A stretch of 63,743 nt of DNA, filler included, from Caldilineae bacterium (GTDB taxonomy: Bacteria > Chloroflexota > Anaerolineae > DTLA01): NCBI GenBank assembly GCA_037446815.1. It is 7 parts of 5 records of this genome, joined end to end, with 100 filler letters (N's around TTAATTAATTAA, not from the genome) between each part and the next. Parts side by side here need not be neighbours in the genome. Positions count along the whole stretch, not along the records: positions 2,723 to 10,362 come from JBBIHX010000002.1; positions 10,463 to 28,471 come from JBBIHX010000002.1; positions 28,572 to 40,229 come from JBBIHX010000003.1; positions 40,330 to 44,417 come from JBBIHX010000004.1; positions 44,518 to 61,068 come from JBBIHX010000004.1; positions 61,169 to 63,743 come from JBBIHX010000007.1; 1 more part is not named here. The stretch is one strand, 5' to 3'. Every line of letters starts with the position of its first letter. Position 1 is the first letter of the stretch. Positions 1 to 63,743 of this stretch are shown in pieces. A program made the position numbers and the translations under genes. The notes under the pieces are model-generated. The model was given only the letters and a program-made list of their open reading frames with translations. It did no database searches and was not told the DNA's origin.

Positions 1-1167
1 CTGATACAATTCCATGGAGTCGGTCCACACCGTCAGCACGATGTCGTGTTCGCCCAGTTCGTACCACTTGGCGAACTTGATGGCCGACAGGACGTTGGCG
101 ATGCTGGAGATGCCCAGCAGGTCCAGGCGGGCGACGAGGGATTCGGGCACGCCGCGCTTGGCGAGATAGGCCCGCCCGACCGGTTCGTTGAACAGGCGCA
201 CCAGGCTGACGCACGCCTCATCGTCAATGGCCATGACCATGTCGGTGTTCTTGATGTTGTGCACCCAGGGCACGTGCTTGTCGCCGATGCCCTCAATGCG
301 ATGCCCGCCGAAGCCGTTGAGCAGGAGGGTGGGGCATTGGAGCGCCTCGCTGGCGGCGACCTTGCTGGAGGGGAAGACCTGCTTCATGTAGTCGCCGCAG
401 CCAATGGTGCCGGCCGAACCGGTGGTGAGCACCACGCCTCGGTACTCGTCGCGCGGGCCCATCACCTCGCGCAGCACCTCTTCCATGGCGTGGCCGGTAA
501 CCTCATAGTGCCACAGGTAGTTGCCGAATTCCTCAAACTGGTTGAAGATGAAGACCTTGTCGCCCCGCGTTCGCTTCAGTTCCCAGCACTTGTCAAAGAT
601 TTCCTTGACGTTGCTTTCGCAGCCGGGCGTGGCGATGACCTCGCCGGCGAGTTTGGACAGCCACTCAAACCGCTCGCGGCTCATGCCCTCGGGCAGGATG
701 GCGATGGATTCGCACCCGAGGAGCGCCGCGTTGTACGATCCGCCGCGGCAGAAGTTGCCTGTGGAGGGCCATACGGCCTTGTGGTAGGTGGGGTCAAACT
801 GGCCGGTAACCAGGCGGGGCACCAAGCAGCCGAACGTCGCGCCGACCTTGTGGGCGCCGGTGGGGAACCACTTGCCCACCAAGGCGATGATGCGGGCGGG
901 CACTCCCGTGAGGGCCGGCGGCAGTTCCACGTAGTTCACGCCGCCGAACCCGCCCCCGAAGGGCACCGGCTCGTTCTTCCACGTGATGCGGAACAGGTTG
1001 AGGGAATTCACATCCCAGAGGCCGATGTTCTTCAGGCGCGCCTTGATGGAGTCGGGAATCCGGGAGGGGTCCTTCATCTGGGCGAAGGTCGGGATGATGA
1101 TGTGCCGCTCGCGGGCCCGCTGGACAGAGCGCTTGAGGGATTCCGGATGGACGGTCAGGTCAATCAT
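1..1167 (-). CDS. PLP-dependent enzyme, fold type II (cysteine synthase/TrpB-like family); runs off the window
   Basis: Not in ORF track; manual translation MIDLTVHPESLKRS...FPTGAHKVGA (PLP Lys)...WPSTGNFCRGG...TTGSAGT...HRIEGIGDKH; GGAGG RBS before ATG at 1167. Confidence 0.8.
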   Translation of the reverse strand, partial: MIDLTVHPESLKRSVQRARERHIIIPTFAQMKDPSRIPDSIKARLKNIGLWDVNSLNLFRITWKNEPVPFGGGFGGVNYVELPPALTGVPARIIALVGKWFPTGAHKVGATFGCLVPRLVTGQFDPTYHKAVWPSTGNFCRGGSYNAALLGCESIAILPEGMSRERFEWLSKLAGEVIATPGCESNVKEIFDKCWELKRTRGDKVFIFNQFEEFGNYLWHYEVTGHAMEEVLREVMGPRDEYRGVVLTTGSAGTIGCGDYMKQVFPSSKVAASEALQCPTLLLNGFGGHRIEGIGDKHVPWVHNIKNTDMVMAIDDEACVSLVRLFNEPVGRAYLAKRGVPESLVARLDLLGISSIANVLSAIKFAKWYELGEHDIVLTVWTDSMELYQ

Positions 1168-1229
1168 GGGCGTTTGCCTCCCCGATGGTGTTGTCGGCGC
1201 GCCGCGGTAGAGTGCGCGGCGCGCGGGTT

Positions 1230-1276
1230 TGTCAGATGTCTGACATATTCTACCATCTGACGAGCCTCGCTGTCAA
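1230..1276 (-). promoter_or_regulatory. sigma70 promoter (TTGACA-N18-TAGAAT, extended -10) with palindromic operator TGTCAGA-TG-TCTGACA over the start site
   Basis: tgtcaa 1271-1276 and attcta 1247-1252 on +; perfect 7-bp inverted repeat 1230-1245. Confidence 0.6.
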
Positions 1277-1391
1277 ACGGCGGGAGCGCGGCGCGGCCTC
1301 CGCCAACGGTCGGCCTCGGGGCGGCTGCGCTCGCGATGACGGACAGGGGGCGCGCCCCGGTCCGCCACCGCGAGATGGGGCCGACTCGCGC

Positions 1392-2195
1392 CTACAGGAT
1401 GCTCGCGCCCAACGCCACGAGGCCCACCGCCCAGCAGTAGATGGCGAAGGGCCACAGCCTGCGCCTTCGGACGAAGCCCAGCAGGAAGTGAATGGCCAGG
1501 TAGCCGGAAATGGCCGCGCTGGCGAACCCCAGCGCCAGCGGCAACAGCGCCGTGTCCTCGGGCCCGCGGATGGCGTGCGCCACCTGCGTCAGCCCAGCCC
1601 CCAGGATGATGGGCACCGACAGCAGGAAGGAGAATCGCGCCGCCATCTCGCGGGTCAGGCCCCGGAACACGCCGGCCGCGATGGTCAGCCCGCTGCGCGA
1701 AAGGCCGGGACAGATGGCCGCTGCCTGCGCCAGGCCGATGACCAGCGCATCGGGCAGGCGCACCACGGTGCGCTTGCTGCGTCGGGGGTACACAACCTCG
1801 CTCGCCGCCAGGATCGCGCCCGTGGCGATGAGGAACCCGCCCACCGCCGCCGGCGCCGAGAACAGACCCTCAAAGAAATCCTGCAGAAGGAAGCCAACGA
1901 CCGCGGCGGGAATCGTCCCCAGGATGATGAGCCACGCCATCCACGCCTGCGGCGTATCCACGCGCCTGCGCCGCACGCTGTCCACCCACGCGCGGATCAT
2001 GCCCCACAGGTCCTCCCAGAAATACACCACAACCGCCAGGAGCGTGCCCCAGTGCACCAGCGTGTCGTACAGCAGCCCAGGCTCGCCCCATCCCAGCGCC
2101 TGGGGAATCAGCACCAGGTGGCCAGAACTGCTCACGGGCAGGAACTCCGTCAGCCCTTGCACGATGCCCAAAATGACGGCCTGCAATGAGTTCAT
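1392..2195 (-). CDS. uppP: Undecaprenyl-diphosphate phosphatase
   Basis: GIVQGLTEFLPVSSSGHL and PGLSRSG motifs; multi-TM. Confidence 0.95.
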   Translation of the reverse strand: MNSLQAVILGIVQGLTEFLPVSSSGHLVLIPQALGWGEPGLLYDTLVHWGTLLAVVVYFWEDLWGMIRAWVDSVRRRRVDTPQAWMAWLIILGTIPAAVVGFLLQDFFEGLFSAPAAVGGFLIATGAILAASEVVYPRRSKRTVVRLPDALVIGLAQAAAICPGLSRSGLTIAAGVFRGLTREMAARFSFLLSVPIILGAGLTQVAHAIRGPEDTALLPLALGFASAAISGYLAIHFLLGFVRRRRLWPFAIYCWAVGLVALGASIL

Positions 2196-2247
2196 CCTCA
2201 TCTCCCCTCAACAGATGATGACACCGCCGAGGCGCGATCCATCGGGG

Positions 2248-2622
2248 CTATCTGCCGCCCTTGCCTTCGGGGTGGTTTCTTCGGCGAGCCTGCTGCTTGC
2301 TCCCACGGAGGGCGCGGTTTCGGGCGCGCACCTGTTCGTCGGGAACGCGAAACTCGGCGAGGAATTGCTCTTTGAACGCCAAGAACGTGTCCTCGGCGAT
2401 GGCCTTGCGAATGTCGCGCATCAGTTGGAGCAAGAAGTGCACGTTATGGATGGTGGCCAGGTGCAGGCCGAGAATCTCGTCGCTCATGACCAGATGGCGC
2501 ATGTACGCGCGGGAGAAGTGCTGGCAGGTGTAGCAGGTACAGCCTTCCTCAATGGGCCGGGGGTCGCGGGTGTACTGCGCGTTGCGCAGGTTGAGGCGAC
2601 CCGTGCGGGTGAAGACGGCGCC
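2248..2622 (-). CDS. tgt: Queuine tRNA-ribosyltransferase, 3' part (contig-truncated)
   Basis: GRLNLRN...CTCYTC...SRAYMRHL...LATIHN zinc-binding C-terminus. Confidence 0.9.
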   Translation of the reverse strand, partial: GAVFTRTGRLNLRNAQYTRDPRPIEEGCTCYTCQHFSRAYMRHLVMSDEILGLHLATIHNVHFLLQLMRDIRKAIAEDTFLAFKEQFLAEFRVPDEQVRARNRALRGSKQQARRRNHPEGKGGR

Positions 2623-2722
2623 NNNNNNNNNNNNNNNNNNNNNNNNNNNNNNNNNNNNNNNNNNNNTTAATTAATTAANNNNNNNNNNNNNNNNNNNNNN
2701 NNNNNNNNNNNNNNNNNNNNNN
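2623..2722. other. Artificial contig linker (N44-TTAATTAATTAA-N44); others at 10363-10462, 28472-28571, 40230-40329, 44418-44517, 61069-61168
   Basis: Identical 100-nt spacers with stops in all six frames. Confidence 0.98.
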
Positions 2723-2795
2723 TGCTTCGCTTCGCTCGCAATGACACACGAAGAGAGTGTACATGCGGTTCACCAACACAGTTTGAAACCGAATC
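2723..2795 (-). mobile_element. MITE type A, partial at contig edge
   Basis: tgcttcgcttcgctcgcaatgac...ccaacacagtttgaaaccgaatc matches copies at 29065, 57937 and 60875. Confidence 0.8.
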
Positions 2796-2810
2796 ACGAG
2801 CATCACCCGC

Positions 2811-2839
2811 TTGACATCTCCGACGCCTCGGGCTACCAT
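2811..2839 (+). promoter_or_regulatory. sigma70 promoter TTGACA-N17-TACCAT
   Basis: Consensus boxes upstream of the CDS at 2924. Confidence 0.65.
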
Positions 2840-2923
2840 GCGCGCTGCAATGGCCCGATCGGAGCGCCCTCACACAATCTTTCCCCGCCGGCGCCCCGCC
2901 ACGCACACGCAGGGGAGGCGACC

Positions 2924-4258
2924 ATGGCAACCTCTAAACGGCACCGGCATGGCCCTCGTGCTACACGGCTGGCTTGGATCCTGGCAGCCCTACTCGTCTC
3001 CGCAGCGGCTCTGGCGCTGAGCATCCCCCCAACGCAAGCATGGACGCACTGGGAGCCCATCTCGTCATACAGCTGCCTCAACCCCGATATTGCGGCCGAC
3101 CCCTTCGGGGACGTTTATGCCGTCTGGGAGCGCGAGCGCGACGGCGAGATATTCCTTGCGCGTCGGCATGGCAGCGCATGGCTTTCGCCCGTCAACCTCA
3201 GCAACTCGCCCGCTGCCTCCAGAACACCCCGCATTGCCGCAGACTCGCGCGGATGGCTCCACGTCGTCTGGGCCGAAGGGAGCGAGGGACAGTCCGACAT
3301 CTACTACACCTGCTGGAACCGCTCGGCCTGGTCCGTGCCCCTCAACCTTTCCCGGTCCGCCGCGGAATCCCTAACCCCTGCCATTGCCGCGGACAGCGCG
3401 AACAGAATCCACGTCGCCTGGGTGGACAGGACCGGCACAAACCGCGACGTTTTCTACACTTCCGGAGACGGTGAGGGGTGGAATGCGCCGCTGAACCTGT
3501 CCAACACACCCGGACGCTCGGAGGAACCCGACATTGCCGTGGATGCCACCGGCAGGGTGTATGTGGCCTGGCAGGAGGGGATGCCCGCCGCGCCCGAGAT
3601 TCTGCTCCGCTCCCTGGCAGCCGCCGAATGGTCAGACGTTGTCAACGTTTCGCGCAACCCATCGGTCTCGCGGCATCCGGCCCTCGCAGGCGATCGCACC
3701 GGACGCATGGCGCTGCTCTGGGAAGACAACGCCACCGGCACATCGGAACTGCACGTATCTTTCGGGGACGGCGAGGGGTGGACGACGCCCGCCAACGTCG
3801 TAACTCTCCCCAGTGGGGCCAGCGCGCAGATAGACGCCCTTGTGGACGCAGACAATGTTCTGCACGTGTTGTGGGATGACCTCGTCGTGGATCAGTGGGA
3901 AATCTACTACATCCGCTGGAACGGAACGGCATGGTCCACGGTGCAAGACCTCTCGCACAACTGGGGCTACTCCTTCAAGCCCGCGCTTGCGCTGGATGCC
4001 CAGGGGATACTCCACGCCGTTTGGCAGGACTCGGAGCCATTCTTCCCATCGGATGGCATTGTCCACTGTTGGCAGGCTGCCGACGCCCCGCTGCCCGCGT
4101 ATCCATCCCCCACGCCCACCGCGTCGGCAACGGCCTCTGCCTCGCCTTCGCCTACCGCATCGCCAACGCCATCTCCGACCCCGTCGCCGACCCTGTCCCC
4201 AACCCCATCGCCGACCGCGCCCTACCGCCGATACCTGCCCATCATCCTGCGTTTCTAG
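2924..4258 (+). CDS. Secreted 7-repeat beta-propeller protein with Pro/Ser/Thr linker and C-terminal YLPIILR motif
   Basis: Signal peptide; seven PxIAxDxxGxxHVxW-like repeats; (SPTP)n tract; GGAGG RBS. Confidence 0.75.
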   Translation: MATSKRHRHGPRATRLAWILAALLVSAAALALSIPPTQAWTHWEPISSYSCLNPDIAADPFGDVYAVWERERDGEIFLARRHGSAWLSPVNLSNSPAASRTPRIAADSRGWLHVVWAEGSEGQSDIYYTCWNRSAWSVPLNLSRSAAESLTPAIAADSANRIHVAWVDRTGTNRDVFYTSGDGEGWNAPLNLSNTPGRSEEPDIAVDATGRVYVAWQEGMPAAPEILLRSLAAAEWSDVVNVSRNPSVSRHPALAGDRTGRMALLWEDNATGTSELHVSFGDGEGWTTPANVVTLPSGASAQIDALVDADNVLHVLWDDLVVDQWEIYYIRWNGTAWSTVQDLSHNWGYSFKPALALDAQGILHAVWQDSEPFFPSDGIVHCWQAADAPLPAYPSPTPTASATASASPSPTASPTPSPTPSPTLSPTPSPTAPYRRYLPIILRF

Positions 4259-4278
4259 GCGCCACAGGCGTGCGCACC

Positions 4279-6105
4279 CTATGGCGCAAGCCGCATCGCC
4301 TTCGCGAACGCGTCGGGGAACTCGGGCACGGTGGTCAACTCCAGGTACTCGGCGCGGCTGGCGATCGCCCGTGCCCGCTCCCGCTCGTCCAGCGACACAA
4401 GCGCAAGCCGAGCCCCCACCGCCGCCGCGTTCCCCACCTGCTGCACCTTGGCTGCGGGAACCGGCGGGAGAAGCCCGATCTCCAGGATGCTGTCCACGCT
4501 CAGGTAGGTGCCAAAGGCGCCGGCGAGAATCACCCTGTCCAAGTCCTGCACACCGATGCCCGCCTCAGCCATCAGCAGGTCTATGCCGGCGCGGATGGCT
4601 CCCTTCGCCAGTTGGATGGCGCTCACATCCCCGTGCGTGAGAACGATGGGCGTCCCGTAGCCTGATTCATCTGGCGTCGCCAGGATGAACTCCAGGCCAT
4701 GATTGCCTCTCATGACGCGCGGGTGATCCGTCAGCATTCGGCCTGATGGCGTGAGAACTCCTGCGCGGCGCAGCGCGGCCACCGCGTCCAGCACCCCCGA
4801 GCCGCATATCCCTATGGGCGGCGCATTATCCACCGTCTGCCAGTAGACGTAACTATCATCCACGCTCACCCACTCAATCGCCCCCGATGCCGCCCGCATC
4901 CCATGGCGAATGTGGGCGCCCTCAAAAGCCGGCCCCGATGCCGTGGAACAACTGATGAGCCGCGAAGGCGTCTTCAGCACCAGTTCCGTGTTCGTGCCGA
5001 TGTCCAGCCCCAGCACCACGCCCTCCATATCCGGAATGCGCGTCCCCAGGAGCATGGCTACATGGTCTGCCCCCACGAATCCCGCCACGTTGGGGAGCAA
5101 ATGCACATACGCGCCGGGCGCAATGGCCAGGCCGATGTCTCGCGCCTTGACATCCAGCGCGGCGCTCTCGGCAGGCACGTACGGAGCCATGCCCAGTTGC
5201 CCCACAGGAAGGCCGAGGAACAGATGATGCATGGCCGTGTTGCCCACCACGACGGTCTCCACGATTTCCTCAGGGGCGCGGCCCACTTTTTCGCACAGGC
5301 TGCGCGCCAGGCCGTAGATGGCCTGAACCGCGGCCGTCTGCAGTTCCAGCGCCTTCTCCTCGCCGCGCATGGCATAGCCGATGCGAGCCATGACATCATC
5401 ACCAAACGTGATTTGCGGATTCATCACCCCATCCGCCGCGAGCGAGCGCCCTGTCTCCAAATCCACCAGATGTGCGGCGATCTTGGTGGTGCCCAAGTCC
5501 ACGGCCAGTCCCAACGGCTTCCGGCCAGGCGCGCCCAGGGCGACAACCTCCGCCCGCCCTCCCGCGCGGCGCACGTAGGCAGTCCCCCGCCAATCTTGCG
5601 CACGCACCACCTCGGGCAAGGACTGCAGCACGGCGAAATCCACAGCCACATCTGCGATACCCTGCGCCTCGCTCACCGCATCGCGCAAGCGCACGGCATC
5701 GGCTCGCAGGTCTGTGAGCGTCGCGGGCGGCAATTCCACGGGACAGGCGATGACCGGCGGGTTCGGCACCACCTGAACGGCCTCGCCCTCCACCTGAAGT
5801 CGCTGCGTGGTGCTGAGCGAATCGGCCGGGACGTACACCTTCACACCGGCCTGAACGTGCACCTGGCACGCCAACCGCATCCCCTCAGCAACGGCATCGG
5901 CCCCCAGTTTCTGAATCTCGGTGGCCGACGGCGGCGACACTTCCCCCGCAAGCACGCGCACACGACAGCGCCCGCACGTCCCGGCCCCGCCGCATATGGC
6001 CACAAGTGCAACGCCCGCGCGCCGCGCCGCGTCCAGCAATGTCTCGCCCGCGACACACTCAGCGCGGCGACCCAGCGGCTCAAAATCAATCCAGCAAGTG
6101 CCCAT
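4279..6105 (-). CDS. ASKHA-type ATPase with N-terminal [2Fe-2S] domain (DUF4445; RACE/RACo reductive activator of corrinoid proteins)
   Basis: CGGAGTCGRC...RLAC ferredoxin; DLGTT, DIGTNTE, GPAFEG, GICGSG, LAGAFG motifs. Confidence 0.88.
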   Translation of the reverse strand: MGTCWIDFEPLGRRAECVAGETLLDAARRAGVALVAICGGAGTCGRCRVRVLAGEVSPPSATEIQKLGADAVAEGMRLACQVHVQAGVKVYVPADSLSTTQRLQVEGEAVQVVPNPPVIACPVELPPATLTDLRADAVRLRDAVSEAQGIADVAVDFAVLQSLPEVVRAQDWRGTAYVRRAGGRAEVVALGAPGRKPLGLAVDLGTTKIAAHLVDLETGRSLAADGVMNPQITFGDDVMARIGYAMRGEEKALELQTAAVQAIYGLARSLCEKVGRAPEEIVETVVVGNTAMHHLFLGLPVGQLGMAPYVPAESAALDVKARDIGLAIAPGAYVHLLPNVAGFVGADHVAMLLGTRIPDMEGVVLGLDIGTNTELVLKTPSRLISCSTASGPAFEGAHIRHGMRAASGAIEWVSVDDSYVYWQTVDNAPPIGICGSGVLDAVAALRRAGVLTPSGRMLTDHPRVMRGNHGLEFILATPDESGYGTPIVLTHGDVSAIQLAKGAIRAGIDLLMAEAGIGVQDLDRVILAGAFGTYLSVDSILEIGLLPPVPAAKVQQVGNAAAVGARLALVSLDERERARAIASRAEYLELTTVPEFPDAFAKAMRLAP

Positions 6106-6115
6106 GGCGCGCCCT

Positions 6116-6679
6116 CTATAGACCATTCCTGCGGCCCCGGGCCAAGCGGACAAGCCCCTGCGCGCCAAAAGCCAGTACTCCGCCGACGAGCGCCGTGCCC
6201 AATTGCGGCCAGCGCATCATGTTGACCATGGCCTGGGGAATGGCGACGGCCGCCACATTCCCGCCAACAGCCACGTGGAGCGGCCAAACGACCAGCGCCG
6301 TAACCGCCGCATAGAGCCAGGCGAATTTCACCACCGCCGCGGCGACAAGAGCCAGGATGCGACTCCGCTTCCGCAGCAGGGCGAACATCCCCACAAACGC
6401 CGCGTTGCCCACCGCGATGAACGGCATCATCACCCACAGGGGGAGAGGCAGGATACCCCGAAGGGCCGCGCCCACGGGCGTAATCATCCCGACCACCATC
6501 GCCTGCCCCAACCCGCACCATTCCAAGGTCAACAAGAGCAGCGCGTTCACCAGCGGGCCGGTAACGTATTGAGGTAGGCCCATGTTGGTAATCGCCAGCG
6601 CCGCGGCCAGCGCCAGGGTGAATTTCGCCGCTTCCGCCCAGACCGCGCTCCGATTCAGAGTTACAGACTTGGCTTCCAT
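6116..6679 (-). CDS. ECF transporter S-component-like membrane protein
   Basis: ~190 aa, ~5-6 TM, QYVTGPLVNA...PFIAVGN...WPQLGTALVGG pattern. Confidence 0.7.
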   Translation of the reverse strand: MEAKSVTLNRSAVWAEAAKFTLALAAALAITNMGLPQYVTGPLVNALLLLTLEWCGLGQAMVVGMITPVGAALRGILPLPLWVMMPFIAVGNAAFVGMFALLRKRSRILALVAAAVVKFAWLYAAVTALVVWPLHVAVGGNVAAVAIPQAMVNMMRWPQLGTALVGGVLAFGAQGLVRLARGRRNGL

Positions 6680-6698
6680 TGTGTTTACTCCCACCGCG

Positions 6699-7874
6699 CT
6701 AGATGCGCTCTAGTGTAACCGATTTGTTCCTTTGCTCCAACTGGCGGGCGAGTTCTTTTACATAGAGCATCCGCATGGACTCGCCCCGAATCACGTCGGC
6801 CACCTGGTTGGGATTTATGGCCGTGCCCACCAGAAAGTGAATCTCATCCGCCGAGAGAAGAATTCGCGCCAGGCGGCTCGCCGCGTCCTCACCTGGAGGC
6901 AGATCGTGAATGGTCTTGCATTGTTCCAGGAGGCTCACGGCCTGCCCCAGCGTCAGAATGCCCTCGGTAACCAAATCCACGCCTTCCAGCCGCGCGGTTG
7001 GTGGCGTGCCGCGCGCCCTGGAGGGAACGCCCCCGCGCTTGCTGGGCGGCACCCAATCCACCTTGAGTTCCTGGCCCAGCACCCGCGCCGCGATTTGCGC
7101 CGTCGTGCCACCGCAAATCACCTTGTAGCCCCGCGATGCCATCAGCCTGCGCGTCGCCTCCTCATCGTGCGCGCGATCCGCGGGAGGGCCTGTCCAGATG
7201 ATGGCCCGCACCGTGCGCCGCACCCGCATGGCAACTGCCGTGCTGTCGTCTCCGGGCTTGCCGTCATAGAGGCGCATAGCGGTGCTGGACAGCGCCCGCG
7301 CCAGACTGTGGGCATCGCCGCCCGTCTGTACCCAGCGCCGAACCGACACCGCGATGTTCTGCCAGCCCCAGCCCAGGCGGTACAGCCCGCCCACCCCCGC
7401 GTGCACATATCCGTCGCTGACCATCACCATGTAGTCGCCCTCTTGGAGCGAGAAATGCGCCTCGTGGATGCGCCGCCCTTCCACCTCTCGCTCCGCGCGC
7501 GGGATTCCCCAAATCTGCCCGCCGCGGATGAGGATCAGGGGCGGCGTGTCATATTCCACAAGATAGGCGTCGCGCCCGCGTTGCACAAGGAGCACGGCGA
7601 AGGTCGCATACGCCAGTTTCCGCACGCTGCACTCCGGCAACGTGGCAACCAGCGTGCTGATCACCTCCTCCACCGACGCGCCCCGCTGGAACATGGACGC
7701 GGCGATTTCGGCCGTGAGGGTGGCCATGATATTCGCCTTCACGCCGCTGCCGAGCCCATCCGAAAGCACAACGATGAAGGACTGCGGCGTCGTGGCCACG
7801 CGCACGCAATCCCCGCAGAGTTCCTCGCCGTGCTTCGCCAGGCTCTCCCAGGCGATTTCAATGAAGAGCCTCAT
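6699..7874 (-). CDS. SpoIIE/PP2C-like Ser/Thr phosphatase (HfsC-like)
   Basis: EELCGD, LSDGLGSGVKA, MVSDG, PGDDST motifs. Confidence 0.85.
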   Translation of the reverse strand: MRLFIEIAWESLAKHGEELCGDCVRVATTPQSFIVVLSDGLGSGVKANIMATLTAEIAASMFQRGASVEEVISTLVATLPECSVRKLAYATFAVLLVQRGRDAYLVEYDTPPLILIRGGQIWGIPRAEREVEGRRIHEAHFSLQEGDYMVMVSDGYVHAGVGGLYRLGWGWQNIAVSVRRWVQTGGDAHSLARALSSTAMRLYDGKPGDDSTAVAMRVRRTVRAIIWTGPPADRAHDEEATRRLMASRGYKVICGGTTAQIAARVLGQELKVDWVPPSKRGGVPSRARGTPPTARLEGVDLVTEGILTLGQAVSLLEQCKTIHDLPPGEDAASRLARILLSADEIHFLVGTAINPNQVADVIRGESMRMLYVKELARQLEQRNKSVTLERI

Positions 7875-9592
7875 GGCTCCTGCCCTTCCTCCTCCAGCAA
7901 CTTGGCGAGCCGCGACAGCATAATCTTCGTATCCGCCGTTGTCTCGCCCAGAAGTTGCGCGATCTCGTGGGCCACGCGCATCTGCTTGATGACCACTTCC
8001 TGAGTACGTTGGAGCGTCTCCTCGCGGATGCGATCCAACTGTGCGCGCTGCTGCTCGCGTTCGGTAACATCCCGCAGGATGCCCACGATAAGGTTCTGGT
8101 CCTTCACGGCGACGATGGTCTGCTCCACGACAAGGCCATTGAGGGCCAGGCGCTGGCGGATGATGGGGTGGCCGGTTCGGCGCACCGACTCAAACCCCTG
8201 CAACACCACCGGCGGGGCGGCCTCGTCCAGCGGGTGGCCGATGACCTGCGGGAGCGAGCAACGGAGCATCGCCTCCGCCGAGGGCGACATGTCCTGGATG
8301 TGAAGCCGCGTATCCACCGTGATCACCGGGTCCTGTGTTACGGCCATGATCACCTGGCGCAGCGATTCGGCCCGCTTGCGCGTGTACGGGATGCACATCG
8401 TCGCCTCTGCAAGCCCGCGCAGGGTGGCGATGGCCTTGTCGCGGCAGGTAGGATAGCCGCACGCGCCGCAGTTCAGTTCATCCTCGGGCGCATACTTGTC
8501 CACGCGGTGGAGTACCTCGCGAATCTGCTCTTCGGTAAACTCCGGCATCGGCACGCTCTTGTCCCGGTAGGCGCGTGCCAGCGACGGCCACTCCTCGCGG
8601 GAAGGGAGCGGTTGGGGCTGACGCCGCGCCGCATACTCCAGCACCCTCTGTCGCGCCTGGTACACGCCGATGTCCTTGCCCATCCCGGGGCCGTTGATGC
8701 ATCCGCCCTCGCACGCCATGAGTTCCACCAGCGACGCCCGCAGGGTTCCCGCCCGAATGCTCTGGAGCACGTCTTCACAGGCGGCCAACCCCGACGTCGT
8801 TACGATTTCGCTCGCAAGAATGTCGGTATTCAGATTCGCCGTGCCCACCAGGCCTCCCTCCACGGGAAACACGCGGGCATTGGCGCGTGGAACCTCCTCG
8901 TGCTCATCGGGCGGCGCAGGCAAAGACACGCCGCTGGCCCCGAGCCATTCCGACAGTTCCTCATAGGTCAGTGCCGCGTCCATCACGTCCTGGACTGCCT
9001 CGTCGTGAATCTCACCCTTCTTGGCGAAACACGGGCCGATGAAGACCAGGCAGGCCTCCGCCCCGTACCGTTCGCGAAGCCAGCGCCCGTGGGCGATCAT
9101 CGGCGAAACCACAGGCGCGAGATGCGGAATCAGGTCCGGATAGTATATCTCAATCAGATTCACCACCACCGGGCACGAAGACGTGATGACCGGATGCCGA
9201 TCGGGCATAGCCTCCACCACTTCCCGGTGGGCCTGCCCCACCATCTCCGCCCCGAAGGCCGTCTCATGCGCCGCGGAGAAACCCAGCGCCTGCAGCGCCT
9301 GCTCCATCTGCACGAAGGACTGGATGCCAAAGTAAGCCGGGGCCGACGGCGCGACACTGGCGACTACCGTTCGGCCCGACGCCATGGCCTCTCGTACCAG
9401 GGCGCGATCGTCGCGCACGCTCTTAGCCCCCTGGGGGCACGCGCGCACGCACGACCCGCACACAATGCACAACTCCGGCACCACCTGCGCCTGTCCGCCC
9501 TGCACCCGCACCGCCTTCACCGGGCATGTGCGCACGCACCGATAGCAGTCGCGACAGCGCGCGACATTCGTACTCACCACAGAGTGGGTCAT
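7871..9592 (-). CDS. Sensory group C [FeFe]-hydrogenase with PAS domain (HydS/HfsB-like)
   Basis: N-terminal 2x[4Fe-4S]; H-cluster motifs TSSCP, GPCFAKKGE, ELMACEGGCING; CGACGYPTC FeS domain; C-terminal PAS and coiled coil. Confidence 0.88.
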   Translation of the reverse strand: MTHSVVSTNVARCRDCYRCVRTCPVKAVRVQGGQAQVVPELCIVCGSCVRACPQGAKSVRDDRALVREAMASGRTVVASVAPSAPAYFGIQSFVQMEQALQALGFSAAHETAFGAEMVGQAHREVVEAMPDRHPVITSSCPVVVNLIEIYYPDLIPHLAPVVSPMIAHGRWLRERYGAEACLVFIGPCFAKKGEIHDEAVQDVMDAALTYEELSEWLGASGVSLPAPPDEHEEVPRANARVFPVEGGLVGTANLNTDILASEIVTTSGLAACEDVLQSIRAGTLRASLVELMACEGGCINGPGMGKDIGVYQARQRVLEYAARRQPQPLPSREEWPSLARAYRDKSVPMPEFTEEQIREVLHRVDKYAPEDELNCGACGYPTCRDKAIATLRGLAEATMCIPYTRKRAESLRQVIMAVTQDPVITVDTRLHIQDMSPSAEAMLRCSLPQVIGHPLDEAAPPVVLQGFESVRRTGHPIIRQRLALNGLVVEQTIVAVKDQNLIVGILRDVTEREQQRAQLDRIREETLQRTQEVVIKQMRVAHEIAQLLGETTADTKIMLSRLAKLLEEEGQEP

Positions 9593-9852
9593 GCCTGCTC
9601 CTCGCCGCGCAGCCGAGGCAGAATCTCGTTCTCAAAGAATGACTCGGCTGACAAGAAATGAATCTCGCGGTACTGTTGATCCTCAACCTTCACAGAAATG
9701 CCTTTGGAGCACTGCTCCATGCAGAACGCGCCCACAAGGCGCACCTTATCGCTCAGACCTCGCTTCTCCAGGATGCGTTCCAGGTCGGCGGCGAACTCAT
9801 CCGAGCCGCGCACGCTACAGGAACTACCGACGCAAATGGTAACGGTAATCAT
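9589..9852 (-). CDS. Thioredoxin-like [2Fe-2S] ferredoxin (HfsA-like)
   Basis: CVGSSC...FCMEQC; overlaps hydS start. Confidence 0.85.
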   Translation of the reverse strand: MITVTICVGSSCSVRGSDEFAADLERILEKRGLSDKVRLVGAFCMEQCSKGISVKVEDQQYREIHFLSAESFFENEILPRLRGEEQA

Positions 9853-9950
9853 CGCAGCCTCCTTGATGCGAGATTATGTCAACTCTATGTTGCGCTGCGC
9901 CTTAGGACACCGCCTAATGTAGCACGAATTGGCGCAATTGGCAAGTGGGT

Positions 9951-9968
9951 TCGTGAAAGGCAGCACAA
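9951..9968. promoter_or_regulatory. Possible Rex-type operator TCGTGAA-AGGC-AGCACAA
   Basis: 11/14 match to TTGTGAA-N4-TTCACAA, ~100 bp upstream of the hfs operon. Confidence 0.35.
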
Positions 9969-10175
9969 ATTCGTGAGGCGATAGCGGGAGAGGCTGGCGG
10001 GGAAGGCTAGCGCGGTTGCGGCGGCCACAAACAGGCGCCTAGCGTCTTCACGGCCAGGCGCGGGCAGAAGCAGCAGAGAGGAACCGCCGAACAGGACTCT
10101 TGGCGGCGACACGACGAGGCAAGGCAACGCCCTTGTTGCCTTTGGGCAGACTACCGCGCCGCCAGAGTGGATGAT

Positions 10176-10362
10176 TTACTTCAACATCGCCCAGGCCCCG
10201 CCCAGAGCGGCAGCCGCGACGAGGTTGAGAATGGCCGCTACGGGGCTGCCCAACGCGAAGTCTATCACCGTGTACAGCACGGCCAGGCCCGCGCCGAGCA
10301 AGAGGCCTGTCTTGGCCGAGGCGATGTTGCCCTTGCGCAACGGCTCATAGGCCAACCCCAGG
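10176..10362 (-). CDS. Membrane protein, 3' end (contig-truncated)
   Basis: LGLAYEPLRKG...GLLLGAGLAVLYTVIDFALGSPVAAILNLVAAAALGGAWAMLK* read manually; hairpin 10121-10142 downstream. Confidence 0.55.
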
Positions 10363-10462
10363 NNNNNNNNNNNNNNNNNNNNNNNNNNNNNNNNNNNNNN
10401 NNNNNNTTAATTAATTAANNNNNNNNNNNNNNNNNNNNNNNNNNNNNNNNNNNNNNNNNNNN

Positions 10463-11094
10463 TGCAGCGCAAACGTCCTGAGGTACCCCGCGGACGGCAC
10501 CAGATAGCCATAGAAGTAGTCCGTAACGCCCCGCAGCCGGTACACGGTGAGGTAGTCCTTCGTGCGGTAGCGCAACAGGCGGACCTTGTCCTCGTAGCCC
10601 TGGCTCCGGAACACAGCGACTGCCTCGCTCAAAGGAAGCCGCTCCTTGACAATCGGCTCATCCGCCTCCGCGATCTCGCGCATCCGGGCCTCAAGCCGAG
10701 CCAGTTCGTCTTCACTCAGAGGCCCTCGGCCAATGAGTCGGCAATAGAGGCCGGACAGCGTCAGCGAGTGATCCACGAACACCTGCGCTTCGGGGAACAA
10801 CTCGTGGGCGGCCACGACAAGCAGAAACGACAGCGAGCGCTGCAGGATGCGCAGCCCATCGCTGGTGGCCGTCGTCAACGGAATCACCTCGGAATCATGA
10901 TTCACGGGTGAGCACAAGTCGCGGATCTCGCGATTCACCAGGGCCGCCACCACGGGCGCATCCTGTGGATTGCAGGCAACTCGTATGAATTCCTCAAGCC
11001 GCGTGCCCACCGGGCCCTCAAAGGTGCGCCCGTCGGGCAGATGGACTTGCACCGTGTTGCGAGGTCGGGCCTCGCGGATTGCACTCGCCGTCAT
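10463..11094 (-). CDS. Nucleoside (uridine) kinase with ThrRS-like N-terminal domains, 5' part
   Basis: TGS-like start; DGLRILQRSLSF, DHSL..GLYC, DYFYGYLVPSAGYL; AGGAG RBS. Confidence 0.75.
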
Positions 11095-11319
11095 TGCGCT
11101 CCTAACGGATACGGCGGGGACACCTGGGCCGCAGTGTGTCCGTCGCCGCGGGATTCCAGCGAAGTATAATCCACCCGACAAGGTTGAGCAAAACGCGCCG
11201 CCGAACGCGTGAAAAAGGGCTCGCGGCCGCCCCATGCCACCCCGTGCCACCGCCCAGTTCGGCGCCCGAGTCCGCTCTCGCCTCCCGCCATTATGAGCGG
11301 CGACGGATGGGGTGCATTG

Positions 11320-11481
11320 CGTGCGACGCACCTCGGAGGTGCGTCGCACGTTGAGCGCATGCCTCTATTCGCGTAGATTCGCGTTATTCGCGATTCCCAA
11401 ACCGTCATTCTGACGCGCAAAGCGCCGAACAATCTCGCCTCCTTCCGTGCAATCCGTGTTATCCGTGGATGCAGCCGAAAC
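11320..11481. repeat. Mosaic of short palindromic/intergenic repeats
   Basis: gtgcgacgcacctcggaggtgcgtcgcac (also ~28965, ~40113); attcgcg triplets; gtcattctga; atccgtg repeats. Confidence 0.6.
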
Positions 11482-11500
11482 GCGCGCCGTCGTCACAGAC

Positions 11501-11529
11501 TTGCCCCCACACCGGCGCGGCGGTATAAT
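11501..11529 (+). promoter_or_regulatory. sigma70 promoter TTGCCC-N17-TATAAT
   Basis: Directly upstream of lepB. Confidence 0.65.
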
Positions 11530-11557
11530 CCGGCAAACACACGCCGGAGAAATCGCC

Positions 11558-12133
11558 ATGGTGGATTCGGACCCATCCCCACAGAACACCGCGCCACCCC
11601 CAGAACGCGCCACATCGTGGCTGCGCGAAGCCGCCGAAACCATCATTCTCGCCGTAGTCATCTTCTTGCTGCTGCAACTGGTGGTCAGAAACTTCCGCAT
11701 CGTCGGCGACAGCATGTTCCCAACCCTGGAAAGCGGGCAGTTCCTGCTCGTGGAGCGGGTGAGTTACCGCTTTTCGGAACCCAAGCGCGGCGACATCATC
11801 ATCTTTGAGTACCCGCGCGCCCCCCAGGAGGATTTCGTCAAGCGCGTCATCGGCCTCCCTGGCGAGACGGTGGAGATCACCGGCGGGGACGTGTACATCA
11901 ACGGCGCCTTGCTGGAAGAACCCTACGTGCACGGGCAGCGCACGCTGGCGTACCGCCCCATTAGCATCACCCTGGGGCCGGACGAGTACTTCGTCATGGG
12001 CGACAACCGCAACGCCAGCAGCGACTCGCGCACCTGGGGGCCATTGCCGCGCCACAACATCATCGGCCGCGCCTGGCTCTGCTATTGGCCGCCCTCTCGC
12101 TGGGGTTTCGTTCGCTCCGCGGCGTATCCCTGA
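11558..12133 (+). CDS. lepB: Signal peptidase I
   Basis: GDSMFPTL (Ser), FVKRVIGLPGE (Lys), GDNRNASSDSR. Confidence 0.95.
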   Translation: MVDSDPSPQNTAPPPERATSWLREAAETIILAVVIFLLLQLVVRNFRIVGDSMFPTLESGQFLLVERVSYRFSEPKRGDIIIFEYPRAPQEDFVKRVIGLPGETVEITGGDVYINGALLEEPYVHGQRTLAYRPISITLGPDEYFVMGDNRNASSDSRTWGPLPRHNIIGRAWLCYWPPSRWGFVRSAAYP

Positions 12134-12192
12134 CCGCAGCCTTGCGCCAACGTTCGCACCGTTGCAGAGAACGGTGAAACGACGCTCCGAAC

Positions 12193-12221
12193 TTGCCAGG
12201 CAGCCAAGACGGGGTTATAAT
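12193..12221 (+). promoter_or_regulatory. sigma70 promoter TTGCCA-N17-TATAAT for the fumarase-Hdr-Frd operon
   Basis: Consensus boxes ~160 nt before the fumarase ATG. Confidence 0.65.
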
Positions 12222-12381
12222 ACTGGTTAGGAATTGGAGACAAGGTGCTGGCAACGGTGCTAACCAACGACATGGGACTCACAAATCCATCCAGTTGCGA
12301 GATTCGTACAAGAGTGGCCTGAGGACGTGGGATACCTGCGCTCTCAGGCCTTATTCATTGCCAATGGCATCGGAGACGCAC

Positions 12382-13227
12382 ATGAGAGAAATCCATTACG
12401 ACACCATTGTTGAGGCCGTGGAGCGGCTCTGCATGGAATCCAACTACTTCCTGGGCGACGACGTCATCGCCTCGGTCCAGCGGGCGCTGGAGCGCGAGGA
12501 GTCGCCGGTGGGCAGGGAGATTCTGCAGGAAATCCTGGAAAACGCCCGCATCGCCCGCGAGGACGAGGTTCCCCTGTGCCAGGACTGCGGGTACGCGGTC
12601 GCCTTTGTGGACCTCGGGCAAGATGTCCACATCGTCGGCGGCGACTTCAACGAGGCCATCGCCGAAGGCGTGCGCCGAGGATACACCAAAGGCTACCTGC
12701 GCAAGTCGGTGGTGGCGCACCCGTACTCCAGCCGCGTCAACACGAAGGACAACACGCCGCCGGTCATCCACGTGCGCGTCGTCCCCGGCGACACCTTGCG
12801 CATCACCCTGGCGCCCAAGGGCGGCGGCAGCGAGAACATGAGCGCGCTCGGCATGTTGAAACCCGCCGATGGGCGAGAAGGCGTCATCAAGTTCGTCGTG
12901 GAAACCGTCCGCAAGGCCGGGGCCAACCCTTGCCCGCCCATCATCGTCGGCGTGGGAATCGGCGGCACCGCCGAGCAAGCCATGCTTCTGGCCAAGCGGT
13001 CGCTCCTGCGCGAAGTGGGCCAGCCGAGCGACAACCCCGAAGACGCCGCGTTGGAGGCCGACATACTGACCCGCGTGAACAAACTCGGCATCGGGCCGCA
13101 GGGCCTGGGTGGGCGCATCACGGCCCTGGCGGTCCAAGTGCTCAGCCAGCCGTGCCACATCGCCAGTTTGCCCGTGGCCGTCAACATCCAGTGCCACAGC
13201 GCGCGGCACAAGGAAGTCGTTCTGTAG
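12382..13227 (+). CDS. Class I Fe-S fumarate hydratase, alpha subunit
   Basis: PLCQDCG, KGGGSEN, NPCPP, CHIASLPVAVNIQCH. Confidence 0.92.
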   Translation: MREIHYDTIVEAVERLCMESNYFLGDDVIASVQRALEREESPVGREILQEILENARIAREDEVPLCQDCGYAVAFVDLGQDVHIVGGDFNEAIAEGVRRGYTKGYLRKSVVAHPYSSRVNTKDNTPPVIHVRVVPGDTLRITLAPKGGGSENMSALGMLKPADGREGVIKFVVETVRKAGANPCPPIIVGVGIGGTAEQAMLLAKRSLLREVGQPSDNPEDAALEADILTRVNKLGIGPQGLGGRITALAVQVLSQPCHIASLPVAVNIQCHSARHKEVVL

Positions 13228-13247
13228 GCAGCGGAGGACTGTGAGCC

Positions 13248-13796
13248 ATGAGAATCCACACACCCTTGACCGATGAGGTCGTCGCAAGCCTTCGTGCGGG
13301 GCAGAAAGTGCTCATTTCGGGCGTCATCTACGTGGCGCGCGATGCCGCGCACAAGCGAATCGTAGAGGCCATGGACGCGGGCACGCCGCTCCCGTTGGAA
13401 CTCCAGGGGCAAATCATCTACTACATGGGGCCGGCCCCCGCCAAGCCGGGCCAGCCCATCGGCTCCGCGGGCCCCACCACGTCGTACCGCATGGATCCCT
13501 ACACCCCGCGCCTGCTTGCCGCCGGGCTGAAGGGCATGATCGGCAAAGGCAACCGCTCCCAGGAAGTCAAAGACGCCATTCGGAAGTATCGCGCCGTCTA
13601 CTTCGCAGCCACGGGTGGCGCGGGCGCGCTCATCGCGAAGTCGGTCAAGAAGGCGCAGGTCATCGCCTACGAAGACCTGGGGGCCGAGGCGCTGTTGAGG
13701 CTAGAGGTGGAGGATTTCCCCGCTACCGTCATCAACGACATCTACGGAGGCGACGCATACGAAGATGGCGTGCGACAGTACGCCATCCCAGACTAG
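13248..13796 (+). CDS. Class I Fe-S fumarate hydratase, beta subunit
   Basis: ARDAAHKR, GPTTSYRMD, MIGKG. Confidence 0.92.
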   Translation: MRIHTPLTDEVVASLRAGQKVLISGVIYVARDAAHKRIVEAMDAGTPLPLELQGQIIYYMGPAPAKPGQPIGSAGPTTSYRMDPYTPRLLAAGLKGMIGKGNRSQEVKDAIRKYRAVYFAATGGAGALIAKSVKKAQVIAYEDLGAEALLRLEVEDFPATVINDIYGGDAYEDGVRQYAIPD

Positions 13797-13808
13797 AGCG
13801 GAGGCGCC

Positions 13809-14216
13809 ATGCGAATTCGGCTGTCGGCTGCGAAAGTTCACAACGACTTCATCCGCAAAGTGGAAGAGATGAGCGGGCAAGACCTGCTCAAGTGCTACCA
13901 GTGTGGCGAGTGCTCCGCCGGGTGCCCTGCGGCGTTCGCCATGGACCTCCTGCCCAACCAGGTGATTCGCCTCCTCCAGTTGGGCGAGTATGACACGGTG
14001 CTCCAGTCCAAAACCATTTGGCTTTGCGCAGCGTGCCAGCAGTGCTACACCCGCTGCCCCAAGGGCGTGGACTTGTCCCGCATCATGGAGGTCTTGCGCG
14101 ACTTGCTGATGTTGGAGCAGGGCGACAAGATTGTCATAGAGAAACTCCCCGCCGAGACGCTTGCGGAGTTCCCCCAGCAGGCGTTCATCAGCGGCTTCAG
14201 AAAATACACGGCCTAG
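13809..14216 (+). CDS. hdrC: Heterodisulfide reductase subunit C-like (copy 1)
   Basis: CYQCGECSAGCP and CAACQQCYTRCP. Confidence 0.88.
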   Translation: MRIRLSAAKVHNDFIRKVEEMSGQDLLKCYQCGECSAGCPAAFAMDLLPNQVIRLLQLGEYDTVLQSKTIWLCAACQQCYTRCPKGVDLSRIMEVLRDLLMLEQGDKIVIEKLPAETLAEFPQQAFISGFRKYTA

Positions 14217-14235
14217 CAAACGGTGAGGTGCGGGC

Positions 14236-15105
14236 ATGAGAATTCCCTACTATCCCGGCTGCACCCTCAACACCAAGGCGAAGGGGTTTGATCGGGCTGC
14301 GAGACAGTCCTTTGCCGCCCTCGGCATTGAGTTGGCGGAGTTGGCGTCGTGGAACTGCTGCGGCGCCACCTTCCCGCTGAGCCGCGACAACCTGCTGGAC
14401 CTGGCGGGCCCGGTGCGCAACCTGGTCAGCGCCGCGGCAGAGGGCGACAAACTCGCCGTCGCCTGCTCCACCTGCTTCAACGTGCTAAAGCGCTCCAACC
14501 TCGTCATGCGGAACGAAGAGGACAAGCGCGAGAAAATCAACTTCTTCATTGAGGCCGACTATGCCGGCCAGGTGGAAGTCGTCCACCTGTTGGAGGTGCT
14601 CCGCGACGAGGTGGGGTGGGACACCCTGGCCAAGGCCGTGAAGAAAGACCTCAGCGCGCTGGCGGTAGCCCCGTACTACGGCTGCATGTTCCTCCGCCCG
14701 CCCAGGGAAATGGGGTTTGACAATCACGAGAACCCCCAGATTCTGGAGAACTTCATCCGCGCCCTGGGGGCCCAGGTAGCCGACTACCCCCACCGCGCCG
14801 AATGCTGCGGCAACTACATCGCCGCGTTTGACCTGGACACAACGCAAGAGATGTCGTACCTCATCCTGGCCTCGGCGCGGAAGGCGAGCGCAGACCTTAT
14901 CGTTACCAGTTGCCCCTTGTGCCAGTTCAACCTTGACCGCTGGCAGCAGGACTTGGCCATGAAGCACGGCGGGTTCCGCCCCATCCCCGTCCTGTACGAC
15001 TCGCAGTTGCTGGCCATCGCGCTGGGGCTGGACGTTACGCCTTTTGACCTGGACAGGCATTACGTTGATCCTCGGCCCGTCCTGGCCGAGAAGGGGCTCA
15101 TCTAG
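14236..15105 (+). CDS. hdrB: Heterodisulfide reductase subunit B-like (copy 1)
   Basis: Two complete CCG domains (YYPGC/WNCCG/ACSTC; YYGC/ECCG/SCPLC). Confidence 0.9.
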   Translation: MRIPYYPGCTLNTKAKGFDRAARQSFAALGIELAELASWNCCGATFPLSRDNLLDLAGPVRNLVSAAAEGDKLAVACSTCFNVLKRSNLVMRNEEDKREKINFFIEADYAGQVEVVHLLEVLRDEVGWDTLAKAVKKDLSALAVAPYYGCMFLRPPREMGFDNHENPQILENFIRALGAQVADYPHRAECCGNYIAAFDLDTTQEMSYLILASARKASADLIVTSCPLCQFNLDRWQQDLAMKHGGFRPIPVLYDSQLLAIALGLDVTPFDLDRHYVDPRPVLAEKGLI

Positions 15106-15116
15106 GGAGACATACC

Positions 15117-16475
15117 GTGTCGGAAGACAAAGCGCCCATCACGCGAGTCCTTATCATAGGCGCCGGAATCGCAGGCATCCAGGCGGCATTGGACATCGCC
15201 AACTCAGGGTACGAGGTCGTCCTGGTGGAGCGCGAACCCTCCATCGGCGGGCGGATGCTGCAACTGTCCGAGACATTCCCCACCCTGGACTGCGCCCAGT
15301 GCATCCTGACGCCCCGCACCGTGGAGGCCGGCCACCATGAGCGCATCCGCCTCATGACTTTCTCCGAAGTTACCGGCATCACCGGCGACATCGGCCACTT
15401 CACGGCAACCGTGCAGCGCAAGCCCGCCTCGGTCAACTGGGACGTGTGCACCGGGTGCGGTCTGTGCCAGGAGAAATGTCCCACCAAGGTAACCTCGCCC
15501 TTTGACCGCGGGATGGGCAAGCGCAAAGCCATCTACACCCTATCGCCCCAGGCCGTCCCGAACAAGCCCGTCATAGACCGCGAGGCGTGCACCTGGTTCA
15601 CGCGCGGCAAGTGCCGCCTCTGCGAGAAGGTCTGCCCCGTCCACGCCATTGACTACGAGCAGCAGGCAAGCACCACCCAGGTAGAAGTCGGCGCGGTCAT
15701 CATCGCGACCGGCTACACACTGTATGGGCTGGAGAACCTGGGCGAATACGGATACGGCCAGGTGCCCGACGTGGTGGATGGGCTGGCGTTTGAGCGCCTG
15801 CTGTCGGCCTCTGGCCCCACGGCGGGCAAGGTGCGGCGGCCGTCCGACGGCAAAGAGCCGAAGCAGGTCGTGTTCATCCAGTGCGCAGGTTCCCGCGCGC
15901 CCGAAACGGCCATGCCCTATTGCTCCAAGATTTGCTGCATGTACACGGCCAAGCATGCCATGCTGTACAAGCACCGCGTGCACGACGGCACGGCGTACAT
16001 CTTCTACATAGACGTGCGCGCGGCGGGCAAGCGCTACGAGGAATTCTACCACCGCGCTACGGAAGAAGACCGCGTGCTCTACGTTCGGGGCAAGGTGGCC
16101 CGCGTCTTCCGCGAAGGCGACCAAGTCGTGGTCTGGGGCTCCGACACGCTCAGTGGCGCGTCCGTGGAGATCGCAGCCGATATGGTCGTGCTGGCCCCGG
16201 CCATGATCCCCCACCCCGAGACCCTGCGCTTGGCCGAAATGTTCGGCATCCCCGCTAACGAGTACGGATTCCTCCTGCCGGCGGAGGACAACATCCTGCC
16301 GGTGGAGACGGTGCGGCCAGGGGTGTTCGTGGCGGGAGCCGTCACCAGCCCCAAGGACATCCCCGAGACCGTGGCCCAGGCCAGCGCCGCCGCCGCCAAG
16401 GTCCTCGCGCTGTTCGCGCAGTGGAGTGGCGTTCCTGAGGCCATGGGAATCTCCGTCGGAGCGGACGCATCATGA
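15117..16475 (+). CDS. hdrA: HdrA-like flavoprotein, half 1 (inserted ferredoxin; no N-terminal or C-terminal Fe-S domain)
   Basis: GAGIAG, TFPTLDCAQC, 2x CxxCxxCxxxCP-type motifs, FER, YCSKICCMYTAK. Confidence 0.88.
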   Translation: MSEDKAPITRVLIIGAGIAGIQAALDIANSGYEVVLVEREPSIGGRMLQLSETFPTLDCAQCILTPRTVEAGHHERIRLMTFSEVTGITGDIGHFTATVQRKPASVNWDVCTGCGLCQEKCPTKVTSPFDRGMGKRKAIYTLSPQAVPNKPVIDREACTWFTRGKCRLCEKVCPVHAIDYEQQASTTQVEVGAVIIATGYTLYGLENLGEYGYGQVPDVVDGLAFERLLSASGPTAGKVRRPSDGKEPKQVVFIQCAGSRAPETAMPYCSKICCMYTAKHAMLYKHRVHDGTAYIFYIDVRAAGKRYEEFYHRATEEDRVLYVRGKVARVFREGDQVVVWGSDTLSGASVEIAADMVVLAPAMIPHPETLRLAEMFGIPANEYGFLLPAEDNILPVETVRPGVFVAGAVTSPKDIPETVAQASAAAAKVLALFAQWSGVPEAMGISVGADAS

Positions 16476-18199
16476 AGCGGATTGGCGTATTCATTTGCCA
16501 CTGTGGCATCAACATCGCGGGCACGGTGGACGTGAAGCGCGTCGCCGAGGCGATCAGGGACTACCCGGGCGTTGTCCTCGCCACCGACTACATGTACATG
16601 TGCTCCGACCCCGGGCAGTCGCTGATTCGCCAGTCCATCAAGGACGAGCATCTTGAGGGCGTCGTGGTGGCCGCGTGCAGCCCGGCCATGCACGAAACCA
16701 CCTTCCGCAAAGCGTCGGCCCAGGCCGGCCTCAACCCCTACCAGACCGAAATCGCCAACATCCGCGAGCAGGTGTCCTGGGTGCACCAGCAGGACAAAGA
16801 GGCCGCGACCCAAAAGGCCATTGAGCACATCAAGACCATCGTGGAGAAGGTCAGATATAACGAGTCCCTCATCCCGCTGGCCCTCTCATTGGTGAAGAAA
16901 ACCCTCGTCATCGGCGGCGGCATCGCGGGACTCCAGGCCGCCATAGACATCGCATCCGCGGGTTACCCGGTCGTGCTCGTAGAGCGCTCCAACCGCCTCG
17001 GCGGGCACGTGGCCCAACTGTCAGGCGTGTACGTCAACTTTGACGCCGCGCGCGACCTGCTTCAGTCCAAATTGCGGGCCGTCCAAGAAAACCCGCGCAT
17101 CAAGGTCTTCCTCCAGACGGAGGTAGAAGAACTCGGCGGGTACGTGGGGAACTTCACGGCCAGGCTCAAGCACACCGCCGACGGACAAATCACCTACTCC
17201 GAGCAAGCCTTCGGCGCGGTCGTCGTCGCCACGGGCCACTCCCTGCGCCCCCTGGCCATGTTCGGCGAGTACGGCGGCGGGCGCTATCCGGACATCATTG
17301 ACGCGCTGACCTTTGAGCGGATGCTCGCCCCCGATGGCCCCACAGGCGGCCAAATCCGCCGGCCCTCCGACGGCCAGGTGCCGCGCCAGGTGGTGTTCGT
17401 GCAGTGCGCAGGCTCCCGCGACCCGGAGCACCACATGCCCTACTGCTCCAAAATCTGCTGCATGTACACCGCCAAGCAGGCGGCTCTTTACCGCCAGCGG
17501 GTGCCCGATGGACAGGCCTACGTGTTCTACATAGACATCCGCTCGCAAGGACGCGACTACGAGGAATTCGTCCAGTCGGCCATGACCCAGCACGACGTGC
17601 TGTACATCCGCGGCAAGGTGGCCCGGCTGTACGAGGAAGACGGCAAGGTCATCGCCTGGGGAGCCGACACCTTGACCGGCAAGCCGATTGAGGTGGAGGC
17701 CGACTTGGTGGTCTTGGCGACGGCCATCATGCCCGCCGAGGGCGCGGTGGAGTTGGCGCAGAGACTGCGCATCGCCACCGACGAGCATGGCTTCTTCAGC
17801 GAAGCCCACCCGAAACTGCGCCCCGTGGAAAGCCTGACCGCCGGCATCTACCTCGCCGGAACCGCGCAAGCGCCCAAGGACATCCCTGAGACCGTCGCCC
17901 AGGCCAGCGCGGCGGCGGCCAAGGTGTTGTCCCTGTTCTCCCAGCGCCAGTTGGTCGCCGAGCCTACCATCGCTTACGTGGACGAGGAACTCTGTTCCGG
18001 GTGCGGGCTTTGCATACCCGCGTGCCCATACCAAGCGCGGGAGATGCATCCGTGGAAACACAAGGCCGTTGTCCACGAAGCCCTGTGCCAGGGGTGCGGG
18101 GCCTGTGTGGTCGCCTGCCCCAACAAGGCCTGCAAACTGCGCAACCTGACGCCCGGCCACGTGCTGGCGATGATGGACGCATATCTGGCGGAGGTCTAG
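16472..18199 (+). CDS. hdrA: HdrA-like flavoprotein, half 2 (N-terminal domain and C-terminal ferredoxin; no inserted ferredoxin)
   Basis: RIGVFICHCG, AACSP, GGGIAG, YCSKICCMYTAK, C-terminal 2x[4Fe-4S]. Confidence 0.88.
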   Translation: MKRIGVFICHCGINIAGTVDVKRVAEAIRDYPGVVLATDYMYMCSDPGQSLIRQSIKDEHLEGVVVAACSPAMHETTFRKASAQAGLNPYQTEIANIREQVSWVHQQDKEAATQKAIEHIKTIVEKVRYNESLIPLALSLVKKTLVIGGGIAGLQAAIDIASAGYPVVLVERSNRLGGHVAQLSGVYVNFDAARDLLQSKLRAVQENPRIKVFLQTEVEELGGYVGNFTARLKHTADGQITYSEQAFGAVVVATGHSLRPLAMFGEYGGGRYPDIIDALTFERMLAPDGPTGGQIRRPSDGQVPRQVVFVQCAGSRDPEHHMPYCSKICCMYTAKQAALYRQRVPDGQAYVFYIDIRSQGRDYEEFVQSAMTQHDVLYIRGKVARLYEEDGKVIAWGADTLTGKPIEVEADLVVLATAIMPAEGAVELAQRLRIATDEHGFFSEAHPKLRPVESLTAGIYLAGTAQAPKDIPETVAQASAAAAKVLSLFSQRQLVAEPTIAYVDEELCSGCGLCIPACPYQAREMHPWKHKAVVHEALCQGCGACVVACPNKACKLRNLTPGHVLAMMDAYLAEV

Positions 18200-18811
18200 A
18201 TGGCGACACAGGCAACGGTATCTGTGGCCCACACCGCAACGTCAAGCGCAACGCCTGCCGCCCGTGGCACCCTGCGGGTTGACCCGACGTTCCTGCGGAC
18301 TGTGGAAACCCTTAGCCACGAGAACATTCGGCTTTGCTACTACTGCCTGAAATGCACGGCGGGCTGCCCAACGGCCTACGCTATGGACTACGGCCCCGCG
18401 CACATCCTGAAACTGGTGCAGTTGGGCCAGAAGGACGAAGTCTTGCGCAGCAAGGCCATCTGGCTATGCGTTGGATGCGAGACCTGCTGGACGCGCTGCC
18501 CCAATGGCATCAGCGCGGGGCATGTGATGGACGCGCTCAAGCAGATGGCCTTGCGCGAAGGCTACGCGCCCGCAGAGCGCCGTGTGCTGGTGTTGCACCG
18601 CCAGTTCCTCACCAGCATTCGGCTTTTCGGGCGTGTCCATGAGTTGAGCATGTTGGCGCTATACAAACTCCTGAGCGGCGACCTGTTCACCGACCTTGAT
18701 TTGGGCGCCCGCATGTTCCTGCGAGGGAAAATCCCCATCCTGCCCGAACGAATCCGCGGCAGGGCCAAGATTCAGCAGTTGTTCAAACGACAAGCGCGAG
18801 GGCAAGGGTGA
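18200..18811 (+). CDS. hdrC: HdrC-like (copy 2)
   Basis: CYYCLKCTAGCP, CVGCETCWTRCP. Confidence 0.88.
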   Translation: MATQATVSVAHTATSSATPAARGTLRVDPTFLRTVETLSHENIRLCYYCLKCTAGCPTAYAMDYGPAHILKLVQLGQKDEVLRSKAIWLCVGCETCWTRCPNGISAGHVMDALKQMALREGYAPAERRVLVLHRQFLTSIRLFGRVHELSMLALYKLLSGDLFTDLDLGARMFLRGKIPILPERIRGRAKIQQLFKRQARGQG

Positions 18812-19662
18812 GATACTCGTACTATCCCGGCTGCACGCTGCACTCCACGGCAATTGAATATGGATGGTCCACCGAGGCCGTCTGCGACGCCCTGGGCATA
18901 GAACTCGTGGAGATAGAGGACTGGAACTGCTGCGGAGCCTCGTCGGCGCACTCGCTGGATCCGCGCCTGGCACTGACGTTGCCGACGCGAGACCTGATGC
19001 ATGTCCAGGCGCTCCAGGCGGACATCGTCATGCCGTGCGCCGCGTGCTACGGGCGCATCGCCGCCGCCGACCACAAGATGCGCACCGACCCGGCGTGGCG
19101 CAAGGAGATGGAGGCCGAGTTCCAGACCGCGTATATCGGCGCGGCGCGGCCCCGCACGCTGGTGGATGTCCTCGGCAACGACTTGCCCGCCGAGGCCCTG
19201 GCCGCCAAGGTCAAGCGCCCCCTCAACGGCCTGCGCACCGTCTCGTACTACGGCTGCCTTCTCATCCGTCCGCCCGACCTCACCAATCGGTGGGATGACC
19301 CCGAGCATCCTACCGTCATGGATCGCATCCTGCGGACCCTGGGGGCCGAGCCGCTGCCATGGGCGCACGCCGTGGAATGTTGCGGCGCGTCGCTGGCGCT
19401 GGACCGGGCCGACGTTGTCGCCGTGCTTTCCGGGCGCATTGTGCAAGGCGCAAATGACGCGGGCGCCGACTGCATCGTCTGCGCGTGCCCGCTGTGCCAG
19501 GCTAATCTGGACAGCCGACAGAAGGGCATCTCCCGCAAGGTTCCCGTGCTCTACCTGACAGAACTCATCGGCGTCGCGCTGGACCTTCCGGGGCGAACCA
19601 AGTGGCTCGCAAAGCACCTTGTTGACCCCAGGCCTCTTCTCAAAGCAAAGGGTCTGGAATAA
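18808..19662 (+). CDS. hdrB: HdrB-like (copy 2)
   Basis: Two complete CCG domains. Confidence 0.9.
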   Translation: MRYSYYPGCTLHSTAIEYGWSTEAVCDALGIELVEIEDWNCCGASSAHSLDPRLALTLPTRDLMHVQALQADIVMPCAACYGRIAAADHKMRTDPAWRKEMEAEFQTAYIGAARPRTLVDVLGNDLPAEALAAKVKRPLNGLRTVSYYGCLLIRPPDLTNRWDDPEHPTVMDRILRTLGAEPLPWAHAVECCGASLALDRADVVAVLSGRIVQGANDAGADCIVCACPLCQANLDSRQKGISRKVPVLYLTELIGVALDLPGRTKWLAKHLVDPRPLLKAKGLE

Positions 19663-19679
19663 GAGTTTGGGACTGAGCC

Positions 19680-22600
19680 ATGGCTGACGCTACGATTGAC
19701 AGAGGTTCCAATGCCATACTCGTTGTGGGGGCCGGCCTGAGCGGGATGCAATCCGCGCTCTTGCTGGCCCAGCGCGGCCACGCGGTGTACCTGCTGGACG
19801 AGGCCCCGGGCATCGGCGGCTCGCTGCACCTGCTGGACCGCACCTTCCCCACGGACTCGTGCGGCCTGTGCATCAGTTCGCCCACCAATGCCACCTACTG
19901 CCCGTCCATTGAGTGCAGCCTGCACCCGAACATCACACCCCTGCCCCTGGCCGAGTTGCTGCACTTGGACGGCGAGCCGGGCCAATTCCGCGCGCAAATC
20001 CGCCGCAACCCTCGTTATGTCAACACCGAGCGGTGCAACCTGTGCGGCGACTGCGCGGACGTGTGCCCTGCCGTGCGTCCCCACCCATACGAAGGCGACC
20101 TGGCACCCCAAAAGGCCATCTACGCGCCCCCGCCCCGCGCCGTGCCGAACGCCTACGTGATTGACATGAACGCATGCATCCGCTGCGGGAAATGCGTGGA
20201 GGTCTGCCCGACCCAGGCCATCAACCTGGACGAGCAACCCACCGAGCAGGCCCTGCACGTGGGAGCGGTCATCCTCTCCCCTGGCTATTCGCCCTTTGAC
20301 GCGCGGCGCAAAGGCGAGTTCGGTTTCGGCGTGCTCAGCAACGTCGTTACCAGCCTCCAGTTTGAGCGCATGGTCAGCCCCCCTGGCTCTACCAAGGGCA
20401 AACTGGTTCGGCCATCGGACGGCAGGACCCCCAAGCGCATCGCCTTCATCCAGTGCGTCGGCTCCCGCGATCAGACGGTTGGCCGCGAATACTGCTCGTC
20501 CATCTGCTGCATGTACACGGCGAAACAGGCGCGGGCGGCGCTGGAATCCCAGCCCGACGCCGACATCACCGTGTTTACCATGGACATCCGAACCTTCGGA
20601 AAGGGGTACGAACGCTACTGGGACAGCGTGGCGCAAGAAGGAATCCGTTTTCGCCGAGCCATGGTGTCCAAAGCCAAGCAGCATCCCCAGACCGGCGACG
20701 TTGCGCTGAATTATGTCAACGAGCGCGGCCAGCCGCAAGAAGAGGAGTTTGACCTCGTCGTGCTGGCCGTCGGGCTTCAGCCGACCGAGTCTGCACGCGA
20801 ACTGGCCGCGCGATTGGGCGTTGCTGTGGACGCCTACGGCTTCGGCGACGCCGGCGAGTTCGCGCCCGTCGCCACCAACCGGCCGGGCGTGTTCATCGCG
20901 GGCTGCTACGGCGAGCCCAAGGACATCCCGGATACGGTCGCCGAGGCCGCCGCAGCCGCCGCCCAGGCCGCCCAACTCGCGCCACGCCCGCCATCGCAGC
21001 CGCAGGGTGCCTCGCCGGTCAGCGCCCCCGACGCCGAACCGGCCATCGGCGTGTACATCTGCACCTGCCACCGCACGCTTCAGGGCGCGCTAGACATCGC
21101 CGAACTGGAACGCTATGCGGCGTCGCTTCCGCACGTTGTGGCGGTGGGCGTCGCCGACGATTGCTGCTCCGCCGAGGGCAGCGGGCGCCTGAGCGAGTGG
21201 ATCAAGGCCCAAGGCGTCAACCGAGCGGTTGTTGCGGCCTGCTCCCCGCGCCTGTGCCAGGCTGAATTGGCAAGCGCCATCGCCAACGCCGGCCTGCCCG
21301 ATGCGCTGCTCCAGCGGGCCAACATCCGCGAAGGCTGCGCCTGGGCACACCGCGATTCCCCGGCGCAGGCGACGGCAAAGGCCAAGGATTTGATCGCGAT
21401 GGCCACCATGCGCGCGGTTCACGCCAGGCCGGTCGGTCCCCAGAAGACCGCCGTGGAAGAAGGCGTGCTCGTCATCGGCGGCGGGGTGGCGGGGATGACC
21501 GCGGCGCTCACCCTGGCAGACCTAGGACATCCCGTAACGCTCGTAGAGCGGGACAACAGGCTCGGCGGCCAGTTGCACAATGTGGGCTTCACAGCGGAGA
21601 CGCCCAACCCCGCCCAGCAAGCAGAAGCGCTCGCGCAGCGGGTGCAAACCCATGAGCGCATCGCCCTGCATCTGGGCGCGAGCCTGGATTCGTTCAGCGG
21701 CACCGGTGGGCGCTTCCAGGCCGAACTCCGAAACGCAGAGGGCGAGCGCGTCTCCGTCACGGTTGGAGCCGTCATTGTGGCAACCGGCGGCCGCGAGGCA
21801 ACGGTGTCCGACCACCGGTACGGCGAGGACAGCCGCGTCCTGCTCCAGGGCGATTTGTCGCGTGCCCTGGCCGGGGGGCATCAGACCCTCGCCCAGTCGC
21901 CGTTCGGCGGCGCGCGGACCGTGGTCATGATCCAGTGCGCCGGCTCGCGGGACGAGAACCGCCCCTACTGCTCGCGCATCTGCTGCACGCAGGCCGTCAA
22001 GAACGCTATCCGCCTCAAGGAACTCAAGCCCGACGCGGACGTATTCATCCTATACCGCGACATTCGCACCTTTGGGATGCACGAACTCCTGTACCGCAAG
22101 GCCCGCGACATGGGCGTGGTCTTCATCCGTTACCAACTGCCCGACAAACCGGTGGTAGAGGCCTTGGACAGCGGGCTGCGAGTCGCCGTAACCGACGCGA
22201 CGCTGAACGCGCCGCTTGTGCTTGAGGCCGACGCGGTCGTGTTGAGCACGGGCATCGTGCCCAACGACAACGCGGAGTTGGCGCGGCTCCTCGGCGTGCC
22301 GCTGGACAGCGACGGATTCTTTCAGGAGCAGCACCCCAAGATGCGCCCGCTGAACTTCATGAAGCCCGGCCTGTATCTGTGCGGGCTGGCGCACGGGCCG
22401 CACTTCATCTCCGAGACGATTGAGCAGGCGCAGGGTGTGGCCATGCGGGCGGCTGCCTATTTGAGCGAGCGGCAGCGCACGGCCAAGACAACCCGCGTGG
22501 ACGTGAACAAGCGCCTGTGCAGTTTCTGCGGGTTGTGCGTCTCGGCCTGTCCCTATGGCGCGCGCGTCATGGACTACGACGAGCGCGTGGCCCGCGTGCT

Positions 22601-22724
22601 GACCGACCTGTGCCAGGGATGCGGCATCTGCGCCGTAACCTGCCCGAACAAGGCGACTCAACAGTACACCTTTGAGCACAAGGCCGTGCTCGCCGAAGTT
22701 GACGCAGGCGTCTTGGGGATGTAA
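19680..22724 (+). CDS. hdrA: Large tandem (fused double) HdrA-like flavoprotein
   Basis: Two GxGxxG FAD domains; TFPTDSC; inserted ferredoxin in first half; GVYICTC and C-terminal ferredoxin in second half. Confidence 0.88.
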   Translation: MADATIDRGSNAILVVGAGLSGMQSALLLAQRGHAVYLLDEAPGIGGSLHLLDRTFPTDSCGLCISSPTNATYCPSIECSLHPNITPLPLAELLHLDGEPGQFRAQIRRNPRYVNTERCNLCGDCADVCPAVRPHPYEGDLAPQKAIYAPPPRAVPNAYVIDMNACIRCGKCVEVCPTQAINLDEQPTEQALHVGAVILSPGYSPFDARRKGEFGFGVLSNVVTSLQFERMVSPPGSTKGKLVRPSDGRTPKRIAFIQCVGSRDQTVGREYCSSICCMYTAKQARAALESQPDADITVFTMDIRTFGKGYERYWDSVAQEGIRFRRAMVSKAKQHPQTGDVALNYVNERGQPQEEEFDLVVLAVGLQPTESARELAARLGVAVDAYGFGDAGEFAPVATNRPGVFIAGCYGEPKDIPDTVAEAAAAAAQAAQLAPRPPSQPQGASPVSAPDAEPAIGVYICTCHRTLQGALDIAELERYAASLPHVVAVGVADDCCSAEGSGRLSEWIKAQGVNRAVVAACSPRLCQAELASAIANAGLPDALLQRANIREGCAWAHRDSPAQATAKAKDLIAMATMRAVHARPVGPQKTAVEEGVLVIGGGVAGMTAALTLADLGHPVTLVERDNRLGGQLHNVGFTAETPNPAQQAEALAQRVQTHERIALHLGASLDSFSGTGGRFQAELRNAEGERVSVTVGAVIVATGGREATVSDHRYGEDSRVLLQGDLSRALAGGHQTLAQSPFGGARTVVMIQCAGSRDENRPYCSRICCTQAVKNAIRLKELKPDADVFILYRDIRTFGMHELLYRKARDMGVVFIRYQLPDKPVVEALDSGLRVAVTDATLNAPLVLEADAVVLSTGIVPNDNAELARLLGVPLDSDGFFQEQHPKMRPLNFMKPGLYLCGLAHGPHFISETIEQAQGVAMRAAAYLSERQRTAKTTRVDVNKRLCSFCGLCVSACPYGARVMDYDERVARVLTDLCQGCGICAVTCPNKATQQYTFEHKAVLAEVDAGVLGM

Positions 22725-22784
22725 TCTTGGAGTGTGCGGTTCGTATCGGACAACAGAAGTACATGAGTCAAGGAGGTTAGAGCC

Positions 22785-23447
22785 ATGTTAGTCGGAGAGC
22801 GGATGAGCCATCACCCGGTTACTACGGGGCCCGAGATGCCCATCAACGAAGCCCTCAAACTGATGCGCGAGCGAAAGGTGCGCCGACTGCCGGTCGTGGA
22901 CAAGCGCGGACGTCTCATCGGCATCGTGTCGGAGAAAGACCTGCTCTACGCGTCGCCGTCGCCCGCAACCACCCTGAGCGTGTGGGAACTGAACTACCTG
23001 ATTTCGCAAATCACCGTGGCCGACGTGATGACGAAAGAAGTCATCACCGTAACCGAGTTCACGCCTCTGGAAGAGGCCGCGCGCATCATGGCTGACAACA
23101 AGATCGGCGGTCTCCCTGTGGTGCGCGATGGCCGCCTCATCGGCATCATCACCGAGACCGACATCTTCAAGACGTTTATTGAGATGCTCGGCGCGCGAGA
23201 GGGCGGCATCCGCGTCACGATGGTGGTCCCCGAACAGCCGGGCATGCTTGCCGCCATCACCGGCGAGGTCGCCAAACTGGGCGGCAACATCGTCAGCCTG
23301 GGCACCTTCTTGGGCGAGGACGCCTCCAGCCGCACCGTAACCATGAAGGTTGCGGAGGTGAGCAAGGAGAAACTGCAGCGGGCCATGGAGGCGCTTGGGA
23401 TGACCGTCGTGGACATCCGCGAGGTTCAGGCCGCGCCCCAAGCCTAG
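22785..23447 (+). CDS. CBS-pair + ACT domain protein (AcuB-like)
   Basis: Two CBS repeats (RRLPVVD..LIGIVS; GGLPVV..LIGIITETD) and a C-terminal ACT (EQPGMLAAIT). Confidence 0.85.
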   Translation: MLVGERMSHHPVTTGPEMPINEALKLMRERKVRRLPVVDKRGRLIGIVSEKDLLYASPSPATTLSVWELNYLISQITVADVMTKEVITVTEFTPLEEAARIMADNKIGGLPVVRDGRLIGIITETDIFKTFIEMLGAREGGIRVTMVVPEQPGMLAAITGEVAKLGGNIVSLGTFLGEDASSRTVTMKVAEVSKEKLQRAMEALGMTVVDIREVQAAPQA

Positions 23448-23510
23448 TGCAGGACACACGGCGCTCTAGGTCGCAGCAGCAAGCCCGTATTCTCAACGTC
23501 GGAGAAACGA

Positions 23511-23939
23511 ATGGCCGAAACCGAATTTGAACCCAGGATCATCGCGTTCCTGTGTAACTGGTGCACGTACACCGGCGCGGACCTTGCCGGCACGTCCAGA
23601 ATCCAGTACCCGCCCAACATCCGCGTCATTCGCCTGATGTGCAGCGGGGCGCTGGACCCCGTCTACGTGAGCAAGGCGCTGCTGGAGGGCGCGGACGGCG
23701 TCCTCATCGGCGGATGCCACCCGGGCGACTGCCACTACCAGACCGGCAACTACAAGGCCCGTCGCAGGGTCGCCATCCTGAAGAGCATCCTCAAGCAGTT
23801 GGGCTTTGACGAGGACCGAGTTTGGCTGCGTTGGATCAGCGCCAGCGAGGGCCGCCTGTTTGCGGATACGGTAACCGAGATGGTCGCCGCCCTCAAGGCC
23901 AAAGGCCCCAATCCGCTCAAGGGCGCGTGGGACATCTGA
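23511..23939 (+). CDS. mvhD: MvhD [2Fe-2S] adaptor subunit
   Basis: FLCNWC, RLMCSG, GCHPGDCHY, WISASEG. Confidence 0.92.
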   Translation: MAETEFEPRIIAFLCNWCTYTGADLAGTSRIQYPPNIRVIRLMCSGALDPVYVSKALLEGADGVLIGGCHPGDCHYQTGNYKARRRVAILKSILKQLGFDEDRVWLRWISASEGRLFADTVTEMVAALKAKGPNPLKGAWDI

Positions 23940-23966
23940 TAACCGGAAGGGAGGACATCGCGGCAC

Positions 23967-25079
23967 ATGATGCATAGCGTTTTGAAGACCGACGGAGCCC
24001 CTTCAGGGACGATCCACGCGCTGCTGCGCAGGCTCCTGGAGGAGGGCGTGGTGGACGCGCTGCTGGTCCCGCTGCGCGTAGCGTCCGGCGACAACACCGT
24101 GCAGACCCTGGTGCGGGACGCGCATCGCCTCGCGGCCCTGGATGTGTTCGCGCCCGTCATGCCCGTAACGACGGCGCGCCTGGTGTCGGCCATCACCATG
24201 ACCGGCATCAAGGAGCGGGTCGGCGTCGTGATGCGCGACTGCGAGATTCGGGCGGTGGTGGAACTGGTCAAACTCCAGCAGGCCAAGGCCGACAACCTGC
24301 TCATCATCGGCGTGGACTGTCCGGGCACTTACGAGGTACCGGACTACGCCGACCTCATGCGCAGCGGCTTGGACGCGGCGGGTGAACTGCTGGCCCAGGC
24401 CGCCGCGGGAAGCCCGCAGCCCCACGCGGGCAAGGCGTTCCGCACCGCCTGCCAGATGTGCGAGAAGTTCACGCCAAGCCACGGCGACCTCCGCATCCAC
24501 CTCTTTGGCGACGACCCGAAGGAGCGCATCCACGTGGAGGCCGCCGACGAACTGGCCGAGAAACTGCGGCTGGAAGCCGGCCCGCCCGCCCAAGCCCGCG
24601 AGAAGGTCGTGGCCGAGATGACCCGGCAGCGCGCCGAAACGCGAGACCGGCTTTTCGCGTCCTTCCGCGAGCGCGTCAAGGACATCCAGGGATTGCAGGC
24701 GTACCTATCCACCTGCATCCGCTGCCACAACTGCATGGTCAATTGCCCCATCTGTTATTGTAAGGAATGCATCTTCCGCACGCCCATCTTTGACCACGAG
24801 TCCGAGAAATATCAGCAGTGGGCGGCGCGGAAGGGCGCGGTGCGGCTCCCGACGGACACGCTGCTGTTCCACATCACGCGGCTGAACCACATGGTAACGT
24901 CCTGCGTTGGGTGCGGCATGTGTGACAGCGCCTGCCCCAGCCACCTGCCCATCGCCACCATGTTCCGCGCCGTCGGGCAGGAGGTCCAGGCGCTGTTTGG
25001 CTACGTGCCCGGGCGAAGCCTGGACGAGCCGCCGCCCGTGGCCACATTCCGCGAAGACGAGTTGGAGGGTATTCAGTGA
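23967..25079 (+). CDS. FdhB/FrhB-like Fe-S subunit
   Basis: RDCE, GVDCPG, ACQMC, CIRCHNCMVNCPICYCKEC, CVGCGMCDSACP. Confidence 0.8.
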   Translation: MMHSVLKTDGAPSGTIHALLRRLLEEGVVDALLVPLRVASGDNTVQTLVRDAHRLAALDVFAPVMPVTTARLVSAITMTGIKERVGVVMRDCEIRAVVELVKLQQAKADNLLIIGVDCPGTYEVPDYADLMRSGLDAAGELLAQAAAGSPQPHAGKAFRTACQMCEKFTPSHGDLRIHLFGDDPKERIHVEAADELAEKLRLEAGPPAQAREKVVAEMTRQRAETRDRLFASFRERVKDIQGLQAYLSTCIRCHNCMVNCPICYCKECIFRTPIFDHESEKYQQWAARKGAVRLPTDTLLFHITRLNHMVTSCVGCGMCDSACPSHLPIATMFRAVGQEVQALFGYVPGRSLDEPPPVATFREDELEGIQ

Positions 25080-25762
25080 TGGCCGAACAAGAACTGATTC
25101 CCATCTACATCATGAACAAGCAGTACCTCGTCCCGCCGACGCTCACCATCATGAAGGCCCTTGAATACGCCGGCTACAAACTCATCCGAGGCGTCGGCTG
25201 CCGCGCCGGGTTCTGCGGCGCATGCGCCACCGTCTACCGGACCGCGGACGACTATCGGCTCAAGATCGGCCTGGCCTGCGCCACCATGGTGGAGCCGGAG
25301 ATGTACCTGGCGCAAATCCCGTTCTTCCCCGCGCCCCGCGCGCAGTACCACCTGGAAGAACTCAAGCCGGACATGAGCGCGCTTCTCAAGACGTACCCCG
25401 AGGTGCTCCGCTGCCTGTCCTGCGGCACGTGCACCAAGGTCTGCCCCCAGGACATAGACGTGCGCGACTACATGGCCGAGGCGATGAAGGGCAACATCGC
25501 GGCGGTCGCCGACAAGTCGTTTGACTGCATCATGTGCGGGTTGTGCGCCGCGCGGTGCCCCGCCGAGGAGAAGCAGTACCAAATCGCCATCCTCTGCCGC
25601 CGCATCTACGGGAAGTACATCGCGCCGCGCGCCGAGCATCTCCACAAGCGGGTGCAAGAAATCATGGACGGCAAGCACGACGCCGAACTGATTCGCATGA
25701 AGACAATGTCCAAGGACGAACTCAAGAAAGCATACTACGAACGCGACATAGAACCCGAATAA
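25079..25762 (+). CDS. SdhB/FrdB-like Fe-S subunit ([2Fe-2S] + 2x[4Fe-4S])
   Basis: GCRAGFCGAC...LAC; CLSCGTCTKVCP; CIMCGLCAARCP. Confidence 0.8.
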   Translation: MAEQELIPIYIMNKQYLVPPTLTIMKALEYAGYKLIRGVGCRAGFCGACATVYRTADDYRLKIGLACATMVEPEMYLAQIPFFPAPRAQYHLEELKPDMSALLKTYPEVLRCLSCGTCTKVCPQDIDVRDYMAEAMKGNIAAVADKSFDCIMCGLCAARCPAEEKQYQIAILCRRIYGKYIAPRAEHLHKRVQEIMDGKHDAELIRMKTMSKDELKKAYYERDIEPE

Positions 25763-25831
25763 GGATCTCACCGCACAAACCGTAAAGACCACACAGAGCG
25801 GTGAACAAAGCATTCTCACGCGGAGGGAATC

Positions 25832-27445
25832 ATGGGTTATCCGCAGTACATGCGAGACTCCATAGCAAAGGTAGAAGCGACCCGCCCGCGGCGGCTTCAG
25901 GAAACTTTCCCGATGCTGACCGCGCAGGAGAAGCAGGCCCTGCTGGAGAAGTTCCACCCCGACTACATCCGCGAGGCCATGCGCGAACTGCGCGTCGGCC
26001 CCAACAAGGGCACCCGCACCCCGCATGAACTCGCCGACCTCCTGGAGGCCCGGCCCATCCTGGACCCGGCGGCGGTGAACCTGGACAACGTGGACTACGA
26101 GACCGACGTGCTCATCATCGGCGCGGGCGGCGCGGGGTCCGCGGCAGCCATCAAGGCGCGCGAGGCCGGCGCCAAGGTCATCATCGCCACCAAATTGCGC
26201 CATGGCGACGCCAACACCATGATGGCCCAGGGTGGCATCCAGGCGGCGGACAAGGAAAACGATTCGCCCGCCATCCACTACCTGGACGTGATGGGCGGCG
26301 GCGGCTTCACCAACGACCCCGACCTGGTGGAAGCCCTCGTCAAAGACGCGCCGCTTGTCATCCAGTGGCTGGACAGCCTCGGCTGCATGTTTGACAAGCA
26401 CCCCGACGGGACCATGGTTACCATTCACGGCGGCGGCACGTCGCGCAAGCGCATGCACTCGGCCCGCGACTACTCGGGCGCGGAAATCATGCGCACCCTC
26501 CGCGATGAGGTGCGCTCCTGGCCCGACGACATCCAGGTGATAGAGTTCGCGCCCGCCGTGGAACTCCTGATGGACGTCAACGGGCGTGTCGCCGGCGCGG
26601 TGCTCATGAACCTGGAGACCAACGAATACCTTGTCGTCAAGGCCAAGTGCACCATCATCGCCACCGGCGGCAGCGGGCGCCTCCACTACCAGAACTATCC
26701 CACCACGAACCACTACGGCGCCACCGGCGACGGCCTCGTCATGGCCTATCGGGTCGGCGCGCGCCTGGCGTTCATTGACACCATGCAGTACCACCCCACC
26801 GGCGCGGCCTTCCCCGAGCAAATCGTGGGCCTCCTGGTTACCGAGAAGGTCCGCGGCCTCGGCGCCCAGGTGGTCAACATAGACGGCGAGCAGTTCGTCT
26901 TCCCGCGCGAGACCCGCGACGCCGAATCCGCCGCCATCATCCGCGAGTGCGTGGAGCGCGGCAAGGGCGTTACCACCCCCTCGGGCATCCAGGGCGTGTG
27001 GCTGGATTCGCCCATGATTGAAATCATCCACGGCCCGGGCACCGTGCAGAAGGAACTCCCCGCCATGGTGCGCCAGTTCGGACGCTTCGGCGTGGACATC
27101 ACCAAGGAGCCGATGCTGGTCTATCCCACCCTGCACTACCAGAACGGCGGCATCGCCATCAAGCCCGACTGCACCACCGACATCCCCGGCCTGTACGTGG
27201 CGGGCGAGGCGTCGGGCGGCGTCCACGGCCGCAACCGCCTCATGGGCAACTCCCTGCTGGATGTGTGCGTCTTCGGGCGGCGGGCCGGCATCACCGTCGG
27301 CCAGCACTTCCGCGAGGTTCAGGTGGGCAAGTTGACCCTGAGCCACCTGGAGCGATGGGAGAAGGAGTTGAAGGACGCCGGCCTAGACCCCAAGGTCCGC
27401 GCCCCCATCCTTCTGCCCGACTACACGCGCAAGAAAGGCGCGTAG
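25832..27445 (+). CDS. Fumarate reductase/succinate dehydrogenase-family flavoprotein (TfrA-like, soluble)
   Basis: GAGGAG, AQGG, QYHPT, TEKVRG, TRD, LHYQNGG, HGRNRLMGNSL. Confidence 0.85.
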   Translation: MGYPQYMRDSIAKVEATRPRRLQETFPMLTAQEKQALLEKFHPDYIREAMRELRVGPNKGTRTPHELADLLEARPILDPAAVNLDNVDYETDVLIIGAGGAGSAAAIKAREAGAKVIIATKLRHGDANTMMAQGGIQAADKENDSPAIHYLDVMGGGGFTNDPDLVEALVKDAPLVIQWLDSLGCMFDKHPDGTMVTIHGGGTSRKRMHSARDYSGAEIMRTLRDEVRSWPDDIQVIEFAPAVELLMDVNGRVAGAVLMNLETNEYLVVKAKCTIIATGGSGRLHYQNYPTTNHYGATGDGLVMAYRVGARLAFIDTMQYHPTGAAFPEQIVGLLVTEKVRGLGAQVVNIDGEQFVFPRETRDAESAAIIRECVERGKGVTTPSGIQGVWLDSPMIEIIHGPGTVQKELPAMVRQFGRFGVDITKEPMLVYPTLHYQNGGIAIKPDCTTDIPGLYVAGEASGGVHGRNRLMGNSLLDVCVFGRRAGITVGQHFREVQVGKLTLSHLERWEKELKDAGLDPKVRAPILLPDYTRKKGA

Positions 27446-27466
27446 GCGCTTCACGACGCTACCCCC

Positions 27467-27503
27467 ACGGCCCCCCGACATATGCGCGGGGGGCCGTTCT
27501 TTT
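27467..27503 (+). terminator. Intrinsic terminator closing the operon
   Basis: acggccccccg-N9-cggggggccgt followed by tctttt. Confidence 0.75.
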
Positions 27504-27526
27504 CGCCCTCCCCCGCCGCGGGGCAA

Positions 27527-27679
27527 GGTTCGGTTCCATCCTGCGTTGGTCTGTCCACGCGCCGCCCCTCCAATCCCCTGTCATGCTGAGCCGAAGGCGA
27601 AGCATCTCGGCCAGCGGGACTCTTCGCGCCATCGCCGATCAGAACGATAGCGGGCGCCAGCGGACTTTAGAACCGAATC
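27527..27679 (+). mobile_element. MITE type B (degenerate)
   Basis: ggttcggttccatc...gtcatgctgagccgaaggcgaagcatct...ctttagaaccgaatc. Confidence 0.75.
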
Positions 27680-27694
27680 TGGATCAAAAAACCC

Positions 27695-27724
27695 TTGACC
27701 GCCCGTCGCAAGGCGTGGTATAAT
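27695..27724 (+). promoter_or_regulatory. sigma70 promoter TTGACC-N18-TATAAT (extended -10)
   Basis: Upstream of the TA pair; 15 nt after the MITE end. Confidence 0.65.
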
Positions 27725-27807
27725 GTGAGCCAGAAGGACAGCCGGCGCGCATGGCCCGGCGCGACATCGGCGTGCCATGTGCATCTCAATAACCGCCGTG
27801 GGGCTAG

Positions 27808-28089
<282 letters not shown>

Positions 28090-28097
28090 AAAACGCG

Positions 28098-28451
28098 ATG
28101 GATTTCAAGATTGACGAGAATCTTCCAGTTGAGACAGCCGACTTGCTGCGCCAGGTTGGCTATGATGCCATCACCGTAGTTGAGCAGCACCTGGAAGGCG
28201 CCTCTGATTCCGATGTCATTCCTGCATGCCAAGAGGAGGGGCGTGCTCTGATCACCCTGGACACGGATTTCGCTGATATTCTCGCATATCCACCTGCGCA
28301 ATTCCCTGGCTTGATAGTCCTGCGTTTGCGCAGCCAGGATAAACCCCACATTCTTGAGGTTCTCGCGCGTCTGACACCACTGCTTTCCAGTGAACCGCTC
28401 GAGCACCGTCTGTGGATTGTTGAGGAGACCCGTGTAAGGATTAGAGACTAG
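28098..28451 (+). CDS. DUF5615 PIN-like toxin (VapC45-type)
   Basis: FKIDENLP...D..V..LITLDTDF; follows DUF433. Confidence 0.88.
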   Translation: MDFKIDENLPVETADLLRQVGYDAITVVEQHLEGASDSDVIPACQEEGRALITLDTDFADILAYPPAQFPGLIVLRLRSQDKPHILEVLARLTPLLSSEPLEHRLWIVEETRVRIRD

Positions 28452-28571
28452 CCCATATGACAAGCGGTTGGNNNNNNNNNNNNNNNNNNNNNNNNNNNNN
28501 NNNNNNNNNNNNNNNTTAATTAATTAANNNNNNNNNNNNNNNNNNNNNNNNNNNNNNNNNNNNNNNNNNNN

Positions 28572-29222
28572 CGCCCGTACTACGGCGGCATTGCCCCGAC
28601 TTCGCCAAGCGCGCCCCCCATCTGTCATGGCGAGCGAAGCGATGCAATCTCGCGGGGCGGTAACCGCAAGTAACGCGAATCCACACGAATAGGTTGGAGT
28701 GAGGGTCGTGCTCCCTCGCCCGCCGGGAGAGGGCTGGGATGAGGGGCTACGTGCGACGCGCCTCCGAATTGCATCGCGCGTAGTCTCATCTCCCGCGCCG
28801 CGCACGATGGCACGGGACGCCAACGTGCTCTGAAACCCAATCGGCGGCGGGACTCGGTTCCATCTTGTGTTGGGCTGTCCCGCGCACCGCTTCCCGGCCC
28901 TGTCATGTTGAGCCGAAGGCGATACGCCCTCGCCCGCCGGGAGAGGGCTGGGGTGAGGGGCTACGTGCGACGCACCTCCGAGGTGCGTCGCACGTGGTCT
29001 CATTTCCCGCGCCGCGCACGATGACAGGAGACGCCAGCGTGCTCTGAAACCGAATCGGCGGCGGGATTCGGTTCCAAAGTCTGTTGGTAGCCGTCATTGC
29101 GAGGGCACGCAGTGCCCGAAGCAATCTCCGGGGCGTGGGATTGCTTCGCTTCGCTCGCAATGACACACGGGCAGAGTGTGCCTGCGGTTCACCAACACAA
29201 CATGAAACCGAATCGGCGGCGG
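28572..29222. mobile_element. Tandem MITE array: partial unit to 28842, unit 28851-29056, unit 29065-29214, each followed by GGCGGCGG
   Basis: Shared TIRs; identical 8-mer at 28843, 29057 and 29215. Confidence 0.82.
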
Positions 29223-29229
29223 GTTTGAC

Positions 29230-29258
29230 TTGCGCAATCTGGATGGCCGTGCTATAAT
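29230..29258 (+). promoter_or_regulatory. nusA operon promoter TTGCGC-N17-TATAAT (extended -10)
   Basis: Boxes read directly. Confidence 0.7.
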
Positions 29259-29284
29259 TGCTGCAGTTATTACGATCGCGCTGG

Positions 29285-29311
29285 AGAAAAGTGGGCAGCC
29301 CCCACTTTTCT
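29285..29311 (+). ncRNA. rimP/nusA leader hairpin
   Basis: agaaaagtggg-cagcc-cccacttttct resembles the conserved GUGGG..CCCAC leader of rimP-nusA operons. Confidence 0.65.
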
Positions 29312-29366
29312 TGTTGTGAGGCACGTGCGACCGCCCTGCGGCCGCAGGAGGTAGAAGGACGTATCT

Positions 29367-30929
29367 ATGAAGAGCGAGTTCATTCAAGCCATCAACCAGG
29401 TGTGCGCCGAGCGGAACCTGCCGAAGGACGTGGTGCTGGAGGCGGTGGAAGTGGCGCTGGTTTCCGCCTACAAGCGGAACTTCGGCGATTGCGGGAACGT
29501 GGTGGCGAAGATAGACAACCAGACTGGCGAGGTCAAACTGTTCGCCGTCAAGGATGTGGTGGATACCGTCTCCGATCCCGACACGCAAATCGCTCTCAAG
29601 GACGCGCGACGGATCAACCCCGAAGCCGAGGTGGGGACGCAGGTGCAGGTGGAATGCTCCGCGCCCAAGGACTTCGGCCGCATCGCCGCGCAGGCTGCCA
29701 AACAAGTCATTCTCCAGCGCATTCGCGAGGCCGAGCGAGATACGCTGTACCAGTCCTACGCAGACCGCGTCGGCGAGATGATCAATGCCGCCGTTCAGAC
29801 GGCAGAGCCGGGCCTGGTAACGGTGAACCTGGGCAAGACCGAAGGCATCATGCCGAAGACCGAGATGATCCCCGGCGAGCGGTACAGGCCGACGCAACGA
29901 CTGCGCGTCGTCATCGTGGACGTGCAGCGCGGCACCCGCGGGCCGGAAATCGTCGTGAGCCGCGCCCATCGGGACCTGCTCCGCCGCCTGCTGGAGATGG
30001 AGGTCCCCGAGATTCTCAACGGCGCGGTGGAGGTGAAGGCCATCGCGCGGGAGGCCGGTTCGCGGTCCAAGGTCGCCGTCGCGTCCAAGCAGCCGCGGCT
30101 GGACCCGGTGGGGGCTTGCGTGGGCCAGCGCGGATACCGCATCCAGAACATCGTCAACGAATTGAACGGCGAGAAGATTGACGTGGTGGCGTGGAGCGCT
30201 GACACGGCGACGTTCATCGCCAACGCGCTTAGCCCGGCCAAGCCGACCCAGGTGTTCCTGGACGAGGCAGCCGAGGGCGGCAAGACCGCAACGGTCATCG
30301 TGCCCGACAAGCAGTTGTCGCTGGCCATCGGCAAGGAAGGGCAGAACGTGCGCCTGGCGGCCAAACTCACCGGCTGGCGCATTGACATCAAGAGCGAGAC
30401 GGAGTGGGAAGAGGAGCAGCGCAAGGCGCAGGAGAAGGCCCCCGCCATCTCGGAAGAGGACTTGCTCGCGAAGGCCGAGGCCATCCTCCTGGGCAAGACG
30501 GCCGGCGCGCCGGCAGAGGCGGCGGAGACCGTCGCCGCGGAGCCGCAGGTCGCCGCGGAGCCTGCGCCGGTTGAGGAGGCCGCGCCGACACCGGAAGCCC
30601 AGCCTGTCGCCGAGGCGGTGGAGGCCCCCGCCGTTGAGGAGGCTGCGCCCGAAGCGGAGGCGCAAGCCCCGGCGCCGGAAGCCGCGGCGGAGGAAGAACT
30701 TGTCGCCGAAGCCCCGGCTGCGGGCCTGCCCCTCGCCATTGACGTTGAAGAACTGGCGTTTGATGAGGAAGAGGGCGAGTCGGAGGAAGAGGCCGGCAAG
30801 CGCGCGAAGAAGAAGTTCAAGAAGGGACGCCAAGCCGCGCCCCCGCCGGGCGAGATCGGCCCGCGGCGCAAGCCCAAGCCGGCCGGCCGTCGTCGGGATT
30901 GGGGCGAAGACTGGGAAGAGGACTTCTAG
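29367..30929 (+). CDS. nusA: Transcription factor NusA with long acidic Ala/Pro/Glu-rich tail
   Basis: [12 protein letters not shown]1, [27 protein letters not shown]. Confidence 0.96.
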
Positions 30930-30946
30930 CCCGGTGTAGATAGGCC

Positions 30947-31255
30947 ATGCGACGCAAGCACGTTCCGCAGCGCACCTGTGTCGGGTGCGGGGAGACGCGA
31001 AGCAAGCGCGAACTCACGCGCATTGTCCGGATGCCCGATGGCACCGTGGACATAGACCCGACGGGCAAGAAGCCCGGGCGCGGGGCCTACCTCTGCAAGC
31101 GGGTGCGGTGCTGGGAGCAGGCGCTCGCCAAGGGGGCCATCACGCGCGCGCTGGGGATAACCATCGCCGACGACGTGAAGGCGAAGTTGCAAGACCAGTT
31201 GCATCTCCTGCAGTTGGAGGAGAATCTTTCCGGTGATGAGGAGCCGGAGCAATGA
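30947..31255 (+). CDS. ylxR: YlxR/RnpM family protein
   Basis: [15 protein letters not shown]. Confidence 0.92.
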
Positions 31256-31305
31256 CGGGAATCGGGTATGATTCCGCGTCTGGGAATCGGACGTTCGCAT
31301 CTTCT

Positions 31306-31461
31306 GGGAGCAGGCAGTGTTGAGGGGTGTCATGAACCACTGATGTAACTCGTGTGCATCGGCGCACCCTATAGGCGAGATCAACCCTGCTCCTTTCGCC
31401 GACCCGCGGTCTGCGGGTGGCTGGCGCGCTTGTCGTGCGGCGCGAAATGAGCAGGGTTTTT
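31306..31461 (+). promoter_or_regulatory. Candidate attenuator/structured leader upstream of infB
   Basis: CCTGCTC(C) at 31386 can pair with GGAGCAGG (31307) or GAGCAGGG (31449, followed by a U-tract). Confidence 0.5.
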
Positions 31462-31527
31462 ATGTCTCGGCCCGCGGGGTTTCTTGCAGTCTCGCTGATG
31501 CGCGGGCCGAAGCGAGGAGGGGTGGAT

Positions 31528-33429
31528 ATGGCAAAGGACAAGAGCAAGAACGGAAACCGGAAGGGTGAGCGAGTCGGAGGAGCCAGGCCGGGCGTCGGGG
31601 CTTCTGGCCCCTCTGGGGTTGGGGGGAAGGCCCCAAGCGCGCAGTCGGCGGCCCCGGCCGCTCCTTCCGTGATTGAACTGCCCAGCAGCCTGACGGTGCG
31701 CGACCTGGGGCATGCCCTGGGCGTCAGCCCGATTGAGGTCATGAAGAAACTCATCGGGTTTGGCATCATGGCAAACATCAACGAGTTGATTGACTACGAG
31801 ACGGCGGCCATTGTGGCGTCCGAGATGGGGTTTGAGACGCGCGAGCAGAAGGCCGAGGAGGAGAAAGCCCCGGAAGCCGCGCCGGTGCAGTTGCCCAGTT
31901 GGCGCGACGTGCAGGACGAGCGGCCCGAGGATTTGCGGCCCCGTCCCCCGGTCGTTACCGTCATGGGGCACGTGGACCACGGCAAGACCTCGCTCCTGGA
32001 CGCGATTCGCAATACCAATGTGGTGGAGGGCGAGGCCGGCGGCATTACCCAGCACATCGGCGCGTATCAGGTAGAACTGGAGGGGAAGAAGATCACCTTC
32101 CTGGACACGCCGGGGCATGAGGCGTTCACGGCCATGCGCGCCAGAGGGGCGCAGGCCACCGACATCGTCGTGCTGGTCGTCGCGGCGGACGATGGCGTGC
32201 AGCCCCAGACGAAAGAGGCCATCGCCCACGCGCGCGCCGCGCAGGTGCCCATCATCGTCGCGCTCAACAAGATTGACAAGCCCGAGGCCAACCCGGAGGT
32301 GGTCAAGCGGCAACTGGCCGATCTGGACTTGCTGGTGGAAGAGTGGGGCGGCAACGTCATCTGCGTGCCGGTCTCGGCCAAGAAGCGCCTGAACATTGAG
32401 GAACTCCTGGAGAACATCCTGCTGGTGGCGGAAGTGGCGGAACTCAAGGCCAATCCGTTCCGTCCGGCGACCGGTGTGGTGGTGGAAAGCCGCCTGGACA
32501 AGACACGGGGGCCGGTGGCGACCCTGCTGGTGCAGCGCGGAACCCTCCACGTGGGCGACAATCTGGTCATCGGCGAGATCGCCGGGCGCGTGCGGGCCAT
32601 GTTTGACGACAAGGGCCGCGCCGTGTCCGAAGCCACGCCCTCCACGCCGGTCATGATCCTGGGCCTGAGCGACGTTCCGAAGGCGGGCGATTTGTTTGAG
32701 GTGGTGGAGGACGAGCGCACGGCGAAGGCCATTGCCGCCGAGCGCGCCCAGCAGCGACAACAGGCCGCTGCCCGTCCCGCCCGCGTTACGCTGGAGGAAG
32801 TCTTCGCCCGCATGCAAGAGGGCAAGGCCAAGGAACTCAACATCATCCTCAAAGCCGACGTGCAAGGATCGCTGGAGCCCATTGAGTCGTCGCTTCAGAA
32901 ACTCGGCAGCGAAGACCTGAAGGTGAAGATTCTCCACAGCGCCATCGGCAACATCGGCGAGTCGGACGTGATGCTGGCGTCGGCGTCGTCGGCCATCGTT
33001 ATCGGGTTCAACGTGTCGGTGGACGCGGCGGCCCGCGCCCTGGCCGAGCAAGAAGGCGTGGATATCCGCCTGTACAACGTCATCTACCAGTTGGTGGAGG
33101 ACGTGGAGAAAGCCCTGTCGGGCATGTTGGAGCCGACGTACCAAGAGGTGGTTACGGGCCACGCCGAGGTGCGCGCCGTGTTCTCCATCTCCAAGCGCGG
33201 CAAGGTGGCGGGCTGCTACATGACCGACGGCCAGGTAACGCGGGGGTCGTCCGTGCGGGTGATACGCAACGGCCAGGTGCTGTTTGATGGCCGCATCGCG
33301 TCGCTCAAGCGGTTTACCGAGGATGTCAAAGAGGTGAACGCGGGGTTTGAGTTCGGCATCGGGCTGGAGAAGTACGACGACTTCCAGGTGGGCGACGTGC
33401 TGGAGTTCTACAAGCAGGAGCGGGTCTAG
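31528..33429 (+). CDS. infB: Translation initiation factor IF-2
   Basis: [28 protein letters not shown]. Confidence 0.97.
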
Positions 33430-33457
33430 GCGCTCAGCTCCGCAAGTGAGGTGAACC

Positions 33458-33826
33458 ATGACATCGTCCAGACGACAGCGGCGCGTTGCCGAGTTGATCA
33501 AAGAGGAGATGGGCGACCTGCTGGGCCGCCGCGCTCACGACCCGCGCCTGCACTGGGTTACGGTTACCGATGTGCAGGTTACGCCGGACCTGGCCATCGC
33601 CCGCGTGTACTACGCCGTCATCGGCGAGGAGGCGGAGCGGGAGCAGGCGCGCGAGGGGCTGGAGCACGCGCGCGGCTACCTGCGGCGGGAACTGGCGGCG
33701 CGGCTCCAGTTGCGCGTCGTGCCGCAGTTGATGTTCTTCCACGATGAGGCGCTGGAATACGGCCGCCGCATAGACGCGCTCATAGACCGCATACACGAGG
33801 AAGACGCCGACGATGCCGACGCCTGA
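33458..33826 (+). CDS. rbfA: Ribosome-binding factor A
   Basis: DPRL..VTVTDV..TPDL; synteny. Confidence 0.93.
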   Translation: MTSSRRQRRVAELIKEEMGDLLGRRAHDPRLHWVTVTDVQVTPDLAIARVYYAVIGEEAEREQAREGLEHARGYLRRELAARLQLRVVPQLMFFHDEALEYGRRIDALIDRIHEEDADDADA

Positions 33827-34778
33827 GCAAATGATCCTCGCAGCCGACCGTATCCTCGTCCTGTGCCATGCCTCGCCCGACGGCGACGCCATCGGGGCGC
33901 TGTCGGCCATGGGGCATATCCTGCGGGCGCTGGGCAAGCAGGCTGTGCTGGCATGCGCGGACCCCGTTCCCAGAGAGTACCGCTACATGCCCGGCGCGGA
34001 TGCCATCGTCCAACATCCGGAGGGCGACTTTGACCTCATCGTGAGCCTGGATTCCAGCGATTTGCCGCGCCTGGGCGAGGCCTACGATGCCGCGAAACTC
34101 GGCCATGTCCCCATCCTGAACATAGACCATCACATCACGAACCTGAACTTCGGCGCCGTGAACTGGGTGGAGCCCGAGTCGGCGTCCACGTGCCAACTGG
34201 TGCTGCGCCTGGCCGACGGGCTAGGCGTGGACATTACGCCAGACATGGCCACGTGCCTGTTGAGCGGCATCGTCATGGACACGCGCGGCTTCACTACGCC
34301 CAACACGGATTTGCAGGCGCTGCGCGCGGCCGAGCGGCTTGTGTCGGCGGGGGCCAACCTGCCCAGCATCGCCCGCCGAATCCTGGTGCAGCGGTCGTTT
34401 GCCATGGCTAAACTGTGGGGCCAGGCGCTGTCGCAGGCGCGGCTGGAGGATGGCATCGTGTGGGCATCCCTGCCCGCGCCCCTCATGGCCCAGTCCGACG
34501 CCTCGGCCAACGGGTTGAGCGGCCTGGTGGCCTTCCTCGCGGGGGTGGAGGAGGCGCGGGTGGCCGTCCTCTTCCGCGAGCGGAACGATGGCCGCGTGGA
34601 GGTCAGCCTGCGCTCGGTGCCGGGGGTTGACGTGTCGGGCGTCGCGCTGGCCATGGGCGGCGGCGGGCATCCGCAGGCGGCGGGGTTCACGCTGGCCGAG
34701 CCGCTGGCCGACGTGGAGGCCAAGACGCTGGCCGCGGTTCGGGCGCTGCTGAAGGGGAGTGAACAGGCCCATGGATAG
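33813..34778 (+). CDS. nrnA: DHH/DHHA1 oligoribonuclease/pAp phosphatase
   Basis: HASPDGD, IDHH, SLRS, GGGGH. Confidence 0.9.
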   Translation: MPTPEQMILAADRILVLCHASPDGDAIGALSAMGHILRALGKQAVLACADPVPREYRYMPGADAIVQHPEGDFDLIVSLDSSDLPRLGEAYDAAKLGHVPILNIDHHITNLNFGAVNWVEPESASTCQLVLRLADGLGVDITPDMATCLLSGIVMDTRGFTTPNTDLQALRAAERLVSAGANLPSIARRILVQRSFAMAKLWGQALSQARLEDGIVWASLPAPLMAQSDASANGLSGLVAFLAGVEEARVAVLFRERNDGRVEVSLRSVPGVDVSGVALAMGGGGHPQAAGFTLAEPLADVEAKTLAAVRALLKGSEQAHG

Positions 34779-35718
34779 GGCGGTGGAGTGCGCAGGCTGC
34801 GGCGGCAGAGCCTGTGGCGCGCCGCAGGGGATGCCATCGGGCATCTTGGTCGTGGACAAGCCCGCCGGCATGACCTCGCACGATGTGGTGAACGCGGTGC
34901 GCAAGATCGCGGGCACGCGGCGGGTGGGGCACGCGGGAACGCTTGACCCCATGGCTACGGGCGTGCTGCTCATCTGCGTGGGGCAGGCGACGCGGATTGC
35001 CGAATACCTGATGGACTCCAAGAAAATCTACGTCGCGGAAGTCATGTTTGGCTGCGCCACGACCACATACGACGCCGAGGGCGACGTGGTGGCCGAGTAT
35101 CCGACCGCGCACCTGACCGCCGAAGGGCTTCGGCAGACGTTGGCGGCTTTTGTGGGCGCCATTCACCAGCGCGCACCCGCGTTCTCGGCCCTCAAGCAGG
35201 GCGGGGAGCCATTGTACCGCCGCGCGCGCCGTGGCGAGTCGGTGGAGCCGCCGATGCGCGAGGTGCACATCTACCGCGCCGAGATGGTGCGGTGGGAGCC
35301 GCCCGTTGCGACCGTAGAGGTGGAATGCGGGCCGGGCACCTATATCCGCTCGCTGGCCCACGATTGGGGGCTGGCCGTGGGCAGCGGCGCGCACCTGAAA
35401 TCGCTGCGGCGCGTGGCCTCGGGCCGATTCACGGCGGAGGATGCCGTGCCGCTGGCCCGCCTGCAAGAGGCCGCGGCAGAAGGCGACTGGCTGCGCTTCC
35501 TGATTCCCATGGACGAGGCGCTGCTGGACATGCCGGCGCTCATCTTGACCGAAGCGCAGGCCCAGGCGTTGGTTTGCGGTCAGCCGGTGGAGGCCCCGGC
35601 GGGCGCGCACGGGCAACCCGCGCGGGCGTACACGCTGGCGGGTGATTTTGTCGCCATTGTCTGCTATAATGCTTCGCAGGGGCGGTGGCTTCCCGTGAAA
35701 GTGTTCGGTGCGCGCTAG
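34771..35718 (+). CDS. truB: tRNA pseudouridine 55 synthase (start may be 34831)
   Basis: DKPAGMTSHDVV, GHAGTLDP, GTYIRSLA. Confidence 0.94.
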   Translation: MDRAVECAGCGGRACGAPQGMPSGILVVDKPAGMTSHDVVNAVRKIAGTRRVGHAGTLDPMATGVLLICVGQATRIAEYLMDSKKIYVAEVMFGCATTTYDAEGDVVAEYPTAHLTAEGLRQTLAAFVGAIHQRAPAFSALKQGGEPLYRRARRGESVEPPMREVHIYRAEMVRWEPPVATVEVECGPGTYIRSLAHDWGLAVGSGAHLKSLRRVASGRFTAEDAVPLARLQEAAAEGDWLRFLIPMDEALLDMPALILTEAQAQALVCGQPVEAPAGAHGQPARAYTLAGDFVAIVCYNASQGRWLPVKVFGAR

Positions 35719-35768
35719 CCGCTGGGCGCTCGCCTTCGTAACGATCCCGACGCAAGGTTCGCAAAACG

Positions 35769-36713
35769 ATGCTGCTGATTGACAATTGGGAACAGGCGAA
35801 TCTGGACCAGGATACTGTGGCCACCATCGGCGCGTTTGACGGCGTGCATCGGGGGCACCAGTTTCTCATTCGCAACCTTATCACGCGGGCGCGAGAGACC
35901 GGCCGGCTGTCCATGGTGGTTACGTTCCACCCGCATCCCATCGCCGTGCTCCGACCCGACTTGCCGATACGCTACCTGACGACGCCCGGCGAGAAGGCCG
36001 TGCTCATGGAGCAGTTGTCGCTGGACATTCTGGCCATCCTGCCTTTCAACGCGGAGATGGCGCAGATGTCGGCGGCCGACTTCACCCGCGCGCTGGTGGA
36101 GCATCTTCGGCTGCGCGAGTTGTGGGTGGGGCCCGACTTCGCGCTGGGCCGCAACCGCGAGGGCGACATCGCCACGTTGACGGCGCTGGGCGCGGAGTTG
36201 GGGTTTGCGGTGCGGACGGTGGAGCCGCTTGTGCTGGACGGGGAAGTGGTGAGCAGCACGCGGATTCGCGCGCTGCTGGCCCAGGGCGACGTGCGAGCGG
36301 CGACGCGACTGCTGGGGCGGTATCCGAGGGTGGCGGGTGAGGTGGTTCCCGGGGCGCGGCGGGGTCGCGCGCTGGGGTATCCCACCGCCAACCTGGAAGT
36401 GCGCCAGGAATGGGCCGTTCCTGCCGATGGCGTGTACGCCGTGTTCGCCATGCTGGGAGCCGAACGCTATCTCGGCGTGGCGAATATCGGCGTGCGCCCC
36501 AGTTTTGACAACGGCGCGCGCACCGTGGAAACCTTTATCCTGGATTTTGACCAGGACATCTACGGGTGCGACCTGGTGGTGCAGTTCGTGGAGCGCCTTC
36601 GGCCCGAGCAGCGATTCGCCAGCATTGCGGACTTGGTGCAGCAGATCGGGCGGGATGTGGAGATCGCGCGGCGCATCCTGGAGGATGAGGCGAAGAATCG
36701 GCAGAGCCTATGA
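35769..36713 (+). CDS. ribF: Riboflavin kinase/FAD synthetase
   Basis: GAFDGVHRGH, VSSTRIR, GYPTAN. Confidence 0.95.
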   Translation: MLLIDNWEQANLDQDTVATIGAFDGVHRGHQFLIRNLITRARETGRLSMVVTFHPHPIAVLRPDLPIRYLTTPGEKAVLMEQLSLDILAILPFNAEMAQMSAADFTRALVEHLRLRELWVGPDFALGRNREGDIATLTALGAELGFAVRTVEPLVLDGEVVSSTRIRALLAQGDVRAATRLLGRYPRVAGEVVPGARRGRALGYPTANLEVRQEWAVPADGVYAVFAMLGAERYLGVANIGVRPSFDNGARTVETFILDFDQDIYGCDLVVQFVERLRPEQRFASIADLVQQIGRDVEIARRILEDEAKNRQSL

Positions 36714-37126
36714 CCGCACGCGAGGGGTTCTTCCGCGAACTGAATCACACGGCAGACCTCGCCGTAGAGGTGTGGGGCGACGACTTCGCGCGCCTGCTGG
36801 CCCATGCCGCCGAGGCCGTGTTCGCGCTGGAGGGCCTGCCCGACGAACGCGGCGAGGGTGTGCTGCATGAGGTTACCGTGCATGCGCCCGACCGCGAGAC
36901 GCTCCTTGTGGACTGGCTCAACGAGTTGCTCTTCCTCTCGGAGACGCTGGGCGAGGTCTATACCACCTTTGACGTTCGGCTTGTCGGGGATGGGGCGCTG
37001 AGCGCCACGGTGGCGGGGTACAAGGGGCATCCCACCAAGCGGCGCATCAAGGCGGCCACGTTCTACGACCTGCGCGTTATCTGCAAACCCGAGCGGTGCG
37101 AAGCCCGCATCGTGTTTGACGTGTGA
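36710..37126 (+). CDS. Archease
   Basis: HTAD, LVDWLNELLF, IKAAT, VFDV C-terminus. Confidence 0.9.
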   Translation: MTAREGFFRELNHTADLAVEVWGDDFARLLAHAAEAVFALEGLPDERGEGVLHEVTVHAPDRETLLVDWLNELLFLSETLGEVYTTFDVRLVGDGALSATVAGYKGHPTKRRIKAATFYDLRVICKPERCEARIVFDV

Positions 37127-37199
37127 TACCCGGTGGGACGGCGGTGTCGGATTCGGACATGTGCGCACTGCGGCGCAATGCAAAGAAAGGAGTGACGAG

Positions 37200-38909
37200 A
37201 TGAAGGTCGGCGCGTTCACCTTTGTCCTGCATTCGCACCTTCCCTACGTGCGGAAGGCGGGGCGCTGGCCCCACGGCGAGGAGATGGTGCACGAGGCGAT
37301 TGCCGAGACCTACGTGCCGCTGCTCAACGCGCTGTATGACCTCAAGGCCGAGGGGTACGAGCCCAAACTCACCATCGGCATCACGCCGATTCTGATGGAG
37401 CAACTGGCAGACCCCGACGTGCTGAATCATTTTGAGATGTACGTGGAAGAGCGCATCGCCCTGATAGAGTCGGATCGCCGCCTCTGGGAGGGGAAGGACG
37501 CGCGCCGCGTTGCCCTCGCCGATTTCTACCTGGGTTTCTACCACGGGATTCTGGACTCCTTCCGTTCGCGCTACCACCGCGACTTGCTGGGCGCGTTTCG
37601 GCGGCTCCAGGATGCGGGCAACCTGGACGTGCTGACCAGCGCGGCCACCCACGGCTACCTGCCCCTCATGGAGCGCGACTCCACCCTGTTCGGCCAGATC
37701 AAGACGGGCGTGGACACCTATGTGCGGCACATGGGCCGGCGACCGCAGGGGATATGGCTGCCGGAATGCGGATACCGCCCGGGGTACATGAAAGAGGGCG
37801 CGCCTTCCTACTACAAGCCCGGCGAAGAGGAGTTCCTGGCGGCGTTCGGGCTGAAGTATTTCTTCACCGATACCCACGTCATTGAGGGCGGGCAATTGGT
37901 GGGCAAGGTGGCGGGCGACGCCGTCGGGCCTTACGGCGCCATCCCGCTGCGCAAGGTGGTGGTGAAGCCTGACACGCGCCCCGAAGCCACCCAGCGCACC
38001 ACGTTCCGCCCGTACTACGTGCAGGCCGCCGAGGTCGCCGTCTTCGGGCGCGACGAGCGGACGGGCATGCAGGTCTGGTCGGCGGCGCACGGCTACCCGG
38101 GCGATTTCGCGTACCGCGAGTTCCATCGCAAAGACCCCAACTCGGGCGCGCAGTACTGGCGCATCACGGGCGCGGGCGTGGACCTGGGCGACAAGGATTT
38201 GTACGACCCCGAAGCCGCGAAGCGCCAGGTGCAGGTGCACGCGGACCACTTCGTGCACGTTGTGGTGGATCGGCTGCGCGAGTGGAGCCGGGGCCATGAC
38301 GAGATGGGCATCATCGTGTCGGCCTACGACACGGAACTGTTCGGCCACTGGTGGTTTGAGGGCGTGGATTGGCTCAAGGAGGTGGTGCGACAGTTGAGCA
38401 CCAACCCCGACGTGGAACTGACCACGGCGCGCGATTACCTCAACGACCACCCGCCTACCGAAGTGGTTGCGATTCCGGAAAGTTCGTGGGGGGCCGGCGG
38501 CGGACACTGGACGTGGAAGAACCCGGAGACCGAGTGGATGTGGCCCCTCATCCACGCGGCGGAGCGGCGCATGGAGCGGCTGGCGGCGCGCTGGCCCTCG
38601 GCGGAGGGCGAACAGGCGGCGCTCCTGGCCCAGGTGGCCCGCGAACTGGTGCTCTTGGAATCCAGCGACTGGCCCTTCCTCATCAGCACGGGCCAGGCCA
38701 AGGAGTACGCCACGGGGCGGTTCCAGCAGCACCTGGCGCGGTTCAACCATCTGGCCTCGGCGGCAGAGCGGGGCGCGCCTCTATCCGAAGCCGACCGCCG
38801 ATTCCTGGAGCAGGTGGCGGAACTGGACAACCCCTTCCCGCAGATTCAGTACCGCGACTTCGTCGCGAGAGAGAACACGCCGTTGAAACCTTTGGGTGAA
38901 CTTGGGTAG
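37200..38909 (+). CDS. GH57 1,4-alpha-glucan branching enzyme (DUF1957)
   Basis: HSHLPYV, ETYVP, WLPEC, DTELFGHWWFEG, SSDWPF. Confidence 0.9.
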   Translation: MKVGAFTFVLHSHLPYVRKAGRWPHGEEMVHEAIAETYVPLLNALYDLKAEGYEPKLTIGITPILMEQLADPDVLNHFEMYVEERIALIESDRRLWEGKDARRVALADFYLGFYHGILDSFRSRYHRDLLGAFRRLQDAGNLDVLTSAATHGYLPLMERDSTLFGQIKTGVDTYVRHMGRRPQGIWLPECGYRPGYMKEGAPSYYKPGEEEFLAAFGLKYFFTDTHVIEGGQLVGKVAGDAVGPYGAIPLRKVVVKPDTRPEATQRTTFRPYYVQAAEVAVFGRDERTGMQVWSAAHGYPGDFAYREFHRKDPNSGAQYWRITGAGVDLGDKDLYDPEAAKRQVQVHADHFVHVVVDRLREWSRGHDEMGIIVSAYDTELFGHWWFEGVDWLKEVVRQLSTNPDVELTTARDYLNDHPPTEVVAIPESSWGAGGGHWTWKNPETEWMWPLIHAAERRMERLAARWPSAEGEQAALLAQVARELVLLESSDWPFLISTGQAKEYATGRFQQHLARFNHLASAAERGAPLSEADRRFLEQVAELDNPFPQIQYRDFVARENTPLKPLGELG

Positions 38910-38912
38910 GAC

Positions 38913-40088
38913 ATGACGCGAATCCTTTTGTTCACGGGCAAGGGCGGCGTGGGCAAGACGACCATCGCCGCGGCCACGGCCCTGCGCTGCGCCGAGCAGG
39001 GCCTGCGCACCGTCGTGGTGAGCACCGACGCCGCCCACTCGCTGGCCGATAGCCTAGACTATCCCCTGGGCCCCGAGCCGACGGAAGTGGCCCCGAACCT
39101 CTGGGGGCAGGAGATTGACCTGCTGTACCAGATGGAGAAGTACTGGGGCACGGTGCAAGAGTATCTGGCCGCGCTCCTGTCCTGGCGCGGGATGGATGAC
39201 CTCATCGCCGAGGAGGTCAGCGTGCTGCCCGGCATGGAGGAACTGGCCTCGCTCCTGCAAATCGTCAAGTTGCACGACGATGGGCTGTACGATGTGATCA
39301 TCATTGACGCGGCCCCGACGGGGGAGACCCTGAAACTCCTGTCCTTCCCCGACATGGCGCGGTGGTACCTGGAGAAAATCTTCCCGGTGGAGAAGAAGGC
39401 CGTGCAACTCTCGCGGCCGCTCTTGCGCTCGCTCACCGACTTGCCCATCCCCGAAGATGACCTGTTTGACGTGATTGAGGGCCTCATCCGCGACCTGGAC
39501 AGGATGCACGCCCTGCTGTCGGACCCCGACAAGTCCACCGTGCGCCTGGTGCTAAATCCGGAGAAGATGGTCATCAAGGAGGCGCAGCGCACGTACACGT
39601 ACCTTAGCCTGTACGGCTACCCAGTGGACGCCGTCATCTCCAACCGCATCATCCCGCCGGCGGTCCGCGACGCCTACTTTGACAACTGGAAGGCGATTCA
39701 GGAGAAGTACAGCCGCGCCGTGGAGGAAGCCTTCGCGCCGCTGCCCATCCTGCCGGTGCCTCTGATGGATAGCGAGGTGGTGGGGCTGGAGCGGCTGCGG
39801 CAGTTGGGGCAGTTGGTGTACGGGGACAGAGACCCCGCCGCCGTTTTCTACAAAGGGGCGCGGCATGTGGTCCGCAAGGAAGGCGAGCGGTACATCCTCA
39901 TCCTGAAACTGCCCTTTGTCAGCAAGGAGGCGCTGAAACTAACCCGCTCGGGCGATGAGTTGGTGGTGCACATCGCGAACCAGAAGCGCAACATCGTGTT
40001 GCCGCGTGTGGTGGCGGGGCTGGACGTGGAGAGCGCGAAGGCCGAGGACGGCGAGGTTCGCGTGGTCTTCGGGCCCCGGGCGGGGTAG
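38913..40088 (+). CDS. ArsA/Get3 family ATPase with C-terminal HSP20-like domain
   Basis: GKGGVGKT, STDAAHSL, DAAPTG, NPEKMVI. Confidence 0.9.
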   Translation: MTRILLFTGKGGVGKTTIAAATALRCAEQGLRTVVVSTDAAHSLADSLDYPLGPEPTEVAPNLWGQEIDLLYQMEKYWGTVQEYLAALLSWRGMDDLIAEEVSVLPGMEELASLLQIVKLHDDGLYDVIIIDAAPTGETLKLLSFPDMARWYLEKIFPVEKKAVQLSRPLLRSLTDLPIPEDDLFDVIEGLIRDLDRMHALLSDPDKSTVRLVLNPEKMVIKEAQRTYTYLSLYGYPVDAVISNRIIPPAVRDAYFDNWKAIQEKYSRAVEEAFAPLPILPVPLMDSEVVGLERLRQLGQLVYGDRDPAAVFYKGARHVVRKEGERYILILKLPFVSKEALKLTRSGDELVVHIANQKRNIVLPRVVAGLDVESAKAEDGEVRVVFGPRAG

Positions 40089-40109
40089 GCGCGGCGCTGG
40101 GCATTGACA

Positions 40110-40229
40110 ACGTGCGGCTCACCTCGGAGGTGCGTGCGTGGCAGGCCGCCCGACGCTAAAGCATCGGGCTGAGTGGACGAAGACCTACGGGCTAGGGTTA
40201 GCTCCGCGCGGCCATGCTCCCTCGCCCGC
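40110..40229. repeat. Mosaic of palindromic repeats at contig end
   Basis: cacctcggaggtg; gcccgacgctaaagcatcgggc; ctccctcgcccgc (as at ~28711). Confidence 0.5.
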
Positions 40230-40329
40230 NNNNNNNNNNNNNNNNNNNNNNNNNNNNNNNNNNNNNNNNNNNNTTAATTAATTAANNNNNNNNNNNNNNN
40301 NNNNNNNNNNNNNNNNNNNNNNNNNNNNN

Positions 40330-40994
40330 AAATCCCTCTGTTCCCGCTGCGGACGGTGCTTTTCCCGGGCATGCTGATGCCCATCAACGTGTTTGAGCGG
40401 CGGTACTCGGACATGATCGCGGCCTGCCAATCGGAAGGGCAGGCGTTTGGCGTTGTCCTCATCAAGGAAGGCGCGGAGGTGGGCGGGCCTGCCGTTCCCC
40501 ATCGCGTGGGCACATCGGCGCATGTGATTCGCGCCGAGCGCAATATGGACGACGAGAGCCTCGCCATCCTGGTTGTGGGGCGCGAACGGTTCCTGATCCG
40601 TGAGATTCTGCGCCAGGAGCCGTATCTTGTGGGCGCTGTGGAGCCGTTCCCTCTGGCCGGTGTGGATGATCCGAGGGTTGGGCGGCTGGTGCGCCGCATC
40701 AAGGATGATTTGGGCGTGTACATGAGTTTGCTGGGGCGGGTGTCGGGCACGGTGATCCAGGTGGAGCAACTGCCGGATGAGCCTGACATCCTGGCGTGGG
40801 TCATCGGCGTAGCCCTTCAAGTCTCGGCGCTGCAGCGGCAAGAATTGCTGGAGTGCGCAGATTTGCCCGCGCTCCTGGGGCGCGAGTTGCGGCTTTTGAA
40901 TCTGGAGAAGAAACTCCTGCAATTCATGGCGCACACCGAGGACGATCAGGAGCAATGGAACGTGTTTCCGTTCAGCCAGCGCCCTCCGAATTAG
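40330..40994 (+). CDS. LON peptidase substrate-binding domain protein (5'-truncated)
   Basis: IPLFPL..VLFPG..INVFERRY..FGVVLI..G.EVG. Confidence 0.85.
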
Positions 40995-41010
40995 CCGAGG
41001 CGTGTTCGCG

Positions 41011-41853
41011 ATGACGATTGAACCGGCAACGTCGCTTCCCCTATCCGTACAGCAGATTGAGGCTTTGGCGCGCCATCCTTCGGACAATCCGGTCGTGGAG
41101 AAGCGCGCACACTATGTTCTGCGCAGGGTCAGCAAGACCATCCGCGATCACGAGATGATTTGCGGCGGCGACCGTGTTGCTGTGGCGGTGTCGGGCGGTA
41201 AGGACAGCCTGTCGCTGCTGGATATCTTGGTGCGCCACCGAGCCATCGCCAAGGACAAGTATGAGATCGTTGCCGTCCACGTGCAGACCGAGCCGCCGTG
41301 CGGGGGATGTCTCGCGCCGGATGAATTGGCGGTGCTGTGCCGAGCCTATGGCATCCCGCTGGCGGTGGAGCGTGTTGCCGAGGCCGACCTGCGGAACAAC
41401 GAGCGGGGCGAGATTACCTGTTTCGGCTGCGCATTTCACAGACGGAAGGCGCTGTTCATCGCGGCCCACCGCATGGGTTGCAACCGCATCGCCTTTGCGC
41501 ACCACCGCGACGACGCTGCCACTACGGCCATGCTGAACCTGTACCGCCACGGGATTCTGCTCGGACTGGAGCCGGTGCGGGTGATGTTCGGCGGGGTGCT
41601 GACCCTCATCCGCCCGCTGCTGGCCGTGGATGAGAGGCGCATCGTGGAATTCGCCCAGGCGCGCGGAATCCCGCCGCAGGTGTCGCGCTGTCCGAATGCG
41701 GCGACTTCGGAGCGGGTGCGGATGGCACGTATCCTGCGCGAACTGGAGCGGGAATGCCCCTCCGCCAAGGCGAATTTGCTCAAGGTGGTCGGCCGCTATG
41801 GCTCAACTCCCCATGAGGAATCCCCACCCGAATCTGTGAATCTCGGCGAGTAG
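41011..41853 (+). CDS. TtcA-like tRNA thiolase (PP-loop ATPase)
   Basis: SGGKDS, CFGC..RRKALF, HHRDD, IRPL, CP. Confidence 0.82.
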   Translation: MTIEPATSLPLSVQQIEALARHPSDNPVVEKRAHYVLRRVSKTIRDHEMICGGDRVAVAVSGGKDSLSLLDILVRHRAIAKDKYEIVAVHVQTEPPCGGCLAPDELAVLCRAYGIPLAVERVAEADLRNNERGEITCFGCAFHRRKALFIAAHRMGCNRIAFAHHRDDAATTAMLNLYRHGILLGLEPVRVMFGGVLTLIRPLLAVDERRIVEFAQARGIPPQVSRCPNAATSERVRMARILRELERECPSAKANLLKVVGRYGSTPHEESPPESVNLGE

Positions 41854-41892
41854 CCGCAACCCTCCAGCGGCACGCTTGACGGAAAGGAGCCC

Positions 41893-42693
41893 ATGCATTT
41901 CAGCGAACATACACGATTTGCCATGCAGATTGCCCAGGAAGCGGGCGCAGGACTGAAACGTCGTTTCAACGATCACCACGAGGTGCGGAGCAAGTCCACG
42001 CCGAATGACCTGGTTACCGAAGCGGATGAAGCGTCGGAGCGATTGCTGGTGGGACTCATCCGCGAGCGCTTCCCCCACCACGGCATCTTGACCGAGGAAG
42101 GGACGTCCCGCAGCAGCCTGGACAGCGAGTGGCTGTGGCTGATTGACCCGCTGGATGGGACGGTGAACTACGCTCATGGGCTGCCGAGTTTCAGCGTCAG
42201 CATTGCGGTGGTGCACGAGGGCGAGGTGATTTCGGGCGTGGTGTGCAGCCCGTGCCAGGGCCTGCTGTTCGTGGCCGAGCGAGGCCAGGGCGCGTGGGAG
42301 GGCGGCAAGCGGCTCCGCGTGTCATCGGCGGCGACGCTCGCCCAGGCGATGTTGAGCACGGGGTTCCCCTACCGCATGGTGGGGAATCCGGACAACAATT
42401 TGGCGGAGTTTGCCCAGGTTGCCCTGCGGGCGCAGGCCGTGCGGAGGCTGGGTGTGGCATCGCTGGATCTGGCATGGGTGGCCGCAGGCGTGCTGGATGG
42501 CTACTGGGAGGCGAACCTGCAGCCGTGGGATTGGGCGGCGGGTGCGCTGCTGGTGGAGGAGGCGGGCGGCTTGGTTACCGACTACGAGGGCCGACGTTGG
42601 AGAGTGGACACGCCGTACCTGGCGGCGACCAATGGCCGGTATCACGAGGAGTTGCTGGCGGTCATCCGCGAGGCGCGCACGGGGGCTGTGTAG
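41893..42693 (+). CDS. suhB: Inositol monophosphatase family
   Basis: LVTEAD, EE, WLIDPLDGTVNY, PWDWAAG. Confidence 0.88.
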   Translation: MHFSEHTRFAMQIAQEAGAGLKRRFNDHHEVRSKSTPNDLVTEADEASERLLVGLIRERFPHHGILTEEGTSRSSLDSEWLWLIDPLDGTVNYAHGLPSFSVSIAVVHEGEVISGVVCSPCQGLLFVAERGQGAWEGGKRLRVSSAATLAQAMLSTGFPYRMVGNPDNNLAEFAQVALRAQAVRRLGVASLDLAWVAAGVLDGYWEANLQPWDWAAGALLVEEAGGLVTDYEGRRWRVDTPYLAATNGRYHEELLAVIREARTGAV

Positions 42694-42754
42694 ATCAGGT
42701 GCCACGGAGGAATCTGCAAGGGACTTCCCTCACGCAGTTCGCTGCACGGATTCG

Positions 42755-43576
42755 CTACCGGTGGATCTTGCGCGCACGCACCATGATGGACGGGATAATC
42801 CGCGCACGGATGGATTCTGACCAGCGGTGCACCCTGACTGCTTCCAGGATGCGCTCGTAGGCGAATATCGGTGGCAGTAGGGCCTGTGGGAGTTCTATGA
42901 CAAATCCCCACCGGGGCAAGAACCGTGGTTCAAGCCAAGTTACTTGGAATCGGTGCCTCTGCAGGATGGGGCAGATTTCTGCCAAGAGGTACACCCGGAG
43001 GTGGAAGCCGACCGACCGTCGGCCATGCCATAGGCGCGAGGGTGTGAAAAACACGTAACATGCGCCCACCTTGAGGACGCGATGAACCTCCGTGAGATGC
43101 CTGCTGAAGTCCGCCGGGGAAAGGTGTTCAACAAGGTGCTCGCTGATCACGTAGTCAAATGATTCGTCGGGGAACTCAAGGAGGCGCGCATCGCCGTACT
43201 CGTAGCGAAGATCCAGTTCGTTGCGGACATGCTTGGCACGTGCTCGGTCCAGTGCGATTTGGGACACATCAATGGAGACAACGGAGTTTCCCTGTTTGGC
43301 TAACAGGTGCGAGGTAACACCATCGCCGCACCCGACTTCCAGCACACGCTTCCCCGCGCCGATTTCACGGAGCAGGGCCAGCCGCGATCGGTCCATGCCG
43401 CGGGGATTGACCTGCGCGTAGATATCGCCGGCGCCCCCTTGTTGTTCCAAGAACCAGGCATGAAGCTCATCATAGGCCCGCTGGAACTCCTCTGTGGTTG
43501 GGTTAGCGAGCAGACGCTCTCGCCACTTGCTCTCAATCTCGTATTCTTTGTCGGTTTTCGTGCGGCACGGGCCCAT
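42755..43576 (-). CDS. Class I SAM-dependent methyltransferase
   Basis: VLEVGCGDG, GDARLLEFPDESFDY, VEHL. Confidence 0.85.
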   Translation of the reverse strand: MGPCRTKTDKEYEIESKWRERLLANPTTEEFQRAYDELHAWFLEQQGGAGDIYAQVNPRGMDRSRLALLREIGAGKRVLEVGCGDGVTSHLLAKQGNSVVSIDVSQIALDRARAKHVRNELDLRYEYGDARLLEFPDESFDYVISEHLVEHLSPADFSRHLTEVHRVLKVGACYVFFTPSRLWHGRRSVGFHLRVYLLAEICPILQRHRFQVTWLEPRFLPRWGFVIELPQALLPPIFAYERILEAVRVHRWSESIRARIIPSIMVRARKIHR

Positions 43577-43610
43577 CTCTTGTGCCTCCCTGCACGAGGT
43601 TGTCAACCGA

Positions 43611-43679
43611 AGTGTAGCAGGGGGTGCGTTCCGTGTCAAGTGAAACTTGACTTGACACGGCGCGATACCCTGCTATCAT
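43611..43679. promoter_or_regulatory. Mirror-image divergent sigma70 promoters
   Basis: (+) TTGACA-N16-TATCAT; (-) TTGACA-N17-TACACT; 11-bp perfect inverted repeat ccgtgtcaagt/acttgacacgg. Confidence 0.65.
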
Positions 43680-43759
43680 TCCGGCGGACAAGGGTGAGCA
43701 GGCATCGCTTCGCCTGTGTACAGGAGGCTGACGTGCGATGCCGCCGAAGGGAGCAAAGC

Positions 43760-44353
43760 ATGAGCGAGACGGGTGCGCCCGCGCCTGTTTGGGCTTTCCA
43801 CCCCCTGACCCCCGAGCGCTGGCATGACTTTGAGATGCTGTTCGGCCCACGGGGCGCGTGCGGGGGATGCTGGTGCATGTGGTGGCGGCAGACGCGGGCG
43901 GAGTTTGACCGCATGAAAGGCGAGGCCAACCGCCAGGCCATGAAGGCCCTCGTGGAGTCGGGGCATGTCCCCGGCATTCTGGCGTATTCCGGCGGCAAGC
44001 CGGTTGGCTGGTGCTCGGTGGCGCCGCGCGAGGAGTTCAGCGCCCTGGCGCGGTCGCGGGTGCTCCGCCCGGTGGATGACCGGCCGGTGTGGTCGGTGGT
44101 GTGTTTCTTCGTGGACAAGGCCTACCGCCGCCAGGGCCTGACGGTGGCGCTTCTGCGTGCGGCGGTGGGCTACGCGGCGGCCCATGGCGCAACGATTGTG
44201 GAGGGCTATCCGGCAGAACCGAAGAAGCCCGACACGCCTGCGCTGTTCGTGTACATGGGCACGGTTTCCGCATTTCGCAAGGCGGGCTTTGTGGAGGTCG
44301 CGCGCGGGTCGCCATCCCGCCCCATCATGCGATACAGGATAGGACAGTCATAG
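43760..44353 (+). CDS. GNAT N-acetyltransferase (CWC-containing subfamily)
   Basis: CWCMWW, VGWC, CFFV..YRRQG, VEGYP, FRKAGF. Confidence 0.85.
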   Translation: MSETGAPAPVWAFHPLTPERWHDFEMLFGPRGACGGCWCMWWRQTRAEFDRMKGEANRQAMKALVESGHVPGILAYSGGKPVGWCSVAPREEFSALARSRVLRPVDDRPVWSVVCFFVDKAYRRQGLTVALLRAAVGYAAAHGATIVEGYPAEPKKPDTPALFVYMGTVSAFRKAGFVEVARGSPSRPIMRYRIGQS

Positions 44354-44517
44354 GCATCGCACGAGGGGGTGGGCATGTTCTTCGCGGCATTTGTCGGACT
44401 CCCAGCGCATGCGCCAGNNNNNNNNNNNNNNNNNNNNNNNNNNNNNNNNNNNNNNNNNNNNTTAATTAATTAANNNNNNNNNNNNNNNNNNNNNNNNNNN
44501 NNNNNNNNNNNNNNNNN

Positions 44518-45694
44518 GGGGAGCCTGCGTATCGGGCAGGTCCAGGGATCCGTGCCGCACGAAGCGCGTGAGCATTTCGGTGGTGTTGCGCTTGGCCTCG
44601 GCGACGTTGGGTTGGTCAAAGGGATTGACCTGCAGGATGTGGCCCGCGATGGCCGTCGCCATCTCCCAGCAGTAGAACTCCGCGCCGAGGTCATGGGGAT
44701 CTGCCAATTGGCGCATGAGGGCGGCAGGAGCGGACTGGGCGCGGGTCGCGTCATGGCCGGGCGCGATGGTGACGAGCGCGGGGTCGGGGAGGCGCTGCGC
44801 TTCTGCGATGAGGTTGCCCGCGGGGGGCAGCGGCACCGGCAGGATGCCCGTTCCTCGCTTGCCCGTGCTTTCGGCGAGCAGTTGCTCAATCCACAATCCC
44901 AGATCGGCGAACTGCGGGGATATCGCGAGGGCAACTTTGTCTCGCCCCTGTCGCGCCATTGCGCCGAGGAATGCGCCCAGGATGGCGCCGGGGTTCTCAT
45001 GGACCGGAACGGCGGGGCTGCAGCGAGCGGCCATGTCCTGCGCCGACCGAAGGACGCGAGCGATGTCCACGCCGGCCAGGGCCGCGGGAACGAGGCCGAA
45101 CAGCGACAGGGCCGAGTAGCGGCCGCCGATGTCGGTGGGGTTCAGGAAGACGGCGCGGAAAGCGTTGTCGCGGGCGATGCGCTCAAGGCCGGAGTCTGGG
45201 TCGGTGATGGCGATGAAGGCATCGCCGGGCGAGGGCGTGATGTCGCCGGCCCGCCGCCAGAAGTACTTGAACAGGGAGAGCATTTCTATGGTGCTGCCCG
45301 ACTTGCTGGCGACGATGAAGAGGGTATGGGACAAGTCTATGGCGTTTTCGCACCAGAGGACAGCCGCCGGGACGGTGCTGTCCAGCATATGGAATCGCGG
45401 GCAGCCCTCCGCCGGGGCCAGGTTCTTGGCCAGCACGTGGGGGGCCAGGCTGCTACCGCCCATGCCGAGCAGGACGATGTCGGTGAAGCCGGACTCGCGG
45501 ATTTCCCGCGCAAAGGCCTGGATTTCTGGAACGCGGGGCTGCATGGTCTCCGCAACGGTGAGCCAACCGAGTCGGTCCACGATCTCGCGCCCGTCGGGCG
45601 AGCCCCATACGGTGGGGTCGTGATCCCAGATGCGAGGAATAATGCGGTTCCGTTCCAGTTCCCGCAGGGCATCGTCTACGAAATGGGATTGCAC
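44518..45694 (-). CDS. pgi: Glucose-6-phosphate isomerase (tal-pgi-type PGI domain), 3'-truncated
   Basis: LGMGGSSL, ASKSGSTIE, IGGRYSALS, QLLAESTGK, NPFDQPNV. Confidence 0.85.
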
Positions 45695-45737
45695 GCGAAT
45701 TGCCTCCTTGTCGCAACATCTATGCTGCTCGGCGCCC

Positions 45738-45767
45738 AGTTTACCACAAGGGCCGCCCAGGAGACAA
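45738..45767 (-). promoter_or_regulatory. sigma70 promoter TTGTCT-N18-TAAACT (extended -10) for pgi
   Basis: agacaa 45762-45767 and agttta 45738-45743 on +. Confidence 0.5.
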
Positions 45768-45782
45768 GCGGGGCTTGGGCCG

Positions 45783-45922
45783 GACACGGTTCCATCTTGT
45801 GTTGGTCTGTCCCTCGCACCGCCTCTCCACTCTGTCATGCTGAGCCGAAGGCGAAGCATCTCGGTCAGCGAGATTCTTCGCTCTCCGCCGCTCAGAATGA
45901 CGGTAGGTGCCAAGAGACTTTG
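45783..45922 (+). mobile_element. MITE type B, right end eroded
   Basis: gacacggttccatcttgtgttgg...gtcatgctgagccgaaggcgaagcatct...ctcagaatgac...ccaagagacttt. Confidence 0.8.
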
Positions 45923-46000
45923 TTGGTCTGTCGCGACGAGGGCAAACTGTGATATAATGAGTTGCCGCGATGTCGCGAGCACACGCCAAAGGAGAGGCCG

Positions 46001-47305
46001 TTGGGCGAAGAGTTCTTTCCTGCCGAGCCACGCTCCCTGGAAGAGACCGGTCTGGGTTTGCTTCCCCTTGCCGACCTGGCGATCAAGATTCTGTACGTTA
46101 CCGGACAGATGACGGGGTTTGACCTGGCCCAGGCGATGGGGTTGCCCTTCCAATCGGTGGTAAGCCGCGTTCTGGATTTCTTGAAACGCGAGCGATACTG
46201 CGAGACGCGGGGTGTTGCGGGATTCGGCGAAGGGTCATACCAATACTCGGTAACGGAAAAGGGGAGCGCCAAGGCGCACGAGGTGCTGTGGCGCAACCAG
46301 TACACAGGGCCGGCGCCGGTGCCGTTGGCGGAGTACTGTCGGGCGGTTCGCGCGCAGGGCCTGCCGGAGGTTCGCGCTGACCGCGTGGCCCTGGAGGCGG
46401 CGCTGGGCGACTTGGTGGTGAGCAGGGGTCTTGTGGAGCAACTCGGGCCTGCGGTTGCGGGCAGGCACTCGCTCTTGTTGTACGGGATGGCGGGGTGTGG
46501 GAAGACGAGCATCGCGCGCGCCCTGGCCAATCTCCTCGCCGTAGGCGACGTGTACGTGCCGTATGCCGTGGAGGCGCAGGGCGAGATCGTTCTGGTGTAC
46601 GATAACGTTCTGCATGGCCCGCCCGTCAAAGGGCTCCCGGCCGAGCAGGAGCAGGCGGGGGTTCGGCAAGACGGGCGATGGGTGCGGATTCGGCGGCCAG
46701 TGGTGGTGCTGGGCGCGGAGTTGCACCTGGAGGCGCTGGATCCGTCTCTGGACGAGGTGGCGCGGTGCTACAGCGCCCCGCCGCAGATTCGCGCGAACAA
46801 CGGTGTGATTGTCCTGGATGACCTGGGCAGGCAGCTGTCGCCGCCGGCGGGTTTCCTGGCCCGACTTACGCATCTGCTTGAGGCGCGGTCGGACCGCCTG
46901 GCGTTTCGGACTGGGCAGCGCGTAGAGGTGCCTTTTGAGGGGATTCTCATCGTAACCACGCACCTGAACGTCCGGGACCTGGGCGACGCGGCGATGCTTC
47001 GGCGCATTCGGCACAAGGTGGCTTTGCGCGCCCCCACGTTTGACGAATACCGTGAGATATTCCAGAAAGCATGCGCGCAGCGGGGCGTGGCATATGACGA
47101 GAACGCGCTGGCCTACGTGCTCCAGAAGTACTACGTGCAGCCGAAGGTACCCCTGCGGGCCGCCGATCCGGGCGAGATTCTGACGCGCTTGATGGATGTG
47201 GCGGCATTTCGGCAGGTGCGGCCGGTCCTTTCGGTGGAGTTGCTGGACCTCGCCTGCCGCGCCTATTTCGTGGATGGCACGGGGGAGGGGAGCCGTTCGT
47301 CGTGA
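46001..47305 (+). CDS. AAA+ ATPase with N-terminal winged-helix-like region
   Basis: Walker A GMAGCGKTS, Walker B VLDDLGRQ, MLRRI; TTG start after AGGAGAGG. Confidence 0.78.
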   Translation: MGEEFFPAEPRSLEETGLGLLPLADLAIKILYVTGQMTGFDLAQAMGLPFQSVVSRVLDFLKRERYCETRGVAGFGEGSYQYSVTEKGSAKAHEVLWRNQYTGPAPVPLAEYCRAVRAQGLPEVRADRVALEAALGDLVVSRGLVEQLGPAVAGRHSLLLYGMAGCGKTSIARALANLLAVGDVYVPYAVEAQGEIVLVYDNVLHGPPVKGLPAEQEQAGVRQDGRWVRIRRPVVVLGAELHLEALDPSLDEVARCYSAPPQIRANNGVIVLDDLGRQLSPPAGFLARLTHLLEARSDRLAFRTGQRVEVPFEGILIVTTHLNVRDLGDAAMLRRIRHKVALRAPTFDEYREIFQKACAQRGVAYDENALAYVLQKYYVQPKVPLRAADPGEILTRLMDVAAFRQVRPVLSVELLDLACRAYFVDGTGEGSRSS

Positions 47306-47404
47306 GTTTGTGGCGAGATGTTGGGTGGCGCTGCAGTTTTGCATGTGTGGCTACCGTGTGTTATGATTAGGCGCAGTCGGCAGTCCGCAGGAGCGGAGCA
47401 CGTG

Positions 47405-50110
47405 ATGGCCCATTCACGACAAGCCTCATCCAAATCCAAAGAGAGCAAATCGCCTCGGCGCTGGGATACCAACGGGTATACACTGTTGCGCGAAACCAGC
47501 CGCTTGATCAGTTCTGTCCCCGACATCCGAGCCCTACTGGAATTGCTGTATGAGGAGATACGTAAACTTGTCGCGGCAGATACGTATTATGTTACGCTGT
47601 ACGACCCTCGCACAGATGAGGTAAGCGTTGAGATTCTGATAGACGAGGGCGAGCGGTTCCCGCGGGCGCGGCGGAAGGTTACTACGGGTCTTACACGTTG
47701 GGTCATAGACAACCGTCAGCCGCTCCTGGTGCGCGACATGGAGCGCGATGTGCTCCCGTGCAAGCCGGTTTTCATGGGCAAGCCGCGCATGTCGCGGTCG
47801 TGGCTGGGCGTGCCCATGATGCTGGGAGACCGCGTCATTGGCGTGCTGGTTGCTGCCAGTTATCAGCCGAATGTCTACGATGAAGAGCACCAGGAAATCT
47901 TGCTGCACGTGGCAAGCCAGGCGGCAGTGGCCGTTGAGAATGCTCGCCTGTATCAGGAGAGCCGCCTGCGCGTTCGGGAGTTGGATGCACTGCAGCAGGT
48001 GAGCCTGCAACTGGTGTCGTCGCTGGACTTGTCGGCGGTGCTGCGGTTGGTAGTGCGAACGACGCTGGAGTTGACGGGCGCCCGCGATGCCCATGTCTTC
48101 TTGTACGACGAAGGAACCGGTCGCTTGTCGTTTGGCGCGGCGCTGTGGTCCACAGGCGAAACGGATCTGCGGCCGGAAACCACGCCCCGCCCCGACGGAA
48201 TCACCATGACCTGCGTGCGTTCCGGCGAGGCTGTGGTCATCAACGACTGCTCGTCGCATCCGCTGTTCCGGGATCCATCGGCGCGAAAGGGCGGCCTGCG
48301 TTCCATCGTCAGCCTTCCGTTGCGGCGGGCTTCTCACGTGCTGGGCGCGCTGAACGTGGCTTTTGTGGAACCTCATGTGTTCGGCGATGATGAGTTGCGT
48401 CTGCTCGGCTTGCTGGCCGACCAGGCCGCGATTGCCATTGACAACGCGCGGCTGTTTCAGGCGGCACGGGATCGCGCGGAACGGCTGGCTGTGGTGGGGG
48501 AGATCGCGAAGGCAATTACGGCGACGTTTGATTTGAACGCGATTGTGCTGGCCGTTTCGCGGTCGCTTGCGCCACTGCTGCCGCACAAGCATATGGCGTT
48601 GTGGCAACAGAGCGGCTCGGACGGCGAGTGGGTGGCTGTGAGTGCAAGCAACGGGGACGTGGGCGAATTGCGCGCGGCGGTGGAATCGCTGATACTCGCG
48701 GATGCGCCAATGGTTCCCTGTGTCTGGACGGCGGATGAGCGGACGCAGCCGGAGGCTCGGCAGGCGCTGGCCTCCGCCGGGTTGCGGTCGCTGGCGGTGG
48801 TGCCGGTCGCCGCAGATGGACGGCGCATCGGACTATGGACGGTTGGCGCTCAGGAGGCGGATGCCTTTGGTCTCAGTCAGTTGGGACTGCTGAGCCAGGT
48901 TTCGGGGCACTTGGCCATCGCCATTCAGAACGCGCAACTGTATTCGGAGATGGAAAGGGCGCTGGAGCAGTTGCGCCAAAGCCAGACGCAATTGGTTCGG
49001 TCGGAGCGGATGCGGGCGCTGGCGGAATTGTCGGCAGGTGTGGCGCACGATTTCAACAATGTGCTCACGAGCATCTTGGGTCGGGTGCAGCTGATGCTCA
49101 CCCATGTGCAGGATCCGGCTACGCGAGAATCGCTCCAGGTAATTGAGCGGGCGGCACGCAACGGCGCGCAAACGGTGCGGCGCATCATGGGCTTTGCCCG
49201 CCACCGCGAGGGCGAGGAGTTCGTGCCGCTGGATGTCAACTGCCTGGTGGAGGACGCCATTCTGCTCACGGAGCCGCGCTGGCGCGATCCGGTTTCGGAT
49301 CGGCCGCCGATAGAGGTTAAGTTTCGGCGGGGCAGGCCGATGGCAGTCATGGGGTCGGCTGCGGAACTCAGCGAGGTGCTCACCAACTTGATTTTCAATG
49401 CGGTGGACGCAATGCCCAAGGGTGGGCGTCTGATTTTGGAGACGCGCCGCGAGGGGAATGAGGCGGTCATCCGCGTGCGGGATACCGGAGTGGGTATTCC
49501 GCCCGAGGTCATGAGCAAACTGTTTACCCCATTTTTCACCACTAAAGGAAGCCATAACGCCGGCATGGGCTTGAGCATGGCCCGCGAAATCGTAACCCGT
49601 CACGGGGGCACAATTCAAGTGCAGAGCGAACCAGGCAAGGGGAGCACGTTTTCTGTTCACCTTCCGCTTGTCCGGCATGTTCAACTGCACAACTTCAAGG
49701 AAGAGTTGCCTATGACACAGCCAACACATGTCCCTAGGAGCCTGAGCATCCTCGTTGTTGAGGATGAGGAGAGCATTCGGAGACTTCTGTCAAGCATCTT
49801 GGGGCTAGAAGGCCACGAGGTGCGCACGTTCCGAACCGCCACAGAGGGGATTGCGGCGTTCCACGAGCGAGGTGCCGACCTGGTGATCACGGATTTGGGC
49901 CTTCCAGACCAGTCCGGCTGGGAGGTGGCGCGACAGGTGAAAGCGGCCTCGCCGAGTACGCCGGTGATTCTCATTACCGGCTGGGGCGTGAGCGCAGAAG
50001 TTACCGAGGCGAGGCGGCGCGGGGTGGATTATGTGCTGCCGAAGCCGTTTGAGTTTGAGGAACTGAGCGACCTGATTTCCAAAGCCCTGAGCGACCTGGG
50101 CGAGCGATGA
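47405..50110 (+). CDS. Cytoplasmic hybrid histidine kinase (3 GAF + HisKA + HATPase + REC)
   Basis: AHDFNN, NLIFNAVDAMP, DTGVG, FFTTK, LVVEDE, ITDLGLP, PKPF. Confidence 0.92.
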   Translation: MAHSRQASSKSKESKSPRRWDTNGYTLLRETSRLISSVPDIRALLELLYEEIRKLVAADTYYVTLYDPRTDEVSVEILIDEGERFPRARRKVTTGLTRWVIDNRQPLLVRDMERDVLPCKPVFMGKPRMSRSWLGVPMMLGDRVIGVLVAASYQPNVYDEEHQEILLHVASQAAVAVENARLYQESRLRVRELDALQQVSLQLVSSLDLSAVLRLVVRTTLELTGARDAHVFLYDEGTGRLSFGAALWSTGETDLRPETTPRPDGITMTCVRSGEAVVINDCSSHPLFRDPSARKGGLRSIVSLPLRRASHVLGALNVAFVEPHVFGDDELRLLGLLADQAAIAIDNARLFQAARDRAERLAVVGEIAKAITATFDLNAIVLAVSRSLAPLLPHKHMALWQQSGSDGEWVAVSASNGDVGELRAAVESLILADAPMVPCVWTADERTQPEARQALASAGLRSLAVVPVAADGRRIGLWTVGAQEADAFGLSQLGLLSQVSGHLAIAIQNAQLYSEMERALEQLRQSQTQLVRSERMRALAELSAGVAHDFNNVLTSILGRVQLMLTHVQDPATRESLQVIERAARNGAQTVRRIMGFARHREGEEFVPLDVNCLVEDAILLTEPRWRDPVSDRPPIEVKFRRGRPMAVMGSAAELSEVLTNLIFNAVDAMPKGGRLILETRREGNEAVIRVRDTGVGIPPEVMSKLFTPFFTTKGSHNAGMGLSMAREIVTRHGGTIQVQSEPGKGSTFSVHLPLVRHVQLHNFKEELPMTQPTHVPRSLSILVVEDEESIRRLLSSILGLEGHEVRTFRTATEGIAAFHERGADLVITDLGLPDQSGWEVARQVKAASPSTPVILITGWGVSAEVTEARRRGVDYVLPKPFEFEELSDLISKALSDLGER

Positions 50111-50123
50111 GAGGTGGGCCACG

Positions 50124-50519
50124 ATGAGCGTTGACCTTGAGGCCGAGATTCGGGCGAGCCTTCGGGATGGGAAACTGCCGTGTGCTGTGGCGTGGAGGGT
50201 TGCCGAGCGCGCGGGCGTGGAGCGCCGGGCGGTTGGGGAGATGGCCGACCGCCTGGACATTCGCATCAGCCATTGCCAGTTGGGTCTGTTCGGATATGGC
50301 GAGAAGCGCCTGGGGCAGCACAAGATCGTGGAGCCGCCGGCGAGCCTGGATCCCTCGTTGGCCGATGCGATCCGCGCGGCGGCAAAAGATGGCAAGGTGT
50401 CGTGCGCGCAACTGTTTGAGATTGCGGGGCGTTTGGGATTTCCCGCGATGAGCGCCAGCGCTCACGCGGAAGCGCTTGGAATCAAGATCACGGCGTGCCA
50501 GTTGGGGTGTTTCGGGTGA
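50124..50519 (+). CDS. Small protein with duplicated C...CQLGxF domain
   Basis: DGKLPCAVA...CQLGLF and DGKVSCAQL...CQLGCF. Confidence 0.7.
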   Translation: MSVDLEAEIRASLRDGKLPCAVAWRVAERAGVERRAVGEMADRLDIRISHCQLGLFGYGEKRLGQHKIVEPPASLDPSLADAIRAAAKDGKVSCAQLFEIAGRLGFPAMSASAHAEALGIKITACQLGCFG

Positions 50520-51025
50520 GCGATACGAAACGTCTGTCCCATGTGGATGATTCGGGGAAGGCGCGCATGGTGGACGTGGGCGCGAAGGCCGACTCGGAGC
50601 GGGTCGCCGTGGCGCGTGGCGTGGTGCTCATGCGGGCCGACACGCTGACGCTGATTCGGCAGGGCGGCATCGCCAAGGGAGACGTTCGCGCAGCGGCAGA
50701 ATTGGCCGGAGTCATGGGCGCGAAGCAGACGGCCAACTTGATTCCGCTGTGCCATCCGCTGGCCCTGACGCAGGTGGTCGTCGTCGTGGACATTGACGGC
50801 GCGACGGTCAACGCCGATGGCACCGCGGAAGTTCCCATCACGGCGACGGCGAAGACCGTGGGGAAGACCGGCGTGGAGATGGAGGCGCTCACGGCGGTGG
50901 CCGTGGCCGCGCTCACCCTGTACGACATGTGCAAGGCCGTGGATCGGGGTATGCGGATCGCCGACGTGCGCCTGGTGCGGAAGAGCGGCGGGCGCAGCGG
51001 CACGTGGGAAGCACAGGACGCATAG
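50516..51025 (+). CDS. moaC: Cyclic pyranopterin monophosphate synthase
   Basis: ARMVDV, LIPLCHP, TGVEMEAL, YDMCKAVD. Confidence 0.96.
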   Translation: MSDTKRLSHVDDSGKARMVDVGAKADSERVAVARGVVLMRADTLTLIRQGGIAKGDVRAAAELAGVMGAKQTANLIPLCHPLALTQVVVVVDIDGATVNADGTAEVPITATAKTVGKTGVEMEALTAVAVAALTLYDMCKAVDRGMRIADVRLVRKSGGRSGTWEAQDA

Positions 51026-51112
51026 TCAACGTGGGCTTTGCGGCGCGGGAGGGCAGGCGGGATGCCTGCCGTCGGCGGAGCCTGCGCTGTGATCACGATG
51101 GGTGAGGTGAGT

Positions 51113-51559
51113 ATGCAAGGACGCATTGTTGCCGTTTGCACGAGCACAAAGAAAGGGGTCGCCAAGAAAGATGTGGGCGAGGCCGAGGCCCGCGTGGACT
51201 GGGGTCTGGTCGGCGATGCTCATGCGGCCGACTGGCACCGACAGGTGAGCCTGCTGGCGATAGAGAGCATTGACAAGATGCGGGCGCTTGGCCTGAAGGT
51301 TCGGCCTGGCAGTTTCGCCGAGAATCTTACCACGCAGGGGATTGATCTCCTGGCGCTGCCCATCGGGAGCCGCGTGCGCGTGGGCGAAGATGTGATCCTG
51401 GAGATCACCCAGCACGGGAAGATATGCCACGACAAGTGCGCCATTTACCGCGCGGCGGGCGACTGCGTCATGCCACGGGAGGGGATCTTCGCGCGGGTCA
51501 TCACGGGCGGAGTGATCCGAACCGGCGACGCGATCGTGCCGCTGGACAAAGGCGAGTAA
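51113..51559 (+). CDS. MOSC domain protein
   Basis: GDAHA, RQVSLL, FAENL, GKICH..C, CVMPREGIF. Confidence 0.9.
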   Translation: MQGRIVAVCTSTKKGVAKKDVGEAEARVDWGLVGDAHAADWHRQVSLLAIESIDKMRALGLKVRPGSFAENLTTQGIDLLALPIGSRVRVGEDVILEITQHGKICHDKCAIYRAAGDCVMPREGIFARVITGGVIRTGDAIVPLDKGE

Positions 51560-51563
51560 GTCC

Positions 51564-52541
51564 ATGGGTTGCGTGGATTCCTTCAACCGATCCATCAGTT
51601 ACCTGCGGGTTTCGGTTACGGATCGGTGCAACCTGCGCTGCGTGTATTGCATGCCGCCCGAGGGCGTGCCGTGGGTGCCACACGAGAACATCCTGCGCTA
51701 CGAGGAGATCGTGCGGGTGGTGCGCGTCGCCGCAGAGATGGGCATTACCAAGGTGCGACTGACCGGTGGCGAGCCGCTGGCCCGCGCAGATATCACGTCG
51801 CTGGTGAAGATGATCGCGGCGATACCGGGCGTGGATGACTTGGCGATGACTACCAACGGCATCCTGCTGGCGCAGTACGCGGAGGAACTGGCGAAGGCGG
51901 GGCTTCACCGCGTGAATGTGAGCCTGGACACGCTGCGGCCGGAGCGTTTCCGCGCCATCACGCGGCTGGGCAACCTTGAAGATGTGGAGCGGGGGCTCAA
52001 TGCAGCGCGGGAAGCGGGCCTTGAGCCTGTGAAGGTCAACACCGTGCTGATGCGCGGCGTGAACGATGATGAGATTGTGGATTTTGCGCGCCGGACGCTG
52101 CGCGAGCCGTTCCATGTGCGGTTCATTGAAGAAATGCCGGTGGGGGGCGCGGCAGAAATGCACTTCTTGCCTGTGGCGGAGGCCAGGGAGCGCATAGAGT
52201 CGGCTTTTGGCCCGCTGGTTGCGGCCTACCAGCGCGCGGGCAACGGCCCCGCATCTTACTATCGCATTCCGGGCGCGGTTGGGACTATCGGCTTCATCAG
52301 CGCGGTGAGCGAGCATTTCTGCCATGCTTGCAATCGGCTCCGCTTGACAGCGGACGGGCGACTGCGGCCCTGCCTGCTGTCGGACACGGAGATTCCGCTG
52401 CGAGAAGCGTTGCGGAGCGGCGTCGGCGACGAGGAACTAAAGCAGATTATCCTCTCGGCAGTGGCGGCGAAACCCGACGGACACCATCTGGACGCGGGCA
52501 TCTCCGTCTCCGGGCGGGGAATGTCGCAGATAGGGGGATAA
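51564..52541 (+). CDS. moaA: GTP 3',8-cyclase
   Basis: CNLRCVYC, CHACNRLR..PCL, C-terminal IGG. Confidence 0.96.
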   Translation: MGCVDSFNRSISYLRVSVTDRCNLRCVYCMPPEGVPWVPHENILRYEEIVRVVRVAAEMGITKVRLTGGEPLARADITSLVKMIAAIPGVDDLAMTTNGILLAQYAEELAKAGLHRVNVSLDTLRPERFRAITRLGNLEDVERGLNAAREAGLEPVKVNTVLMRGVNDDEIVDFARRTLREPFHVRFIEEMPVGGAAEMHFLPVAEARERIESAFGPLVAAYQRAGNGPASYYRIPGAVGTIGFISAVSEHFCHACNRLRLTADGRLRPCLLSDTEIPLREALRSGVGDEELKQIILSAVAAKPDGHHLDAGISVSGRGMSQIGG

Positions 52542-52609
52542 GGACACACCGGTGCAAATCGGCGAAACGGGAGCGTAGGTCAGAGTATAGGGTTCTCTCA
52601 ACGGCAACT

Positions 52610-53263
52610 ATGGACGACAAGACGCTTTCGGAGAAGGCTTTGGCGCTGCGGCGCAAGATGATTCGCGGATTCACCCGCCCCATCGTGAACCTGCTGTTTA
52701 GGGTGCGCGTGTACGGCCAGGAGCATTTTCCGCGCGGAGGCCCTTTGCTCGTGGTGAGCAATCACTTCCATTGGGCGGAGCCGCCGCTGCTGGCTCTGTC
52801 TAGCCCGTGGGACATAGAATTCCTGGGGGCGCGCGCCGCGATGATGCACAAGTGGGTCGGCTGGTTCATCCGCCTGTACCGCGCCATTCCGGTGGAGAAG
52901 ATGGGGATCAATGTGGAGGCTATTCGCGAGGCGATTGACCTGCTGCGCGCGGGCAAGGTGGTGGGCATCTTCCCGGAGGGGCGAACGCATTTGAATCACC
53001 TGAGCAGCGCGTGGCCTGGGGCGGCGTTTATCGCGCTGAAAGCGAAGGTGCCCGTGCTGCCTGTGGGCATCGTGGGGACTTTTGACGCTCCGCGGCATTG
53101 GCGAGCGTTTCGCCGCGCGCCGGTGGAAATCCGCATTGGTGAGGTTTTCGGGCCGCTGGAGTCGCCCCTCGCCGACCGAAAAGCAGCGCAGGAGTGGGCC
53201 AGCCGCGAGATCATGGGCCGCATTGCGTCGCTGCTGCCCGAGCGCATGCGGGGCGCGTTCTGA
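52610..53263 (+). CDS. Lysophospholipid acyltransferase (PlsC family)
   Basis: NHFHWAEPP (HX4D variant), IFPEG, VPVLPVGI. Confidence 0.85.
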   Translation: MDDKTLSEKALALRRKMIRGFTRPIVNLLFRVRVYGQEHFPRGGPLLVVSNHFHWAEPPLLALSSPWDIEFLGARAAMMHKWVGWFIRLYRAIPVEKMGINVEAIREAIDLLRAGKVVGIFPEGRTHLNHLSSAWPGAAFIALKAKVPVLPVGIVGTFDAPRHWRAFRRAPVEIRIGEVFGPLESPLADRKAAQEWASREIMGRIASLLPERMRGAF

Positions 53264-53315
53264 TGTCGTCCGCATGGCGGCGCGTGTTGGCGAATTGACG
53301 GGCTGTGGAGGAGTC

Positions 53316-54590
53316 GTGTCGCGGGTGAGCGTGCGGTATTGGGTGCGGGTGGCGATTCTGGCGGCGCTGGTGATGGGCCTCGCATGGGCTGCGGAGGCAC
53401 AATCGCCGGGGGAGGCGTGTGCCCCTTGTCATGAGCAACAGTGCGAGGGATGGGCGCAGTCGGCGCATGCCCGCGCATCGTCCGCCTACCAGGCCCTCGC
53501 TGCTTCGGCTGGCGCTGTGGCGGCGTGGGGGCCGTATGGGTGTCGCCAATGCCACGCGCCCGCGAGCGTATCAGGCGGGGATTCGGGTGTCTCGTGCGAA
53601 GCCTGCCATCTGCTGGATCGCGTGGGCAGGATGGGCGCGGGCGACTTCCACCTGGCGACCGACGGCGTCCTGCGCGGCGCAAGGGCCGTTCAGTCCCCCC
53701 ATCCGTTGGTGGCGTCGCCCCTCTTCTCCGACGCGCTCTTTTGCGCGGCGTGTCATGAGCAGTACCACCCAACGACCGGCGTTGTGCTCCAGGGCACATA
53801 TACGGAATGGCTGAACAGCGACGCCTCCCGCGAGGGCAAGACCTGCCAGACCTGCCACATGGCGAAGGACTTGCCGAGCCATGCATTTAGCGCGGGCGGC
53901 GCGGATGCAGCGGCGAAAGGGAAGGCACTCGCGGAAGCCATCGCGTTGGACGTGAAGTGGCCGGAATCGGCGCAGGCGGGCGCTCCGGTTGTCGTGGATG
54001 TGCGCCTGGAGAACGTGGCGGCCGGGCACGCCTTGCCCACGGGCAAGGTAGAGGGTTCGGAAATGTGGCTAGAGATGGCCGCCACGGTGGATGGGCAAAT
54101 GGTGTACACGGAGACGCTGCCCTATGGCGTGATGTATGCGGACGCCGAAGGCTCGCACGAGCCGCCTGTGTCATCGGCGGATGCGGCGAGCGTATTCAGC
54201 GATCACCGCCTGCCGCCCGGGCGCGCGGTTGTGGAACGATTCGCGTTCGTGGTGCCCTCGGACGCGCGCGGGAATTTGGCGGTTGAAGTGCGGCTGATGT
54301 ATCGGCAGACTCCGGCGTGGCTGTCCGAGAGGCTCGCGCTTCCTGCGTCGCCGGCTGTGGTGGTGCACCGCGCGTCGGCGTCGCTGGCGGTGCTGGAGCC
54401 GCCCGCGCGTCCGACGTATGTGCCGCCCACCGCAACCCCAGCCCCCATGGCAACCCCGACGCCTTCGGGCGGGCCGGACGAGAGCGCCGTGAGGGCCGAG
54501 GGCCAAGGTTGGCTTGGGCCGTTTTTCCTGGTGAGCGCCTTGCTGCTGATGGCGGTAACCGTGTGGGCGGTGAGGAGGCGCGCGGTGTAG
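53316..54590 (+). CDS. Exported pentaheme c-type cytochrome with C-terminal membrane anchor
   Basis: Signal peptide; CAPCH, CRQCH, CEACH, CAACH, CQTCH; Pro/Thr linker, TM and RRR tail. Confidence 0.85.
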   Translation: MSRVSVRYWVRVAILAALVMGLAWAAEAQSPGEACAPCHEQQCEGWAQSAHARASSAYQALAASAGAVAAWGPYGCRQCHAPASVSGGDSGVSCEACHLLDRVGRMGAGDFHLATDGVLRGARAVQSPHPLVASPLFSDALFCAACHEQYHPTTGVVLQGTYTEWLNSDASREGKTCQTCHMAKDLPSHAFSAGGADAAAKGKALAEAIALDVKWPESAQAGAPVVVDVRLENVAAGHALPTGKVEGSEMWLEMAATVDGQMVYTETLPYGVMYADAEGSHEPPVSSADAASVFSDHRLPPGRAVVERFAFVVPSDARGNLAVEVRLMYRQTPAWLSERLALPASPAVVVHRASASLAVLEPPARPTYVPPTATPAPMATPTPSGGPDESAVRAEGQGWLGPFFLVSALLLMAVTVWAVRRRAV

Positions 54591-54604
54591 GGGGTGGCGC
54601 TCGG

Positions 54605-55882
54605 CTATAGCCCGCGCATAGCGGCCAAGGATGCGGCCCTGCGGCTCAGCAGGTCAGCGTACAGGGCGACGATCTGGTCGGCGATGTTGACCCACGCGAA
54701 GCGCTGCGCCCATTGGCGGGCATTCTCCCCCATCTTGTCACGGAGTTCGGGCTCGTCCAGGAGAAGGCAGAGTTTCTCGGCCAGGGCGTTGGGGGAACTG
54801 GACGGGAACAGGAGGCCGGTGAGGCCGTCCTGGATGGTGTACATCAGGCCGCCGGCTTTGGATGCGATGACCGGGACACCGCAGGCCATGGCCTCCACCG
54901 CCACCATGCCGAAGGATTCGTAGTAGGAAGGCACAACGACAACATAGGCCGCAGAATAGTAGTAGGGCAGCGCGTCTTGGTCTTTTGACCCCAGAAACGT
55001 AACCAAATCCCGCAGTTCCAGGTGCTCCCGGAGTTCTCGCAGTCTTTGCTCTTCTGCGGAACGGGTGGCTTCGGTATCCTCACCCTCGCCGCCGATGATG
55101 GACACGCAGATATTGTCGCAGAAGCAGGGGGTTTCCTTCGCCAGGATCGCGATGGCGCGGAACAGCGTTTCAATGCCCTTGAGCGGCTCAATGCGGCCCA
55201 CATAGAGGATGAGTTTGCGCTCCTGGGGGATGCCGATGCGGGCCTTGGCGGTTTCGGGCGGGATGGGGCGGAATCGCTCCGTGTCCACGCCGGCGGGAAT
55301 GACGCGAATCTTCGCCGGATCCGCGCCGTAGAGCCACGCCATCTGCGCTTTCTCCAGGGGGCTAGCCGCCACCAGGCAGTCGGCCCACTGCATCACCTGT
55401 TCCTCAACGCGGATTCGCAGTTCGGTTTCCATCTCCTGCGGCGAGGCCGCGACGGCGTTCTTCATGTGCCCCAGGGTGTGGAACATGTGGGCAAACGGTA
55501 CTCCCCAGCGCTGCTGAAGTTTGTGCGCTACCCAACCCGAGAGCCAGTAGTGGCTGTGGATGAGGCTGTAGTGAATGCGCTCGCGTTCTGCGAAGCGGAT
55601 GAGGGCATCGGTAAACTCAGGCAGGTGCGCGTAGATTTGGTTCTTGTCGTATGGAGACTTAGGGCCCGCAGGGAGATGGATGACGCGGGCGTTGGGGCCG
55701 AAGTCGCGCATGGCGGGGGCATCGGGCGACTGTTGGCGTGTGAAGACGTCCACGGCCATCCCGCGGGCGCCGAGTTCGCGGGCCAGGTCGCGGACGTACA
55801 CGTTCATGCCCCCCGCCTCTTTGCCGCCCAGCGTGGCGAGCGGCGATGTATGGACGCTGATCATGGCGACGCGCAGGGACAC
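54605..55882 (-). CDS. GT4 glycosyltransferase, MshA-like
   Basis: HTSPL..GG..AGGMNVYV, HSHYWLSG, GRIEPLKG, ESFGMVAVEA. Confidence 0.85.
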   Translation of the reverse strand: MSLRVAMISVHTSPLATLGGKEAGGMNVYVRDLARELGARGMAVDVFTRQQSPDAPAMRDFGPNARVIHLPAGPKSPYDKNQIYAHLPEFTDALIRFAERERIHYSLIHSHYWLSGWVAHKLQQRWGVPFAHMFHTLGHMKNAVAASPQEMETELRIRVEEQVMQWADCLVAASPLEKAQMAWLYGADPAKIRVIPAGVDTERFRPIPPETAKARIGIPQERKLILYVGRIEPLKGIETLFRAIAILAKETPCFCDNICVSIIGGEGEDTEATRSAEEQRLRELREHLELRDLVTFLGSKDQDALPYYYSAAYVVVVPSYYESFGMVAVEAMACGVPVIASKAGGLMYTIQDGLTGLLFPSSSPNALAEKLCLLLDEPELRDKMGENARQWAQRFAWVNIADQIVALYADLLSRRAASLAAMRGL

Positions 55883-55896
55883 GCCTCAACTCCCGC

Positions 55897-56922
55897 CTAG
55901 GATTCCAGTGGCTCGGGGCTGACCAGCACGTTGTGGATGGTTGTGCGAATGGCCCCAAACCGGAACTTGTATTCCTCATCGCCACGCAGGAAGTCAAACT
56001 GGCGCCTGCCTGTCTCAATAGCGTGGCGAATGCAGTAGGACAGCAGGACGATTCCGGGGCTCAATGCGGCGTATTGCTCCGGATCGTAGCCGGAGTTGTA
56101 GACCAGGATGGCGTTGTCGTAGTCAAAGTTCAGCATGGTTGCGGCCGCTGTCCCGTTCACGTGTATGAACGCCAGGTTAAGCCATCCGTGTTGGAAGAAC
56201 GCGCGGCAAATATCCCGGAAGAAGCCCACCATCTTCTCGTCCATGAAGGCATCCTTCTCGGGGTTGCTCTTGCGATGGAGGCGGATGAAGTCGTCAATGT
56301 CGCGATCTAGCATTGCAGGGTCATCGGCGATGCGCCAGTGTGTTTCGGCGCTGGATTCTATGCGGCGCAGTTTCCGGCGGATTTCGTGCCGCTGCTTCTT
56401 GTCCAGGCTGTTCAGGTACTCGTCCCATGTGGCAGGCAGCGGGATGACCGGGCAGACCTCTTGCACACTGGTGTGGGCATACAGGCCCCGCTGCTGGGCC
56501 AGGCGCGTGATGCTTTCGTGGGTTGGGGATGCCTGCCGGATGTTACACAGGTCAACATAATGCCAGGAAGGTGCGTCGGCAGCGGTAAGGTAGTCTAGGA
56601 CGGCCGAGTACAGCGCATTCTCGTACCCGGGCGCAGCAATGACATCTAAATAGTCGGAGACGTCCACGCAGCCAACCCAGCGGAAGGTGTGGCGGCCTGC
56701 CGGGCTGATCACGCGGCACAGGGGGGCGATGCCCACGAGCGTGCCGTCATCCTTGCGCAGAACGACAAGGTGCAGTTCACCCTCGCCGAGATGCCTCCAC
56801 CACGTGGCTTGCCACTCCCACGTCAGGAAAATGGTGCGGAGAGGGCTGCGCGCCAGGAGGTCATTCCATTCAGGCTGCAATTGCCCAAAACTGTTTGGTT
56901 GGGACAAGATTTGGGTATTCAT
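55897..56922 (-). CDS. GNAT family (CelD/BcsL-like) acetyltransferase
   Basis: FLTWEW, GIAPL, SDYLD, YNSGYD..LSPG, FDFLRGDEEYK. Confidence 0.85.
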   Translation of the reverse strand: MNTQILSQPNSFGQLQPEWNDLLARSPLRTIFLTWEWQATWWRHLGEGELHLVVLRKDDGTLVGIAPLCRVISPAGRHTFRWVGCVDVSDYLDVIAAPGYENALYSAVLDYLTAADAPSWHYVDLCNIRQASPTHESITRLAQQRGLYAHTSVQEVCPVIPLPATWDEYLNSLDKKQRHEIRRKLRRIESSAETHWRIADDPAMLDRDIDDFIRLHRKSNPEKDAFMDEKMVGFFRDICRAFFQHGWLNLAFIHVNGTAAATMLNFDYDNAILVYNSGYDPEQYAALSPGIVLLSYCIRHAIETGRRQFDFLRGDEEYKFRFGAIRTTIHNVLVSPEPLES

Positions 56923-56967
56923 ATAGGCGGGCCAAGTCTATTTGTGATTGTGTACAGGGCAAGCCCC

Positions 56968-56997
56968 ATTGTACCACCGAGTGCGCCGTCATAACAA
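56968..56997 (-). promoter_or_regulatory. sigma70 promoter TTGTTA-N18-TACAAT (extended -10)
   Basis: taacaa 56992-56997 and attgta 56968-56973 on +. Confidence 0.55.
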
Positions 56998-57012
56998 AAG
57001 GGCGGGCCGGCG

Positions 57013-58094
57013 GAGTCGGCTTCATCTTGTGTTGGTGAAACGCATGGGCACTCTCCTCGTGTGTCGTTGCGAGCGAAGCGAAGCAACCTCACGCCCCAGA
57101 GATTGCTTCGGGCGCTCCGCGCCCTCGCAATGACAAATACCAACAGACTTTGGAACCGAATCCGATGGCGTGCGTCGGAGTTTGTTGTGCGCGCACGCTT
57201 TGCCCTGTGTCGGTGGGCCACGCCACACCCTCCTCGTGCGTTCGCGCGATCGTGGTGAATCCATCTCGTGGGGCGATAACCGCGAACAACGCGGGTTGCT
57301 CGGATAGGCGCGCGAGATTCTGAGCCGCGAAGCGGCGAAGGATGACAGGACAACGGGCCACCACGCACTGGGAGAGGGCCTGGAAGGGGGAGATCGCTGC
57401 GGGCGCGGTGGGCTATCGCAATGAGGGCAACCAACAGGCCCCGGAACCGAATCGCGGAGAGGACTCGGTTCCATCTTGTGTTGGTCTGCCCCGCGCACCG
57501 CCTCTCCGCTCTGTCATGCTGAGCCGAAGGCGAAGCATCTCGGTCAGCGAGATTCTTCGCGGCTTCGCCGCTCAGAATGACGGTGGATGCCAACAGACTT
57601 TGGAACCGACTCGCGAGGGGATTCGGTTGCAAACTGTGTTGGTCTGTCCCGCGCGCCGCCTCCCCACTCTGTCATGCTGAGCCGAAGGCGAAGCATCTCG
57701 GTCAGCGAGATTCTTCGCGGCTTCGCCGCTCAGAATGACGGTGGATGCCAACAGACTTTGGAACCGACTCGCGAGGGGATTCGGTTGCAAACTGTGTTGG
57801 TCTGTCCCGCGCGCCGCCTCCCCACTCTGTCATGCTGAGCCGAAGGCGAAGCATCTCGGTCAGCGAGATTCTTCGCGGCTTCGCCGCTCAGAATGACGGT
57901 ACATGCCAACAGACTTTGGAACCGACTCGCGAGAGGGATTCGGTTCCAAAGTCTGTTGGTATTTGTCATTGCGAGGGCGCGGAGCGCCCGAAGCAATCTC
58001 TGGGGCGTGAGGTTGCTTCGCTTCGCTCGCAACGACACACGAGGAGAGTGTCCATGCGTTTCACCAACACGAGATGAAACCGACTCGCGAGAGG
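57013..58094. mobile_element. Six-unit MITE array: A(+) 57013-57162, mosaic ~57171-57453, B x3 (57462-57612, 57620-57770, 57778-57928), A(-) 57937-58086
   Basis: Shared TIRs; 158-bp tandem period; GCGAGAGG duplicated at 57929 and 58087. Confidence 0.88.
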
Positions 58095-58101
58095 GGAGAA
58101 T

Positions 58102-58130
58102 TTGCTACGGAGCGAGATGTGTGGTATCCT
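58102..58130 (+). promoter_or_regulatory. glnA promoter TTGCTA-N17-TATCCT (extended -10)
   Basis: Boxes read directly; 15 nt after the MITE end. Confidence 0.6.
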
Positions 58131-58135
58131 ATACT

Positions 58136-58207
58136 CCCATGAACGAGCCGAGAAACGTTCATGGGCGACGTGGCCCGCAACCCCTGGGTTGGCGGGTCTT
58201 TTGTTTT
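58136..58207 (+). promoter_or_regulatory. glnA 5' leader with terminator and competing hairpin
   Basis: cccatgaacg/cgttcatggg stem; gggc-gacgtg-gccc; ggcccgcaacc/ggttggcgggtc followed by ttttgtttt. Confidence 0.6.
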
Positions 58208-58249
58208 GTGTGAGGCTTCGCATTTCACATCCTGAAGGAGGTAGGGGAC

Positions 58250-59614
58250 ATGGCAAGCGATGCGATCCACAATTGGAAACGACTTACCCGGGAAGAGGTG
58301 CTCCAGCAGGTGGAACAGGTGCGCGTGCGGTTCGTGCATTTGCAGTTTACCGACGTGGTTGGCATAGTCAAGGGCGTTACCCTGCCGGTGGACCAGTTGG
58401 AGGGCGCCATGACCCATGGCGTCTGGTTTGACGGGTCGTCCATTGCGGGATTCGCCCGCATTGCCGAGAGCGACATGTACCTGGTGCCCGACCCGTCCAC
58501 GTTCGCGCTGGTGCCGTGGGAGAGCGGCGATGATGTGCGAACGGCGCGTCTCCTCTGCGACGTGTACACGCCGCACGGCGAGCCTTTTGCAGGGGACCCG
58601 CGACAGGTGCTCCGCCGCATGATGGGTAAGGCCGCCGAGATGGGATTCCTGTACAACACGGGCCCGGAATTGGAATTCTTCCTCTTCCGCCGGGACCAGA
58701 ACGGCTATGGCACCCCCTTGCTCCACGACCAGGGAGGTTATTTTGACCAGTCCACAGACAGGGCCGTGGAGGTCCGCAAGTTCATGGTCAACGCGCTGAA
58801 GGCCTTCGGCATTCGCGTAGAGGCGAGCCACCACGAGGTTGCGCCTGGGCAGCATGAGATTGACTTTGAGTACGCCGACGCGCTTCACGCGGCCGACAAC
58901 GCGGTAACGTTCAAGTACGCGCTGAAGGCGGTGGCGAGCGCATTTGGTCTGCATGCGACGTTTATGCCGAAACCTGTGGGGGGCATCAACGGCTCCGGAA
59001 TGCACGTGCATCAGAGCCTGGTGTACCTGGATTCGGGCAAGAATGCCTTCGCCGATCCCAGCGATCGCTATGGGCTGTCGGCTGTGGCTCGTCATTTCAT
59101 CGCCGGGCAGATGGCGCACGCCCGGGGGATGAGCGCGGTGCTGTCACCGCTGGTGAACTCGTACAAGCGGCTGGTGCCGGGGTATGAGGCCCCCGTCTAC
59201 ATCAGTTGGGCACGGATCAACCGCTCGGCTTTGCTGCGGGTGCCCCAGGTAAGCCCGGCGAAGGTGGAGCACACGCGCGTGGAGTTGCGGTGCCCAGACC
59301 CGTCGTGCAACCCCTACCTGGCGTTTGCCGTGATGCTGGCGGCAGGACTGGATGGGATTCGGCGCAAGTTGGAGCCGCCCGATCCCGCCGAGGAGGACTT
59401 GTACCATCTGCCTGCGGAGAAGCGGCAGAAGCACAAGACGCTGCCCGGCTCGCTGTGGGAAGCGTTGCAGGAATTGCAGCGCGACGAGGTCATCAAGGAA
59501 GCGCTAGGGTCCCATGCCTACGAGCGATTTGTGGAGGCCAAGACGCAGGAGTGGGATGAGTACCGAACCTGCGTGCACCAGTGGGAATTGGATCGCTACC
59601 TGAATATCTACTAG
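58250..59614 (+). CDS. glnA: Glutamine synthetase type I (alpha-like)
   Basis: FDGSSIAG, GPELEFF, HHEVAPGQHE, NGSGMH, NSYKRLVPGYEAP, NRSA, ELRCPD. Confidence 0.96.
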   Translation: MASDAIHNWKRLTREEVLQQVEQVRVRFVHLQFTDVVGIVKGVTLPVDQLEGAMTHGVWFDGSSIAGFARIAESDMYLVPDPSTFALVPWESGDDVRTARLLCDVYTPHGEPFAGDPRQVLRRMMGKAAEMGFLYNTGPELEFFLFRRDQNGYGTPLLHDQGGYFDQSTDRAVEVRKFMVNALKAFGIRVEASHHEVAPGQHEIDFEYADALHAADNAVTFKYALKAVASAFGLHATFMPKPVGGINGSGMHVHQSLVYLDSGKNAFADPSDRYGLSAVARHFIAGQMAHARGMSAVLSPLVNSYKRLVPGYEAPVYISWARINRSALLRVPQVSPAKVEHTRVELRCPDPSCNPYLAFAVMLAAGLDGIRRKLEPPDPAEEDLYHLPAEKRQKHKTLPGSLWEALQELQRDEVIKEALGSHAYERFVEAKTQEWDEYRTCVHQWELDRYLNIY

Positions 59615-59775
59615 CGCTTTGCGTCGCGGGCATCGGCGCGGCAGGCGCTTGCCCGGTCGCGCCGCAGGCTTCTGTCCTCGGCGTGGGGCCGGTTTGACAG
59701 GCACCGGCGTTGCTGCTACGCTGCCGCCGAAGTTGCAGGAGAGCCGTGGGATGTGTCACGAAAGGAGGTGCAGCA

Positions 59776-60804
59776 GTGCAAGACAGGGGTTTCGCGCTGA
59801 TTCTCAAGGCCATTGACGTTTCGCTGGACGTGCGAAAACTGGGAGTCGCAGTGGTGGGGCTGGCGGCGACGCTGGGGGCAGCGGCATTTCTGTCCTTCCT
59901 GGGGAGCCGCACCGGGGATGCAGGGCTGGTGCTCTTTACCCTGCTGGCGGCACTTGCGATGTGGGTCGGGATATCCCTGGTGTACGGCGCGATTACTCGC
60001 TTGAGTTACCTTCACCTCACGCAGGGCAACCCGGGGTCGTGGCGGGATGCGCTCAGTTACGCGATGGGCCATCTGGCGAGCCTGATGTTTACAGGCCTGG
60101 TGCTCGCCCTCGCGGTGCTGGGGGTCTTCCTCGTGGAGATCATCGTGCTGCTGTTGGGGCGCATTCCGTACCTGGGGGAACTCATCGCTTCGGCGGCGTT
60201 TCTGCCGTTAACCATCCTCAACGCGTTTGTGCTCCTGGTGATCACCGTCGGGTCGTGGCTTATCTATCCTGCCATCGCGGCCGAGGGGACCGGCGTCGTC
60301 GGCACTATCCAGCGCGTCGTGGGGCTGGTGCGGCGGTCGCCCGGGCAGGTGGTGATGTACATCGCGATTGCCATCATTGCCGTCGGGTTCGCGTCGTGGA
60401 TCATCTTCGGGCTGGGCTATGGCGGGGCGGCCCTCACGGCAGTCGCCACGATGATCGGGGCAGGCTCGCGAATCGGACGGCTCTTTGACATCTGGCCGGG
60501 AATGGGCGGCTATATGATGCCGTATGGGATGGGCTGGACGCCGTACCGCGCTGCGAGCCTGCCCTTCACCATGTACCTTGCCCAACTGGTTTACGCGATT
60601 GGTATCGCGGGGCTGGTGGCGATTGTGGCCGCATTCCCGGTGGTGTTCCTCATGTCTGCGGCGACGGCCACGTATCTGAATGTGGCAGAGCGGAAGGCGT
60701 CGGGAATTGCGGGGGAAGGCGAGGCCCAGGCACACTGCCCGAAATGCGGAAGCGCAGTGCAGGCCGGGCAGAAGTTCTGCTCCAATTGTGGGGCGGCGCT
60801 ATAG
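59776..60804 (+). CDS. Multi-TM membrane protein with C-terminal zinc ribbon
   Basis: Hydrophobic helices; CPKCG...FCSNCG; AAGGAGG RBS. Confidence 0.75.
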   Translation: MQDRGFALILKAIDVSLDVRKLGVAVVGLAATLGAAAFLSFLGSRTGDAGLVLFTLLAALAMWVGISLVYGAITRLSYLHLTQGNPGSWRDALSYAMGHLASLMFTGLVLALAVLGVFLVEIIVLLLGRIPYLGELIASAAFLPLTILNAFVLLVITVGSWLIYPAIAAEGTGVVGTIQRVVGLVRRSPGQVVMYIAIAIIAVGFASWIIFGLGYGGAALTAVATMIGAGSRIGRLFDIWPGMGGYMMPYGMGWTPYRAASLPFTMYLAQLVYAIGIAGLVAIVAAFPVVFLMSAATATYLNVAERKASGIAGEGEAQAHCPKCGSAVQAGQKFCSNCGAAL

Positions 60805-60874
60805 GGGACCGTGTCGCCGGCCCGATGGGCGGCAGACTTGGTTGCGAGGGGTCGGGAACCGAGGCCGTTCGGTG

Positions 60875-61024
60875 CATTCGGTTCCATCTTATGTTGGTGA
60901 ACCGTGGGCGCACTCTCCTCGTGTGTCATTGCGAGCGAAGCGAAGCAATCCCACGCCCCGGAGATTGCTTCGGGCGCTCCGCGCCCTCGCAATGACAAAT
61001 ACCAACAGACTTTGGAACCGAGTC
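60875..61024 (+). mobile_element. MITE type A, complete, 150 bp
   Basis: TIRs; flanks gttcggtg (60867) / gttcggcg (61025) match 7/8. Confidence 0.88.
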
Positions 61025-61039
61025 GTTCGGCGGCTCAAT

Positions 61040-61068
61040 TTGACAGAAAGGGGCCTTCCCAATAGAAT
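61040..61068 (+). promoter_or_regulatory. sigma70 promoter TTGACA-N17-TAGAAT (downstream gene lost at contig end)
   Basis: Near-perfect consensus. Confidence 0.7.
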
Positions 61069-61239
61069 NNNNNNNNNNNNNNNNNNNNNNNNNNNNNNNN
61101 NNNNNNNNNNNNTTAATTAATTAANNNNNNNNNNNNNNNNNNNNNNNNNNNNNNNNNNNNNNNNNNNNGCAGATAAGTATACAGGAACGGTGCGCAGGCG
61201 CAAATGAGGGTGCGGGAGCGGCCTGGTTCCATTCGAAAT

Positions 61240-61522
61240 GCGAGATTCTTCGCGGCTTCGCCGCTCAGAATGACACGTGCACCGTCAATTTGAGGCGAAG
61301 GCGAAGCGTCTCTGGGTGCGAGATTCTTCGCGGCTTCGCCGCTCAGAATGACACGTGCACCGTCAATTTGAGGCGAAGGCGAAGCGTCTCTGGGTGCGAG
61401 ATTCTTCGCCCTTACGCCGCTCAGAATGACAGGTGCACAGTCATATTGAGGCGAAGGCGAAGCGCCTCTGGAGGGAGATTCTTCGCCCTCCGCTGCTCAG
61501 GATGGCAGGTGCGTTGTCATTG
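61240..61522. repeat. Tandem 78-bp palindromic repeats (~3.5 copies)
   Basis: cgagattcttcgc...ctcagaatgac recurs at 61241, 61319, 61397 and ~61474. Confidence 0.85.
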
Positions 61523-61533
61523 CGGGAGCGCGC

Positions 61534-62583
61534 TCAGCGGGTGATGTCCGCGATGGCACCCTTGAGGATGATGAGCGCCCGGTCAATATCCTCGGGCTCA
61601 ATTCCGTAGTGGGTAACCATGCGGAACTGGCCGCCCTCAATGGCCTGGAACTTCAGCCCTTCCTGAGCGCATCGAGCCACCAATTGCTGCGGCGTGAATC
61701 GGTCGGTGGCGAGGCCGAAGATGAGGATGTTGCTCTGCACGCGCTCCAGGCGGATGTCAAACACGCCCATCTCGGCGAGGCCCGCGGCCAGTCGCCGTGC
61801 ATTGGCGTGGTCGTCGGCGAGGCGATCCACCATCTGCTCCAGCGCCACGATGCCCGCCGCGGCAATGATGCCCGCCTGGCGCATCCCGCCGCCGAGGACT
61901 TTGCGCAGGCGCTTTGCTTCGTACACGAAGTCCCGGCTGCCGCAGACGAGGGAGCCAACCGGCGCGGATAGCCCCTTGGACAGGCAGAAACTGACGGTGT
62001 CAAACGGTTCGGCCAGCGTGCGGGCCTCCACGCCGAGCGCGACGGCGGCGTTGAAGATGCGGGCGCCGTCCAGGTGGGCGCTCAAGTTGTGCTTGCGCGC
62101 GACGGCGACGACGGCGTCCATCTGCGCGCGAGTGAGCACCGCGCCGCCGCATCGGTTGTGCGTGTTTTCAAGCACGACCAGACGGCTGCGCGGGAAGTGC
62201 ACGTTGTCGGGGCGCACGGCGGCTTCCACTTCGGCGGGGTCCACCGTGCCGTCGTCGCGGTTGCGCACGGTGCGGACGTGCACGCCGCCCAAGACCGACG
62301 GGCCGCCTGCCTCAAACAGGAAGGTGTGGGCTTTGTCGCCCATGATGACCTCGTCGCCGCGCCCACATTGGGCCAAGATGCAGATGAGGTTGCCCATGGT
62401 GCCGCTGGCGACGAACAGGGCGGCCTCCTTGCCCATGCGCTCGGCGGCCATCTCCTGCAGGCGGTTGACGGTGGGGTCTTCGCCCATGACGTCATCGCCT
62501 ACCTCGGCGCGGTACATGGCCTCGCGCATGGCTGGGGTGGGATGGGTTACCGTGTCGCTCCGTAGGTCTATGATGCGCTGCAT
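61534..62583 (-). CDS. ltaE: Low-specificity L-threonine aldolase
   Basis: DLRSDTVT, SGTMGN, ENTHN, HLDGARIFNA, CLSKGL. Confidence 0.95.
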   Translation of the reverse strand: MQRIIDLRSDTVTHPTPAMREAMYRAEVGDDVMGEDPTVNRLQEMAAERMGKEAALFVASGTMGNLICILAQCGRGDEVIMGDKAHTFLFEAGGPSVLGGVHVRTVRNRDDGTVDPAEVEAAVRPDNVHFPRSRLVVLENTHNRCGGAVLTRAQMDAVVAVARKHNLSAHLDGARIFNAAVALGVEARTLAEPFDTVSFCLSKGLSAPVGSLVCGSRDFVYEAKRLRKVLGGGMRQAGIIAAAGIVALEQMVDRLADDHANARRLAAGLAEMGVFDIRLERVQSNILIFGLATDRFTPQQLVARCAQEGLKFQAIEGGQFRMVTHYGIEPEDIDRALIILKGAIADITR

Positions 62584-62584
62584 A

Positions 62585-63397
62585 TCAGTACCTCCTTACG
62601 ATGCTGCGGTAGGCTTGGGGCTGTCGGCACTGCATAATCTGGAGTTCCTCGCGGGTGCGGCGGACATCGTCCAGGTTGATGCGGGCGATGCAATACCCCT
62701 CGGCCTCCTCGTCCATCATGGCGAGGACGTGGCCACGCGGCCCGAGGATGAGGCTCTCGCCGAAGAAGGCGTAGGTGTATTCTTCGCCCACGCGGTTGGC
62801 TGCCGCCAGGAAGGAGGCGTTCTCCATAGCCCGCGCGAGGGCGTAGGCCTTCCATTCCTCCTGATTGGGCTTCTCCCAGTTGGCCAACGCGATGAGGAGT
62901 TCCGCGCCGTCCAGCGCCAGCGAGCGGGCTACCTCTGGAAAGGCCAGGTCCCAGCCGAGCATGAGGCCAATGGCGCCGATGCCGGTCCCAAAGACGGGGA
63001 GCCGATACCCCGGGCGGAAGGCCAGCCGCTGTTCGCCTTTCGGGTGCAGGGCGCGGTAGTCGCCGAGAATCTCGCCGTCGGGGCCGATGAGGAGGGCGGC
63101 GTTGTATACGATGCTCTCCACCTTCTCCTTGACGACCATCCCGAAGGCGAGGTGCACTTCAAACTCCGAGGCGCGCTGGCTCATGAGGTTGGTGGTGGGG
63201 CCGGGGATGCGCTCGGCGAGTTCGGTGAAGCGGACGCCGCACTCGTACCCCGTGGTGCACAGTTCGGGGAACACGATGAGGTCCACGTCGTGCTCGCTGC
63301 GGATTTTCTCAATGAATTCCGTCATACGCACCAGGTTCTCGCCGACCTCGCCCAATTGGGGCGACATCTGCACACAGGCGACGGTGATTTCGCTCAT
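62585..63397 (-). CDS. Carbon-nitrogen hydrolase family protein lacking the catalytic Lys and Cys
   Basis: FPEL..TGY, YNAA, YRALHP, MLGWDLAFPE, ARAMEN, NRVG, FFGES. Confidence 0.85.
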   Translation of the reverse strand: MSEITVACVQMSPQLGEVGENLVRMTEFIEKIRSEHDVDLIVFPELCTTGYECGVRFTELAERIPGPTTNLMSQRASEFEVHLAFGMVVKEKVESIVYNAALLIGPDGEILGDYRALHPKGEQRLAFRPGYRLPVFGTGIGAIGLMLGWDLAFPEVARSLALDGAELLIALANWEKPNQEEWKAYALARAMENASFLAAANRVGEEYTYAFFGESLILGPRGHVLAMMDEEAEGYCIARINLDDVRRTREELQIMQCRQPQAYRSIVRRY

Positions 63398-63430
63398 GGT
63401 TGTCCTCCGTAGAAAAAATGTTCTAGGGCG

Positions 63431-63459
63431 ATTATACCTCTGGTATGGCGGCGCGTCAA
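63431..63459 (-). promoter_or_regulatory. sigma70 promoter TTGACG-N17-TATAAT
   Basis: cgtcaa 63454-63459 and attata 63431-63436 on +. Confidence 0.72.
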
Positions 63460-63474
63460 TATCCGCCGGATGCC

Positions 63475-63743
63475 GACGCGCTTTGATGCGTGTTTGCGAA
63501 CGGCGGCGAAGCGTCTCGGTTGGCGAGATTCTTCGCGGCTTCGCCGCTCAGAATGACAGGTGCGTTGTTGTGCTGAAGCGAAGGCGAAGCATCTCGGCTA
63601 GCGAGATTCCTCGCGGCTTCGCCGCTCAGAATGACAGGTGCGTTGTTGTGCTGAAGCGAAGGCGAAGCATCTCGGCTAGCGAGATTCCTCGCGGCTTCGC
63701 CGCTCAGAATGACAGGTGCGTTGTTGTGCTGAAGCGAAGGCGA
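63475..63743. repeat. Degenerate MITE end followed by tandem 78-bp palindromic repeats; runs off the window
   Basis: gacgcgctttgat resembles the TIR; gcgagatt recurs at 63523, 63601 and 63679. Confidence 0.8.

Follow-up and report, generated by a model that had tools for sequence, protein, structure and literature searches.

Why short non-coding repeats should end at one and the same distance from a promoter, at locus after locus, is the question raised by a stretch of 63,743 nucleotides from a Caldilineae bacterium of the Chloroflexota (GCA_037446815.1), referred to here as the window. It is composed of seven contig pieces of a metagenome-assembled genome (MAG) joined by N44-TTAATTAATTAA-N44 linkers, so that contig ends truncate an element or a promoter in three places (2723, 28572, and 61068). 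An initial annotation of this DNA had described the repeats as non-coding transposon derivatives that insert exactly 15 nt upstream of the -35 boxes of sigma-70-type promoters.

Anatomy of the repeats and their arrays

The window contains 13 copies of the element and one degenerate copy. They are about 150 bp long (range 138-330 bp), possess no coding capacity, and are delimited by paired terminal inverted repeats (GAYTCGGTTYCA ... TGTTGG), in which 12 conserved end bases are followed by TGTTGG at positions 17-22. With at most one mismatch, GAYTCGGTTYCA is encountered 21 times in the window, whereas 0.81 occurrences are expected (100 shuffles, maximum 4). Target duplications of 8 bp with at least 7/8 identity are present in 27 of 40 end pairs (chance 5.6e-4 each); several of the window's own duplications are decayed, and 3 of its 7 true pairs show at least 7/8 identity. 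A similarity search for a transposase across the window found none, and in an Rfam search of the window no family reached its gathering score. Terminal inverted repeats, 8-bp duplications, small non-coding size, and an autonomous element with the same repeats (see below) are the characteristics expected of MITEs, i.e., miniature non-autonomous transposons, and it is very probable that the ~150-bp repeats belong to this class. Elements and promoter-like sites are arranged as follows.

2723..2795, plus strand: A-type element, right 73 nt, truncated by the contig start; its end at 2795 faces the promoter
2811..2839, plus strand: promoter-like TTGACA-17-TACCAT, 15 nt past 2795; ORF for a hypothetical secreted protein downstream
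27527..27679, plus strand: B-type element, 153 bp; its left end points to the hairpin terminator of the FAD-binding gene located upstream
27695..27724, plus strand: promoter-like TTGACC-18-TATAAT, 15 nt past 27679; DUF433/DUF5615 gene pair downstream
28572..29214, plus strand: three-element array of a partial C-type (28572-28842), a C-type (28851-29056), and an A-type (29065-29214)
29230..29258, plus strand: promoter-like TTGCGC-17-TATAAT, 15 nt past 29214; nusA downstream (29367); conserved in G011
45738..45767, minus strand: promoter-like TTGTCT-18-TAAACT, 15 nt past 45783; pgi downstream (start 45694, minus)
45783..45922, plus strand: B-type element with truncated right end; its left end faces the pgi promoter
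56968..56997, minus strand: promoter-like TTGTTA-18-TACAAT, 15 nt past 57013; GNAT acetyltransferase gene downstream (56922, minus)
57013..58086, no strand: six-element array between divergent promoters with GCGAG(A)GG-like spacers, composed of an inverted A-type (57013-57162), a long D-type reaching to 57453, three B-types (57462-57612, 57620-57770, 57778-57928), and an A-type (57937-58086)
58102..58130, plus strand: promoter-like TTGCTA-17-TATCCT, 15 nt past 58086; glnA downstream (58250); promoter and leader conserved in G011
60875..61024, minus strand: solitary A-type element; its 8-bp duplication is 7/8 identical (60867-60874 and 61025-61032)
61040..61068, plus strand: promoter-like TTGACA-17-TAGAAT, 15 nt past 61024; the contig ends here; the G011 ortholog, without element, drives tRNA-Glu
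63431..63459, minus strand: promoter-like TTGACG-17-TATAAT, 15 nt past 63475; CN-hydrolase gene downstream (63397, minus)
63475..63743, plus strand: degenerate terminal repeat, then an array of 78-bp hairpin modules that runs off the window

In the array upstream of nusA, the 8-mer GGCGGCGG is found three times, between and after the elements (28843, 29057, and 29215). In the array upstream of glnA, the spacer closest to the promoter has the same sequence as the flank and those further away are decayed, and the two outermost, promoter-proximal A copies are 98% alike. The degenerate repeat at 63475 matches in about 9 of its first 13 bases. Element copies also break assemblies at contig ends.

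Distance to the promoter in the window and in related genomes

When a free end is defined as an intact end adjoining no other copy (n = 9 in the window), seven of the nine are followed by 15 nt, TTGnnn, 16-18 nt, and TAnnnT, as is the degenerate end, and the remaining two (27527 and 60875) face away from promoter-like sites. In its strict form (TTGNNN, 16-18 nt, and a TAnnnT sharing at least 4/6 positions with TATAAT), this pattern is found no more than 27 times on the two strands of the window, and in 8 of the 27 cases exactly 15 nt separate it from an element end. Leaving out one site adjacent to an N-linker, the pattern count is 26 of 125,858. The binomial probability that seven of nine free ends face a strict site is 7.5e-25. 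At these sites, sigma-70-type hexamers with a spacing of 16-18 nt precede a gene in the same orientation (among them nusA, glnA, and pgi), the promoters being consensus matches. All eight pairs of element end and -35 position given in the initial annotation were recovered in the sequence and by script, and the downstream genes that it named (nusA, glnA, and pgi) are indeed those encountered. Its statement that the 15 intervening bases differ is correct, no two sites being alike, and either element end can face the promoter as it had maintained: A-type copies do so with one end in four cases and with the other end in one. The description as a non-coding transposon derivative, with no transposase in the window, agrees with the inverted repeats, the duplications (at least 7/8 in 27/40 pairs), and the negative similarity search.

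Relatives for comparison were found through the repeat motif. A first scan of the collection, employing a loose pattern, gave 80 loci, mostly chance hits in unrelated phyla, of which about 21 are family members by their terminal repeat. If the free ends from the window and from genomes G005, G002, and G004 are pooled (43 ends), TTG is located at +16 in 16 of them and at +17 in three, with 0-2 occurrences at each other offset from 1 to 40, and 15 of the 16 ends with TTG at +16 also possess TAnnnT (P 2e-19); the initial annotation had anticipated such a peak in the flanks. For G005, a promoter is called at 15-16 nt in 11 of 27 ends, whereas in control flanks taken at random a call anywhere within 0-40 nt is obtained in only 287 of 19,948. 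Other genomes display other distances, i.e., 4-5 nt in G001 (10/29 ends), 5 nt in G008, and 7 nt in G009, and in G006 offsets are scattered from 7 to 29 nt. The offset is dependent on the lineage, 15-16 nt here and 4-5 or 7 nt elsewhere, and the claim of exactly 15 nt is valid for the lineage of the window but does not extend to related genomes with offsets of 4-5 or 7 nt or with variable ones. In the closest relative, G011, 53 motif hits are covered by 52 stretches and only 10 passed the repeat filter, which indicates few, old copies; among these 10, the strict test for TTG at +16 with TAnnnT is positive in none and a looser promoter call in five, at 7, 12, 15, 16, and 17 nt. When metagenomes were scanned with the A-type end, 21 loci were obtained, mostly on IS-sized contigs of other sub-lineages; the 18 usable flanks gave only two promoter calls (one at 14 nt and one at 5 nt), so that the number of 15-nt cases did not rise.

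The predicted promoters exist independently of the elements. In G011, whose GlnA is 92% identical, the hexamers are kept at nusA, glnA, and tRNA-Glu. The tRNA-Glu promoter of G011 is the same as the one at 61040..61068 and lacks the element, and this was the only promoter for which the search yielded an empty site; the two genomes become similar some 10 nt before the -35 hexamer, and the distal flank is diverged. The glnA promoter is also the same in G011, but it is situated behind an unrelated MITE of another family, and at the orthologous nusA site a decayed orthologous copy is present. In the same comparison, the region upstream of pgi is full of hairpin repeats and the DUF433 site is no longer syntenic. 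Together with the variable spacers, the tRNA-Glu and glnA sites bear out the earlier view that the element does not bring the promoter with it.

The transposase of related autonomous elements

In related Chloroflexota genomes, the same terminal repeats bound insertion sequences of about 1.5 kb that encode a Mutator-superfamily DDE transposase, of about 430 amino acids and with an N-terminal four-cysteine region. Such autonomous elements were found in G004, G008, G006, and G001. The full-length copy of G004 (L142, 46-1593) contains a 437-aa ORF and has no matching duplication at its ends; G008 harbors five copies of 1,520-1,522 bp with perfect 8-bp duplications, and G006 three copies of 1,528 bp. 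The Pfam model Transposase_mut (PF00872) is matched with 34.8 bits, above its cut-off of 21 bits. All 22 transposase sequences compared share residues D180, D243, C264-x2-H267, and E363, which gives a D-63-D-120-E spacing with a C-x2-H motif. A Mutator-type DDE domain with the C/D-x2-H signature and duplications of 8-9 bp (here 8 bp) are properties of prokaryotic Mutator-like transposons (p-MULT elements), and the repeats, of about 24-26 bp and ending in ...GA(A/C/G)TC, are within the 18-39 bp and have the terminal C expected for that group.

All 22 family members weakly match the IS256 model, all 22 likewise the ISH6 model, and 11 of 22 that of IS1249. The profile scores for IS256 and ISH6 are far under the curated cut-offs (39.6 versus 150 and 38.2 versus 240 bits, respectively), and an assignment to the IS256 family fails at 39.6 bits against the curated cut-off of 150 for NF033543. 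The ISKra4 model NF033572 is matched by none of the 22 members at E<=0.01, a genome search with NF033572 gives matches only at other loci, and BLASTP of the transposase against the ISKra4-like protein detects no similarity (best E 1.9). Similarly, the ISLre2 model is matched by 0/22 members and there is no UPF0236 match. The Mutator-superfamily DDE transposase that relatives carry between the MITE repeats is likely the mobiliser of the MITEs. In this respect the earlier proposal was right about the superfamily and the shared repeats and wrong about the type, which is not UPF0236, ISLre2, or ISKra4 (0/22, as compared with weak matches of 22/22 to IS256 and ISH6). The driver is likely a transposase lineage not known to have been linked before to this established type of promoter targeting. 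In the MITE-rich assemblies of G011, G002, and G005, which are incomplete MAGs, a search for the family transposase found none.

Mechanism, rival explanations, and known systems

Taken as a whole, anatomy and mechanism are with high probability those of promoter-targeted MITEs moved by a Mutator-type transposase. Of the 1.5-kb insertion sequence, the MITEs would retain nothing but the terminal inverted repeats (24-26 bp), and the ~430-aa transposase, supplied in trans, would bind these repeats. An 8-bp staggered cut would place the element end 15 nt upstream of a sigma-70-type -35 hexamer, the duplicated 8 bp being positions 15 to 8 upstream of that hexamer, and either element end can face the promoter. 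As the promoter would survive each insertion, it would be open to further hits, each new copy landing on the promoter side of the one before it and re-duplicating the same 8 bp. Tandem copies with the same 8-bp spacer are expected from repeated hits on one promoter, which would lead to arrays with identical spacers and the youngest copy nearest to the promoter. What the sequences show is the anatomy, the duplications, the constant offset, the repeats in common with a transposase-bearing element, and promoters that were there beforehand; we infer mobilisation in trans in the host genome, the mode of promoter recognition, and the order of insertion. For recognition we prefer that the transposase might dock on RNA polymerase sitting at the promoter, with either the alpha C-terminal domain or sigma region 4 as the contact, to which we assign about an even chance. 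Docking on RNA polymerase has reportedly been proposed for TnGBS. A complex prediction for the transposase and sigmaA region 4 of G004 gave a score of 0.00, which is evidence neither way.

The same targeted MITE could also result if the transposase read the DNA itself, i.e., the TTG of the -35 hexamer plus local shape or sequence, without RNA polymerase or sigma factor, which is possible though less likely than not. TTG is the sole invariant part of the targeted hexamers, C is frequent at flank positions 13 and 15 (23/43 each), and in the 5-nt lineages G001 and G008 the duplicated 8-mer ends in TTG, resembling a sequence-defined cut site. However, the correctly spaced TAnnnT found at 15 of the 16 sites with TTG at +16 is 23-30 nt further away from the element, only 27 among about 1,700 TTG positions of the window have a spaced TAnnnT, and if only TTG were read, no enrichment of the -10 hexamer would follow unless selection removed all other insertions. 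Near-identical end repeats also go with different offsets, as is the case for the window end at 2795 and the ends of G001.

Intergenic regions are general safe havens for bacterial repeats, and if insertion were essentially random, selection keeping only the copies in harmless spots upstream of promoters would have had time to act, since old copies are decayed. Selection cannot, however, produce single-base phasing (16 at +16, 3 at +17, and 0-2 elsewhere), repeated hits re-duplicate the same 8-mer, and each lineage has its own sharp offset, which makes this explanation very improbable. Some insertion sequences form hybrid promoters with an outward -35, and one might suppose that the element carries or creates the promoter and that the repeat itself includes the fixed distance. 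Yet both the 15 nt and the hexamers vary from site to site, the promoter may be faced by one element end or the other, and in G011 the same promoters occur without the element (tRNA-Glu) or behind another one (glnA), so that there is hardly any chance for a carried promoter; the empty and differently filled orthologous sites contradict it. No more credible is that the repeats are immobile regulatory DNA of the host, such as activator sites at a fixed promoter distance. Their palindromic form and constant spacing to the -35 hexamer would suit such a role, but they are associated with 8-bp direct duplications, the same repeats bound a transposase gene, their presence varies between close relatives, and they break assemblies at contig ends.

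To our knowledge, only two transposase lineages aim upstream of promoters. On the preferred reading of promoter-targeted MITEs, a more far-reaching joint interpretation may be put forward tentatively, its chances being somewhat below even. The family might constitute a third, independent bacterial Mutator-like transposase lineage with promoter-aimed integration, on the IS256/ISH6 side and with an N-terminal four-cysteine domain, whose sub-lineages would have different but sharp distances to the -35 hexamer (about 5, 7, and 15 nt), the extremes being one helical turn apart. Since the offsets vary while the terminal repeats stay almost the same, the "ruler" would lie in the protein, which would argue for docking on a promoter-bound partner, of which sigma region 4 and the alpha C-terminal domain are examples. 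In the same interpretation, MITE arrays would record serial hits on housekeeping promoters, and ISKra4-type MITEs would target the same promoters by convergence.

Transposons aiming just upstream of promoters spare genes and sit where upstream regulation can be rewired. A third lineage with differing offsets, if true, would provide a natural series for what a transposase measures from, DNA or promoter-bound polymerase, and tools for promoter-directed insertion could be developed from it. In the annotation of Anaerolineae and their relatives, for which transcription data are nearly absent, the elements would be precise promoter markers, and they explain many contig breaks in metagenome assemblies.

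Promoter targeting as such is already known for TnGBS, ISLre2, and ISKra4 from the p-MULT survey, in the available text of which MITEs have 0 occurrences (PMC3942029). As described there, TnGBS and ISLre2 (p-MULT 3) of the Mutator superfamily integrate 15-17 bp upstream of the -35 with 8-9-bp duplications, are almost all from Firmicutes, insert in one orientation with the right repeat next to the promoter, and employ a UPF0236-type transposase (PMC3942029). The elements of the present study are similar in offset, duplication size, and superfamily, but they occur in both orientations, comprise MITEs and small insertion sequences, are not conjugative, and 0/22 match ISLre2. The ISKra4 group (p-MULT 4) is described as inserting 13-17 bp upstream of the sigmaA -35 with either element side (Guerillot et al., 2014; PMC3942029), has nearly perfect inverted repeats and 8-9-bp duplications, and occurs in Chloroflexi (PMC3942029). 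With offsets of 15-16 nt and both orientations, the window and G005 are within this range of 13-17, whereas the transposase is unrelated at the sequence level and the terminal repeats differ. An ISKra4-like copy in G004 is situated 17 nt from TTGACG-18-TAGAAT. For IS256 random insertion is described and for ISH6 the target AANATNTT, neither of them promoter targeting (PMC3942029). IS256, ISH6, and IS1249 (p-MULT 1 and 2) give the best profile matches to the transposase and have 8-bp duplications alike; in comparison with IS256 and ISH6, scores are far below the curated cut-offs and promoter targeting is found only in the family described here.

Elements and the promoters they face

The window is not a single chromosome stretch but consists of seven contigs joined by six N44-TTAATTAATTAA-N44 blocks. 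The metagenome-assembled genome (MAG) from which it comes has a G+C content of 64%, and the nearest relative found is the Chloroflexota MAG G011 (stretch L183), with a GlnA identity of 92%. Several elements coincide with contig ends (2723, 28572, and 61068), as expected since repeats break assemblies. With at most one mismatch, the GAYTCGGTTYCA motif has 21 matches in the window versus 0.81 expected; the terminal repeat proposed in the initial annotation is real but was given too short, as conservation covers the outermost 12 bases and also TGTTGG at positions 17-22. There are 13 copies and one degenerate copy, with at least four body types.

Body types of the elements in the window
A-type: ~150 bp
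B-type: about 151-153 bp
C-type: one, 206 bp
D-type: one, longer, with an end at 57453

B-type bodies are made of a ~70-nt hairpin module of the TGTCAT...ATGACA type (e.g., 57510-57585 and 45822-45904), which also stands alone as 78-bp tandem arrays at 61239-61512 and 63505-63743; a window stretch with this module has 96 matches in G011, often in tandem, and the module is a separate, abundant repeat family. At the pgi-side element (45909-45960), the right end is truncated and fused to an apparent inner part of another left repeat, suggesting that a deletion has joined two neighbouring copies; this junction is followed by an extended -10 (TGTGATATAAT) belonging to the divergent AAA-ATPase gene.

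All eight pairs of element end and first base of a -35 box reported initially (2795/2811, 27679/27695, 29214/29230, 58086/58102, 61024/61040, 45783/45767, 57013/56997, and 63475/63459) agree with the sequence. A strict promoter-like pattern, defined as TTGNNN, 16-18 nt, and TAnnnT with at least four of six matches to TATAAT, occurs at 27 positions on both strands of the window (26/125,858 when a site beside a linker is left out), and eight of these 27 lie exactly 15 nt past an element end. Among the nine intact ends that are not joined to another copy, seven point at a site of this kind (P 7.5e-25); 27527 and 60875, which do not, are the far ends of single insertions. Each predicted promoter has a co-oriented downstream gene, among them nusA, glnA, and pgi, as had been named; the others encode a hypothetical secreted protein, a DUF433/DUF5615 pair, a GNAT acetyltransferase, and a CN-hydrolase. 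The promoter at 61040 is cut by a contig end, and its G011 counterpart drives tRNA-Glu(CTC).

The DUF433/DUF5615 (PIN-like) pair at 27862-28451, downstream of an element-adjacent promoter, has a visibly lower G+C content, is missing from the syntenic place in G011, and may be a separately acquired toxin-antitoxin-like cassette. Elsewhere (14237-22654), several paralogous segments with Cys-rich motifs, spaced by 1,523 and 4,572 bp and 70-83% identical, look like duplicated oxidoreductase subunit genes.

Pre-existing promoters, duplications, and arrays

That the promoter is not carried by the element, as proposed initially, is borne out: both the intervening 15 nt and the hexamers change from site to site, and one of the promoters, that of tRNA-Glu, is present in G011 with no element. 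At this empty site, the two genomes are similar from ~10 nt upstream of the -35 onwards, and the similarity stops where the element begins in the window. At glnA, G011 has kept -35, -10, and leader, and a different MITE, with repeats resembling those of an ISKra4-like element, ends 16 nt upstream. The nusA site of G011 carries, in the same position, a decayed end of the window's family, so this insertion is older than the divergence of the two lineages. The glnA leader (58131-58249; L183 2380-2500) is conserved between both genomes and contains a hairpin followed by a T-run that looks like an attenuator or terminator; it matches no Rfam family at gathering score.

Paired ends are flanked by direct 8-bp repeats, identifying the elements as transposons. 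In the window and seven related genomes, at least 7/8 identity is seen in 27 of 40 end pairs (chance 5.6e-4 per pair); the 40 pairs count array members whose spacers are 7 nt long and one false pair that straddles a contig break. Three of the seven true pairs in the window reach this identity, so several copies are old. In the nusA array, the 8-mer GGCGGCGG stands between copies and again after the last copy; in the glnA array, the promoter-adjacent spacer equals the flank and more distal spacers are decayed. Of the A-type copies, the two that border the pair of divergent promoters share 98% identity. This pattern fits repeated insertion at a constant distance from a surviving promoter: the promoter would outlive each insertion, the same distance would be hit again with the same 8 bp re-duplicated each time, and the youngest copy would be the one nearest the promoter.

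A transposase in related genomes

No transposase was found in the window, as the initial annotation had stated. Insertion sequences with the same terminal repeats do occur in related genomes.

Insertion sequences with the terminal repeats of the family
Genome G004: 1,548 bp, 437-aa ORF
Genome G008: five copies, 1,520-1,522 bp, perfect repeats and perfect 8-bp duplications
Genome G006: three copies, 1,528 bp
Genome G001: one copy, frameshifted

Judged by sequence, their transposase is a Mutator-superfamily DDE enzyme. It scores above the cut-off of Pfam Transposase_mut, and 22 sequences all share D180, D243, C264-x2-H267, and E363. Each of the 22 matches the IS256 and ISH6 models, with scores well under the curated cut-offs, and 11 match the IS1249 model. 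The expectation of a transposase bounded by the same repeats thus held, but not its assignment to UPF0236/ISLre2/ISKra4 types, as none of the 22 matches the ISKra4 or ISLre2 models; BLASTP finds no similarity to the ISKra4-like transposase of G004, whose terminal repeats also differ. All 13 loci found with the transposase protein are in Chloroflexota MAGs. A large protein set contains more than 1,600 relatives, mostly on contigs of about IS size and annotated at most as 'transposase' or 'Transposase, Mutator family'. A profile search found no copy in the assemblies of G011, G002, and G005, which are incomplete MAGs, and IS-sized contigs often escape binning; in the window's host, mobilisation would presumably occur in trans.

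At a distance of 15 nt, each end of the full-length insertion sequence of G004 (L142 1-60 and 1594-1640) faces promoter-like boxes (TTGCCC/TATAAT at one end, a weak TGGCAG/TACACT at the other), yet no matching 8-bp duplication flanks it, which may reflect recombination between two copies.

Offsets, recognition, and known promoter-targeting transposons

Among 43 free ends pooled from the window, G005, G002, and G004, the first base of a TTG lies at +16 in 16 ends and at +17 in three; no other offset between 1 and 40 has more than two. The reported distance of 15 nt therefore stands as a sharp peak in this lineage, but other genomes have 4-5 or 7 nt or scattered values, here with a promoter score looser than the strict pattern.

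Promoter offsets per genome, looser score
G005: 15-16 nt in 11/27 ends
G001: 4-5 nt in 10/29 ends
G008: 5 nt in 2/13 ends, further cases by eye
G009: 7 nt in 3/10 ends
G006: scattered

Results were weaker in G011 and in a metagenome sample. In G011, 10 of 52 fetched motif matches passed the filter; none of the 10 passed the strict test and five gave looser calls, at 7-17 nt. The metagenome sample gave calls in 2/18 flanks. Since offsets differ between genomes, and random flanks give any call within 0-40 nt in 287/19,948 cases, evenly spread, the family is promoter-proximal overall and the sharp 15-nt offset is particular to the window's lineage. In 5-nt lineages, the TTG of the -35 is the end of the duplicated 8-mer itself. 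Ends with nearly identical repeats lie 15 nt from the promoter in the window and 5 nt from it in G001, an indication that the protein determines this distance.

A correctly spaced TAnnnT accompanies the TTG at +16 in 15 of 16 pooled ends, versus roughly 27 of 1,700 TTG positions in the window, which argues that the whole promoter is recognised and not TTG alone. Direct reading of DNA by the transposase, combined with selection, could also place ends near promoters; given this apparent whole-promoter recognition, we favour a promoter-bound protein as the landmark over such reading. TnGBS and ISLre2 are already known to target the region 15-17 bp upstream of σA -35 boxes. In PMC3942029, whose authors propose contact with the transcription initiation complex, 13 ISKra4-group elements are described as having a predicted promoter 13-17 bp away, on either side; IS256 is reported to insert at random and ISH6 to use an AT-rich target.

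A second promoter-targeting family consists of G011 MITEs with terminal repeats like those of the ISKra4-like insertion sequence of G004 (L183 2108-2334; L263 1278-1480; L160 715-2172), which scores 200.7 bits to NF033572 (cut-off 205) and itself lies 17 nt from TTGACG-18-TAGAAT; the MITE upstream of the G011 glnA -35 belongs here. The motif of this family is absent from the window.

In the literature searched, no paper was found that describes Chloroflexota MITEs aimed at promoters or such specificity in IS256-like transposases, and the word MITE is absent from the main text of PMC3942029. The window's family resembles TnGBS, ISLre2, and ISKra4 in behaviour but falls outside these groups by its transposase. 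Promoter targeting as such is already known; what appears new is the lineage of the transposase, the occurrence as MITEs and arrays, and the lineage-specific offsets.
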